The position numbers and the translations under genes are program-made. This document shows positions 1-64,000 of a stretch of 64,000 nt of DNA, piece after piece. How positions within the stretch are numbered: the stretch's first letter is position 1; every line of letters begins with the position of its first letter. The notes beneath the pieces are model-generated. The model searched no databases. It was not told the origin of the DNA and saw nothing but the letters and a program-made list of their open reading frames with translations. This DNA comes from Azolla caroliniana (lineage: Eukaryota > Plantae > Polypodiophyta): NCBI GenBank assembly GCA_043228905.1, contig JBHGNT010000022.1, positions 2,356,001 to 2,420,000 of the forward strand, given 5' to 3'.

Positions 1-3000
1 CTCGGTATCGGTATCAGATAACCGAAAAACCGAACACGACCGCCGAAGTATACCCACCCTCCAAACCGGGGACAAAGGAGAAACGAGCAACAGTCACAAG
101 GTGTACTGTTATTACTGCCGTAAGGAGGGCCATTATAGTAACCAATGCCCAAGCAAAACCAATGACAAGCAGCCGGCAGTCAACATGGTTACAGCCCAAA
201 TAACAGAAGTACAGCAGGTCACAACTCGGTCAAAGGGAAAGATCACCGAGTGGGAAGCCCAGGAGGCAATCAGAAAACAAGCGGCGCAATGGATCAAGGA
301 GGCCAATGAACAGAATGCGGCAGAAGTAAGAGACCAAAATATGCCAAAAGACGAAGAAATCATACAGCCAGGAGAAAACCCGACGTGGCAAGCGCTCCAG
401 GACTGTCAAATCGTGCTGCCGTTAGCACGGCTACTACAGTTGGTGCCACGGTTTACGACAGACTTACAGGCATCCGTGGGCAAACCGAAGCCGATGCCAG
501 CACCGGCATTCTTCTCCAACCCGGAGGAAGGACCAGCTGTGGTCGATACAAGTAGCCCGGCGATCACGGCAATCGTGAAAGGAAAGGAAATTGCTGGAAC
601 GATTATTGACGGAGGCTCCGAGGTGAATGTCATCAGCCGACAGACATGCGACAACCTGGGCATCCGGGAATGGGAACCATGCCCCTTCTGGTTACGCATA
701 GCGGATACCAGCTCAGTCCGACCGACCGGGCTTATCCGGGATTTGGAAGTAACGATCGGAGGCCACATATTCTGGATATCGGCCGTGGTGCTGCAGCTGA
801 ATGTACAAGGCGCGTACCCCCTACTGCTAGGACAACCATGGCTGCGAACGGCGCATATCAAGCAGAACTAGCAAAAGAACATGATCACATTCCGGCGAGG
901 GAAAACAAAGGTACGAGTAGCGACGCAACCACGGGTGATCGCTAGTAAGGAAGCAACTCCACTATGTGCGGAAAGCATCAACATGTTGGAGGGATTACCG
1001 GACGAGGAAGTCGATCGGTACCTCGAGGAACACACACGAATCGTCCCACTATTTGAGGTGGATATCACGGCGGCAGTAGAACCGTACATCACGACGCCGG
1101 ACGAACCGGACCAAGCGGCGATCCGGGAACTGCGACAAGCGCAGGAATCCCTAGAGAGGGAAATGACGATATCCCAGAGGGTAAAAGCATCCCAACTAGA
1201 GGAGGTGGACCTCGGCACAACAGACAAGCCCCGACCGGTAAATGTCGCAAAGGAATTGCCAAAGGAAGAAAAGAAGGCAATGGTATCATTATTAACAGAC
1301 TTCAAGGATGTGTTCGCGTGGTCGTACGAAGACATGCGAGGGCTGGACCCCCAGCTCTATCAGCACCAAATTCACCTAAGTACGGACGCGAAACTGATCG
1401 CTCAACGCAGGTACCGGATGAATCCGAATTATGCGGCGAAGGTGAAGGAGGAGATTGATAAGCTCCTCCGGGTCGGACTTATCCGACCGGTCAAGCAGGC
1501 AACCTGGCTGAGTCCGATAGTGGTGGTCCCGAAAAAGAACAGCAAAATGCCGCAACGGTGACCGATGCGTTTCCACTACCATTTACGGACGGGGTGCTAG
1601 ATGCGGTAGCCGGCCACGAAGTTTGCAGCTTCCTGGATGGATTTAGCGGTTACAACCAAATACGAATGAACCCGGCCAACCAGGAGAAGACAACGTTCGT
1701 TATGGAATGGGGAGTGTTCGTCGCGGTCGTGATGATGTTCGGACTAAAGACGGCTCCAGCGACCTTTCAAAGGATAATAATGGAAATTTTCGGGGAATAT
1801 ATCCCCGGTTTTATGCAGGTCTTCCTTGACGATTTCGCGATCTACAGCCGGCACGGAGAGCATCTCGATCACCTCCGGCTGTGCTTAGAGAAGTGCCGCG
1901 AGTACCGGTTGAGTTTGAACCCGGCCAAGTGCGTCTTCGGAGTGGCAAGCGGCAACTTACTAGGGCACGTGGTGAGTAAGGAAGGAATCACGGTAGATCC
2001 GGATAAAGTAAAGGCGATTCTCGAGGCACCGGCACCAAATAACGCAAAGGCTCTAAGCCGGTTCCTGGGCCAAATAAGGTGGCATAGCCGGATGATACGG
2101 CACCTCGCAGACTTCGCTACACCATTGCATGCCGCCGTACACAGGGTACCCTTCCTATGGGCGGAGACGGAGGAGAAAGCCTACCAAGCGCTGAAGGTTA
2201 TGTTGTCGCAAGCTCTGGTGGTGCAACCGCCGGATTGGAGTAAAAGCTTTCACGTCTTCGTCGACGCGTCGGATGTAGCAATCGGCAGCGTTCTGATGCA
2301 ACTCACGGAGCCGAAATGGTACCGGCCGGTGTACTACGCAAGCCGGAAACTCTCAAAAGCCGAACGGAACTACTCTATGACGGAACGCGAGGCATTAGGA
2401 ATGGTGTATAGTGTCACAAAGTACAGGCACTATCTGCTCAGAAGGAAGTTTTCCTTCCATGTCGACCATTCGGCACTACTCTACCTGGTCTCGAAGGCAT
2501 CCCTGACGGGAAAAATTGCACGATGGACACTGCTGTTACAGGAATTTGAATTCGACATTTTCCACCGACCTGGGGCGCAACATGCGGTAGCGGACTACCT
2601 AAGCAGACTCAAATCCGGAGAAGCAGGGGACGGCGTCCAGGATGAGTTCCCCGACGCCGAGTTGTTCTGGATCACGACGGAACCGGCAACAGATGCAACG
2701 GTAGCCGATGAAGACACGTGGCTAACTGAGATGCATCAGTTCCTGAGCACCGGAGTACCCCCGGAGAACATGGACCGCGATGAAAGGAAAAGGGTAGCAG
2801 TAAGAAGCAGACATTTCTGCTTGATTGGAGACACTCTCTATCACAAGGGGGCAGATGGCATCTGGAGACGAGCAGTGCGGAGCGATGAGAAGGATCTAAT
2901 CCTCAGGGAAGCCCACTGTGGAATTGCCGGCGGGCATTATGCCGGCGACGCAACCGCTCGGAAAATATGGCAGAGCGGACTGTGGTGGCCCACCACCCTA

Positions 3001-4167
3001 AAAGATGCCGTGAAGTATAGCAGAGAATGCGATTTGTGTCAACGACTGGGCCAACCCACGGAGAAGGCCCGGATGCCACACCACCCGGTCTTGCCATTGG
3101 AACCGTTTCAAAAGTGGGGTTTGGACTTTGTCGGTTCCTTCAAGCCACCGGCAATGCGAACCGGAAATTGGTATGTCATAGTGGCGACCGACTATTGCAC
3201 CAAATGGGTAGAAGCGAAGGCCTTACGGGACAACACGGCCGCGTCCATGGCAAAGTTCCTGTACGAGTGCATATGGTGCCGGTATGGATGCCCGATCGAG
3301 CTTATAAGTGACCAAGGAGGGCACTTTCTCGTGCAGGTAGTAGAAAGCCTGACGTCATTTTACGTGGTGGTACATAAAAGGAGTACTCCCTACTACCCTC
3401 AAGCCAATGGACTAGCGGAATCGACGAACAAAACTTTGCAGAACATCCTACGAAAAATCGTCAACGAGAACCGGACCAACTAGGATACGAAATTGCAGAG
3501 CGCGCTATGGGCGTACCGAACAACGTACAAAACCAGCATCCGGACAACCTCGTTCCGACTAGCATTCGGTTTAGAAGCGGTCATGCCGGTAGAGTTCCAG
3601 ATCCCCAACTTACGGATCCAGGTAAAGGAGCGCTTAAGTGAGAAGGAGTCCGAACGAATCCAGTTGGCGACGTTGTTGGAATTAGAAGAAAACCGAATAG
3701 CCAGCTTACTACAACTCGAACTGGAGCAAAGTAGGAGAAAAGCTTTCGTGGACCGACACCGGCGTGGCAACGAAAAGGAGTTCGAAGCCGGGAAACCGGT
3801 GCTACTGTTCCAGACACGGATGGGGAACATGCCGGGAAAGTTGCGGTTTCGGTGGACCGGACCGTTCTGGATCACCAAGGAGTACAATGGGTCGTATCAT
3901 CTCGGCACGTTGTCTGGAGAAGTCATCGGTAAGTGGGCAAATGGGTTTCGGCTAAAGCCGTATAAGGGAAATATGCTAGCCAACCCGTTCAAGCAAGACC
4001 CGGAAATCCGGCACGATGAGGAACTGACACCGACAGACGCTGCTGCAGATTTCCGGACCGAGGAAGAACCGACACCGATACTGACGAAGACTATCCCGGA
4101 AAACCGACAGAAGGATCCGGTATCAGCGCGAACCGACCCGAACAAATCGGGGGGGACCAGAAAATGA
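1..4167 (+). pseudogene. A1 gag-pol (Gag C-terminal zinc knuckle, aspartic protease, RT, RNase H, integrase), disrupted
   Basis: Motifs CYYCRKEGHYSNQC, IIDGGSEVN, VFLDDFA, FVDASD, H..H..C..C and WGLDFVG. Stops at 869 and 3481; ~31-bp deletion with frameshift near 1548. Confidence 0.95.
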
Positions 4168-4593
4168 CGTGGTCCAAACAAACAGAAAAAAAAAATTAAA
4201 AAAAAATCATAGTAATGATTGGGAGATCACAAGAGGTGGGAGCGCCACCATGCAACGAAGAGGCGCCATGCAGTAAACAAGGACGTGCGCGTACTTGCTA
4301 TTTAAAGCATAGAACGTGGGCACAGACGTACGAGGTATTACTCACACGCGGCAAGCAAGAAAGGACATACTAATTATGGCGGGAGATAGACATGCGCGGG
4401 AGATAGACATGCGCGGGAAACGAAAAAGGGCGGCTCAAGGCAAAAGCCACTATATAAGACACAAGCCTACAAAGGACTTACTTTTTACGAATTTTCCTAC
4501 ACACAGGCGCAGAAGCACAGAAGAGCGATCCGACGCACAACGCACACACATCCTGATCCCGAACAACAGACAGCAGAAGAAGAATTTGAACCA

Positions 4594-7515
4594 ATGGCAC
4601 TGTCGGAAGAGGCACGCCAATGGATGATGGAGAACGGGTTAGAAGGATTGTTGCGGATCGCCGACGCTCCACCACACGCAGAACCAGAGTAGGCGGCAGC
4701 ATCGATTGATTTATCAGAAATCACGGAAGGAGCGGTGCAGGCACTCACAGGGATAAAAGCGGGAGGACTTCAAACGATCGAAAACCCTTCAAGTCAAATC
4801 CTGTTCGAATATTTCGGTGAGTATTCCATCAGCAGCAAGGCGTACTGAACACAGGGCGGAGAGAACCTGCTGTTCGGAGAAGTGGCCCGCGCCATGATGG
4901 AATACGGATTCGTGAATTCTCGTCCCCCGACCATAGCCATGTACCGGGCAGCGTTCCTAATTGCAACGTACGAAGGATTACAAGTGGACTGGCTCCATTT
5001 CATAACCGAAGGATTGAAGGAGGCCATCAAGAACCTTGTGGAAGGAAAAAAGCCATGGGCCGGGATAGCACAATGGCTAACGGTGTTAGTCCCACCCGTG
5101 CTCCCCATCAAACAAAAGAAAAGAGGTCGGCAGGAGATGACGCCGAAAAAGGTCACAAAGCGCCGACATATCCTGGAGAAACACACCCCCAGATGGACCC
5201 AGGAAGAAGCAGAACAACGGGAGGAAGGACCATCCCGACAGCAACAGGAACCGGCAACAAATGCAAAACCGGCAGGAAAAGGCAAAGGAAAACCGGCCGA
5301 GGAGGAACCGGTAGCGCTCAAACCAATCAATATAACGCTGCGACGGCCGGAACCGGAACCAGAGGTCTTTATACAAAAGGTCCGTCTGGTAGCCGCACCG
5401 GAGGAGGAAGCTGAAGCAGAAGACTCATCCGAACCACTGGTAAGACTCCCAGCAAGACAAGGTCGGGAGAGACGGGCGAGAGGACCGGCTCCACCAGTTG
5501 ACAGAACTCAGCAGAGGGCGCAAGGACCACCTCCAGTAGCCGGGGCGGAAACAGTACCGGAACCCGTACCGAGGGAAGCAGTACCGACACCGGTTTTGCC
5601 GGACTTCAGAGAACCGGTCATTCCAGAGAAGAGGAATGAACAAGCGCCGGAGCCAGAGATAAGGCCGGAAAAACAGCTTTAGTTAAGGAGTAGAAGTGAG
5701 CAATGCTACTCCGACACAGGAAGCACAAAGCCACAATTGCTGAGATGGCTTTCGGAGCAGGTATCGGGAGTAGCGGACCAGTTAGAGGAAGAAGAAACGT
5801 GTAGGCAACACCTGACGCATACAACAACCCAAGAGTTGGTCGCGCTCCGAACACAGATCCAGGAATTGCAAGGGGAGCTGGTGCAGGCGAGGGAAGGAAT
5901 TCAACAAGCACAAGTTGTCACCGAGCCGGTCGGGACAACAAGGAAGCAACCAGAACCGGAACCGGAACCGGTAGCCTTGCAAACCGGCCCTGAGACCGAA
6001 AAAATAATAGAAACCTTGCGAGAGGAGTTAAAAGCTCAGGAGGCATTAAGGGAAAAAGAAAGGGAGCAGCGGAAAGCGGTGGAGGACGACAGACGGAAAA
6101 TGGAAGAAGGCCTCCGGAAAGGCCGAGCCACTAATGACCGACTACAAGAAGAAAAAGAGAAGGTGCAAAAGGAGAAGGACCGACTGCGTCGACAGGCCGA
6201 GCAGGAGATAGAACGACTGCAGGAAGAACTCCGACAACAGAAGGACCGGGACGACCGGTTAAGAGCTCAGGTAAGCCGACGCCTGAAGCAGAAGACGGAG
6301 GACTTCGATCGACTCTACCGAGATCACAAGCAGGCCGAGTCGGACAACAAGAAACGGGCAACAGACTACGACCGACAAATAGAGAAGCTGAAAGAACAGC
6401 TCAAAGAGACCCAATTAGACCTGGCTAAGACAATGGACGAGGTCAGTGCCAAAAAGGAAGCATTGTCAGAGGAAATAACCCAAGCGACGGAGAGAAGGAA
6501 GGAATTAGAGGCGCTAAGGCGGGAAAAGCTGGATCTGACCAAGATCAGGAATGAAGAAAAGGAAAGATCGACCTTCACAATCAACAAATTGCAAAGTGCC
6601 TATGACAAGCAGAAAGCGGATTACGAAGCCCAGGCTCAGATAATGGCCGACATTATAAAACGGGCAAGGAAGGAAAAGTAAGAAGCTTATGCGCATGCTA
6701 AAGCGGGGGTTGACCGGATCAAGCTCATCATGTCATGTTGGAGTACCCGAGCTCAGGCAAGCATCAACGAAAGTACGGAAAAGCTATGGAAGGAGTGGTC
6801 ACAACAGGCAGCCGAGCTGCAGACACTCCGAGCTGATGCCGAGAATCGGAGGAAGACCGGTGACAAGTTCTACAAGATGGATGAAGAAAGTATCATCGCC
6901 ATTCGGGAAGAATTGTCGGAGGATTTCTACGCTTTAGCGGAAGAACATCTCAAAGAAATCCGAGGGTTGGTAGAGAGGTTGGATGACGGGCAGCTCACAA
7001 CTCAGTTGGAGTTGGAGAAATACGAGCAGGACCGGTTACGACAGGAAGCCGAGGGAAGAACGACGCCAATCACTATAAGTGAGGGAGAGCGACCGGCTGA
7101 AGCTGAACCAACCGACACCGAACAACCCCGACAAGGAATACCCGAAGAAGAACTTCCGTTCCAAGAAAATCAAGAAGAGCAGGTGCAGACCGATGCCGGG
7201 GAAGACGAAGAGCTGAGACCAGAAAACACCGGAGCAGAGGAAGAAGGCGCACCGAACCGACCAGCCGAGACCGGAGAAAGCGACACTGGTAACAGAACAG
7301 AGCCTGGAACGGAGGAAGAACAGGAAGAACCCGGACGGAGTGGTGAGGAAGCACCGGCACCACAGAATCAAGCACAGCCGGAGCAGCAAATTTTTACGGA
7401 ACAGCCAACCCAACCGGAGGTCGGAGACCAGGCAGGCAAGGAACAGGAATTGGAGGAAGAAGCACCGCTTGACACCTTCGAGCGGAGTGTGCTCGATATT
7501 TTGGAGGAAGAATGA
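4594..7515 (+). pseudogene. A1 extra sense ORF (ORF3), ~973 codons: globular N-terminus, basic stretch, long coiled coil, acidic tail
   Basis: ORF pieces at 4882, 5737 and 6730 share the frame of the ATG at 4594. The four internal stops (~4690, 4846, 5680, 6679) are sense codons in A2. Confidence 0.88.
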
Positions 7516-7565
7516 GGCCGGGAGTGGATTCGAAGTGCAAGGCACTTTCCCACGGGCGTGCCATG

Positions 7566-7954
7566 TGTTGACCGGTCAGAAGAGCAAGGACAAGTGGGAA
7601 GGTGGAGTCGGATCGGATAATAGGAAGTAAATAATAGTATAATTATTATTCGGAGGGACGGATCCGGTACAGTTGTACCAATCCGGATCCGGACCGATTC
7701 GAATGCCGGTTGCCTAAGCGCACCGATTGTAACCTTGCCGGATGCCTATAAAAGGATCCGATGATTTGTAAATGCTTTACGGAAGTAATACAAATATAAT
7801 TATGGCGTGTTTATCTTCATCTTTGTATTGTTTTACCATCTGTGCTTAGTATAATCATCTTACGCGTGTAACCTAGCATCCAATCCTTACCACCCCTTTG
7901 GAGAAGTGTCGGATAGACACCTGTGTTGAGGCTAGTCCGGCCAGGCAGACAACA
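7566..7954 (+). repeat. A1 3' LTR (389 bp)
   Basis: TGTTG...CAACA termini; TATAAAAG at ~7747; homologous to 28486-28874, 38134-38522 and 56052-56441. Confidence 0.95.
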
Positions 7955-10834
7955 AAGGCTACACGGGTAGCATCCGAAACGGTGTCATGAAGTTCAGCAA
8001 AGGGAGACTGATTGTGGCTCGGGCCCGGAAGGTCAACACACTGTACCTGATGAATGCCCGGTTATGTCTAGAAGAAGTGAATGTGGCATCCGACAGTGCC
8101 GGTGAGCTGTGGCACAAGAGGTTGTGTCATATGAGCGAGAAGGGGATGAAGAGGCTTGCAGACGACAACCTCATTCCAGTGAAGAACGTGCACTTGGAGA
8201 AGTGCACTGATTGTCTGGCCGGTAAGCAAAACCGGACCTCCTTCCGACCAAGGCCATCGATGAGACGTAATGCACCACTAGAGTTGGTGCATACGGATGT
8301 GTGTCAAGTAGACACGAAGTCACATGCCGGAGCGCAGTACTTCGTGACGTTCATAGATGACCACAGTCGGAAGCTGTGGGCCACACCGTTGAAGACGAAG
8401 GATCAGGTGCTATCCGTTTTCAAAGAGCTCCACGCGAGAGTGGAAAGAGAAACCGGCCGGAAGTTGAAGGCGTATCGAGCAGATAACGGAGGGAAATACC
8501 GGGGGCAGTTCGAGGAGTACTGCCGCTCGAAAGGAATCCGGCTCGAATTTACCGTGCCAAAGACGCCGGAACTAAATGGGCTGGCCGAGAGGATGAACCG
8601 GACCATAATAGAGAGGGTCCGGAGTATGCTAGCGCATGCAAAACTACCCAAGAAGTTTTGGGCTAAGGCACTGTCGACAGCGACATACGTGATAAACAGA
8701 TCACCCTCAGTACCCTTGGACGGAGACACGCCACAGAGAGTCTAGACCAGTAAGGAAGTGTCCTACCGGCATCTGAAGGTATTCGGGTGTCTCGCGTACG
8801 TGCATGTAGCTAAGGACCGGAGAGGAAAGTTAGATCCAAAGACCCGGCCATGCATATTCCTCGGTTACGGCAACGATGAGTTCGGCTACCGAGTGTGGGA
8901 CCCGGTCGACAAGAAGGTATTCCGGAGTCGAGATATTATCTTCATGGAGGACAAGACGCTCGCCGACTGGGAGTCGGAGAAGAAGATAATGAACTCCGAG
9001 TCGACCGGTAAGGATCGACTCTACGATGAGCAGACCCAACCGTCAAGAGACCGGTTAGCACTCGAGGAACCAGCCGGTTACGCTGAGGATACCGGACCGG
9101 CAGAAGAAGAAGTAGAGGAAGCTGAAACCGAAACCGGCCAAGACCCCGAAACAGATTCGGATGAAGAGAAAATGGAGGAGCTGGTTACCGAAACCCGAAG
9201 ACGGAGATATCCTCTCAGAGAGAGAAGGGCCCCCCGGAGATTTCCGGATGCAGAGCATGTTCTGCTGACCGATGAGGGGGAGCCGGAAAGCTTCGAAGAA
9301 GCGAAGGATGACACCCACAACCGGAAATGGTTAAGTGCCATGCAGGATGAGATGGATTCCCTACATGAGAACCATACGTACAAATTGGTGGAGTTGCCGA
9401 AAGGAAAGCGGGCACTCCGAAATAAGTGGGTGTACAAGTTGAAACCGGGAGATGCCGGCAACCCCTCGAGATACAAAGCCAGGATCGTGGTGAAGGGGTT
9501 CCAACAGAAAATGGGCGTGGACTTCGACGAGATATTTGCCCTCCATCCGGACGGTGCTGAGTATAGCGGCAAGCATGGACCTTGAGGTAGAGTAGCTGGA
9601 CGTGAAGACGGCATTCCTTCACGGCGACCTCGAAGAGGAGATCTACATGCAGCAACCGGAGGGATTTGTGGAGAAAGGGAAGGAGCACCTGGTATGCCGG
9701 TTGAAGAAGAGCCTCTACGGGTTGAAGCAAGCCCTCCGGCAATGGTACCGGAAGTTCGATTCCTTCATGACCGATCAAGGGTACCACAAGACGCAAGCCG
9801 ATCACTGCGTGTTTGTGAAGAAGTTCGAAGGAGGCGACTTCCTAATACTCCTTCTGTACGTGGATGACATGTTGATCGTCGGACGGGACCAAACCAAAAT
9901 ACGGATGCTGAAGAAGGCCCTCAACCGAACCTTCTCAATGAAAGACCTGGGTCCAGCAAGACAGATGCTGGGGATGCATATTATCCGGAACCGGTACGTG
10001 AAGCAATTATGGCTGTCACAGGAGAAGTACGTGACAAAGGTGCTTCGCCGGTTCAACATGTTAAATGCGAAACCGGTCGCATCGACACTTCCAACAAACT
10101 GCAGGCTATCCGGTAAGCAAAGCCCAAAGACGAAAGCAGAGAAGGCGGATATGATGAAGATTCCATATGCCTCTGCCGTCGGGAGCTTGATGTACGCAAT
10201 GGTGTGTACCCGACCGGATATAGGATACGCAGTCGGAGTGGTGAGCCGGTTTATGAGCAATCCCGGCAAGGAGCACTGGAACGCGGTCAAATGGATACTC
10301 CAGTATTTGAAGGGCACTTCAAATATGTGTCTCCGATTCGGCTCCGGAAAACCTCAACTTGACGGTTTCACCGATTCGGACATGTCAGCTGATGTGGATA
10401 CCAGCCGGTCTACATCCGGGTATGTAATGACATATGCAGGGGGAGTTGTTTCGTGGCAGTCGAGGCTGCAGAAGACGGTTGCATTGTCAACCACGGAGGC
10501 GGAGTACATGGCAGCTGTGGAAGCGGGCAAGGAAATATTATGGATGAAGCACTTCATCGGAGAGCTTGGTATCCGGCAAGATGAATACCGACTCTATTGC
10601 GACAGTCAAAGTGCCATCCATCTTGCTAAGTATGCGGCCTACCATTCCCGGACGAAGCATATCCAGCGAAGATATCACTGGATCCGGGAAAGAGTAGATG
10701 ACCAGGAGTTCACGCTGATGAAGATCCACACGGCCGAGAACGGGTCAGATATGCTGACCAAAGGGCTGATACCCGACAAGCTGGATGCATGCCGGAAGAG
10801 AATCGGACTAGTAAGACACCCCATGCCGGAGTGA
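7955..10834 (+). pseudogene. B1 pol (GAG-pre-integrase, integrase, RT, RNase H), disrupted
   Basis: Motifs LWHKRLCH, VHTDVC, KTAFLHG, SLYGLKQA, LLYVDDML, FTDSD, CDSQSA; stops plus a frameshifting deletion near 9540. Confidence 0.95.
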
Positions 10835-10888
10835 AGGGGGAGTTTGTTGGGAGACAGGTCCCTCCGGATGGGAAGGGAGAAGAACAGT
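7955..10888 (+). mobile_element. Ty1/copia (Tnt1-like) element B1, 3' part; 3' LTR truncated after ~45 bp
   Basis: Order IN-RT-RH; PPT TGAAGGGGGAG at ~10832-10842; LTR start TGTTGGGAGACAGG at 10845. Confidence 0.92.
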
Positions 10889-11152
10889 CCGTCCGGATGG
10901 GAAGAGACTTTCCTAACACTTCATCTAGAGACTTGGGCAATTGCGTCTGGGAACCAACGTGAGACCCAAGAGACGGATGGTGACGAAAAGGAAGAGAAGG
11001 ACCAAGATAATACAACCAATGACGACCGCCAAATTTTCTCCACACTTGTTCCAGAGACTTGGGCAATTGCATCTGAGTACCGATGTAAGACCCAAGAGAC
11101 GGCGGAACCTGTGGTCGGCATCTGGCGGCGGAGCCGTTGAGCCGATGACTAG

Positions 11153-11904
11153 TGTTGGGAGACAGGTCCCTCCGGATGGGAAGGGAGAAGAACAGTGCCG
11201 ACGAACAATCTCGGCCGAGGCCGACAGGCCGAGAGCCGGATGAGGAGTACCCGGCTACGGAGAGAGCCGGATGGTGCAGGCCCGGTGAGAACCGGATGAG
11301 GAGTACTCGGCTACGGAGAGCCGGATGGTGCAGGCTCGGTGAGAACTGGATGAGGAGTACCCGGCTACGGAGAGCCGGATGGTGCAGGCCCGGTGAGAAC
11401 CAGATGAGGAGTACCCGGCTACGGAGAGCCGGATGGTGCAGGCCCGATGAGGAATGCTCACCGGATGAAGAGACATATTCGTAAATATGTTCCTGAGAGT
11501 CCATCGAGGCTATATTTGTAAATAGCCGAAAAGTCATATTAGTATAAATATGACTTAGGGCAAACTTATAGTTGTTGTCATTTTCTTGTTGGTGCAAGAA
11601 GAGAGAGCGTGGAACAGTGTACAGAGAGAGAGAGAGAGAGAGAACGAGGTCGTTGCCTCTGCTGTAACCGCCGCCTGTGGCGAAGATCGTGAGCACGAGG
11701 TTGTTGCCTCCGTGAACTCACTGTTGTACATTCTAGCATAGTGATAGTTTGCAGCCTGTGGGCTACCGTGGTTTTTTCCACGTAAACATCCTGTGTACTT
11801 TTCTCTCCTTTGTGTCGCGTGTTTTCCGTTTCCTGTTTTCTGTGTATGATTCTAAGCTCGGTTGTGGCCGAGCGTTGTGCATAAGGAGCGTTGAGTTCTC
11901 GTCA
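11153..11904 (+). mobile_element. Solo LTR of copia family B
   Basis: TG...CA termini; identical 5-bp TSD ACTAG at 11148-11152 and 11905-11909; homologous to the B2 LTRs. Confidence 0.92.
11231..11447. repeat. 54-bp tandem repeat (~4 units) in B solo LTR U3
   Basis: Unit GAGCCGGATGGTGCAGGCCCGGTGAGAACCGGATGAGGAGTACCCGGCTACGGA, head-to-tail, no spacers. Confidence 0.9.
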
Positions 11905-12060
11905 ACTAGCAAGCGACTCGGGATGCGGACTGGGCCAGACCAAGCGGTTGCAAATTGGATGGATCGGTCGGGTCGGTCGATCACGGTGCATGGTGTCTTA
12001 AAGATATTTGGTTCAAAAGCCTAATAGTATTTTGTGCATAAAAGAAAAAGATGTAACCAA

Positions 12061-12113
12061 GACTCGAACTTTGCGCCTCCAAGATAAGAAGCAATAGGCT
12101 TACCATTAAGTCA
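12061..12113 (-). promoter_or_regulatory. tRNA-type Pol III A-box/B-box cassette in H LTR (antisense)
   Basis: Minus strand TGACTTAATGG-N33-GTTCGAGTC. Confidence 0.65.
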
Positions 12114-12921
12114 AATCATTTCTTTAGGGATTATATTTTTATCATTATAGCTTTACATGAAAATTCTCATATTAGAGCTTGATTGAGTGACATGTGATGC
12201 ATGAGCGCCAAATGGCAAACATACATCACATGCATTCCATGCATGTCTTGTACCCTCACATGCATCATATGCATGGGAGCATCTATAAAAGGGTGGATGA
12301 AAAAGACAAAAGGGAACAATGTAATAATCGAGAAATTAAAAGTAAGAAACTCGTTATCCAATTGATGTATCAATTTTGTTCTTCAAATCTAAAGTCAAGA
12401 ATTCAATCTTATTCTCTCTCAATCTAAAGTCAAGCGTTCTATCTTATGTTAATCTCTCTCTTTCAATCTATCTTTAAAAATACTTTCTCGCTAAAGCAAG
12501 AGCATACTTCGAATCCTTCTGGTCTAGAACCTCGGCGGTTCCGCCTCACAATTCGCGCCTAGTGAGGAATCTTCACGACACCACTCTAGTGCTTGCACAT
12601 CTCAATGGTCTTGCAACAAATTTTAAGGACTAGTATAAAAATTTCTCTTTAGGGCATTTGTATGTATAGAGTTTTTGATTATTTTGAAATTGAGTTTCTT
12701 GTGTTCTACTCTAACTCTATCTCTCCCGTGTACTATATTCAAGCTTTCCATTAAACCTTGACTTCCTTGTTTTGTTGTTATCCAGCTCTATCGGTTTTGT
12801 CTACCCTTTCACACATTCACTTTTATATGGTATCAAAGTGTGAGGGTTAAGAATCCTTTGTTGTTGACGAGTGACGCTTACAGACAAACCCTAATACTCT
12901 GTAGAGAACAAGAAGGAAAGA

Positions 12922-13340
12922 ATGGATAGAGGAATGGCTAGCTCGCTTCCAATGGAAAAGCTCGATAGAACCAACTACACATCTTGGTCTTACAAGATGC
13001 ACTGGTACCTGCTCGGGCTTGGCTACTGGAGTTATGTTGATGGAGATAACGATACAAAACCTAATGTGGCACACAAAGTCTATTCCTCTTGGGAATAAGC
13101 GGCAACCAGGATGTACTGCTTTGTGTCCAGTGTCGGCGATCAGCTCCTTAGCCATATCCAGGATGCCATGACACTAAAGGAAGCCTGGGTAAACCTGAAA
13201 AAGTTCTTCACCACAAGCACCACGGCCCGAAAGCTTCAACTCTGGCAAGAGTTGACCAACGTTCGATAGAAGGACATGTTGGTGGCCAGCTACATGACCT
13301 GTATTAAAGAGATTAGTTACTCCCTTGCCTCCATCAACAT
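12922..13340 (+). pseudogene. H copia Gag N-terminus
   Basis: Hand translation MDRGMASSLPMEKLDRTNYTSWSYKMHWYLLGLGYWSYVDG...KEAWVNLKK..., typical of a copia Gag N-terminus; two internal stops. Confidence 0.85.
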
Positions 13341-14659
13341 TGTCGTGCCTTTCGGCTCCGGATCGTTATGTGAGTCAGGCGAGAACCACTGAGGTTTTGG
13401 ACTAGGAGAAAAGAAAATTCTAAGGCAATTAAGAATATGAAATTTATTGTAAGAAAGAAAGATATGAAAAACTCGTGAATCCCACGAGTATAGTGTATTA
13501 GTGAGTACTCAGATTAAGAGAGAAAAATAGTTAGCAAATTCGTGAATCCCATGAATATATTATATTAATCAACCCTTGTAAAATAATCAACAACCTTATA
13601 CATATTTCTCTCCTCCTTATTGTGAAAGTGTTTTTAGAATCTAAGCCATTGAACATTAGGAGAATATAAAGTATAGATAATTCACCTTTTGAGGATAAGA
13701 ACACGAACTAAGACCTTAGGGAAGAAGTCAAAAGTAAAAGTACGAGACCAAGAGAAAAGTAAAAAGAGAAAACGCAGACTATAAAAAACAGTAAAAATAG
13801 AATGGTCATAACTCCCTCGTTGTTTATCCAAATATCACGTTTAAATATGGATTAGAAAGCTTGTAAAAAGCGCTTTCTATGGCTTTTTAAATCGCTTAAT
13901 TTGGATATCGGATGAGGGAGATATGACGATTAGAAGGTCGATGTATCATAGCTAAAAATAGGGAGATAAAAAGCTTCTAAAAATAGCATGAACGTGGATA
14001 AGAAGAGGAAGGTTATAAAAGAAGAAGTGAGATTAGTGAGGAGGGCTAAGAGTGAAGGTCAAAGAGTGGATGAAGAGTGTTAGGAAGAAGTGTCTTTGTG
14101 GAAGAGGAAGTGTCTTAGAAGAGGAAGGTCTTTGGTTTTAGTTCAATGTGGAGTTTGTCTCTTTTGTATTCTCTTGATGTTGGAATATCAGAACATTCTT
14201 ATTTCTTGCTCGCTTTCTCTATCTTTTTTCTTAGTTTCTTGAGTTATACTCTCTAATCATAATTACCTAGAGCTATATAATATATTATGATTTTCAACTC
14301 CATCTAATCGGTTTGGTCAAGCCCTCATATAGTGTATAACTATCTATTATCTTATACACCCTATCACTTATATAAGGATGGGAGAGGCTAAGCATGCTTC
14401 CTGCTTTCCCTAAAAGTTGTCACGCACACTAAATGTGCATGTGATGTTTTTTATTTATTTTTCAACCTTGCTTTTATTTGCTAAATATAGTGCTCATGCA
14501 CGCTAGATGTGCATGAGCAATATTTTATTGGTTTACATTTTTCTTATAAATAAAGTATTCACGAACTCTAAAAATGCATGACTTACCTTTTAAATAAAGG
14601 TAGACGTAAATAAAGGTCTTATAGGTATTAAATCTATACTTAGAACACTAAGGATAAGT

Positions 14660-14712
14660 TAGTACAATGGTAAGGTTGGGGTTTTTCTACGTGGAGGTAC
14701 AAGGTTTGAATC
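14660..14712 (+). promoter_or_regulatory. tRNA-type Pol III A-box/B-box cassette in F LTR (antisense to element)
   Basis: TAGTACAATGG-N33-GTTTGAATC (B-box probably CpG-decayed). Confidence 0.6.
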
Positions 14713-14873
14713 TTGCCCTATGCACGTAATAAATATTTTATTTTATTTATTATACTTACTTTAAATCGGATATAGTATTTTACATATTTCACGTAGTGTG
14801 TGATTCACACTACGACACTCGCCCCCTCCGAACCCGCACATCCTCCGGTATGTGCCGAAGTCCCCAATGCTTG

Positions 14874-16005
14874 CTATTCACCTTCATCCGAAGGTTCCAA
14901 CGATTCTCTCCTTAAGTCGACTATGAGTTGTAATCCACTTTCTTCGCTTTCCGCATCACCGGGATCTTCGTCCGATTGCTCCTCCTTGTCGGTCTTGTTT
15001 AGGATCATATAGGGTTCTTCATCAGTCCGCTTCTTGAAAATCTTCACCCGTTTCTCGGCTATAGGCACTCATAGCATCGTTCCATCCAACTCGTATAGTC
15101 GGTAAGTTCTGTTGTCGAAAACTTTCCGAACCTCGTATGGCCGGAACCACCTTTTTGCGAACTTCCTCATCGTTGTATGTTGATGATCCAAACTACTATC
15201 GTAGACAATCACCCAATCTCCTTCTTCAATTTTCTGCGGTCGTAGTCGGTGCTTTGTGTCAAACCGGCTTTTATTCCGGAATCGCACTTCTTGTTGTTGG
15301 CGTATTGCTTCCACTATGTCTTCCAGTCTTCCCTCTAGTTGTCGTATCCGGACCGCTAGTAGTTCTTCCCAGCTCATCTCTTCCTTCCACGGAAGCATTG
15401 TCCATGTCGCAATTGCGTTGTCCGTTGGCATTACCGGTGCTTGTTTGTTCATGAGTTCTGCTGGCATGTAACCGGTTACGGAGCTATGCGTCGTCCGATC
15501 TGCCCATAGTGCATACGGAAGCATTTGCAGTCAATCCTTCACCCTTCCATCGCATGCCTTCGCAAGTGCTTTGACGATCGGACTATGTCCTTGTTCGATC
15601 TTCCCGTTGGCTTCCGGATTGTATGTCGTTGTCAGTGTAAACCGAACTCCATGTTTGGCGAAGAATCCCCTAGCTTTGTCAAAGTCAAGTTCTCCCTGAT
15701 CCGCAATCACTTGTCCTACGCACCCATACCTGCAAAACACCTCCTACAAAAGAAATTGGCATACCGCAAAACACGTTTTCGTTCGTAGTGCTCGACCTTC
15801 TACTTGGTTTGTGAGATCTTCCCGAGCTAACACCAAGTACTTCTTTTGTCCGATCCCAGTCGACCATCCACTTGAAGTTGATTGTCGGTGAAAATGTCGT
15901 ATGTAATTCATCTCGGTGTCGAACCCCGGAGTAGACTTGACACTTCTCGCAGCTTCCCGTGAACTCCGCTACATCTTTGTACATATTCCTCCACCAATAT
16001 TTTTA
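14874..16005 (-). pseudogene. F integrase
   Basis: Motifs SCEKCQ, RYGCVGQVIADQGE, YNPEANGKIE, LPYALWADRTT, YRLYELDG; stops and frameshifts. Confidence 0.9.
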
Positions 16006-16036
16006 CGCTACATCTTTGTACATATTCCGCTACATC

Positions 16037-16317
16037 TTTACAAATATGTCTCTTCATCCGGTCTTCACCGGGTCTGTATCATCCGGTTCTTCGTAGCCGG
16101 GTACTCCTCATCCAGTTCACACCGGGCCTGCACCATCCGGCTCTCCGTAGCTGGGTACTCTTCATCCGGTCTTCACCGGGTCTCTATCATCCGGCTCTCC
16201 GTAGCCGGGTACTCCTCATCCAGTTCACACCGGGTCTGTACCATCCGGCTCTCCGTAGCCGGGTACTCTTCATCCGGTTCTTCTCCCTTCCCATCCGGAG
16301 GGACCTGTCTCCCAACA
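16037..16317 (-). repeat. Partial LTR (U3) of copia family B with variant tandem repeat
   Basis: Ends GGACCTGTCTCCCAACA (reverse complement of the B LTR start); repeat units related to the 54-bp unit. Confidence 0.85.
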
Positions 16318-16322
16318 AATTC

Positions 16323-18101
16323 CACACTAGTCCGACCGGAATCAGATGGGTTATCAATCAAGAAGACGAAGATTGCAACCAATATGCAATTCTGTTTGGC
16401 GTGAAAGTGTTAAGTGATAGGCAAAGAAGGTATGTCCAAGTGAAGAGGGAGCTATGGGGAATTGTGTCGGCGATCAAGTCTGATCGTGACTACCTTATTA
16501 GAGCAAAAGTCATAATTGAGACATATTGTTTACCAATCTTGGGTATGATATTTGGTTGTAGTACACCAGATATTGTCATATTATGATGGATCCCATTTAT
16601 CAAATCACTCAACCCGGAGATCCGTCATATAGCTGGGAAGCGTAATGTCGTTGCAGACATGCTATCATGAGCGAGATACGACGGAGAAGAAGATCGCCAT
16701 TCTGATGAAGAGGATGTTGGCTTGGACTTCTTTACAAGTTCCTACGCTCGGGTGCTAACTACTTTCATAGAGGAAGACTACAAGGACGAGTTCATGGAGA
16801 TCGGGAAATTCTTGAGTTCTCTCCAAGAGATTCATGAATCTTCGTTGACGGAAGACTTCCACCAAATTCGAAAGAAGGCGTACAAGTATTTCCTTAAGGA
16901 TGGAGCTCTTTGGAGGCATGCGAAAAAGAAGAATGGGACACCAATGAGAGTTGACTACAAGCTCGAAGACCAACAAAAACTGATGTCCGAATTTCAAGAT
17001 AGTGTTTTTGCAGGCCACGTTTGCAAAACTTAAGGAGAAATATTGGTGGCCAGGCATCTACAAGGATGTAGCAACTTATGTGGAAACATGTAAGGAATGT
17101 CAGATGTTTTCTAATATTTGCCACCGAGATGAACTTCATCTGACTTATCCGTTGGCTATGCATTAAAAGTGAATGGTGGACATCGTAATGATGCCAATGG
17201 GGCAATGGAAGATGAGGTATCGTGTGCTCGCGAGAGAGGATCTTACCAATCAAGTTGAAGGGCGAGTATTCAGAACTAAGGAAATATAATTAGTATGCAG
17301 ATTCCTTCTTGAAGATGTTAGTTACTGATATGGATGCGTTGGCAAGATAGTGGCGGATAGAGGCGAGCTGGATGCCAATGAAGCTCGAGAATTCTTTTCC
17401 AGGATGAGAATCAAGTTATCTCTTACCACGACGTATAATACGGACGCGAATGGGAAAGTGGAATGTGGACATGGACCGATGTTGAAGGCTCAAGTGAAAG
17501 CTTGCCGTGGGAAAATAGGAGAATGTCCGCGTCTATTGCCATTTGCACTATGTGCTAACAGGACTACTCATAGCACGGTGACGAGATACATGCCGACTGA
17601 TCTCATATTCGGACAGAAGCCGATAATGCCAATGGAACAAAGTATTGCATCATGGCTGGTATTGCCATGGCAAGATGAGATAAGCAGAGAAGATCTACTA
17701 ACATTGAGGATTCAACAGTTGGAGAAGAAGTCGGCAGATATAGAAGTGGCTAAAGCACGACTAAAGAATGCACAAGGGTAAAGAATAGAAAAGACTTCGA
17801 CTGACGACATTGACTTCGTCCGAGGAAAATCGTTGAAGGAGATTGGGTGCTAGTCTACGACAGTAGCCTAGACAACCAACACAATACAGTTCGGAAATTT
17901 TCGCAACGATGGTTTGGACCAGATGTGGTGAAGAAAGTGGAAGATAATACGACATATCATTTAGCAAAACGGGATGGTACATCACTTGCTTTGCCAATTT
18001 CCGGGCAAAAAATCAAGATCTTCAAGAGAAGAGATAGAATGGAAATCAGATTCAAAGCTTTATACAATTTTGTGTTAGGAATCGACGACAAAGTAGAGTA
18101 A
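16323..18101 (+). pseudogene. Fungal-like gypsy family G RNase H-integrase, heavily decayed
   Basis: Motifs YVQVKRELWGIV, ADRGELDA, LPFALCANRTT, YHLAKRDG; homologous to C1 and F pol; PPT GGTGGGGGTGAA before 18166. Confidence 0.88.
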
Positions 18102-18165
18102 TAAAAAGAGGAACCTCACCACAATTGGCACATACCGGTGGATGTGCAGGTTTGGTGGGGGTGAA

Positions 18166-18518
18166 TGTCATGTGGTTCTTCACACACAATATGAAAAATA
18201 ATGAAAATAATTATTTTAGTTTATCTTAATGGCTTGGTATGAAAAGATGGATATCTTCAAGAGCTTCCGAACGCATTTTACTACATATGAAACGGACAAC
18301 TAAGTATCAAGTTATGTGAGTATGAAGTTTGACAAGATGGGGAAACAAAACTGAGAAAAATCTCACATAGACAGGAAAACATCGGATCCAACATTATATA
18401 AGTAGAGCCAAAACCCATCTACTCATATTTGAGTGTTCTAGAGTGATTCATAGTGCACAGGTTGTTCGTAGTGCACGGGCCGTTTGTAGCGCTCCTAGTG
18501 CACGACCCGTTTTCATGG
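18166..18518 (+). repeat. G 3' LTR, first part (interrupted by C1; resumes at 55561)
   Basis: TGTCA directly after the PPT; TAGTGCACGGGCC repeats on both sides of the C1 insertion. Confidence 0.7.
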
Positions 18519-19138
18519 TGTTGTGGAGAAAACCGTCCCTAGGAGGAATCAGTGGATGGTGTGCGGGAACCGACCCTTACACACGGGCACATGTTTGGAT
18601 GTATTTACATACATAGTTAAGTATAGGTCAGCGATGTAATTATCCTAGGTAGCACGAATTCATTAAGTAGGGAATCGAAGAGGATCTCTATTCGAAAGGA
18701 CAGAGAATAATAGTGATTTAACAGTCTGTAAACGACTCTCTCTCATTGTGCTATAAAAGGAGAGGAAAAGGGCCTTATTAGGGATCACACATTTTGAGGG
18801 GACGAAGTGTTGTGGGATTGGGAACCGAGCTCTCTCCCCCACAATCGTTGTTGTTTCTACAGGGATTTTGGGTTAGGTTGGTTGCCTCTGCTGCATGAAA
18901 GCCCACGTGCTTCCAATAGAGGCTCCACCACGTATTTTAGTGCGTGTGTTCGTCTGTCACCGGCTTGCCGGTTGTAACATTGTAGGCTTTGTAATATATA
19001 CTGTTATTGGAATTGATTCTTTCATTTTTGTCTCTCTGTGTTTCTGCGAATCTCTCTCCCTCTTCTCTCTCACGCTCCTCGGTTCAGGGACCCCGCAATC
19101 CCGCCTTATTTCATACACGTGAGCATAACAACGCGACA
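18519..19138 (+). repeat. C1 5' LTR (620 bp)
   Basis: TGT(T/C)GTGGAGAAAACC...GCGACA; TATAAAAGG at ~18752; matches the split 3' LTR. Confidence 0.92.
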
Positions 19139-19141
19139 TAT

Positions 19142-19160
19142 TGGTGAACCCGACATGAAT
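19142..19160 (+). promoter_or_regulatory. C1 primer-binding site, tRNA-Trp-like
   Basis: TGGTGAACCCGACATGAAT, 3 nt after the LTR; matches the complement of the plant tRNA-Trp(CCA) 3' end (recalled from memory as TGGTGAACCCGACGTGAAT) at 18/19. Confidence 0.75.
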
Positions 19161-19164
19161 TAAG

Positions 19165-22100
19165 GTGGCAGAGGAATCGAAAATAAGGGGATCAGAGCTC
19201 GTTGAAGCCATGGAGGCAATGGTCGATTGGATAGTAAGTGCTCGCGAGGGCATGGGCGCCCTCGACAGGGCAATCAAAGCAATTGTCGGCACAATAGGCC
19301 GGTTCGATGGGAAGGACGCCATGAGTTATTTGGTGGCCTACCGGGCCGAAATGGTGATGAGGGACATCCCGGAGGAGAGGCATCTGGCTGGGTTCCCTCG
19401 GGTAGCGACACCGGGCATCCACGCAGAGGTGCTCGAGGTGCAGGCTGGATGCCGGACTTGGGGGGAATTTGAAGCGCGGCTCCTCGAACGGTACAAGCTT
19501 GATGACATGCTTCGGTTATCGATCAAGGACTTTATGGATTGGGTGGAGACCTTAGGAAAGGCGAGGAATGCGTCGGTGCTCCTCTAGGAGTTTGAGGAAC
19601 TCTGAGCATGCCTCTGAGCATTGGACAGGACCGTACTGGACACGAGTCGTGCCGTTTTATTCGTCAAAGTTGTGGATGTGCGGGATCGGGAGCAAGTGGG
19701 TCTCCTGCTGGAGATGGACGATGAGTTGACGACCGACTGGGTTGTGCTAAAAAGGGTCTACAGCCTCGCGACCGAAGGCCTCCGCGTGGGCATCGATGCT
19801 TGTGGTGTGACGCGGCCGGTCACGTCTGGAAGGACTGCATGGACTTGATAGAAGAATTAACGGCTAATATAGATGGAAGAAGCGGCGGCCCGCCACTTGG
19901 AGACCATCCACTACTCGGTGTCGATAGGGATCCGGGTTGGGAGTGACGAAGGCCGGAAGACGAAGGAGTCCGGGTTCTGGCCGGTGGTGCTAGAAGGCCT
20001 CGCCGACGTGCGGGTGAGAAGGGAGGAACTGAACCGTGCGGAAAGACGGGTCCGAGAGGTCACCGGGTGGAGTGATCTAGTTGAAGAAAAGATCGCGTTT
20101 GTGGAAACCGTGTGCCAGAACTACGAAGTTTTGGTAGAAGACAAGTGTGCGGAAAAAGCCAGGGGAGCCGGACCCTCACAGCGGTATGACGTTGATGCTG
20201 CCGGCACACCGGATAAAGCAAAGAAAGTCGGTTACCGGTTGAGCATTGAGATAGAAAGAACGACGGACCTGCGGAAGGTCCTTAAGGAACGAATCCTCGA
20301 TGGCAAGGTGGAGTTGTCGCTGAGGGAAGTGCTCAGGATTGCCAGGAAATAATTTCATGACTCCATCGTGGACTTAGTGAAGCGAAAAAGGTTTTTGATG
20401 GAACCGGAGCCGGAAAGGCTAGTTGAGGTGCAAATGACGCACCTAGAAGACATGGCCCTGGAGGACGAGTTGGCGAAAAGCCAGTACTCAAAGCTGCATT
20501 GGGCAAGAGCCACTACGGAGACCCCGGTTATGATCGGGGACGTTCAGGAGGTGGTGGTAGCATTGGTAGAAGACGTTTCAGAGATCAACTTGATGTCCAT
20601 GGACTTCTACAAGAAGGGCAAGTGGCCGATCAACACCAAGCACGGGTAGAAATTACGAACGGCAATGCGCACCATGGAAGAGCTACATGGGGCCTGCCCG
20701 AATGTGTGGGTGAAAATCGGTGAAGTCGAGATCAACCAACACTTCTTCGTGCAGGAGACATCCTTGCATCCAGTGATACTCGGAGAACTGTACATTATGG
20801 CAACGCGTATCGAGAGGAAAGTGCTGGATAACGGTTCGGCGTACACACGCGTGAAGAGCCAAGATGGACGACACTCCGTCCAATTCCTGACCGTGCGACC
20901 AAACCATGAACACAACTGCGAGACCCTTGGCGGTGAAAGTCGAGGGGATTTTTAGAGAGGGCTATCAAGGCGTGGCGCCACGATAGTTCGGACACCCCAA
21001 AGGATCCCCACACCTGTACCATAGGTCGGAAGTTTTGGTTCTCCGATAGCGGAGGTTGTACAGTAGCTGGCATCATTTGCCGGGAGAAGAAGCGGGTAGA
21101 GGAACGACTCAGGATATGTAGAGTCCTCGCCCCCGATGAGGAAATTAGTGGTGCCGTGGATATGGTCTCTTTCGACGATACCCTCGGGGAAATCGGGAAG
21201 GTGATCGAAGAAGGCCTCAGTGAAGACCGGCTGATTCCGGTTAACTTTGTGGAAATGTACGAAGTCATTTCCGACTTCGGGGAAAGGGTTAGCTCGGATC
21301 GGACGACCTGCGTGTATACAAGGTACAAGAATGTGGACCGGAAGGTAAGGCCAGTCGTGGCACCCTTGTCAGAGGGCACCTAAACCCCTAAACCCCAGGC
21401 GTGAGACCCAAGTTTGCGGAATCCGGCCGGCATAGGACACTGGTTCACCAACATAACACTACGGGAGCTCAAGATTGGTGGGGGTGGAGGAGGACAGGTT
21501 TCGGGGAATCCTCGGAAGGTACAGGAAGGCCTTCGCGTTCGCGCCGGGGGAGATCGGGTGCGTGGACCCGACGATCGTGGAACCAATGATGATCTTCACG
21601 GTACTGCATGTATCGTGGAATCTCAAGGCAATTCTAGTACCCAAAGCTCACATCCCGAAGTTGATGGAGCTGCTAAAGCAGAGGGTGGAGATGGGCATCC
21701 TCGAGCCGTCGAGTGCCCCATATTCAAACTGGTGGTTTACTGTGCCAAAGAAGAACGGCACGCTGCGCTTCATTCAGGACCTGCAACCGGTCAATAAAGT
21801 GACCATTCGAAATGCAGGTATCGGGCCAACCATTGGCGAGTTTGCGGAGGCCTTTGCCGGAAGGTCGATCTATTCGGTCGGGGACCTATTCTTGTCGTAC
21901 GACTAGTTCCAACTAGCTATGGAGAGCAGGGATATTACGACGATGCGAACTCCTCTCGGCCTAGTGCATATGTGTACCTTGCCGCAAGGAGGGACCAACT
22001 TGGTGGCGCACATGGTGAACACTATGAACAAAGTGCTGAGAGACTGCATCCCGGACATCACCATGCCGTTTTTGGATGACATATCGATAAAAGCATGTCC

Positions 22101-22626
22101 GACGGAGGATAATTGCATCGAACGGTTTCCGGAGGTTTGTTGCGGACCACATCAAAGACTGCGAAAAGGTGCTACAAAGGCTAGAGAGTGCGCGACTCAC
22201 CTTCTCCGGAGAAAAATCGTCTTTCGGTCAATCAGAAATCTTAGTGGTTGGTCACTTGTGCGAGCCTTATGGCCGGAAACCGTCTCTGGCAAAGGTCGAA
22301 GCCATTTCCGCAATGAAGCAGGAATGCAAGTCGGTAACAGAGGTGCGGAGGTTCCTAGGGGCATGTGCGTTCTACCACATCTGGGTTCCGCATTACGTGC
22401 ACATCGCGGAACCGCTCTACGGGCTGTTAAAGAAAGGGCACAAAGTCGACTAGGGCGAGGAACATATAGAGTCGGTCCGGAGACTGAAAGAAGCACTAAC
22501 CGTGGCACCGACACTCCGTAAAGCGGTTTACGGCAAAGACGTTCCGATCTATGTAACCGTAGATACGAGCCCGACTGGGATAGGATGGGTGATCAGTCAA
22601 GAAGACGAGGGCGGCACACGGTTCCC
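19165..22626 (+). pseudogene. C1 gag-protease and RT/RNase H N-part
   Basis: Gag GRFDGKDA; decayed protease ALVEDVSEINL...VILG; RT VPKKNGTLRFIQDL, LPQG, PFLDDI; many lesions and internal deletions. Confidence 0.88.
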
Positions 22627-23088
22627 TGTTACCCGGCCGACAAGAAGGCTTAAGGAGGTCTAAACCAGAGTGTGAAAGGAATAGTTTATTCGGGAACTGT
22701 TGTAATTAGTAGTCTTAATATATATTAATATATGAGAAGATGTGGACGGACGGACCGGAATCGGTATGCCGATCCGGATCTGGACCGATCCCGAAATAGG
22801 TGCCTTTTGGCACCGTTTTCTACTTCGCATCGGAGACCTATATAAAGGCCCGGTTATAATGTAATCGACAACGTATAATTAATATAACTTATTACCTTAA
22901 TCTTTCAGTATTGATTACCGTTCTGTACTCATTGTTATATCTTACGCGTGTTAATGATGTGTTGCAAAGTAATTGATTAAGGTCTAATTAAACGTTGAGT
23001 CGTAAGTCATCCTACCATAACACCATTTGGTGAAGTGTCTTAAGTGGACACCCTGTGTTAGGCTATTGTCTGGCCCCTAGGATTAACA
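22627..23088 (+). repeat. E 5' LTR
   Basis: Direct repeat of 46461-46907; TATATAAAG at ~22839. Confidence 0.93.
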
Positions 23089-23095
23089 CAGTTTT

Positions 23096-23106
23096 TGGCG
23101 ACCACA
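23096..23106 (+). promoter_or_regulatory. E primer-binding site, tRNA-Arg-like
   Basis: TGGCGACCACA, 7 nt after the LTR; complement of ...GTGGTCGCCA, the 3' end of plant tRNA-Arg(UCG) as I recall it. Family A has the same core (38118-38127 minus; 56448-56457). Confidence 0.7.
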
Positions 23107-23143
23107 ATTCCTACACAATCGCAGTGAACAGTTGCGGGAATGG

Positions 23144-24384
23144 ATGACTAGGCCAACAGACGACCCGATTACGGAGAGAGCACGAAGACTTGCTGAACGA
23201 CGAAGGCGGTGAGAGGCTTTCCAGCAAGCAGAGGAAGAAATCTGATCGGATCGATCATTTTCCAAAGTGATCCGGAAAGTGGCGGAGGAGTCGCTCTGTC
23301 TGCAACCAAACGCCTACCCGGACGAAGGAAGCAGCTTAAGCAGCCTCCAAGAAGCGGAATCCCTTCTCTAGGCCTTGGCTAGAAGAGACGGCGAATCCGA
23401 AGCATTTTTAGCGCTGGAATCGGATTCGGAAGGGGGTTATAGCGCGCACACGAACTATCGCAACAGTAACGACACCCCAGGAGGACCGGAGGACGAGGCG
23501 TCGGATACATTACCGACACCAGAACCAGAGTTGGCAGACCGGGAACCTCCGACACTAGATGTGGAGCAACCGCCAGAGATGGAAGAAGACCAGCAAAAAC
23601 CTCCAACACCGGAAGTCGAGCTGGCAACACCAAAGGAAGACCGACAAAGACCTCCGACGCTGACGGAACACCAGGAAAGACCACTGACACTGCCAGCCCG
23701 CGTATCGATACCGGACGACGACATGTTGTTCCAGTACTCCAAGTATAGGGATGATCCGGATGCGGAGGCTCATGTTCAAGCATTTCAACAAACATGGGAG
23801 GCGAACCATGTGTCACAACGGTTAACCGCGACAGAAGAGGAACGATCTAAGATAGCCGAATTCGGCATGACATTGGAAGGACCGGCCGCCAGATGGCACC
23901 GGACGCAGGACCCCACCACCATCACCACCTTTGCGGACCTGAAAGATAAATTCTTGCACTTCTCCCAGAAGGAGGTGGACCAGAGAGAAATGGTGGGCCT
24001 ATTTTATACCATCCGGCAGGACCCCGGGGAGAGCATTCCGCAGTTTGTCATCTGATTTCAACGGATGCACAGTCACCTTACCTACGCACCTCCGAAGGAA
24101 GAAACACGGGCTATATTCTTAGCCGTGCTATGAGAACCTCTACGAACGGTATGCACGGTAATCGACTTTCGCACAAGCACCGTCGACCAGGTCATCGACC
24201 GGGTTAGAGAAATGGAGAAAACGAGCTCTTGGCTAACAATGGGAGCCCTTCAAATGGGAGCCCTTCAACCGATGAGGATATCCGGTTCCGGCAAGCAATC
24301 CAATGCACAACCTGCCTGAATTCTGGACACTCGTCACTGGAGTGCACCGTGCGGACGCACTGCTTACTCTGCCAATCTACGAGC
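23144..24384 (+). pseudogene. E gag N-part
   Basis: MTRPTDDPITER..., KYRDDPDAEAHV, EFGMTLEGPAARW and CTTCLNSGH, all homologous to A Gag. Confidence 0.9.
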
Positions 24385-24836
24385 TATCATGATATGGCAA
24401 GACTCGAACCCATGACCTTATGCTACATGGGTCGAGCTCTTACCATTAGACTATGAATTGTAATTTGTAGGATATTATTTTCATTTATGCTTTATCATAG
24501 AAAATTGATTTATATTCCAGATCTCTCTGGAACATTCTAGAAGCTTTAGGCTTATTCCTAAAAACACTATAAAAGGAGGCACAAAGCATTGTTTTGAACC
24601 AAATTGCTTCAACACCAGTCTTAAGCCTCTTAGCCGCTTTGTACTTATCTTTCACATAATATATTAGCTGATGTCATCATCTCTCTCTCTCTCTCTCTCT
24701 CATTCTCGCTATCTCTCTCTCTCTCCTCTTCTCACTTCCTCTCTCGGGAGTCTTACGCAGTCCCGTCCCCTTAGTACTAATAGTACTACTCTTCTTTAGT
24801 ACTCATTCCATCTCTGTTTTAGTACTATTCCTGACA
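24385..24836 (+). repeat. D 5' LTR
   Basis: T(A/G)TCA...TGACA termini; TATAAAAG at ~24568; (CT)n tract; matches the 3' LTR. Confidence 0.93.
24401..24453 (-). promoter_or_regulatory. tRNA-type Pol III A-box/B-box cassette in D LTR (antisense)
   Basis: Minus strand TAGTCTAATGG-N33-GTTCGAGTC; also at ~39644-39696 and twice in 54313-54449. Confidence 0.7.
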
Positions 24837-24838
24837 AT

Positions 24839-24849
24839 TTGAACCAATT
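24839..24849 (+). promoter_or_regulatory. D self-priming-type primer-binding site
   Basis: TTGAACCAATT lacks the TGG start of a tRNA PBS and is complementary to AATTG(G/C)TTCAA about 30 nt downstream of the LTR TATA box. Confidence 0.8.
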
Positions 24850-24906
24850 TTCCTCCTCCAGCCTACTTGTCACTCTCCCTCATCCTCCTACCCTTTTCCC
24901 TATACT

Positions 24907-27900
24907 ATGGCTACTGTTAGCGCCCAAGAATACCAATCGTTTTCTTCGAGCTACAGTGCCTAAAAGAAAAGTTTGTTGCCCTGGAACAAGAAAACCAACG
25001 GTTGATAGGGGATCTGCAACAAATCACTCTAGAAAAACAACAAACGCAACAACAACATGGGGAGTTAGCGCTACGGGTACAACAGCTCGAAGCAGCGTTG
25101 CAACAACAAGGATCAAGTCCCCAAGGATTTCATAAAGAGCCCAAGATTGGACTTCCTGTGAAATTTGATGGAACGCGATCGCAATTCCGGGGATTCCTTA
25201 ATCAGGTATGCTTAGTCATCTAGATGCATCCTTCCCGATATCCCACTGATGCATCTCGAGTCGGCCTAATAGGCATGCTACTTAGCGGCTCAGCCTTGGC
25301 ATGGTTCGCTCTGCTTCTAGAAAAACAATCGCCCTTGCTTAATCACTTTGAAGATTTTATTGGTGAGGTTAAAGCCTGCTTTGGAGATACCGACAGCATC
25401 AGGACGACGATCAACAAGATCCGAAGATTGCGTCAAGGCGATCGTCCAGCCTCTGCCTACGCGGCAGATTTCCGTCTACTCGCCTCAGATATCCCCTGGG
25501 ATGATCAGGCCCTCATGGAGCAGTTTCGCTACGGCTTGTGCAACGATGTCAAAGACTTGCTTTTAACCTTCGCCGAAGAACCAAAGTCTCTTATAGAGGC
25601 AATCAGTCAAGCGGTTCGATGCGACAACAGCCTTTTCGAACGGCGTTCGGAATGTCAGTTACAAATACCACGCTCTCGGCCGGAACCCACATACGCCTCA
25701 GTCACAGCTAAACCGTTTGCACGCGATGTACCTCAAGCCAATATTCCGACACCGATGGAGATCGACACCATGCGTCGACGCGGCCCATTATCGGAAGAAG
25801 AAAAGCAACGAGGACGTGCCAATCGATTATGTCTTTATTGCGGTGGACTAGGGATATCGCCATCAATTGTCCCCATAGGCCAAGAAGACAGGTAAATCAA
25901 ATCGTCGCCTGTACTAAACCCGAGTCAATTCTTCCCTTCGGAGTGTCTGATAGTATTAATAGTACTAATAGAGTGTCAGATAGTATTCATAGTACTAATA
26001 GCCCAAGTATCTCAAATAAATTTGAAATCCTTAGTCAATTAGATGAAGAGTTAAATGATTGAGTCCAGCCAAAATAGGAGTCGTTTGGTTGGACAACAGC
26101 CCTAGATCTGTACAGCCCATTAGTGGTTCCATTCCTTCCAAGCAAGTTAGCAATGTGTTCCTAGCCCAAGTCATTGTTAGTACTAAAAGTACTCCCCCAA
26201 TACCCGTCCTAGCACTTTTAGATTCCGGAGCTAATTCCTGTTTCATGGATCGAAATTTTGCCCAAGCTTCTCAGATATCCTTAAGAAAACTTCCTTGTCC
26301 CGCATCTGTAGTAGTCATTGATGGTCGCCCATTGCTTCCGGGAATATTGTAGAAGAATCAGAACCCATTCAAGTTGTCCTAGGTACTTTTGTGTGTGTAA
26401 TATCATTTAATATAATTAGTAGTCCAGAGCATCCCATTGTCCTAGGATTACCTTGGTTTGAATTACATAATCCAGCCATAGATTGGAGAACAAGAGAAGT
26501 CCGATATCGACTACCCCAAGAATCAACTCACCGAGTTTCGACCATTTCACTCCATCAACTACGCGAAGAAGGACCCAAGGAGGCAATGTTCCTATTTGCA
26601 ATATCAATACATCCTTCCAGCACTATTAAGAAGGACTCCTCAGAGTACAACTTCCAGAAAAATATCATCCTTATGCCGATGTATTTGACAAGGTAAAAGC
26701 CAATACCCTTCCTCATCACCATCCCTATGACTGTCCCATCGATTTACAACCAGAAACCGAGCCACCATGGGGACCAATTTACAACTTGTCACCCACCGAG
26801 TTAGAGGTCCTTCGAGCCTACATAGAGGAGAACTTGGCAAGCGGGTTCATCCGTCATTCGAAATCTCCGGCCGGTGCACCCATCTTCTTTGTCAAGAAGA
26901 AAGATGGCTCACTTCGTCTCGTCGTTGATTACCGCGGATTGAATAAATTCACCATCCGGAATAGGTATGCACTTCCTCTTATATCAAGTCTTTTAGAGCG
27001 AGTTAATGGTGCCAAGTTTTTTACTAAAATTGACCTACGAGGAGCGTATAACCTCGTGCGGATTCGACCAGGAGATGAATGGAAGACCGCCTTTCGCACG
27101 CAGTATGGGCATTTCGAGTATACTGTTATGCCGTTCGGCCTAACCAATGCACCCGCAGTCTTCCAACACATGGCAAATGATATATTCAGAGACCTCTTGG
27201 ATATCTGTTTGATCATCTATCTGGATGATCTATTGATTTATTCAAAGACCCAGGAATGGTCTTTATGCCAAGCTAGAAAAATGTAGCTTTGATTGCAAGC
27301 AAGCAGAATTTCTAGGCTACGTCATCTCCTCAAAGGGCATCGCCATGGATCCAGCTAAAATCCAAACTGTACTAGAGTGGCAAATTCCACGGTCGGTACG
27401 AGATGTACAATGTTTTCTAGGTTTTGCTAACTTCTACCATAAGTTTATACAGGATTACTCGAAGATTATTTTACCTCTCACACAACTTACGAAGAAGGGC
27501 CAAGCATTTCTTTGGTCCATCGAAGTAGATATGGCTTTTCGGCATCTTAAGAAAGCCTTTACATCAGCACCGATTCTAGCTCATGTGGATACAAGAAAAC
27601 CATTCATCATGTGGACGCATCAGATTTCGCCCTCGGTAGCATCCTTTCTCAACAAGGAGATAAAGAAGAGTTGCATCCGGTGGCTTTCCATTCGCGCAAA
27701 TTCGATGTCGCAGAAATCAACTATGAAATACATGACAAGGAATTATTAGCCATCGTGGATTCATTTGTGCAATGGCGGCATTTCTTAGAGGGCTCTCCAC
27801 ATCAGGTCATTGTCTTTAGCGATCATAAAAATCTTGCTTATTTTCAGAACGCTCGCGTACTAAATCGACAGCAAGCTCGGTGGGTGCAATTCCTCACGCG

Positions 27901-28485
27901 TTTCGATTTCAAAATCACATATCGACCGGGGAAGCAGCAAGGAAAAGCAGATGCACTATCACGGCGTTCATATCTTGCACCTCGTCCTGGTGATGCAACA
28001 TTTGATAATCAAAAGCAAGTAATCTTGGGACCAACACGATTGCACACGATGCGGATTTTTCACACCCCGATGGATTCACGGATTACCGATGACATACGTG
28101 CAACCTTGAAAACAGACATTGAGACATCCTGGCGCACATTGATACTTCTGGGGCATCCTGTTCTCGGTCTCAACAACCAGGTATTGACTACCGACAATTC
28201 GAATATCATGATGGTTTGTTATTCTTTAAAAAGCGCGTATATGTCCCCGATTGCTCCTGTCGCCTTCAAATCGTCCAACATTGTCACGACACCCATATGG
28301 CGGGACATTTCGGTAGTACTAAGACGTTGGAGCTAGTGCAACGATCTTTTTGGTGGCCCCACATGCGCCGTTTTGTCGACGACTACGTTCGGACCTGTGA
28401 TGCTTGCTGTCGAGCAAAGATGCCACGACACCATCCATATGGTTTGTTGGAACTCTTACCGATTCCAAGTAAGCCGTGGCAGTCT
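24907..28485 (+). pseudogene. D gag, protease, RT, RNase H and integrase N-part
   Basis: EPKIGLPVKFDG (PEG10/sushi-like Gag), [48 protein letters not shown] zinc finger. Confidence 0.93.
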
Positions 28486-28924
28486 TGTTGTCTGCCTGGC
28501 CGGACTATCCTCAACACAGGTGTCTATCCGACACTTCTCCAAAGGGGTGGTAAGGATTGGATGCTAGGTTACACGCGTAACATGATTACCCTAAGCACAG
28601 ACGGTAAAACAATACAAAGATAAAGATAAACATGCAATAATTACTTTTGTATTACTTCCGTAAAGCCTTTACAAATCATCGGATCCTTTTATAGGCATCC
28701 GGCAAGGTTACAATCGTTGCGCTTAGGCAACCGGCATCCGAATCGGTCCGGATCCGGATCGGTACAACTGTACCGGATCCGTCCCTCCGAATAATAATTA
28801 TACTATTATTTACTTCCTATTATCCGATCCGACTCCGCCTTCCCACTTGTCCTTGCTCTTCTGACCGGTCAACACATGGCACGCCCGTGGGAAAGTGCCT
28901 TGCACTTCGAATCCACTCCCGGCC

Positions 28925-31839
28925 TCATTCTTCCTCCAAAATATCGAGCACACTCTGCTCGAAGGTATCAAGTGGTGCTTCTTCCTCCAATTCCTATTCC
29001 TTGCCTGCCTGGTCTCCGACCTCCGGTTGGGTTGGTTGTTCCGTAAAAATTTGCGGCTCCGGCTGTGCTTGATTCTGTGGTGCCGGTGCTTCCTCACCTC
29101 TTCGTCCGGGTTCTTCCTGTTCTCCCTCCGTTCCAGGCTCTATTCTGTTACCCGTGTCGCTTTCTCCGGTCTCGACTGGTCGGCTCGGTGCGCCTTCTTC
29201 CTCTGCTCCGGTGTCTTCCGGTCTCAGCTCTTCTTCTTCTCCGGCATCGATCTGCACCTGCTCTTCTTGAGAACGGAAGTTCTTCTTCGGGTATAATTCC
29301 TTGTCGGGGTTGTTCGGTGTTGGTTGGTTCAGCTTCCGCCGGTCGCTCTCCCTCACTTATAGTGATTGGCGTCGTTCTTCCCTTGGCTTCCTGTCTTAAC
29401 CGGTCCTGCTCATATTTCTCCAACTCCAACTGAGTTGCGAGCTGCCCGTCATCCAACCTCTCTACCAACCCTCGGATTTCTTTGAGATGTTCTTCCGCTA
29501 AAGCGTAGAAATCCTCCGACAATTCTTCCCGAATGGCGACGATACTTTCTTCATCCATCTTGTAGAACTTGTCACCGGTCTTCCTCCGATTCTCGGCATC
29601 AGCTCGGAGTGTCTGCAGCTCGGCTGCCTGTTGTGACCACTCCTTCCATAGCTTTTCCGTACTTTCGTTGATGCTTGCCTGAGCTCGGGTACTCCAACAT
29701 GACATGATGAGCTTGATCCGGTCAACCCCCGCCTTAGCATGCGCATAAGCTTCTTTCTTTTCCTTCCTTGCCCGTTTTATAATGTCGGCCATTATCTGAG
29801 CCTGGGCTTCGTAATCCGCTTTCTGCTTTTCATAGGTACTTTTGCAGTTTGTTGATCGTGAAGGTCGATCTTTCCTTTTCTTCATTCCTGATCTTGGTCA
29901 GATCCAGCTTTTCCCGCCTTAGCGCCTCTAATTCCTTCCTTCTCTCCGTCACTTGGGTTATTTCCTCTGACAATGCTTCCTTTTTGGCACTGACCTCGTC
30001 CATTGTCTTAGCCAGGTCTAATCGAGTCTCTTTGAGCTGTTCTTTCAGCTTCTCTATTTGCCGGTCGTAGTTTGCTGCCCGTTTCTTGTTGTTCGACTCG
30101 GCCTGCTTGTGATCTCGGTAGAGTCGGTCGAAGTCCTCCGTCTTCTGCTTCAGGCGTCGGCTTACCTGAGCTCTTAACTGGTCGTCCCGGTCCTTCTATT
30201 GTCGGAGTTCTTCCTGCAATCGTTCTATCTCCTGCTCGGCCTGTCGACGCAGTCGGTCCTTCTCCTTTTGTAGCTGCTCTTTTTCTTCTTGCAGTCGGTC
30301 ATTAGTGGCTCGACCTTTCCGGAGGCCTTCTTCCATTTTCCGTCTGTTGTCCTCCACCTCTTTCCGCTGCTCCCTTTCTTTTTCCCTTAATACCTCCTGA
30401 GCTTTTAACTCCTCTCACAAGGTTTCTATTATTTTTTCGGTCTCAGGGCCGGTTTGCAAGGCTACCGGTTCCGGTTCCGGTTCTGGTTGCTTCCTTGTTG
30501 TTCCGACCGGCTCGGTGACAACTTGTGCTTGTTGAATTCCTTCCCTCGCCTGCAACAACTCCCCTTGCAATTCCTGGATCTGTGTTCGGAGCGCGACCAA
30601 CTCCTGGGTTGTTGTATGCATCAGGTGTTGCCTACACATTTCTTCTTCCTCTAACTGGTCCGCTAGTCCCGATACCTACTCCGAAAGCCATCTCAGCCAT
30701 TGTGGCCTTGTGCTTCCTGTGTCGGAGTAGCATTGCTCACTTCTACTCCTTAACTCAGGCTGTTTTTCCGGCCTTTTCTCTGGCTCCGACGCTTGTTCAT
30801 TCCTCTTCTCTGGAGTGACTGGTTCTCTGAAGTCCGGCAAAACCGGTGTCGGTGCTGCTTCCCTCGGTACGGGTTCTGGTACTGCTTCCGCCCCGGCTAC
30901 TGGAGGTGGTCCTTGCGCCCTCTGCTGAGTTTTGTCAACTGGTGGAGCCGGTCCTCTCGCCCGTCTCTCCCGACCTTGTCTTGCTGGGAGTCTTACCAGT
31001 GGTTCGGATGAGTCTTCTGCTTCAGCTTCCTCCTCCGGTGCGGCTACCAGACGAACCTTTTGTATAAAGACCTCTGGTTCTGGTTCCGGCCATCGCAGCG
31101 TTATATTGATTGGTTTGAGCGCTACCGGTTCCTCCTCGGCTGATTTTCCTTTGCCTTTTCTTGCCGGTTTTGCCTTTGTTGCCGGTTCTTGTTGCTGTCG
31201 GGATGGTCCTTCCTCCCGCTGTTTTGCTTCTTCCTGGGTCCATCCGGGGGTGTGTTTCTCCAGGATATGTCGGCGCTTTGTGACCTTTTTCGGCGTCGTC
31301 TCCTGCCGACCTCTTTTCTTTTGTTTGATGGGGAGCACCGGTGGGACTAACACCGTTAGCCATTGTGCTATCCCGGCCCATGGCTTTTTTCCTTCCACAA
31401 GGTTCTTGATGGCCTCCTTCAATCCTTCGGTTATGAAATGGAGCCAGTTCACTTGTAATCCTTCGTACGTTGCAATTAGGAACGTTGCCCGGTACCCGGC
31501 TATGGCCGGGGGACGCGAATTCACGAATTCGTATTCCATCATGGCGCGGGCCACTTCTCCGAACAGCAGGTTCTCTCCGCCCTGTGTTCGGTATGCCTTG
31601 TTGCTGATGGAATACTCAGCGAAATATTCGAACAGGATTTCACTTGAAGGGTTTTCGATTGTTTGAAGTCCTCTTGCTTTTATCCCTGTGAGCGCCTGCA
31701 CCGCTCCTGTGATTTCTGATAAATCAATCGATGTTGCCGCTTGTTCTGGTTCTGCGTGTGGTGGAGCGTCGGCGATCCGCAACAATCCTTCTAACCCGTT
31801 CTCCATCATCCATTGGCGTGCCTCTTCCGACAATGCCAT
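28925..31839 (-). pseudogene. A2 extra ORF3
   Basis: MALSEEARQW... through ...SVLDILEEE*; collinear with A1 ORF3 but carrying different lesions. Confidence 0.88.
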
Positions 31840-32254
31840 TGGTTCGAATTCTTCTTCTGTTGTCTGTTGTTCGGGCTCTGGATGTGTGTGCGCTGTGCGT
31901 CGGATCTCTCTTCTGTGCTTCTACGCCTGTGTGTAGGAAAATTCGTAAAAAGTAAGTCCTTCGCAGGCCTGTGTCTTATATAGTCGCTTTTGCCTTGAGC
32001 CGCCCTTTTTCGTTTCTCGCGCATGTCTATCTCCCGCCATAATTAGTATGTCCTTTCTTGCTTGCCGCGTGTGAGTAATACCTCGTACATCGGTGCCCAC
32101 GTTCTATGCTTTAAATAGCAAGTACGCGCACGTCCTCGTTTACTGCATGGCGCCTCTTCGTTGCATGGTGGCGCTCCCACCTCTTGTGATCTCCCCATCA
32201 TTACTATGATATATATATATATATTTTATTTTTTTTCTGTTTGTTTGGACCACG

Positions 32255-35200
32255 TCATTTTCTGGTCCCCCTCGATTTGTTCGGGTCGGCTCGCGCTGAT
32301 ACCGGATCCTTCTGTCGGTTTTCTGGGATAGTCTTTGTCAGTATCGGTGTCGGTTCTTCCTCGGTCCGGATATCTGCAGCAGCGTCTATCGGTGTTGGTT
32401 CCTCATCATGCCGGATTTCCGGGTTTTGCTTGAACGGGTTGGCTGGCATATTTCCCTTATACAGCTTTAGCTGAAACCCATTTGCCCACTTACTGATGAC
32501 TTCTCCAGACAACGTGCTGAGCTGATACGACCCATTGTACCGCTTGGTGATCCAAAACGGTCCGGTCCACCGAAACCGCAACTTTCCCGGCATGTTCCCC
32601 ATCCGTGTCTGGAACAGTAGCACCGGTTTCCCGACTTCGAACTCCTTTTCGTTGCCACGCCGGTGTCGGTCCACGAAAGCTTTTCTCCTCCTTTGCTCCA
32701 GTTCGAGTTGTAGTAAGCTGGCTATTCGGTTTTCGTCTAATTCAAACAACGTCGCCAGCCGGATTCGTTCGGACTCCTTCTCACTTAAGCGCTCCTTTAC
32801 CTGGATCCGTAAGCTGGGGATCTGGAACTCTACCGGCATGACCGCTTCTAAACCGAATGCTAGTCGGAACGGGGTTGTCCGGATGCTGGTTTTGTACGTT
32901 GTTCGGTACGCCCATAGCGCGCTCTGCAATTTCGTATCCCAGTCGGTCCGGTTCTCGTTGACGATTTTTCGTAGGATGTTCTGCAGATTTTTGTTCGTCG
33001 ATTCCGCTAGTCCATTGGCTTGAGGGTAGTAGGGAGTACTCCTTTTATGTACCACCGCGTAAAATGACGTCAGGCTTTCTACTACCTGCCCGAGAAAGTG
33101 TCCTCCTTGGTCACTTATAAGCTCGATCGGGCATCCATACTGGCACCATATGCACTCGTATAGGAACCTTGCCGTGGACGCGGCCGTGTTGTCCCGTAAG
33201 GCCTTCGCTTCTACCCATTTGGTGCAATAGTCGGTCGCCACTTTGACATACCGATTTACGGTTCGCATTGCCGGTGGCTTGAAGGGACCGACAAAGTCCA
33301 AACCCCACTTTTGAAACGGTTCCAATGGCAAGACCGGGTGGTGTGGCATCCGGGCCTGCTCCGTGGGTTGGCCCAGTCGTTGACACAAATCGCATTCTCT
33401 GCTATACTTCACGACATCTTTTAGGGTGGTGGGCCACCACAGTCTGCTCTGCCATATTTTCCGAGCGGTTGCGTCGCCGGCATAATGCCCGTCGGCAATT
33501 CCACAGTGGGCTTCCCTGAGGATTAGATCCTTCTCATCGCTCTGCACTACTCGTCTCCAGATGCCATCTGCCCCTTTGTGATAGAGGGTGTCTCCAACCA
33601 AGCAGAAATGTCTGCTTCTTACTGCTACCCTTTTCCTTTCATCGCGGTCCATGTTCTCCGGTGCTCAGGAACTGATGCATCTCAGTTAGCCACGTGTCTT
33701 CATCGGCTACTGTTGCATCCGTTGCCGGTTTCGTCGTGATCCGGAACAACTCGGCGTCGGGGAACTCATCCTGGACGCCGTCCCCTACTTCTCCGGATTC
33801 GAGTCTGCTTAGGTAGTCCGCTACCCTATGCTGCGCCCCGGGTCGGTGGAAAATGTCGAATTCAAATTCCTGTAACAGCAGTGTCCATCGTGCAATTTTT
33901 CCCGTCAGGGATGCCTTCGAGACCAGGTAGAGTAGTGCCGAATGGTCGACATGGAAGGAAAACTTCCTTCCGAGCAGATAGTGCCTGTACTTTGTGACAC
34001 TATACACCATTCCTAATGCCTCGCGTTCCGTCGTAGAGTAGTTCCGTTCGGCTTTTGAGAGTTTCCGGCTTGCGTAGTACACCGGTTGGTACCATTTCGG
34101 CTCCGTGAGTTGCATCAGAACGCTGCGGATTGCTACGTCCGACGCGTCGACGAAGACGTGAAAGCTTTTACTCCAATCCGGCGGTTGCACCACCGGAGCT
34201 TGCGACAGCATAACCTTCAACGCTTGGTAGGCTTCCTCCTCCGTCTCCGCCCATAGGAAGGGTACCCTGTGTACGGCGGTATGCAATGGTGTAGCAAAGT
34301 TTGCGAGGTGCCGTATCATCCGGCTATGCCACCTTATTTGGCCCAGGAACCGGCTTAAAGCCTTTGCGTTATTTGGTGCTGGTGCCTCGAGAATCGCCTT
34401 TACTTTATCCGGATCTACCGCGATTCCTTCCTTACTCACCACGTGCCCTAGTAAGTTGCCGCTTGCCACTCCAAAGACGCACTTGGCCGGGTTCAGACTC
34501 AACCGGTACTCGCGGCACTTCTCCAAGCACAGCCGGAGGTGATCGAGATGCTCTCCGTGCCGGCTGTAGACCGCGAAATCGTCAAGGAAGACCTACATAA
34601 AACCGGGAATATATTCCCCGAAAATTTCCATTATTATCCTTTGAAAGGTCGCTGGGGCCGTCTTTAGTCCGAACATCATCACGACCGCGACGAACACTCC
34701 CCATTCCGTAACGAACGTTGTCTTTTCGTGGTCGGCCGGGTTCATTCGTATTTGGTTGTAACCGCTAAATCCATCCAGGAAGCTGTAAACTTCGTGGCCG
34801 GCTACCGCATCTAACACCCCGTCCGTAAATGGTAGTGGAAACGCATCGGTCACTGTTGCGACATTTAGTTTCCGGTAGTCAACGCATACCCAGATTTTGC
34901 CGTTCTTTTTCGGGACCACCACTATCGGACTCAGCCAGGTTGCCTGCTTGACCGGTCGGATAAATCCGACCCGGAGGAGTTTATCAATCTCCTCCTTCAC
35001 CTTTGCCGCATAATTCAGATTCATCCGGTACCTGCGTTGAGCAATCGGTTTCGCGTCCGTACTTAGGTGAATTTGGTGCTGATAGAGCTGGGGGTCCAGC
35101 CCTCGCATGTCTTCGTACGACCACGCGAACACATCCTTGAAGTCTGTTAACAATGCTACCATTGCCTTCTTTTCTTCCTTCGGTAATTCCTTTGCAACAT

Positions 35201-38081
35201 TTACCGGTCGGGGCTTGTCTGCTGTGCCGAGGTCCACCTCCTCGAGTTGGGATGCTTTTACCCTCTGGGATATCGTCATTTCCCTCTCTAGGGATTCCTG
35301 CGCTTGTCGCAGTTTCCGGATCGCCGCTTGGTCCGGTTCTTCCGGCGTCGTAATGTACGGTTCTACTGCCGCCGTGATATCCACCTCAAATAGTGGGACG
35401 ATTCGTGGGTGTTCCTCGAGGTACCGCTCGACTTCCTCGTCCGGTAATCCCTCCAACATGTTAATGCTTTCCGCATACAATGGAGTTGCTTCCTTACTGG
35501 TGATCACCCGTGGTTGCGTCGTTACTCGTACCTTTGTTTTCCCTCGCCGGAATGTGATCATGTTCTTTTGCCAGTTCTGCTTGATATGCGCCGTTCGCAG
35601 CCATGGTCGTCCTAGCAGTAGGGGGTACGCGCCTTGTACATTCAGCTGCAGCACCACGGCCGATATCCGGAATACGTGGCCTCCGATCGTTACTTCCAAA
35701 TCCCGGATAAGCCCGGTCGGTCGGACTGAGCTGGTATCCACCATGCATAACCAGAAGGGGCATGGTTCCCATTCCCGGATGCCCAGGTTGTTGCATGTCT
35801 GTCAGCTGATGAAATTTACCTCGGAGCCTCCGTCAATAATCGTTCCAGCAATTTCCTTTCCTTTTACGATTGCCATGATTGTCGGGCTACTTGTATCGAC
35901 CACAGCTGGTCCTTCCTCCAGGTTGGAGAAGAATGCCGGTGCTGGTGTCGGTTTGCTCACAGATGCCTGTAAGTCTGCCGTAAACCGTGGCACCAACTAT
36001 AGTAGCCGTGCTAACGGCAGCACGATTTGACAGTCCTGTAGTGCTTGCCACGTCGGGTTTTCTCCTGGCTATAGGATTTCTTCGTCTTTTGGCATATTTT
36101 GGTCTCTTACTTCTGCCGCATTCTGTTCATTGGCCTCCTTGATCCATTGCGCCGCTTGTTTTTTGATTGCCTCCTGGGCTTCCCACTCGGCGGTCTTTCC
36201 CTTTGACCGGGTTGTGACCTGCTGTACTTCTGTTATTTCGGCTGTAACCATGTTGACTGTCGACTGCTTGTCCTTGGTTTTGATTGGGCATTGGTTACTA
36301 TAATGGCCCTCCTTACGGCAGTAATAACAGTACACCTTGTGACTGTTGCTCGTTTCTCCTTTGTCCCCGGTTTGGAGGCTGGGTATACTTCGGCGGTCGT
36401 CTTCGGTTTTTCGGTTATCCGGTACCGATACCGGGTTATCATTCCTTGCTGCCTCCCGACGTTCCTCTCTTCGGAAAAATCCACGCTTCTGATTCCGTCG
36501 GAAATTTCGGTTCCCTTGTCGCCTCTCTTCTCTGCGTCGTTCGTATTCCGGGGATTCATCTCGGTCGTACCGGTCCCGGGGGTAGCTATCTCTGCGTTTC
36601 TCCTCTCGGTCATAGTTATCACATCTTCTATCAGCGTATCTGTTACCGCGTTCGCGTTGGTAGCGGTCGTCTCTCCATAATCGATCCTCATCCGGGTTCT
36701 GATTGCGCGGTTCTATGTGTCGAACCGGTGCTGCCTGCCGATTTAACAGGTTATATTCGCATCGGTCCGTTGTATGGGCTCGAGAGTTGCAGATCATACA
36801 TTGTGTCCGCAGGGTGCAGTCTACCGTTGAGTGGCCCAAATTTAGGCATGTTGTGCATTGTAAGGCCTGTCGGAACCTCAGGTCTTCCTCCTTCGGGAGT
36901 GCCCGGTGTAACATCCCCATCGACAAGAAGGAGCTAGTCTTGTCCATTTCTAAGACCTGATCAATAACTTGGTCCATTGTGCTGGTGCGGAAATCAAGGA
37001 CTCCGCACATTGTTCGAAGTGGCTCTTTCAGCGCGGCCAAAAAGACTGCTTTGGCTTCGTCTTCGGGTGGTGCTCTCGTCAGTTGGCTGTGCAGGGTCTG
37101 AAACTGAATGATGAATTGTGGCACAGTCTCGTTCTCTTCCTGCCGGGTGGTGTAGAACTGCCCAACCAATTCCCTTTGCTCAACTTGTCTGTGAAAAAGC
37201 CTGAGGAATTTGGCCTTCAAGGCATCGAATGTGGCAAAGCTGCCCGGTAAGTGCTTTGCGTGCCATCGGGCCGCCGGTCCTTCTAAGGTCATGCCGAATT
37301 CGGCGACTTTGGATCGTTCGGCTTCGGGCTCCGTCAGTCTTTGGGAGACATGGTTGGCTTCCCATGTTTGGAGGAATGCGTACACGAGTGCCTCAGCGTC
37401 GGGATCATCCCGGTACTTTGGGTATGGGTACGGCATCGTATCGTCCAACTGACTCTCCTGCTTTCTCCGCTCTCTGTCCGCTGTTGGCGTTGGTGTGAGA
37501 ACCTTTGGTTCCTCCGCGGTTGGTGCCGGTATCCGCTCCTTCAGTTCCTCCGCGGGTGTTGCCAGTGTCCGGTCCTTTGGTTCCTCCGCGGTTGTTGTCG
37601 GTATCCGCTCCTTCGGTTCCTTCGTGGGTGTTGTCGGTATCCGGTCAGCCTCCCTCGGCGATTGCCGGTCACCAAACTCCAAGGTTATTTCTTCCTCTGG
37701 CTCCGGTGTTACTGAGTCTTCCGACCCCTCTTCCCCCGGGTCGTTTGGTGTGTCGTGGCTGCTTTTATACCGGGACACAACGCTTCCGTCGATTTCCGAC
37801 TCCGCCTCAAGTGTTGCGAATGCTTCCGAGTCCCCGTCGCCCCCGGCGAGCGTCTGTAGTATCGTTTCCGCCTCTTGCAGGCTTGTTATGCTACTGCCTT
37901 CGTCGGGGACTTGCAGAACCCGGAACTGCAGTGCTTCTTCTGCGACTCTCCAAAGAGTTCTGAAGAATGACTGATCTCGCCGGATCTCGTCGACGGCTTG
38001 CTGCAAGGCTTCCCGTCGTTGCTCTCGTTCGGTGTATCGTCTCCCTCGTTCGGTGATGTGGTCGTCGTTTGGTCTAGACAT
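32255..38081 (-). pseudogene. A2 gag-pol, originally one ~1940-codon ORF
   Basis: ORF pieces from Gag through RNase H are in one frame, separated by point stops; one 11-bp deletion frameshift near 33655. Confidence 0.93.
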
Positions 38082-38527
38082 CCATCTCCCGGTTGTCCTC
38101 TGCACTTTGCAAGAATCGTGGTCGCCAAAATAGTGTTGTCTGCCTGGCCGGACTAGCCTCAACACAGGTGTCTATCCGACACTTCTCCAAAGGGGTGGTA
38201 AGGCTTGGATGCTAGGTTACACGCGTAAGATGATTACCGTAAGCACAGACGGTAAAACAATACAAAGATAAAGATAAACACGCAATAATTACTTTTGTAT
38301 TACTTCCGTAAAGCCTTTACAAATCATCGGATCCTTTTATAGGCATCCGGCAAGGTTACAATCGGTGCGCTTAGGCAACCGGCATCCGAATCGGTCCGGA
38401 TCCGGATCAGTACAACTGTACCGGATCCGTCCCTCCGAATAATAATTATACTATTATTTACTTCCTATTATCCGATCCGACTCCGCCTTCCCACTTGTGC
38501 TTGCTCTTCTGACCGGTCAACAAGTCT

Positions 38528-39616
38528 ATTTGTCTTGATTTTAACATAGATCTTCCGGTCTCGAAGGGGTTCGATGCTATCCTAACCGTTGTCGATCAAT
38601 ATACGAAGATGGCACATTTTGTGCCGTGTACTAAAGCCATCACTAGCAAGGAAACCGCCGCCCTTGTTATGCGTGAGGTATTTCGGCATCATGGCCTCCC
38701 AGACAGTATCATCAATGACCGAGGACCACAATTTGTCTCCAAATTTTGGCAGCATCTCTTCAAGATGCTCAAGGTCTCCTGCAACCTCTCCTCCGGCTAC
38801 CATCCTCAGACCGACGGGCAGGCGGAACGAACAAACCAAACACTGGAGCAATATCTCTGATGTTTCCTGAGTTATCAACAGGACGATTGGGCCGAGATTC
38901 TCCACTTTGCGGAGTTTGCGTATAATAATGCTATTCACTCCTCGACTCGGGTCTCCCCATTTTTCGCTTATACCGGTTTCCATCCTCGCTGGTCGGTGAT
39001 CGACACCCCAGATCTACCTACCAACCCTCGTGCCGAGGATCATTTGGAGAGGCTACGCAAGATCCAAATGGATCTTTCTAATCACCTTCGTCATGCTCAA
39101 CACACACATAAGACTTATCTAGATCGTCATCAGATTCCCTCCTCTTTTGCCATCGGAGATCGAGTATGGCTCTTACGTCGTCACATCAAGACTACTCGAC
39201 CGTGCAACAAGTTGGATTATCGACGACTCGGTCCCTTCCGTATTATGGGTAAGATTAATGATGTCACATTCCGCCTTGATCTCCCTCCGCAACTTCAGAT
39301 ACATCCGGTTTTCCATTGTTCTCTTCTTGAACCGTATAAAGCAAACACCATTCCCGATCGTGTGACACCACCGCCGCCCCCGCTGGAGTTGGACGCCGGC
39401 CCAGAGTATGAAGTTGCTGCCATCCTCGATTCCAAACTTGTTCGCAACAACCTTTATTACTTGGTCGATTGGCTCGGTTATAGTCCGAGCAAACGTACTT
39501 AGGAACCCGTCGAGCATGTTGCCAATGCACAAGATCTTCTTGCTGATTTCCACCAAAAGTATCCGGACAAACCCGGTCCGCAATCAGCGCCGACTCGTTC
39601 CACTTGTCGTCTTTAA
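38528..39616 (+). pseudogene. D integrase C-part and chromodomain
   Basis: HGLPDSIINDRG, YHPQTDGQAER, LGPF, HPVFH, then EYEVAAILDSK...YYLVDWLGY...T*EP (chromodomain from ~39404). Confidence 0.93.
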
Positions 39617-39627
39617 GGGGGAGATAG

Positions 39628-40071
39628 TGTCATGATATGGCAAGACTCGAACCCATGACCTTATGCTACATGGGTCGAGCTCTTACCATTATACTATGAA
39701 TTGTAATTTGTAGGATATTATTTTCATTTATGTTTTATCATAGAAAATTGATGTATATTCCAGATCTCTTTGGAACATTCTAGAAGCTTCAGGCTTATTC
39801 CTAAAAACACTATAAACGGAGGCACAAGGCATTGTCTTGAACCAAATTGGTTCAACACCAGTCTTAAGCCTCTTAGCCGCTTTGTACTTATCTTTTACAT
39901 AATATATTAGCTGCTGTCATCATCTCTCTCTCTCTCTCATTCTCGCTATCTCTCTCTCTCCTCTTCTCACTTCCTCTCTCGGGAGTCTTACGTAGTCCTG
40001 TCCCCTTAGTAGTAATAGTACTACTCTTCTTTAGTACTAATTCCATCTCTGTTTTAGTACTATTCCTAACA
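39628..40071 (+). repeat. D 3' LTR
   Basis: TGTCA start after the PPT; direct repeat of 24385-24836. Confidence 0.93.
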
Positions 40072-40076
40072 CGAGC

Positions 40077-43000
40077 CACACGATGGACCGGTGCGAATAT
40101 AACTTATTGAACCAGCAAGCACCACCAGTCCGGAAAATCGAGCCACGTAGCAGCCGTGACGAAGAAGACGAACGTTGGCGGCGAGAGGAGCGATATCGAT
40201 CGGCACTGGATGTCCAGTACAGCAATCGGCGAGAGGAGCGATATCGATCGGCACAGGATGTCCGGTACAGCAATCGGCGAGACAACTATGACCGGTACAA
40301 GAGATATGACGAGTACGGAGATTACAACGGACGGTACGAGCATTACAACCGGGATCACTCCCCTGGGTATCACCAACGACGGGAAGATTACGGGAGATAT
40401 GACGACCAACCCCGTCAAGGGTACCACAAAAAAAAGAAGTTTAATAAAAAACGACATTTCAAAAAAGGGAGCCACCCACGTGAACCGGAAAAAGGCCGAA
40501 TCCAGCAAAGCCAACCGGACCAAAGCCCCGCGGTTACCACGGGTACAGGAAACAATGCCGAATCCAGCAATGCCCGGAAAACATATTGCTATTATTGCCG
40601 GCAAGAAGGACATTATAGTAATCAATGTCCGGAAAAAAGCTATGACAAGCGACCGGCAGTAAACATGGTAGTCGCCGAAGTCGCAGACCTGCAGCAGGTT
40701 ACCACAAGGTCGAAGGGCAAGGCAACGGAATTAGAGACACAAGAGGCGATCCGGAAGTAGGCAACGGAATGGGTGAAAAAGACGAATGAGTGAAACGTAG
40801 CAGAACTTGCGCAACAAAAGGAGAACACCGAAGAGCTCGTCGGCGGAAGTCAGACCGAAAATGCGACATGGCAGGCATTGCAAGAGTGCCAAATCACGCT
40901 GCCATTAGGACGGCTCCTGCAACTAGTGCCCAGATTCACAGAAGGACTCAAGACAGGCATGACGGTAGGAGAAACACCACCGGCACCAACATTCTTCTCA
41001 AATCCGGAGGAGGGACCGGCGGTGGTAGACAAAAACAGTCCGACGATCACAGCCATCGTGAAGGGAAAGGAGTTACCCAGAACAGTAATAGATGGAGGAT
41101 CCGGCGTCAATGTGATTAGCCTCCGAACATGCACAACCTTGGGAATCGAAGAGTGGGAACCGTGCCCGTTCTGACTACGGATGGTGGATACAAACTCAGT
41201 ACGACCGACCGGCTTGATACGAGATTTGGAAGTAACAATCAGCGGCCACACATTTCGCATCTCGGCAGTAGTGCTACAATTACAGGCACAAGGAGCTACC
41301 CGCTATTGTTGGGGCGGCCATGGCTAAAAATGGCGCACATTAAACAAAACTGGAGAAAGAATATCATCACCTTCCGGCGAGGAAAAGCAAAAGTACGGGT
41401 ACCGACGCAACCACGGATGGGTACCGGGAAGGAACTAACACCCCTATATGCCGAATGTGTCAATATGTTGGACGGATTAGCAGACGAAGAGGTGTATCAA
41501 TACTTACAAAATAACCCGAAGATAGTACCCCTATTCGAAATTGACATAGTTGAAGCCGTATCACCATACATACTGCCACAGGACGGAGCCGACGAAGAAC
41601 CAAATAAAGAGGCGATCTGGAAGCTATGGCAAGCACAAGAAGCGTTGGAAAGAGAAATGGCCATATCACAACGGGTTAAAGCATCCCAACTAGAGGAGGT
41701 AAATCTAGGAACTATGGAAGAGGTGAGACCGGTGCTGATAGCCAAGGAAATGACTACGGAGAACAGGATGACGATGATTACACTTCTCAAGAAGTTTCGG
41801 GACGTGTTTGCCTGGTCCTACGAGGATATGTGAGGGCTCGATCATCAGCTATATCAGCATCAGATACATTTGAGCAAGAACGCCAAACAGGTAGCACAAC
41901 GACGGTACCGGATGAATCCGAACTACGCCACCAAAGTCAAGGAGGAAATGGACAAGTTGCTGAGGTTTGGCTTTATCCATCCCATAAAGAAATTTACATG
42001 GCTGAGCCCGATAGTAGTCGTACCAAAGACAAACGGCAAAATTAGAGTATGTGTTGACTACCGGAAGCTTAATGCGGTGACGGTAACGGATGCATTTCCA
42101 CTTCCATTTACGGATGGAGTTTTGGACGCAGTCGCCGGCCATGAGGTATACAATTTTTTAGACGGATTCAGCGGATACAACCAGATCCGGATGCACCCCG
42201 ATGACCAGGAGAAAACAACTTTCGTCACTGAATGGGGAGTGTTTGTTGCTGTGGTGATGATGTTCGGACTCAAAACGGCGCCGGCAACGTTCCAGAGGAT
42301 CATCATGGAAATATTCGGAAAAATTCATACCAGCGTTCATGAAGGTGTTCCTCGACGACTTCGCCATTTACAGCCGGGAAGGAGACCACCTTTAGCACCT
42401 CCGATTGTGTCTAGAAAAGTGTAGGGCTTACCGGCTAAGCCTGAATCCGGCGAAGTGTGTATTCGGCGTGTCCAACGGAGCGCTACTGGGGCACATTATG
42501 AGCAAGGAGGGCATCGCCGTGGACCCGGACAAAGTAAAAGCAATCCTGGAGGCACCGGCACCAGAAACGGCAAAGGCATCGAGCCGTTTCTTAGGCCAAA
42601 TCCGTTAGCATAGTCAAATGCTCCGGTATTTGGCGAACCTCGCTACACCACTGCATGTTGCGGTACACCGAACACCGTTCCAGTGGACCGACACCGAGGA
42701 CAAGGCATACCGGGCACTCAAAGTTCTATTGTCGCAAGCGCCGGTAGTGCAACCCCCGGATTGGGCGAATGAATTTCATGTGTTCGTGGATGCGTTTGAC
42801 ATTCCAATCGGGAGTGCATTGATGCAACTTACGGAGCCAAGATGGTACCGGCCTGTATATTACGCAAGCCTAAAGTTATCCCAAGCCGAACGAAATTATT
42901 CCACCATGGAAAGGGAAGCTTTAGGCATGATCTACAACGTAACAAAATTCAGGCACTATTTATTGGGAAGAAAGTTTTCCTTCCATGTAGATCACTCGGC

Positions 43001-43190
43001 ACTCCTCTACCTAGTGTCCAAAGCGTCACTTACCGGTAAGTTGGCCCGGTGGACTTTGCTATTACAGGAATTCGAATTCGAGATATTCCACCGACCCGGC
43101 ATACAGCATGCGGTAGTAGATTATTTAAGCCGGCTAGATTTCGGCGAAACCGGCGACGGAGTACCGGACGTGTTTTGGGTAAGGGTCTGA
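40077..43190 (+). pseudogene. E gag C-part, protease, RT, RNase H (no integrase)
   Basis: CYYCRQEGHYSNQC, VIDGGSGVN, RVCVDYRKLN, VFLDDFA; homology to A pol stops at GDGVPD (~43170). Confidence 0.92.
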
Positions 43191-43641
43191 CAGGACCGGA
43201 GAAAAATTAACCACACAACTAATTTTAAAAAAAAGAAAAAAGAAAAAAAAAGGAAAAAAAATGAAAAATGAAAAAGCGAATTAAAGAAATCATGGAAAGG
43301 AGTGGTGGAAATGGCCATGCAAACGAGGAGTAAAGAGGCACGTCGAAAAGGTACGAGGAGGCTATGAATAAGACATTAAACCACCGCCACATGGCACACA
43401 ATACTATTATAGTACACGACCTGCACATGCGGAGGCTCGAAAAAGGCGCCAAGATGCAGAGAGAAAACCCCCATGCATCGAGACCTTCTCCTTTCGCGAA
43501 CCAAGGAGAACAGACGTAGACAGACGCGTGAAGATCAATCGAAGAGAGCTCGCGCATAGAGAACCCCCTCACTCAGAGCTTTCTCTCTCACATTCTCCCC
43601 ACCATCAAACCTCGCCAACGCTCTAGGACCTTGATGCAGAG

Positions 43642-46406
43642 ATGGACTGCCAAACACTGTCTGAAGCCGCCATGAAATGGTACGGCAACACGGGCTGGAG
43701 GGTTTCTTGATGATCATGGAGGTAGTGCCACACAAGGAGGCCGAAAAGATTATCAAAGAAATCGACACAGAGGTGATCACGAAGTAGGCGATCCGTGCGT
43801 TAACAGGCCTTCTAGAGGGGGGCATCTACACGATCGACAATCCTACCTCCGAGCAGCTCATCAAATATTTCGGTAAGTATTCTCTTGCCAGCAAAGGCTA
43901 CAGGACACAGGGAAGACATGTTATTCGGCGAAATTGCCCGTATACTCCATGAGTTCGGCCACGTATACCCTCGACCCCCTGTTATGCCTCAGAACCGAGC
44001 AGGCTTGATTATCGCGACATACGAAGGGGTCAAGGTGGATTGGCCGGTGCTGATTGCCGACAGGTTGTGTACGGCTATTGATATCGTAAGAGGAAAGGAT
44101 GGCAAGGAAGGCTGGAAAATATGGCATGCGATGACGCAATGGCTCACCCTATTGGTGCCACCGGTCGAGCCCGTCCAGACCAAGAAGCGGGGAAGAGCAA
44201 TGGACGGCACCCCGAAACTTGCTTCGAAACAACAACAATTGTTGGCTTCCAAGGCCACTAAGGGAAAGACGGCCGACACAGAGAAGGCGGCAAAGGAGCG
44301 CGCCAGCTGAAAGCAGCCGACGGACACACACAAGGAGACACCGGCACAGCCCCTGAGGAGCCCACTCCACCAACCGGTGCAGCAAGAAACAGACACCCTA
44401 GCGGCAAGAATGAATGTCGGGACTCAAGCGGAGGAAATGGAGGAAGAACCCACAGAGCACCTCCAGCGGCGGCTGGTGAAGAGCACCGTTGAATCAGCCG
44501 GGAAGCGTTCGGACCCACAGAAGGATGGAACGCCCGCAACTCATACTGAGCATCCCACGCCAAGGGAGGCACCGGAACCGGTCACAGAAGTCCCTGCACA
44601 ACAGGCAGCACCCGCAAGCCCCGTAACTCAAGAGCACGTTATACAAAGGCCAACCTCCTCAGCCGGCCAAGAACAAGCAGACAAGGGGCGGCTAGCCCAA
44701 TCACACCCAGAGCCGGAACGGCAAAGTGGTTAGCAGGCAGAACCAGAAGTGCAGCTCGACGCAGTTATGCGCGATCGGCCACTGGCAAGTGAACCCATCA
44801 GCCAACCCGCCGTGCAGACGCAACAACATTGCACCGGCAGCCAATGGCTCCGGTGGGTAGGAGAACAAATTGTCGGAGTAGTCGGATGCATAGAGGCGGA
44901 AGAAAGAGCGCAAACAGAACGGTTGCTCGTCACAACCGATGAACTGGAGACGGCCCGGTCAAGGATCCGGTGCCTCAAACAAGACTTGGATCGGATTACC
45001 GAAGACATGGCCAAAATGGCCTTAACCGCAATGCAGATCCAAGCACCGGTGACTCCAGTGGATGTACACATGAATAAGACCCCGGAGACGGAAACTGTCC
45101 CGGAGAAAGATGTGGCGCAAGCCCAAGAGCTTGCGGAATTACGAGACGAACTTGCCGCACAAGAAGCATTACGAAGCCGTGAACGAGACTTGAAGAAGGC
45201 GGTCGAAGAAAACTTAAAGAAGACTGTTGAGAACCTCCGCCGGGCAGAGGAAAACCTGCCTAAAGGACATCACGCATACGACCGGCTAAAGGAGGAAAAA
45301 GAGAAATTGCTGCAGGAGAAAGACAAGCTGCGACGGATGGCGGAGACGGAAATCGAAAGGCTGAAGGAAGAACTCCGTCAACAGAAGGACCGGGAGGACC
45401 GCGCGCGCCAGCAGATCAACTAGAGGCTGAAGCAAAAGACCGATGATTTTGATCATCTACACCGGGACTACAAGCAGCTGGAGACGGAGTATAAGCAACA
45501 GTAGGAACGGATGGCCGAGCTTCGGCAAGAAGTTGATAGGGCCACAACGACACTCGCCGACGAATGAGCTGAGAGTTCCAAGCTATTGGAGGAAGCGGCG
45601 ATGGACCGGATGGAGCTCCACAAGCAGAACCATGAAGAAAAGGAAAGGGCGACAATGGTGTTATAGAGGTTACAAACAACCTATCAAAGTCAATTGTCGC
45701 GTTATAGGGAGCAGGAGGCGGACATGGTCTGAATCATCAAGCAATTGAAAGAGGCGTGACAAGCCGCAAAGAATAAATCACAGATGGGAACCGAACGGAT
45801 CCAGTGCATCCTCCAGTCATGGCTCACCAAGACCAAAAGCTTGATTGACAAGAGCTCTGTGCGATGGTGGACGAAATGGCGCAGAATACGACGGAACTCC
45901 AATTACTTAGGGCGGACGTCGAAAACCGGCAGAAGGAGGGTGACGACTGTTATACGCTGACATCGGAGGACTTCACCACCATAAGGGATGAGCTGGCCGA
46001 AGATTTCACAGCCTTGGCGGATGAACAATTGGTGCAGGTCCAGCAACTCGTAGCTCAACTAGACGATGATCGGCTGGAGGCCCAAATCCAGTTTGAGAGC
46101 TATGAGCGGTCCCGGCTCCGGTAAGAAAAAGCAAGGAAGGCAGCAACGGTCAACCTTAGTGATGAGGAACCGTCGCTGGTACAAGGACCAGACGGGGACC
46201 AGTCCGGGATCAGTCAGCCAACGACAACTCCGACGGAGGAGACAGTGAAGGAAACGCCGGTGCTAGAGCAACAAACGGAGCAGCAGCCCCAAACGGAGAA
46301 GGCACAAATAGAGCAGCCACCGTAGCAGCCACAGTAGCAACAGATTCTCGACGAGGCATTGGAAATTCCGGAGCAAAGCATTCTAGACATTCTAGACGAA
46401 GCATAA
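43642..46406 (+). pseudogene. E extra ORF3 homolog
   Basis: LFGEIAR, IATYEGVKVDW, QWLTLLVPP, QWLRWVGEQ, EIERLKEELRQQKDR and terminal EQSILDILDEA* all align to A ORF3. Confidence 0.85.
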
Positions 46407-46460
46407 CAGGGCCGGATAATGGGTTCGACGTACAAGGTACTGTCCAACGGGCGTGCCATG

Positions 46461-46907
46461 TGTTACTCGACCGGCAAGAAGGCTTAAGGAGGTCTAAACC
46501 AGAGTGTGAAAGGAATAGTTTATTTGGGAACTGTTGTAATTAGTAGTCTTAAAATATATTAATATATGAGAAGATGTGGACGGATGAACTGGAATCGGTA
46601 TGCCGATCCGGATCCAGACTGATTCCGAAAAAGGTGCCTTTTGGCACCGTTTTCTACTTCGCACTGGAGACCTATATAAAGGCCCAGTTATAATGTAATC
46701 GACAGTGGATAATTAATAGAACTTATTACCTTAATCTTTCAATATTGATTACCATTCTGTACTCATTGTTATATCTTACGCGTGTTAATGATGTGTTGCT
46801 AAGTAATTGATTAAGGTCTAATTAAACGTTGAGCCGTAAGTCATCCTGCCGTAACACCCTTTGGTGAAGTGTCTTAAGTGGCTATTGTCCGGCCCCTAGG
46901 ATTAACA
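46461..46907 (+). repeat. E 3' LTR
   Basis: Direct repeat of the 5' LTR with a ~15-bp U5 deletion. Confidence 0.93.
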
Positions 46908-46912
46908 TTCCC

Positions 46913-48653
46913 TATCCGGTTCGTAGCTAAGGTTCTCAGTGAGTGACAGCGAGGATACGCCCAAGTTAAGTGCGAGCTCTGGGGTCAAGGCCGACAAAGA
47001 CTACCTGATCGGGACAGAGGTAATAATAGAGACAAACTACTTACCGATTCTCGGTATGGTTTCCGGATGTGCGACGCCAGACCTGGCAATGCTCAGATGT
47101 ATCGCGTACATCAAGTCCCTAAGTCTGGAGATGCGGTATATCTCCAGAAAGGACAACGCCATGGCCGACATGCTTTCAAGAGCGCGGTTTGACGACGAGG
47201 ATGGCATGGTTTCTGAGGACGAAGAAGTTGGCGAGAACTTCTTCGAGTCGGCTTACCTGGCAAGGGCAGGTAGCACCCCGGTGGTTAACGAGTTTGACGA
47301 GGGAGAATACGAAGGGGAGTGGCTCAAGATCGGTAGATTCCTGAAGACAATGACGCCGGACACTACGTGGACGAAAGACGAAGCTAATCGGGTCTGGAAG
47401 AACGCGCACTGGTTCTTCCTACGGGGTAGGAACCTATGGAAGCATCCGAAGAAGAGAGGTGGCATCCCACTACGAATAGTGGCAGGGAAGGAGGAGTGGG
47501 AGATGTTGCTCGCGGCATAGTACGAGAATCCTTGGGTTAGTCACTGCAAGACTTGGGCCACGTTCGAGAAGCTAAAGGAGAAGTATTGGTGGTTGGGACT
47601 ATATCGGGACGTGCACCGGTTCGTAAGGATCTGCGAGAACTACCAGATGCACTACATGATCCAGCATCGAGACGATCTGCACCCAACCTACCCCCCGACC
47701 GTCCATTTCAAGTAGATGGTAGATTTGGTGACCATGCCGATGGGGATAGGATAGATGCGGTACCTGGTCCTGGCGCGAGAGGACTTGACGAACAATTTGG
47801 AGGGCCGCGCAATGCAAAATAAGACGACTGCGGCGGTATACCGATTCCTTATTGAGGAGGTGGTGTGCCGGTACGGGTGCGTAGGGAAGATTGTGGCAGA
47901 TCAGAGGGAGCTAGACGCGCAACCGAAGAGTTGTTCAACCGGCTAGGGGTCAAGCTCTCCCTCACTACGGCATACAACCCAGAGGCAAATGGGAAGATAG
48001 TATGAGGGCATGGCCCAAACGTGAAGGCGCTGGTGCGAGCGTGTGAAGGTCAGGTCAGGAATTGGCCACGGCTCTTACCCTACGCATTATGGGCAGACCG
48101 AACTACGCACATCTCTGTAACCGGGTTCATGCCGGCGGAGCTGATGTACGGGTAGAAGCCGATCATGCCGATGGAGAGAATGATCTCCTCGTGGGACGCG
48201 GTGGACTGGAGAGATGAGGTGAGCCGGGAGGAGCTGTGAGCGGCGCGAATCCAACAACTCGAGCGAAGACCGGAGGACGTGGAACAAGCAATGGCGAAGC
48301 TGCATGCAACAATGACAAAGAACAAGGGGCGATTCGACCGGACTCACCGACTATGACCAAGGAAAATCAAGGAAGGCCACTAGGTTTTGGTCTACGAAAG
48401 CAGCCTCAACAACCAGCACAAGGCACTGCGGAAGTTTGCAAGGAGGTGGTTCGGGCCATATGCGGTGACAAGCACCAACGACAATGGCACCTACCACCTC
48501 GCGGAACTCGACGGAAATAGAATAATTGTGCCGGTGGCCGGAAAGAGGATCAAGGCGTTCAAGAAGCGGCACAAGGACAAACTAGATCCAGAGGGCATGG
48601 ATGGCAACGATTACCGGTTCGGAGCGGGTGGCAAACCGGAGAGCAAAAGATAA
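46913..48653 (+). pseudogene. C1 RNase H and integrase
   Basis: NAMADMLSR, REDLTNNLEGRA, RYGCVGKIVAD, WFGPY, YHLAELDG. Confidence 0.9.
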
Positions 48654-48726
48654 TCGCGGGCCAGTCTTCTTTGGCAGAAGTCTATTCTGGCGCATACCGG
48701 AGGATGCACAGTTAGGTGGGGGTGGA

Positions 48727-48816
48727 TGTCGTGGAGAAAACCATCCCTAGGAGGAATCGGTGGATGGTGTGCATGAACCGGCCCTTACACACGGGCACAT
48801 GTTTTGATGTATTTAC
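48727..48816 (+). repeat. C1 3' LTR, part 1
   Basis: TGTCGTGGAGAAAACC after PPT AGGTGGGGGTGGA; matches 18519 onward. Confidence 0.9.
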
Positions 48817-49228
48817 TGGAGGGAACTCAACGTTCCTTATGCGCAATGCTCGGCCACAACCGAGCTTAAAATCATACACAGAAAACAGGAAATAAAACGC
48901 ACGACACAAAGAGGAGAAGAGTGCACAGGATGTTTACGTGGAAAACCCAAAGAGGGAAAAACCACGGCAGCCCACAGGCTGCAAACTATCACTATGCTAG
49001 AATGTACAACAGTGAGTTCACGGAGGCAACGACCTCTTCCTCTCTCTCTTACTCTCTGTACACTGCTACGCACTCTGATCTCACGTAGACAAGAATAACA
49101 ACAACTGACTAAAAGTTTGCCCTAAGTCATATTTATACTAATATGACTTTTCGGCTATTTACAAATATAGCCTCGATGGACTCTCAGAAACATATTTACG
49201 AATATGTCTCTTCATCCAGTGAGCATTC

Positions 49229-49520
49229 CTCACCGGGTCTGCACCATCCGGCTCTCCCTAGCCGGGTACTCCTCATCCGGTTCTCACCGGGTCTGCACCA
49301 TGTGGCACTCCGTAACCAGGTACTCCTTATCCGGTTCTCATCGGGTCTACACTATCCGGCTCTCCGTAACCGGGTACTCCTTATCCGGTTCTCACCAGGT
49401 CTGCACCATCCGGCTCTCCGTAACCGAGTACTCCTTATCCGGTTCTCACCGGGTCTGCACCATCCGGCTCTCCGTAGCCAGGTACTCCTCATCCGGTTCT
49501 CACCTGGTCTGCACCATCCG
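49229..49520. repeat. 54-bp tandem repeat, 5 full + 1 partial unit (B2 3' LTR)
   Basis: 18-codon periodicity visible in the sequence and in the ORF track. Confidence 0.9.
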
Positions 49521-49582
49521 GTTTCGGCATTGTTCTTCTCCCTTCCCATCCGGAGGGACCTGTCTCCCAACAAACTCCCCCT

Positions 49583-52500
49583 TCACTCTGGCATGGGGTG
49601 TCTTACTAGACCGATCCTCTTCCGGCATGCATCCAGCATGTCGGGTATCAGAACTTTGGTCAGCATATCTGACCCGTTCTCGGCTGTGTGGATCTTCGTC
49701 AGCGCGAACTCCTGGTCATCTACTCTTTCCCGGATCCAGTGATATCTTCGCTGGATATGCTTCGTCCGGGAATGGTAGGCCGCATTCTTAGCAAGGTGGA
49801 TGGCACTTTGACTATCGCAATAGAGCCTGTATTCATCTTGTCGGATCCCGAGCTCTCCGATGAAGTCCTTCATCCATAATATTTCCTTGCCAGCTTCCAC
49901 AGACGCGATGTACTCCGCCTCCGTGGTTGACAACGCAACCGTCTTCGGCAGCCTCGACTGCCACGAAACAACTCCCCCTGCATATGTCATTACATACCCA
50001 AATGTAGACCGGCTGGTATCCACATCAGCCGACATGTCCGAATCTGTGAAACCGTCAAGTTGAGGTTTTTCGGAGCCGAATCGGAGACACATATTTGAGG
50101 TGCCCTTCAAATACCGGAGTATCCATTTGACCGCGTTCCAGTGCTCCTTGCCGGGATTGCTCATAAACCGGCTCACCACTCCGACTGCGTATCCTATATC
50201 CGGTCGGGTACACACCATTGCGTACATCAAGCTCCCGACGGCAGAGGCATATGGAATCTTCATCATATCTGCCTTCTCTATTTTCGTCTTCGGGCTTTGC
50301 TTGCCGGATAACCTGCAGTTTTCCGGAAGTGTCGATCCGTCCGGTTTCGCATCTGACATGTTGAACCGGTGAAGCACCTTTGTCACGTACTTCTCCTGTG
50401 ATAGCCATATTTGCTTCGCTGACCGGTTCCGGATAATCTGCATCCCCAGCATCTGTCTTGCCGGACCCAAGTCTTTCATTGAGAAGGTCCGGTTGAGGGC
50501 CTTCTTCAGCATCCATATTTTGACTTGGTCCCGTTTGACGATCAACATGTGGTCCACGTACAGAAGGAGTATCAGGAAGTCGCCTCCTTCGAACTTCTTC
50601 ACAAACACGCAGTGATCGGCCTGCGTCTTGTGGTACCCTTGATTGGCCATGAAGGAATCAAACTTCCGGTACCATTGTCGGGGGGCTTGCTTCAGTCCGT
50701 ACAGGCTCTTCTTCAACCGGCATACTAGGTGCTCCTTCCCTTTCTCCACGAATCCTTCCGGTTGCTCCATGTCGATCTCCTCTTCGAGGTCGCCGTGAAG
50801 GAATGTCGTCTTCACGTCTAGCTGCTCTACCTCGAGGTTCATGCTTGCCGCTATACTCAGCACCGTCCAGATGGAGGTCATCTTTACTACCGGGGCAAAT
50901 ATCTCATCGAAGTCCACGCCCTTTTTCTGCTGGAACCCCTTCACCACGATCCTGGCTTTGTATCTCGGGGGGTTGGCAACATCTCCCGGTTTCAACTTGT
51001 ACACCCACTGATTTCGGAGTGCCCGCTTTCCTTTTGGAAACTCCACCAATTTGAACGTATGGTTCTCATGCAGGGAATCCATCTCATCCTGCATTGCACT
51101 TAACCATTTTCGGCTGTGGGTGTCATCCTTCGCTTCTTCGAAGCTTTCCGGCTCCCCCACATCGGTCAGCAGAACATGCTCTGCATCCGGAAATCTCCGG
51201 GGGGCCCTTCTCTCTCTGAGAGGATATCTCCGTCTTAGGGCTTCGGTAACCGGTTCCTTCATTTTCTCTTTATCTGAATCCGATTCGGGGTCTTGGCCGG
51301 TTCCGGTCTCAGCTTCCTCTACTTCTTCTTCTGCCCGTTCGGTATTGTCACCGTAACCGGCTGCTTCCTCGAGTGCTAACCGGTCTCTTACCGGTTGGGT
51401 CTGCTCATCGTAGAGTCTATCCTTATCGGTCGACTCGGAGTTCATTATCTTCTTCTCCGACTCCCAGCCGGCGAGCGTCTTGTCCTCCATGAAGATAATA
51501 TCTCAACTCCGGAATACCTTCTTGTCGACCAGGTCCCACACTCGGTAGCCGAACTCATCGTCACCGTAACCGAGGAATATGCATGGCCGTGTCTTTGGAT
51601 CTAACTTTCCTCTCCGGTCCTTAGCTACATGCACGTACGCGAGACACCCGAACAACTTCAGATGCCGGTAGGACACTTCCTTACCGGTCCATACTCTCTG
51701 TGGCGTGTCTCCGTCCAAGGGTACTGAGGGTGATCTGTTTATCACATATGTCGCCGACGACAATGCCTCAACCCAAAACTTCTTGGGTAGTTTTGCATGC
51801 GCTAGCATACTTCGGACCCTCTCCATTATGGTCCGGTTCATCCTCTCGGCCAGTCCGTTTAGTTCCGGCGTCTTCAGCACGGTAGATTCGAGCCAGATTC
51901 CCTTCGAGCGACAGTACTCCTCGAAGTACCCCTGGTATTCACCTCCGTTATCTGCTCGAACCGCCTTCAGTTTCCGGCCGGTTTCTCTTTCCACTCTCGC
52001 GTGGAGTTCTTTGAAGACGGATAACACCTGATCCTTCGTCTTCAACGGTGTGGCCCATAGCTTCCGGATGTGGTCATCTATGAATGTCACAAAGTACTAC
52101 GCTCCGGCATGTGACTTCATGTGTACTTGACACACATCAGTATGCACCAACTCCAATGGTGCATTACGTCTCATCGGTGGCCTTGGTCGGAAGGAGGTCC
52201 GGTTTTGGTTACCGGCCAGACAATCAGTGCACTTCTCCAAGTGCACGTTCTTCACTGGAATGAGGTTGTCGTCTGCAAGCCTCTTCATCCCCTTCTCGCT
52301 CATATGACACAGCCTCTTGTGCCACAACTCACCAGTAGTGTCGGATGCCACGTTCACTTCTTCCAGACATAACCGGGCATTCATCAGGTACAGTGTGTTG
52401 ACCTTCCGGGCCCGAGCCACAATCAGGCTCCCTTTGCTGAACTTCATGACACCATTCCGGATGCTACCCGTGTAGCCTTCATCATCTAGCTGACCGGCTG

Positions 52501-53628
52501 ATATCAGGTTCATGCGAACCTCCGGAACGTGTCAGACATCCTTCAGCAGCAACTTGCATCCGGTTGGTGTTGTCAGCCACACATCTCCTGTGCCAACAAT
52601 TCGGCATGTACTTTCATTCCCCATCCGGACATAGCCGTGATCACCGGCTGAGTAGGATGAGAAGCATTTTTGGTCCGGGGTAAGGTGGAACGACGCTCCG
52701 GAGTCTACCACCTAGGTCATCTCGTCACCGGCAAGGTTTATCACACTCTCCTCGGTGATGAGCATCAACTCTTCTTCACTTGCCGCGATTGCCGTCGTCC
52801 CCTTCCGGTCCAACCCCCTCCGGTCTTTACCGTTCCGGTCCGGTGTCCGCTTCGAATCGGTACCATCGGTTTCCTTGTCTTTCCGGAAATGCCGACAGTT
52901 CTTCTGGAAGTGTCTCGGCTTGCTGCAATAGAAGCAAGTAGGCCTCCCCCTTGACTTTGACCGTGTTCCCGACTTTTCCCGGTTCCAGGGATTACGGTTT
53001 CTTTGTCTTCCGCGTTCCGATTCAGTAAGTAGCGTTTTGGAGTCGGGGCTCGTATCTTTATCTTTCCGACGCGCCTCCTCATCTAGCAAGCTCAACTTTA
53101 CTCTCGCTAGGGATAATCGTTTTCCTTCCGGCCCGGCGTTGCCCAAAGTGACAACCAACGTCTCCCAACTATCCGGGAGGGAACCAAGCAGGAGTAGTGT
53201 TAGTACCTCATCGGCGAGAGGTACTTCCAATGAAGTTGCCTGGTGGATCAGCCCCTGGAAGGCATTCATGTGCTCTGCCATGCTGGAGCCATCTTGGTAC
53301 CGGAGTCTTACTAGCTTCCGGAATACCGAAACCAGATTAACAGCATTTTTGTTTTGGAACATTATGCCGATCTTCTCCCAGAGCTCATGACCCTTGCTCT
53401 CTTCATTGAAGTTGTTGTACAAGCTCATGTCAATGAAGCACCGTATGTACGTTGTTGTCTTCATGTGCATCGCCTCCCATATCGCGGCATCGATTTTGTC
53501 TGGTCTCTTCTCCCAAACTGAACCGGAAACCAGAGGTCTTTAACCATGAGCATGTCCCTCAACTTCGACTTCCACACTGAGTAGTTGGAACCGGTGAGCT
53601 TGAACATGCCGCCAAACGATTCATCCAT
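49583..53628 (-). pseudogene. B2 gag-pol (Gag, CCHC, protease, IN, RT, RH)
   Basis: MDESFGGMFKLTGSNYSVWK..., LLLLGSLPDSW, VVDSGASFH, LLYVDHML; several stops. Confidence 0.95.
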
Positions 53629-53945
53629 TTTCTGCGTCGTTTTGCTCTGATACCACTTGAAGGGAACTCAACGTTCCTTATGCGCAATGCTCGGCCACAA
53701 CCGAGCTTAAAATCATACACAGAAAACAGGAAATGAAACGCACGACACAAAGAGGAGAAGAGTGCACAAGATGTTTACGTGGGAAACCCAAAGAGGGAAA
53801 AACCACGGCAGCCCACAGGCTGCAAACTATCACTATGCTAGAATGTACAACAGTGAGTTCACGGAGGCAACGACCTCGTGGTCATGATCCTCGCCACAGG
53901 CGGCAGTTACAATAAGAGGCAACGACCTCTTCCTCTCTCTCTTAC

Positions 53946-54449
53946 TCTTAAGCCTCTTAGCCGCTTGTACTTATCTTTTCACATAATATATAGCTGTTGT
54001 CATCATCTCTCTCTCTCTCTCATTCTCGCTATCTCTCTCTCTCTCCTCTTCTCACTTCCTCTCTCGGGAATCTTACGTAGTCCCGTCCTCTTAGTACTAA
54101 TAGTACTGCTGTTCTTAGTACTAATTCCATCTCTGTTTTAGTACTATTCCTGACAGTTTGAACCAATTTGGTTCAAAACAATACCTTGTGCCTCCTTTTA
54201 TAGTGTTTTTAGGAATAATCCTGAAGCTTCTAGAATGTTCCAGAGAGATCTGGAATATACATCAATTTTGTATGATAAAGTATAAATGAAAATAATATCC
54301 TACAAAATACAATTCATAATCTAATGGTAAGAGCTCGACCCATGTAGCATAAAGTCATGGGTTCGAGTCTTGCCATGACACTTCATAATCTAATGGTAAG
54401 AGCTCGACCCATGTAGCATAAAGTCATGGGTTCGAGTCTTGCCATGACA
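53946..54449. mobile_element. Rearranged D-family LTR insert: R-U5-PBS (+) fused to inverted U3 (-)
   Basis: TSD CTTAC at 53941-53945 and 54450-54454; the other B2 LTR is empty at this site (~49048). Confidence 0.9.
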
Positions 54450-54630
54450 CTTACTCTCTGTACGCTACTACGCACTCTGATCTCGCGTAGACAAGAATAA
54501 CAACAACTGACTAAAAGTTTTCCCTAAGTCATATTTATACTAATATGACGTTTCAGCTATTTACAAATATAGCCTCGATGGACTCTCAGAAACATATTTA
54601 CGAATATGTCTATTCATCCGGTGAGCATTC

Positions 54631-54977
54631 CTCACCGGGTCTGCACCATCCGGCTCTCCGTAGCCGGGTACTCCTCATCTGGTTCTCACCAGGTCCGCAC
54701 CATCCGGCACTCCATAACCGGGTACTCCTTATCCGGTTCTCACCAGGTCTGCACCATCCGGCTTTCCGTAACCGGGTACTCCTTATCCGGTTCTCACCGG
54801 GTCTACACCATCCGGCTCTCCGTAGTCGGGTACTCCTCATCCGGTTCTCACCGGGTCTGCACCATTCGGCTCTCCGTAGCCGGGTACTCCTCATTTGGTT
54901 CTCACCGGGTCTGCACCATCCGGCTCTCCGTAGCCGAGTACTCCTCATCCGGTTCTCACCGGGTCTGCACCATCCGG
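54631..54977. repeat. 54-bp tandem repeat, 6 full + 1 partial unit (B2 5' LTR)
   Basis: Same unit as 49229-49520. Confidence 0.9.
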
Positions 54978-55033
54978 TTTCGGCATTGTTCTTTTCCCTT
55001 CCCATCTGGAGGGACCTGTCTCCCAACATTTAC

Positions 55034-55560
55034 ATACATAGTTAAGTACAGGTCAATGATGTAATTATCCTAGGTAGCACGAATTCATTAAGTAGGGAAT
55101 CGAAGAGGATCTCTGTCCGAAAGGACAGAGAATAATATCGATTTAACAGTCTGTAAACGGCTCTCTCTCCTACTATAAAAGGAGAGGAAAAGGGCCTGAG
55201 TAGGGATTGCGCGTTTTGAGAGGATGAAGTGTTGTCAGACTTGGAACCGAGCTCTCTCCTCCACCATCGTTGTTAATTCTACATGGATTTTGGGTTAAGT
55301 TGGTTGCCTCTGCTGCATGAAAGCCCACGTGCTTCCAGTAGAGGCTCCACCACGTATTTCAGCGCGTGTGTCCGTCTGTCATCGGCTTGCCGGTTGTAAC
55401 ATTGCAACCTCTGTAATCTATGTTGTTATTGGAATTGATTATTTTGTTTTTGTCTCTCTATGTTTCTGCGAATCTATCTCCCTCTTCTCTCTCACGGTCC
55501 TTGGTTTAGAGCCCCCATGGTCCCGCCTTATTTCATACGCGTGAGCATAGCAATGCGACA
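55034..55560 (+). repeat. C1 3' LTR, part 2
   Basis: Matches ~18609-19138; ends GCGACA. Confidence 0.9.
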
Positions 55561-56051
55561 ACGGGCGTTTGTAGTGCACGGGCCATTTGGAGGGTTCGTA
55601 TTGCATGGGCCATTCGGAGGGTTCGTAGTTCATGGGTCGGTTACGACGTACGGATCGGTTACACGTAGGTCAATTGGGACGATCATACGAATCATGCACA
55701 TGCCGAACATTATGGATAATAGGATTATGCGACCGAATTGTAAGGATGGGGTCACATGCAACTAATCATACTGCACGAGCTATTTTCCTGGGCGTTCGTA
55801 GTGCACGGGCCATTCATAGGGTTTGTAGTGCGCGGGCCATCCGGCGTGTTCGTAGTGCACGGGCCGTTCGGAGGGTTAATAGTCCATGGGTCGATTGCGA
55901 GACATGGATCAATCATGACGCACAGATCGGTTGCGCGCAGGTCGGTTGGGATGATCATATCAATCATGCACAGGCCGAACTTTATGGATAATAGGATCAT
56001 GTGGCCGAATTTTAAGAACGGGGTCACATGCAGCTAAAGTAATAGTCATGT
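55561..56051 (+). repeat. Continuation of G LTR with degenerate TAGTGCACGGGCC repeats and a higher-order duplication
   Basis: ~27-bp units as at 18450-18518; block ATCATGCAC..GCCGAAC.TTATGGATAATAGGAT...GGGGTCACATGCA occurs at ~55691 and ~55963. Confidence 0.65.
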
Positions 56052-56493
56052 TGTTGGCCGGTCAGAAGAGCAAGGACAAGTGGGAAGGCGGAATCGGATC
56101 GGATAATAGGAAGTAAATAATAGTAGAATTATTATTCAAAGGGACGGATCCGGTACAGTTGTACCGATCCGGATCCGGACCGATTCGGATGTCGGTTGCC
56201 TAAGCGCACCGATTGTAACCTTGCCGGATGCCTATAAAAGGATCCGATGATTTGTAAAGTGTTTTGACGGAAGTAATACAATAGTGATTATTGCGTATTT
56301 ATCTGTATCTCGTATTGTTTGCCGTCCGTGCTTAATTGTAATCATCTTATGCGTGTAGCCTAGCATCCAATCCTTACCACCCCTTTGGAGAAGTGTCGGA
56401 TAGACACCTGTGTTGAGGCTAGTCCGGCCAGACAGACAACACTATTTTGGCGACCACGATTCCTGCAAAGTGCAGAGGACAATCGGGGGATGG

Positions 56494-59400
56494 ATGTCTA
56501 GACCAAATGACGACCACATCACCGAACGAGGGAGACGATACACCGAACGCGAGCAACGACGGGAAGCCCTGCAGCAAGCCGTCGACGAGATCCGGCGGGA
56601 TCGGTCATTCTCCAAAACTCTTCGGAGAGTCGCAGAAGAAGCACTGCAGTTCCGGGTTCTGCAAATCCCCGACGAAGGCAGTAGCATAACAAGCCTGCAA
56701 GAGGCGGAAACGATACTGCAGACGCTTGCCGCGGGCGACGGGGACTCAGAAGCATTCGCAACACTTGAGGCGGAGTCGGAAAGCGACGGAAGCGTTGCAG
56801 CCGAGTATAAAAGCAGCCACGACACACCAAACGACCGGGAGGACGAGGGGTCGGACGACTCAGTAACACCGGCGCCAGAGGAAGAAATAACCCTGGAATT
56901 CGGTGATCGGCAACTGCCGAGGAAGGCTGAGCGGATACCGACAACACCCGCGGAGGAACCAACGGACCGGATACCGACAACACCCGCGGAGGAACCAACG
57001 GACCGGACACCGACAACACCCGCGGAGGAACCAAAGGTTCTCACACCAACGCCAACAGTGGACAGAGAGCGGAGGGAACAGGAGAGTCAATTGGACGACA
57101 CGATGCCGTACCCATACCCAAAGTACCGGGATGAGGCCGACACGGAGGCACACGTGTACGCATTCCTCCAAACATGGGAAGCCAACCATGTCTCCCAAAG
57201 ACTGACGGAGCCCGAAGCTGAACGATCCAAAATCGCCGAATTCGGCATAACCTTAGAAGGGCCGGCGGCCCAATGGCACGCAAAGCACTTACCAGGCACC
57301 TTTGCCACATTCGATGCCTTGAAGGCCAGATTCCTCAGGTTTTTTCACAGACAATTTGAGCAAAGGGAATTGGTCGGGCAGTTCTACACCACTCGGCAGG
57401 AAGAGAACGAGACTATGCCACAATTCATCATTCGGTTCCAGACCCTGCACAGCCAACTGACAAGAGCACCACCCGAAGACGAAGCCAAAGCAGTCTTTCT
57501 GGCCGCACTGAAAGAGCCACTTCGAACAATGTGCGGAGTCCTTGATTTCCAAACCAGCACAATGGACCAAGTTATTGATCGGGTTTTAGAAATGGACAAG
57601 ACTAGCCCCTTCTTGTCGATGGGGATGTTACACCGGGCACTCCCAAAGGAGGAAGACCTGAGATTCCGACAGGCCTTACAATGCACAACATGCCTAAATT
57701 CGGGACACTCAACAGTGGACTGCACCCTGCGGACACAATGTGTGATCTGCAACTCTCGAGCCCATACAGCGGACCGATGCGAATATAACCTGTTAAATCG
57801 GTAGGCAGCACCGGTTCGACACATAGAACCGCGCAATCAGAACCCAGACGAGGATCGATTCCGGAGAGACGACCGCTACCAACGCGAACGCGGTAACAGA
57901 TACGCTGATAGAAGACGCGACAACTATGAGCGAGAGGAGAGACGCAGAGATAGCTACCCCCAGGACCGGTATGACAGAGACAAATCCCCGGAAGACGACC
58001 GACGCAGAGAAGAGAGGCGACAAGGATACGCTGATACAAGACGCGACAACTATGACCGAGAGGAGAGACGCAAAGATAGCTACCCCCGGGACCGGTACGA
58101 CCGAAACGAAGCCCCACAATATGACCGACGCAGAGAAGAGAGGCGACAAGGGAACCGAAATTTCCGACGGAATCAGAAGCGTGGATTTTTCCGAAGAGAG
58201 GAACGTCGGGAGGCAGCAAGGAATGACAACCTGGTATCCGTACCGGATAACCGAAAAACCGAAGACGACCGCCGGGGCATTCCAAACCGGGGACAAAGGA
58301 GAAACGAGCAACAGTCACAAGGTGTACTGTTATTACTGCCGCAAGGAAGGCCACTATAGTAACCAATGCCCAAGCAAAAGCTATGACAAGCAGCCGGAAG
58401 TCAACATGGTTACAGCCGAAATAACAGAAGTACAGCAGGTCACAACCCGGTCAAAGGGAAAGACCGCCGAGTGGGAAGCCCAGGAGGCAATCAGAAAACA
58501 AGCGACACAATGGATCAAGGAGGTCAATGAACAGAATGCGGCAGAAGTAAGAGACCAAAATATGCCAAAAGACGAAGAAATCATACAGCAAGGAGAAAAC
58601 CCGACGTGGCAAGCGCTACAGGACTGTCAAATCGTGCTGCCGTTAGCACGACTACTACAGTTAGTGCCACGATTTACGGCAGACCTACAGGCATCCGTCA
58701 GCAAACCGAAGCCGACGCCAGCACCGGCATTCTTCTCCAACCCGGAGGAAGGACCAGCGGTGGTCGATACAAGTAGCCCGGCGATCATGGCAATCGTGAA
58801 AGGAAAGGAAATGGCTGGAACGATTATTGACGGAGGCTCCGGGGTAAATGTTATCAGCCAACAGACATGCAACGACCTGGGCATCCGGGAATGGGAACCA
58901 TGCCCCTTCTGGTTACGCATGGGGGATACTAGCTCAGTCCGACCGACCGGGCTTATCCGGGACTTGGAAATAACGATCGGAGGCCATGTATTCCGGATAT
59001 CGGCCGTGGTGCTGCAGCTGAATGTACAAGGCGCGTACCCCCTACTGCTAGGACGACCATGGCTGCGAACGGCGCATATCAAGCAGAACTGGCAAAAGAA
59101 CATGATCACATTCCGGCGAGGGAAAACAAAGGTACGAGTAACGACGCAACCACGGGTGATCACCAGTAAGGAAGCAACTCCATTGTATGCGGAAAGCATT
59201 AACATGTTGGAGGGATTACCGGACGAGGAAGTCGAGCGGTACCTCGAGGAACACCCACGAATCGTCCCACTATTTGAGGTGGATATCACGGCGGCAGTAG
59301 AACCGTACATTACGACGCCAGAAGAACCGGACCAAGCGGCGATCCGGAAACTGCGACAAGCGCAGGAATCCCTAGAGAGGGAAATGACGATATCCCAGAG

Positions 59401-62400
59401 GGTAAAAGCATCCCAACTCGAGGAGGTGGACCTCGGCACAGCAGACAAGCCCTGACCGGTAAATGTTGCAAAGGAATTACCGAAGGAAGAAAAGAAGGCA
59501 ATGGTAGCATTGTTAACAGACTTCAAGGATGTGTTCGCGTGGTCGTACGAAGACATGCGAGGGCTGGACCCCCAGCTCTATCAGCACCAAATTCACCTAA
59601 GTACGGACGCGAAACCGATTGCTCAACGCAGGTACCGGATGAATCTGAATTATGCGGCAAAGGTGAAGGAGGAAATTGATAAGCTCCTCCGGGTCGGATT
59701 TATCCGACCGGTCAAGCAGGCAACCTGGCTGAGTCCGATAGTGGTGGTCCCGAAAAAGAACGGAAAAATCCGGGTATGCGTGGACTACCGAAAACTAAAT
59801 GCCGCAACAGTGACCGATGCGTTTCCACTACCATTTACGGACGGGGTGTTAGATGCGGTAGCCGGGCACGAAGTTTACAGCTTCCTGGATGGATTTAGTG
59901 GCTACAACCAAATACGAATGAACCCGGCCGACCAAGAGAAGACAGCGTTCGTGACGGAATGGGGAGTGTTCGTCGCGGTCGTGATGATGTTCGGACTAAA
60001 GACGGCTCCAGCGACCTTTCAAAGGATAATAATGGAAATTTTCGGGGAATATATCCCCGGTTTTATGCAGGTCTTCCTTGACGATTTCGCGGTCTACAGC
60101 CGGCACGGAGAGTATCTCGATCACCTCCGGCTGTGCTTGGAGAAGTGCCGCGAGTACCGATTAAGCCTGAATCCGGCCAAATGCGTCTTTGGAGTGGCAA
60201 GCGGCAACTTGCTAGGGCATGTGGTGAGTAAGGAAGGAATCGCGGTAGATCCGGATAAAGTCAAGGCGATTCTCGATGCACCAGCACCAAGTAACGCAAA
60301 GGCTTTAAGCCGGTTCCTGGGCCAAATAAGGTGGCATAGCCGGATGATACGGCACCTCGCGGACTTCGCTACACTGTTACATACCGCCGTACATAGGGTA
60401 CCCTTCCTATGGGTAGAGACGGAGGAGGAATCCTACAAAGTGTTGAAGGTGATGCTGTCGCAAGCTCCGGTGGTGCAACCGCCGGATTGGAGTAAAAGCT
60501 TTCACGTCTTCGTCGACGCGTCGGACGTAGCAATCGGCAGCGTTCTGATGCAACTCACAAAGCCGAAATGGTACCGACCGGTGTACTACGCAAGCCGGAA
60601 ACTCTCAAAAGCCGAACGGAATTACTCTACGACGGAACGCGAGGCATTGGGAATGGTGTATAGTGTCACAAAGTACAGGCACTATCTGCTCGGAAGGAAG
60701 TTTTCCTTCCATGTCGACCATTCGGCACTACTCTACCTAGTCTCGAAGGCATCCCTGACGGGAAAAATTGCACGGTGGACACTGCTACTACAGGAATTTG
60801 AATTCGACATTTTCCACCGACCCGGGGCGCAGCATGCGGTAGCGGACTATCTAAGCAGACTCGAATCCGGAGAAGCAGGGGACGGCGTCCAGGATGAGTT
60901 TCCCGACGCCGAGTTGTTCCGGATCACGACGAAACCGGCAACGGATACAACGGTAGCCCACGAAGACACATGGCTAACTGAGATGCACCAGTTCCTGAGC
61001 ACCGGAGTTCCCCCGGAGAACATGGACCGCGATGAAAGGAAAAGGGTAGCAGTAAGAAGTAGACATTTCTGCTTGGTTGGAGACACCCTCTATCACAAGG
61101 GGGCAGATGGCATCTGGAGATGAGCAGTGCGGAGCGATGAGAAGGATCTAATCCTCAGGGAAGCCCACTATGGAATTGTCGGCGGGCATTATGCCGGCGA
61201 CGCCACCGCTCGGAAAATATGGCAGAGCGGACTGTGGTGGCCGACCACCCTAAAAGATGCCGTGAAGTATAGCAGAGAATGCGATTTGTGTCAACGACTG
61301 GGCCAACCCACAGAGCAGGCCCGGATGCCACACCACCCGGTCTTGCCCTTAGAACCGTTTCAAAAGTGGGGGTTGGACTTTGCCGGTCCCTTCAAACCAC
61401 CGGCAATGCGAACCGGAAATCGGTATGTGATAGTGGCGACCGACTATTGCACCAAATGGGTAGAAGCAAAGGCCTTACGGGACAACACGGCCGCTTCCAC
61501 GGCAAAGTTTCTGTACGAATGCATATGGTGCCAGTATGGATGCCCGATCGAGCTTATAAGTGACCAAGGAGGACATTTTCTCGGGTAGGTAGTAGAAAGC
61601 CTGACGTCATTTTACGCGGTGGTACATAAAAAGAGTACACCCTACTACCCTCAAGCCAATGGACTAGCGGAATCAACGAACAAAACTCTGCAGAACATCC
61701 TACGAAAAATCGTCAACGAGAACCGGACCGACTGGGATACGAAATTGCAAAGCGCGCTATGGGCGTACCGAACAACGTACAAAACCAGCATCCGGACAAC
61801 CCCGTTCTGACTAGCATTCGGGTTAGAAGCGGTCATGCCGGTAGAGTTCCAGATCCCCAGCTTACGGATTCAGGTGAAGGAGCGCTTAAGTGAGAACGAG
61901 TCCGAACGAATCCGGCTGGCAACGTTGTTGGAATTAGAGGAAAACCGAATAGCCAGCTTACTACAACTCGAACTAGAGCAAAGGAGGAGAAAAGCCTTCG
62001 TGGACCGACACCGGCGTGGCAATGAAAAGGAGTTCGAAGTCGGGAAACCAGTGCTACTATTCTAGACAAGGATGGGGAACATGCCGGGAAAGTTGCGGTT
62101 TCGATGGACCGGACCGTTCTGGATCACCAAGGAGTACAATGGGTCGTATCAGCTCGGCACGTTGTCTGGAGATGTCATCGGCAAGTGGGCAAATGGATTT
62201 CGGCTAAAGCCGTATAAAGGAAATATGCCAGCCAACCCGTTCAAGCGGAACCCGGAAATCCGGCAAAATGAGGAACCGACACCGACAGACGCTGCTGAAG
62301 ATATTCGGACCGAGGAAGAACCGACACCGATACTGACGAAGACTATCCCGGAAAACCGACAGAAGGATCCGGTATCCACACGAACCGACCCGAACAAATC

Positions 62401-62419
62401 GGGGGGGACCAGCAAATGA
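56494..62419 (+). pseudogene. A3 gag-pol, disrupted
   Basis: Collinear with A2; several stops, tandem duplication at ~57900-58150, deletion near 58273. Confidence 0.93.
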
Positions 62420-62858
62420 CGTGGTCCAAGCAAAAGGAAAAAAAAAATAATAATAATAATAATAATAAAATAAAATAAAAAATGACGTGGGCAAAATCGA
62501 CGCGAATCATCGTAATGATGGGGAGATCACAAGAGGAGGGAGCGCCACCATGCAACGAAGAGGCGCCATGCATTAAAGAAGGACGTGCGCGGACTTGCTA
62601 TTTAAAGCATGGAACGTGGGCACTCACACGCGGCAAACATGAAAGGACATAGTAATTATGGCGGGAGAGGAACATGCGCGGGAAACGAAAAAGGGCGGCT
62701 CGAGGCATAACCCACTATATAAGACACAGGCCTACGAAGGGCTCACTTTTTACGAATTTTCCTACATACAGGCGCAGAAGCACATAAGAGCGACCCGACG
62801 CACAGAGCACACACAGCGCGATCCCGAACTACAGGCAGCAGACGAAGAATTCGGAACA

Positions 62859-64000
62859 ATGGTACTGTCGGAAGAGGCACGCCAATGGATGAGGGAGAAC
62901 GGGTTAAAAGGATTGCTGCGGATCGCCGACGCTCCACCACACGCAGAACCAGAGCAGGCGGCAGCATCGATCGATATATCAGAAGTCATAGAAGGAGCAG
63001 TGCAGGCGCTCACGGGGATCAAAGCAGGAGGACTTCAAACAATCGAAAACCCTTCCAATGAAATCCTGTTCGAATATTTCGGGGAATACTCTATCAACAG
63101 CAAGGCGTACCGAACGCAGGGCGGAGAGAACCTGCTGTTTGAAGAAGTGGCCCGCGCTATGATGGAATACGGATTCGTGAATCCCCGTCCCCCAGCCATA
63201 GCCAAGTACCGGGCAGCGTTCTTAATAGCAGCGTACGAGGGCTTACAAATAGACTGGCTCCATTTCATAACCGAAGGATTGAAGGAGGCCATCAGAAATC
63301 TTGTGGAAGGAAACATGGGCCGGGATAGCACAATGGCTAACGGTGTTAGTCCCACCGGTGCTCCCCATCACACAAAAGAAAAGAGGTCGGCAGGAGACGA
63401 CGCCGAAAAAGGTCACAAAGCGCCGACAGATCTTGGAGAAACACACCCCCGGATGGACCCAGCAAGAAGCAGAACAGCAGGGGGAAGGACCATCCCGACA
63501 GCAACAGGAACCGGCAACAAAGGCAAAACCGGCAGGTAAAGGCAAAGGGAAAGCGGCCGAGGAGGAACCGGTAGCGCGCAAACTAATCCATATAACGCTG
63601 CGACGGCCGGAACCGGAACCAGAGGTCTCTAGACAAAAGGTCCGCCTGGTAACCGCACCGGAGGAGGAAACTGAAACAAAGGACTCATCTGAACCACTGG
63701 TAAGACTCCCAGCAAGACAAGGTCGGGAGAAACAGGCGAAAGGACCGGCTCCACCAGTGGACAGAACTCAGCAGAGGGCGCAAGGACCATCTCCAGTAGC
63801 CGAGACGGAAACAGCACCGGAACCCGTACCCAGGGAAGCAGCACCGACACCGGTTGGGCCGGACTTCAGAAAACCGGTCATCCCAGAGAAGAAGAAGGAA
63901 CAAGCGCCGGAGCCGGAGCCAGAGAAGAGGCCGGAAAATCAGCCTGGCTTAAGTGAGCAAGGCCACCCCGACACCGGAAGAACAAAGCCACAATGGCTAA
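62859..64000 (+). pseudogene. A3 extra ORF3 N-part
   Basis: MVLSEEARQW...QIDWLHFITEGL; frameshift near 63314; the frame is also open upstream to the ATG at 62658. Confidence 0.85.

What the first reader, a model, noticed from the sequence alone, without database searches (positions are those of the whole stretch)
12052..54449. Same antisense tRNA-type Pol III cassette near the U3 start of three unrelated LTRs (copia H, gypsy F, chromovirus D)
Seen: H (12061-12113, minus) TGACTTAATGG-TAAG...GTTCGAGTCTTG; F (14660-14712, plus) TAGTACAATGG-TAAG...GTTTGAATCTTG; D (24401-24453, minus, and other copies) TAGTCTAATGG-TAAG...GTTCGAGTCTTG. All three have exactly 33 nt between the A-box GG and the B-box G, with a largely unconserved spacer. 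All are antisense to the element and point out of the LTR 5' end. Established: this is the internal promoter geometry of tRNA genes (positions 20-52), bound by TFIIIC; tDNA and TFIIIC sites can act as chromatin barriers; Cassandra TRIMs carry 5S-derived Pol III promoters in their LTRs. Inference: several LTR lineages of this genome carry a TFIIIC-recruiting module, perhaps an insulator against silencing or an outward Pol III promoter. The cloverleaf is not preserved and F has an internal T5 run, which favours factor binding over a functional RNA.
Basis: partly seen in the sequence, partly recalled or inferred. Interest (0 to 1): 0.85.

Follow-up and report, generated by a model that had tools for sequence, protein, structure and literature searches.

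The report
Backward tRNA promoter in retrotransposon ends
Two distant groups of plant jumping genes carry the same back-to-front relic of a tRNA gene promoter near the outer edge of their terminal repeats, and its pattern of change suggests it is likely kept as a binding site for the RNA polymerase III machinery, although binding and any effect are untested.

Summary
The cassette is real. Six copies with a 33-nt spacer sit in the window; 0.075 are expected by chance. All are antisense in U3. 'Copia H' is a gypsy-type LTR (11905-12580) related to F, lying beside a separate copia LTR remnant, and 12052 is not its start. So there are two lineages, a Tcn1-like chromovirus group (D) and a Phygy-like gypsy group (F, H), not three unrelated ones. 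Seven of ten LTR families in the window show no cassette. In 84 related LTR loci it is a fixed family feature, and no free SINE copy was seen. A14 is invariant, A-box variants mostly keep TRGYNNAR, and the boxes persist while the mid-spacer and inner U3 diverge. F avoids T4 inside the cassette and has T4 about 20 nt after it; the internal T5 is private to the window copy. Against: subfamily F1 has fixed C56T in the B box, D's conservation may reflect its own hairpin, and nothing shows binding or RNA. It is closest to Helenus/Cassandra, but antisense and in coding elements. This scan noted similar cassettes earlier in fungal genomes. Verdict: new variant; function inferred.

The parts
12061..12113 (-). 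H cassette: A box (1 mismatch), 33-nt spacer, B box
12045..12049 (-). T5 run 8 nt after the H cassette's CTTG (candidate Pol III terminator)
11905..12580 (+). H LTR, 5'-truncated by copia element B; gypsy-type, related to F (shared 3' end motif and 3' spacer); TATA 171 nt inward of the A box
12581..12827 (+). 3' remnant of a separate copia LTR, followed by a TGGTATC PBS (Met type by recall) at 12828 and a copia-like gag start (read by eye); no cassette in the remnant; not the H LTR
14660..14712 (+). F cassette, antisense to F; B box has T at position 56 (subfamily F1); private internal T5
14736..14739 (+). T4 run 20 nt after the F cassette's CTTG; same place (18-21 nt) in 20 of 22 related copies
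13341..14817 (-). F 3' LTR (Phygy-like, after a PPT), interrupted by an unrelated solo LTR at 13621-14366 with TSD CTTAT
24401..24453 (-). D cassette in the 5' LTR; perfect boxes; folds as a long hairpin (z -5.7)
24385..24836 (+). D 5' LTR (Tcn1-like chromovirus); TATA 115 nt inward of the A box; sequence after the LTR matches an LTR palindrome (likely self-priming)
39644..39696 (-). D cassette in the 3' LTR, 16 nt from the PPT/LTR junction
39628..40071 (+). D 3' LTR, downstream of integrase and chromodomain
54317..54369 (+). D cassette in a rearranged D LTR insert; A box G10 to A
54386..54438 (+). second D cassette, part of an exact 69-nt tandem duplication (54313-54381 = 54382-54450)
53946..54450 (.). 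fold-back D LTR insert (R-U5 forward, U3 inverted, joined at the self-priming palindrome) inside a copia B LTR

Best explanation
Gypsy LTR families of two distant lineages in this genome carry one homologous, tRNA-like box A/box B module, antisense near the outer end of U3, which is likely kept by selection as a type-2 RNA polymerase III promoter, that is, a TFIIIC binding site. Shown: the module is a fixed family feature in both lineages, has tRNA geometry (33-34 nt spacer, AGGT in the variable-loop position) and has lost the cloverleaf. Inferred origin: a tRNA- or SINE-head fragment was captured once and passed between the Tcn1-like chromoviruses (D, K, probably J) and the Phygy-like elements (F1, F2, H) by nested insertion or template switching. 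Inferred mechanism: TFIIIC bound at the boxes would load TFIIIB on the inward side, in the AT-rich stretch between the module and the element's own TATA box (115-286 nt away). That would make a back-to-back Pol III/Pol II promoter pair, which would keep the LTR's outer edge open against silent flanking chromatin and, in F and H, yield a short (about 90-100 nt) outward RNA ending at the T run.
For: Six window matches against 0.075 expected. The same pattern hits real tRNA genes: 2 of 6 viral-contig matches and 12 of the 35 matches outside the main metagenome series. 84 of 85 loci from the main series lie in LTR families (D 54, F 23, J 6, K 1) at fixed distances from the LTR start. 3 of 3 F LTR starts found without the pattern and spanning the region also carry it, partly decayed. 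A14, not fixed by the search pattern, is invariant in 53 of 53 D, 23 of 23 F and 6 of 6 J rows. Non-major A-box alleles keep TRGYNNAR in 7 of 14 (D; null mean 2.9, P 0.006) and 5 of 8 (F; null mean 0.9, P 0.0002), and free position 12 is the most changed column in D (11 steps). Between the window's families the boxes match at 6-9 of 11 and 7-9 of 9 positions, mid-spacer at 2-7 of 18. Inner U3 does not align among D, J and K (z -0.1 to 1.5) although K's integrase is 63% identical to D's. In F, T4 inside the module is seen in 1 of 22 copies against 10 expected from shuffles, and T4 lies 18-21 nt downstream in 20 of 22. D and F integrase C-terminal parts show no tblastn match at E 1e-3, yet their modules align at 70% over about 70 nt.
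Against: No binding, chromatin or RNA data were available. Subfamily F1, which includes the window's F copy, has T at B-box position 56 in 15 of 16 copies while nearby CpGs are kept (12 of 14 and 11 of 11); C56 is a TFIIIC contact in yeast (PMC11724288, passages). One D subfamily (4 of 42 rows) has lost T8. Within D the spacer changes no faster than the fixed A-box columns (mean 1.9 steps against 1, 3, 0), and the fixed-versus-free column test alone is not significant (10 of 56 and 7 of 56 permutations). D, J and K have no T4 terminator inside the LTR (D and J counted; K read). Copies are related, so the P values are optimistic. B-box letters and J/K were found through the search pattern, so their conservation is partly built in. 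Seven of ten LTR families in the window show no cassette, including F's relatives E and G (the copia remnant could not be tested at its U3 start). Ten more distant chromovirus LTR starts lack it too, so the module is dispensable.
Confidence: 0.55

Rival explanations
1. The module is a tRNA/SINE relic that spread with successful LTRs but is kept for reasons unrelated to Pol III. In D it would be kept as a hairpin next to the PPT and integrase end; elsewhere as Pol II factor sites that happen to overlap the boxes (GGTCAA resembles a WRKY W box and GGTTAA a GT-1 site; both recalled), or simply through recent exchange between LTRs.
For: 54 of 55 D copies fold with z below -2 (median -4.3), while F (median -1.0) and J (0.0) do not. 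The hairpin also forms on the element's sense strand (z -4.5). F1 has fixed C56T. Individual copies decay at the B-box CpG about as often as at a spacer CpG (7 of 53 against 5 of 53).
Against: The hairpin is D-specific and cannot explain F, H, J or K. The mid-spacer has drifted to 2-10 of 18 identity between families while box spacing stays at 33-34 nt. A-box variants stay inside the degenerate consensus in two lineages. F avoids internal T4.
Confidence: 0.3
2. The module is a small-RNA gene. Pol III makes an antisense hairpin RNA (clearest in D) that is diced into small RNAs which limit the element or act on host genes, as with the Pol III microRNA genes in foamy virus U3.
For: D forms a stem of about 20 bp spanning box A to box B in nearly all copies. 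F and H have downstream T runs. Foamy virus LTRs carry Pol III microRNA genes with A/B boxes and terminators (PMC3993851, passages).
Against: D, the only family with a strong hairpin, has no terminator in its LTR; the first T4 varies from 20 to over 280 nt downstream. F, H and J share no structure.
Confidence: 0.1
3. The matches are independent SINE insertions or chance look-alikes.
For: Unrelated SINE-like heads from other metagenomes fit the same pattern (judged by eye). One locus of the main series (L115) is unassigned.
Against: Chance expectation is 0.075. The position is fixed within each family, and D's LTR ends 13 nt after CTTG, leaving no SINE body or tail. 84 of 85 series loci are in LTRs. 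A single ancient SINE capture as the origin is not excluded.
Confidence: 0.05

Closest known systems
Helenus (TRIMp3; Kojima 2024, PMC10886601; parts 1-4 of 6, searched passages and one supplement passage read)
   Same: tRNA-derived sequence in LTRs, conservation centred on boxes A and B, no functional cloverleaf, Pol III function inferred rather than shown.
   Different: Helenus elements are non-coding TRIMs of 311-1263 bp. In the one plant family (Selaginella Helenus-1_SMo) and the wasp entries seen, the tRNA part is in sense orientation. Here it is antisense, near the U3 outer end, in gag-pol-coding elements that keep a TATA box, and shared by two distant gypsy lineages. The paper also notes that 'not a few' Repbase LTRs contain tRNA-like parts, without analysing the non-TRIM ones.
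Cassandra and Ajax TRIMs (5S rRNA-derived Pol III promoter in LTRs; as described in PMC10886601)
   Same: Small-RNA-gene promoter captured into a plant LTR.
   Different: Type-1 (5S) promoter that drives the element's own RNA in non-autonomous elements; here a type-2 promoter that points away from the element.
Foamy virus U3 Pol III microRNA genes (PMC3993851, abstract and passages)
   Same: A/B-box Pol III units in U3 of an autonomous retroelement, beside the Pol II promoter; hairpin in D.
   Different: Those are shown to be transcribed and processed and have terminators at the hairpin base. Here RNA is not shown, and the hairpin family lacks an LTR terminator.
tDNA, ETC/COC sites and SINE B2 as chromatin barriers (recalled; no call)
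   Same: Box A/B or B-box sites that bind TFIIIC and can block spread of silent chromatin.
   Different: Shown in yeasts and mammals for host loci; my searches found no report for plant LTRs.
Tcn1 and Phygy lineages (Neumann et al. 2019, PMC6317226, passages)
   Same: D has a chromodomain and likely self-primes (Tcn1 features). F lacks a chromodomain and inserts at NCGN (Phygy feature).
   Different: The passages read mention no Pol III module in their LTRs. Lineage names here rest on features, not on a tree.

Membership tests
Helenus / TRIMp3 | tRNA-derived sequence with boxes A and B inside the LTR | tested here: met
Helenus / TRIMp3 | short non-autonomous element without coding domains | tested here: not met
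   D, K and F carry RT/RNaseH/integrase frames; H and J internal regions not seen
Helenus / TRIMp3 | promoter in sense orientation, able to drive the element's RNA | tested here: not met
   antisense in D, K, F by PPT and ORF; sense in Helenus-1_SMo
tRNA gene | cloverleaf recognised by ARAGORN or the Rfam tRNA model | tested here: not met
tRNA-derived SINE (SINE2) | free-standing copies with body, tail and own TSD | tested here: not met
   84 of 85 series loci lie in LTRs at a fixed position; D LTR ends 13 nt after CTTG; capped sample, no genome available
Type-2 Pol III promoter | A box TRGYNNARNGG and B box GTTCRANNC at tRNA spacing | tested here: met
   0-1 mismatches at spacer 33-34; F1 deviates at C56
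Type-2 Pol III promoter | downstream T-run terminator, none inside | tested here: inconclusive
   met in F (20 of 22 at 18-21 nt) and H; not met within D, J, K LTRs
Type-2 Pol III promoter | plant upstream AT-rich region and CAA triplet (PMC7544208, passages) | tested here: inconclusive
   AT-rich in all; CAA-type triplet 7-5 nt before T8 in most D rows (C in 40 of 49), absent in F
Type-2 Pol III promoter | TFIIIC binding and Pol III transcription | not testable with these tools
   no ChIP or RNA data
Tcn1 chromovirus (family D, K) | chromodomain with aromatic cage; self-priming instead of tRNA PBS | tested here: met
   Pfam Chromo E 4.5e-13 and 1.8e-12; Y/F, W, Y cage residues read by eye; post-LTR sequence matches the LTR palindrome
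Tcn1 chromovirus (family D, K) | RT/INT phylogenetic placement | not tested
   no reference set on hand
Phygy (family F) | no chromodomain; NCGN target preference | tested here: met
   no Chromo hit in L067; 13 of 17 5' flanks NCGN, 3 more CpG-decay forms
Phygy (family F) | RT/INT phylogenetic placement | not tested
   no reference set on hand
   H LTR ends at 12580; depth break and F-like end motif; H's own internal region not seen

The most novel reading that the evidence does not exclude
Autonomous retrotransposons that insert into silent chromatin have traded between distant lineages a portable tRNA-promoter module that recruits TFIIIC to the outer edge of each LTR and works as a built-in chromatin barrier, scattering very many Pol III factor sites through a plant genome.
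Probability: 0.25. Interest if true: 0.85.

Novelty: new variant of a known kind. Interest (0 to 1): 0.6.

Why it matters
Pol III promoters in plant LTRs are described for tiny non-coding elements, where they are thought to drive the element's RNA. An outward-facing copy in full coding elements cannot do that job, so it points to another use of the Pol III machinery, such as shielding the element's own promoter from silencing or making an antisense RNA. If TFIIIC binds, this gives a testable plant case of a tRNA-type boundary element, with natural controls in the same genome: sister families without the module, and a subfamily with an altered B box. It also shows regulatory modules moving between distant retrotransposon lineages.

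Tried and rejected
No whole genome is held, so no genome-wide, pattern-free count was possible; a search by locus handle was also not available. No RNA holder was listed for the stretch; this is no evidence on expression. ARAGORN and Rfam gave no tRNA match. A single-protein search of viral contigs found no relative. A landing-pad role was tested: only 3 of 25 D and 0 of 18 F copies break upstream of the A box, at 75, 98 and 101 nt, with no fixed short distance; not supported. A shared RNA structure across families was rejected, though GGT(N)AAG can pair with CTTGC in most. An ancient origin in all Tcn1-like elements was not supported: none of 10 distant LTR starts (integrase 33-54% identical where full length) has the module in its first 200 nt (one had only 61 nt). 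One of the 32 loci scanned, L134, has a 1-mismatch antisense match with a 42-nt spacer about 340 nt into the LTR, without TAAG/CTTG, which I treat as chance. Longer homology of H with D or J inner U3 was only borderline (z 2.5-3.0 among 21 comparisons). The read laying variant tables were cut to 40 rows, and copies with the 34-nt spacer were clipped as loose ends, so they were not used to rank box against spacer. Rows dropped before counts: L071 (a tRNA gene) and L050 (off register); also L053, L026, L068, duplicates and rows with short flanks.

Full report
Setting. The window is a nest of LTR retrotransposons. The host is likely a seed-free plant such as a moss or clubmoss. This is inferred: among named near-full-length hits, those of element A's polyprotein closest in identity (43-49%) come from liverworts and a fern, and Tcn1 and Phygy elements are reported from mosses and clubmosses (PMC6317226, passages).

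The observation. A scan for TRGYNNARNGG plus GTTCRANNC found six matches with a 33-nt spacer and at most one mismatch: H 12061-12113(-), F 14660-14712(+), and D at 24401-24453(-), 39644-39696(-), 54317-54369(+) and 54386-54438(+). Forty shuffles gave a mean of 0.075. The families share AATGGTAAG, GGT in the variable-loop position and CTTG. No tRNA is called, but the pattern hits true tRNA genes elsewhere, so the geometry is tRNA-type.

Which elements. D has LTRs at 24385-24836 and 39628-40071, a PPT and a chromodomain. In place of a tRNA PBS it has a match to a palindrome in its own LTR, so it is Tcn1-like. F is a minus-strand gypsy 3' LTR (13341-14817) without a chromodomain; 13 of 17 family 5' flanks are NCGN, the Phygy signature. 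The integrase C-terminal parts of D and F do not match each other at E 1e-3. H is not copia. Its LTR ends at 12580 in CACGACA, summed depth falls from about 160,000 to 680 there, its end motif and 3' spacer match F-family LTRs, and the copia PBS at 12828 follows a different LTR remnant. Other H copies run across 11990-12180, so 12052 is not the start. H's internal region was not seen, so its lineage is inferred from the LTR alone. Of ten LTR families in the window, three carry the module. A, B (copia, complete), C, E (first 351 nt), G, the solo LTR inside F and the copia remnant (3' part only) score 3 or more mismatches at best.

Related copies. A metagenome scan gave 120 loci (capped). 85 come from one series of assemblies holding a related plant; 84 of these lie in LTR families: D 54 loci, F 23, J 6, K 1. 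K is a chromovirus with integrase 63% identical to D and a different spacer. J resembles K and D at its start (67-74%); its internal region was not seen. The position is fixed by family: CTTG ends about 13 nt from D's LTR start and 100-114 nt from F's. Three F LTR starts found without the pattern also carry the module, partly decayed; one D copy has lost the A-box half. Ten more distant chromovirus LTR starts lack it. So it is a lineage feature of this plant group, shared by two distant gypsy lineages, with homology limited to about 70 nt.

Signs of selection. A-box positions 8-15 were not in the search pattern. A14 is invariant in all D, F and J rows. Non-major alleles keep TRGYNNAR more often than a mutation-spectrum null (7 of 14 against 2.9; 5 of 8 against 0.9), and position 12 is the most changed column in D. 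Between families the mid-spacer falls to 2-10 of 18 identity and inner U3 stops aligning, while boxes and spacing stay. F is T-rich, yet 1 of 22 copies has an internal T4 against 10 expected, and 20 of 22 have T4 18-21 nt downstream; H has T5 after 8 nt.

Evidence against. F1 has T56 in 15 of 16 copies while other CpGs are kept; yeast TFIIIC contacts C56 (PMC11724288, passages). One D subfamily lost T8, and the simple fixed-versus-free column test is not significant. D's spacer is itself conserved and forms a hairpin in 54 of 55 copies, right beside the PPT, which could explain D without Pol III. D, J and K have no terminator in the LTR. Copies are not independent, and B-box conservation is partly built into the search.

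Mechanism (inferred). TFIIIC at the boxes would place TFIIIB upstream of the A box, which here is inward, in the AT-rich stretch before the element's TATA box 115 (D), 171 (H) or 286 (F) nt away. The result would be a divergent Pol III/Pol II pair at the LTR's outer edge. The likely benefit is open chromatin or a barrier for elements that land in other repeats; tDNA barriers are recalled from yeast and mammals and come from no call. A short outward RNA is predicted for F and H. None of this is shown.

Comparison. Helenus has tRNA-derived boxes in LTRs but is non-autonomous and, in the entries seen, sense-oriented (PMC10886601, parts 1-4 of 6 and a supplement passage). Cassandra and Ajax use 5S promoters. 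Foamy viruses have Pol III microRNA genes in U3 (PMC3993851, passages). Ten literature searches (listings, with passages of six papers read, including PMC13570524 and PMC7544208) found no report of an antisense tRNA-type module in autonomous plant LTRs. The library lacks most subscription papers, and Repbase entries were not visible. Earlier notes of this scan describe tRNA-like boxes in fungal LTRs; they are leads, not support.

Verdict.

Noticed in passing
window 7552-7561 and 46449-46458: Elements A and C have a tRNA 3'-end-like sequence (ending GGGCGTGCCA) in place of a PPT, 2 nt before the 3' LTR; earlier notes on this genome describe the same thing.
   Followed up: partly
window 53946-54450: D LTR insert is a fold-back: R-U5 forward, U3 inverted, joined at the self-priming palindrome, with an exact 69-nt duplication of the cassette; likely an aberrant reverse-transcription product.
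   Followed up: partly
window 13621-14366: Solo LTR of a further family inside F's LTR, with 5-bp TSD CTTAT.
   Followed up: partly
L056:3115-3175: A tRNA-like 3' fragment (Trp type by recall) lies in sense orientation just after an F LTR end.
   Followed up: no
window 12190-12232; L103, L114, L063: A GCATG-rich palindrome around CGCCAAATGGC is shared by H and J LTRs at a similar distance from the cassette and is very high-copy; may mark further module exchange.
   Followed up: partly
window 11231-11451, 16032-16317, 49229-49572, 54631-55028: A 54-nt tandem repeat lies in copia B LTRs and in a related stretch between F and E; a similar insert interrupts F LTRs in L067 and L121.
   Followed up: no
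window 19138-19155: Element G's PBS (TGGTGAACCCGAC) looks complementary to a tRNA-Trp 3' end (recalled).
   Followed up: no
L127-L157: Many bacterial and archaeal genome bins hold eukaryotic chromovirus contigs, that is, contamination.
   Followed up: no
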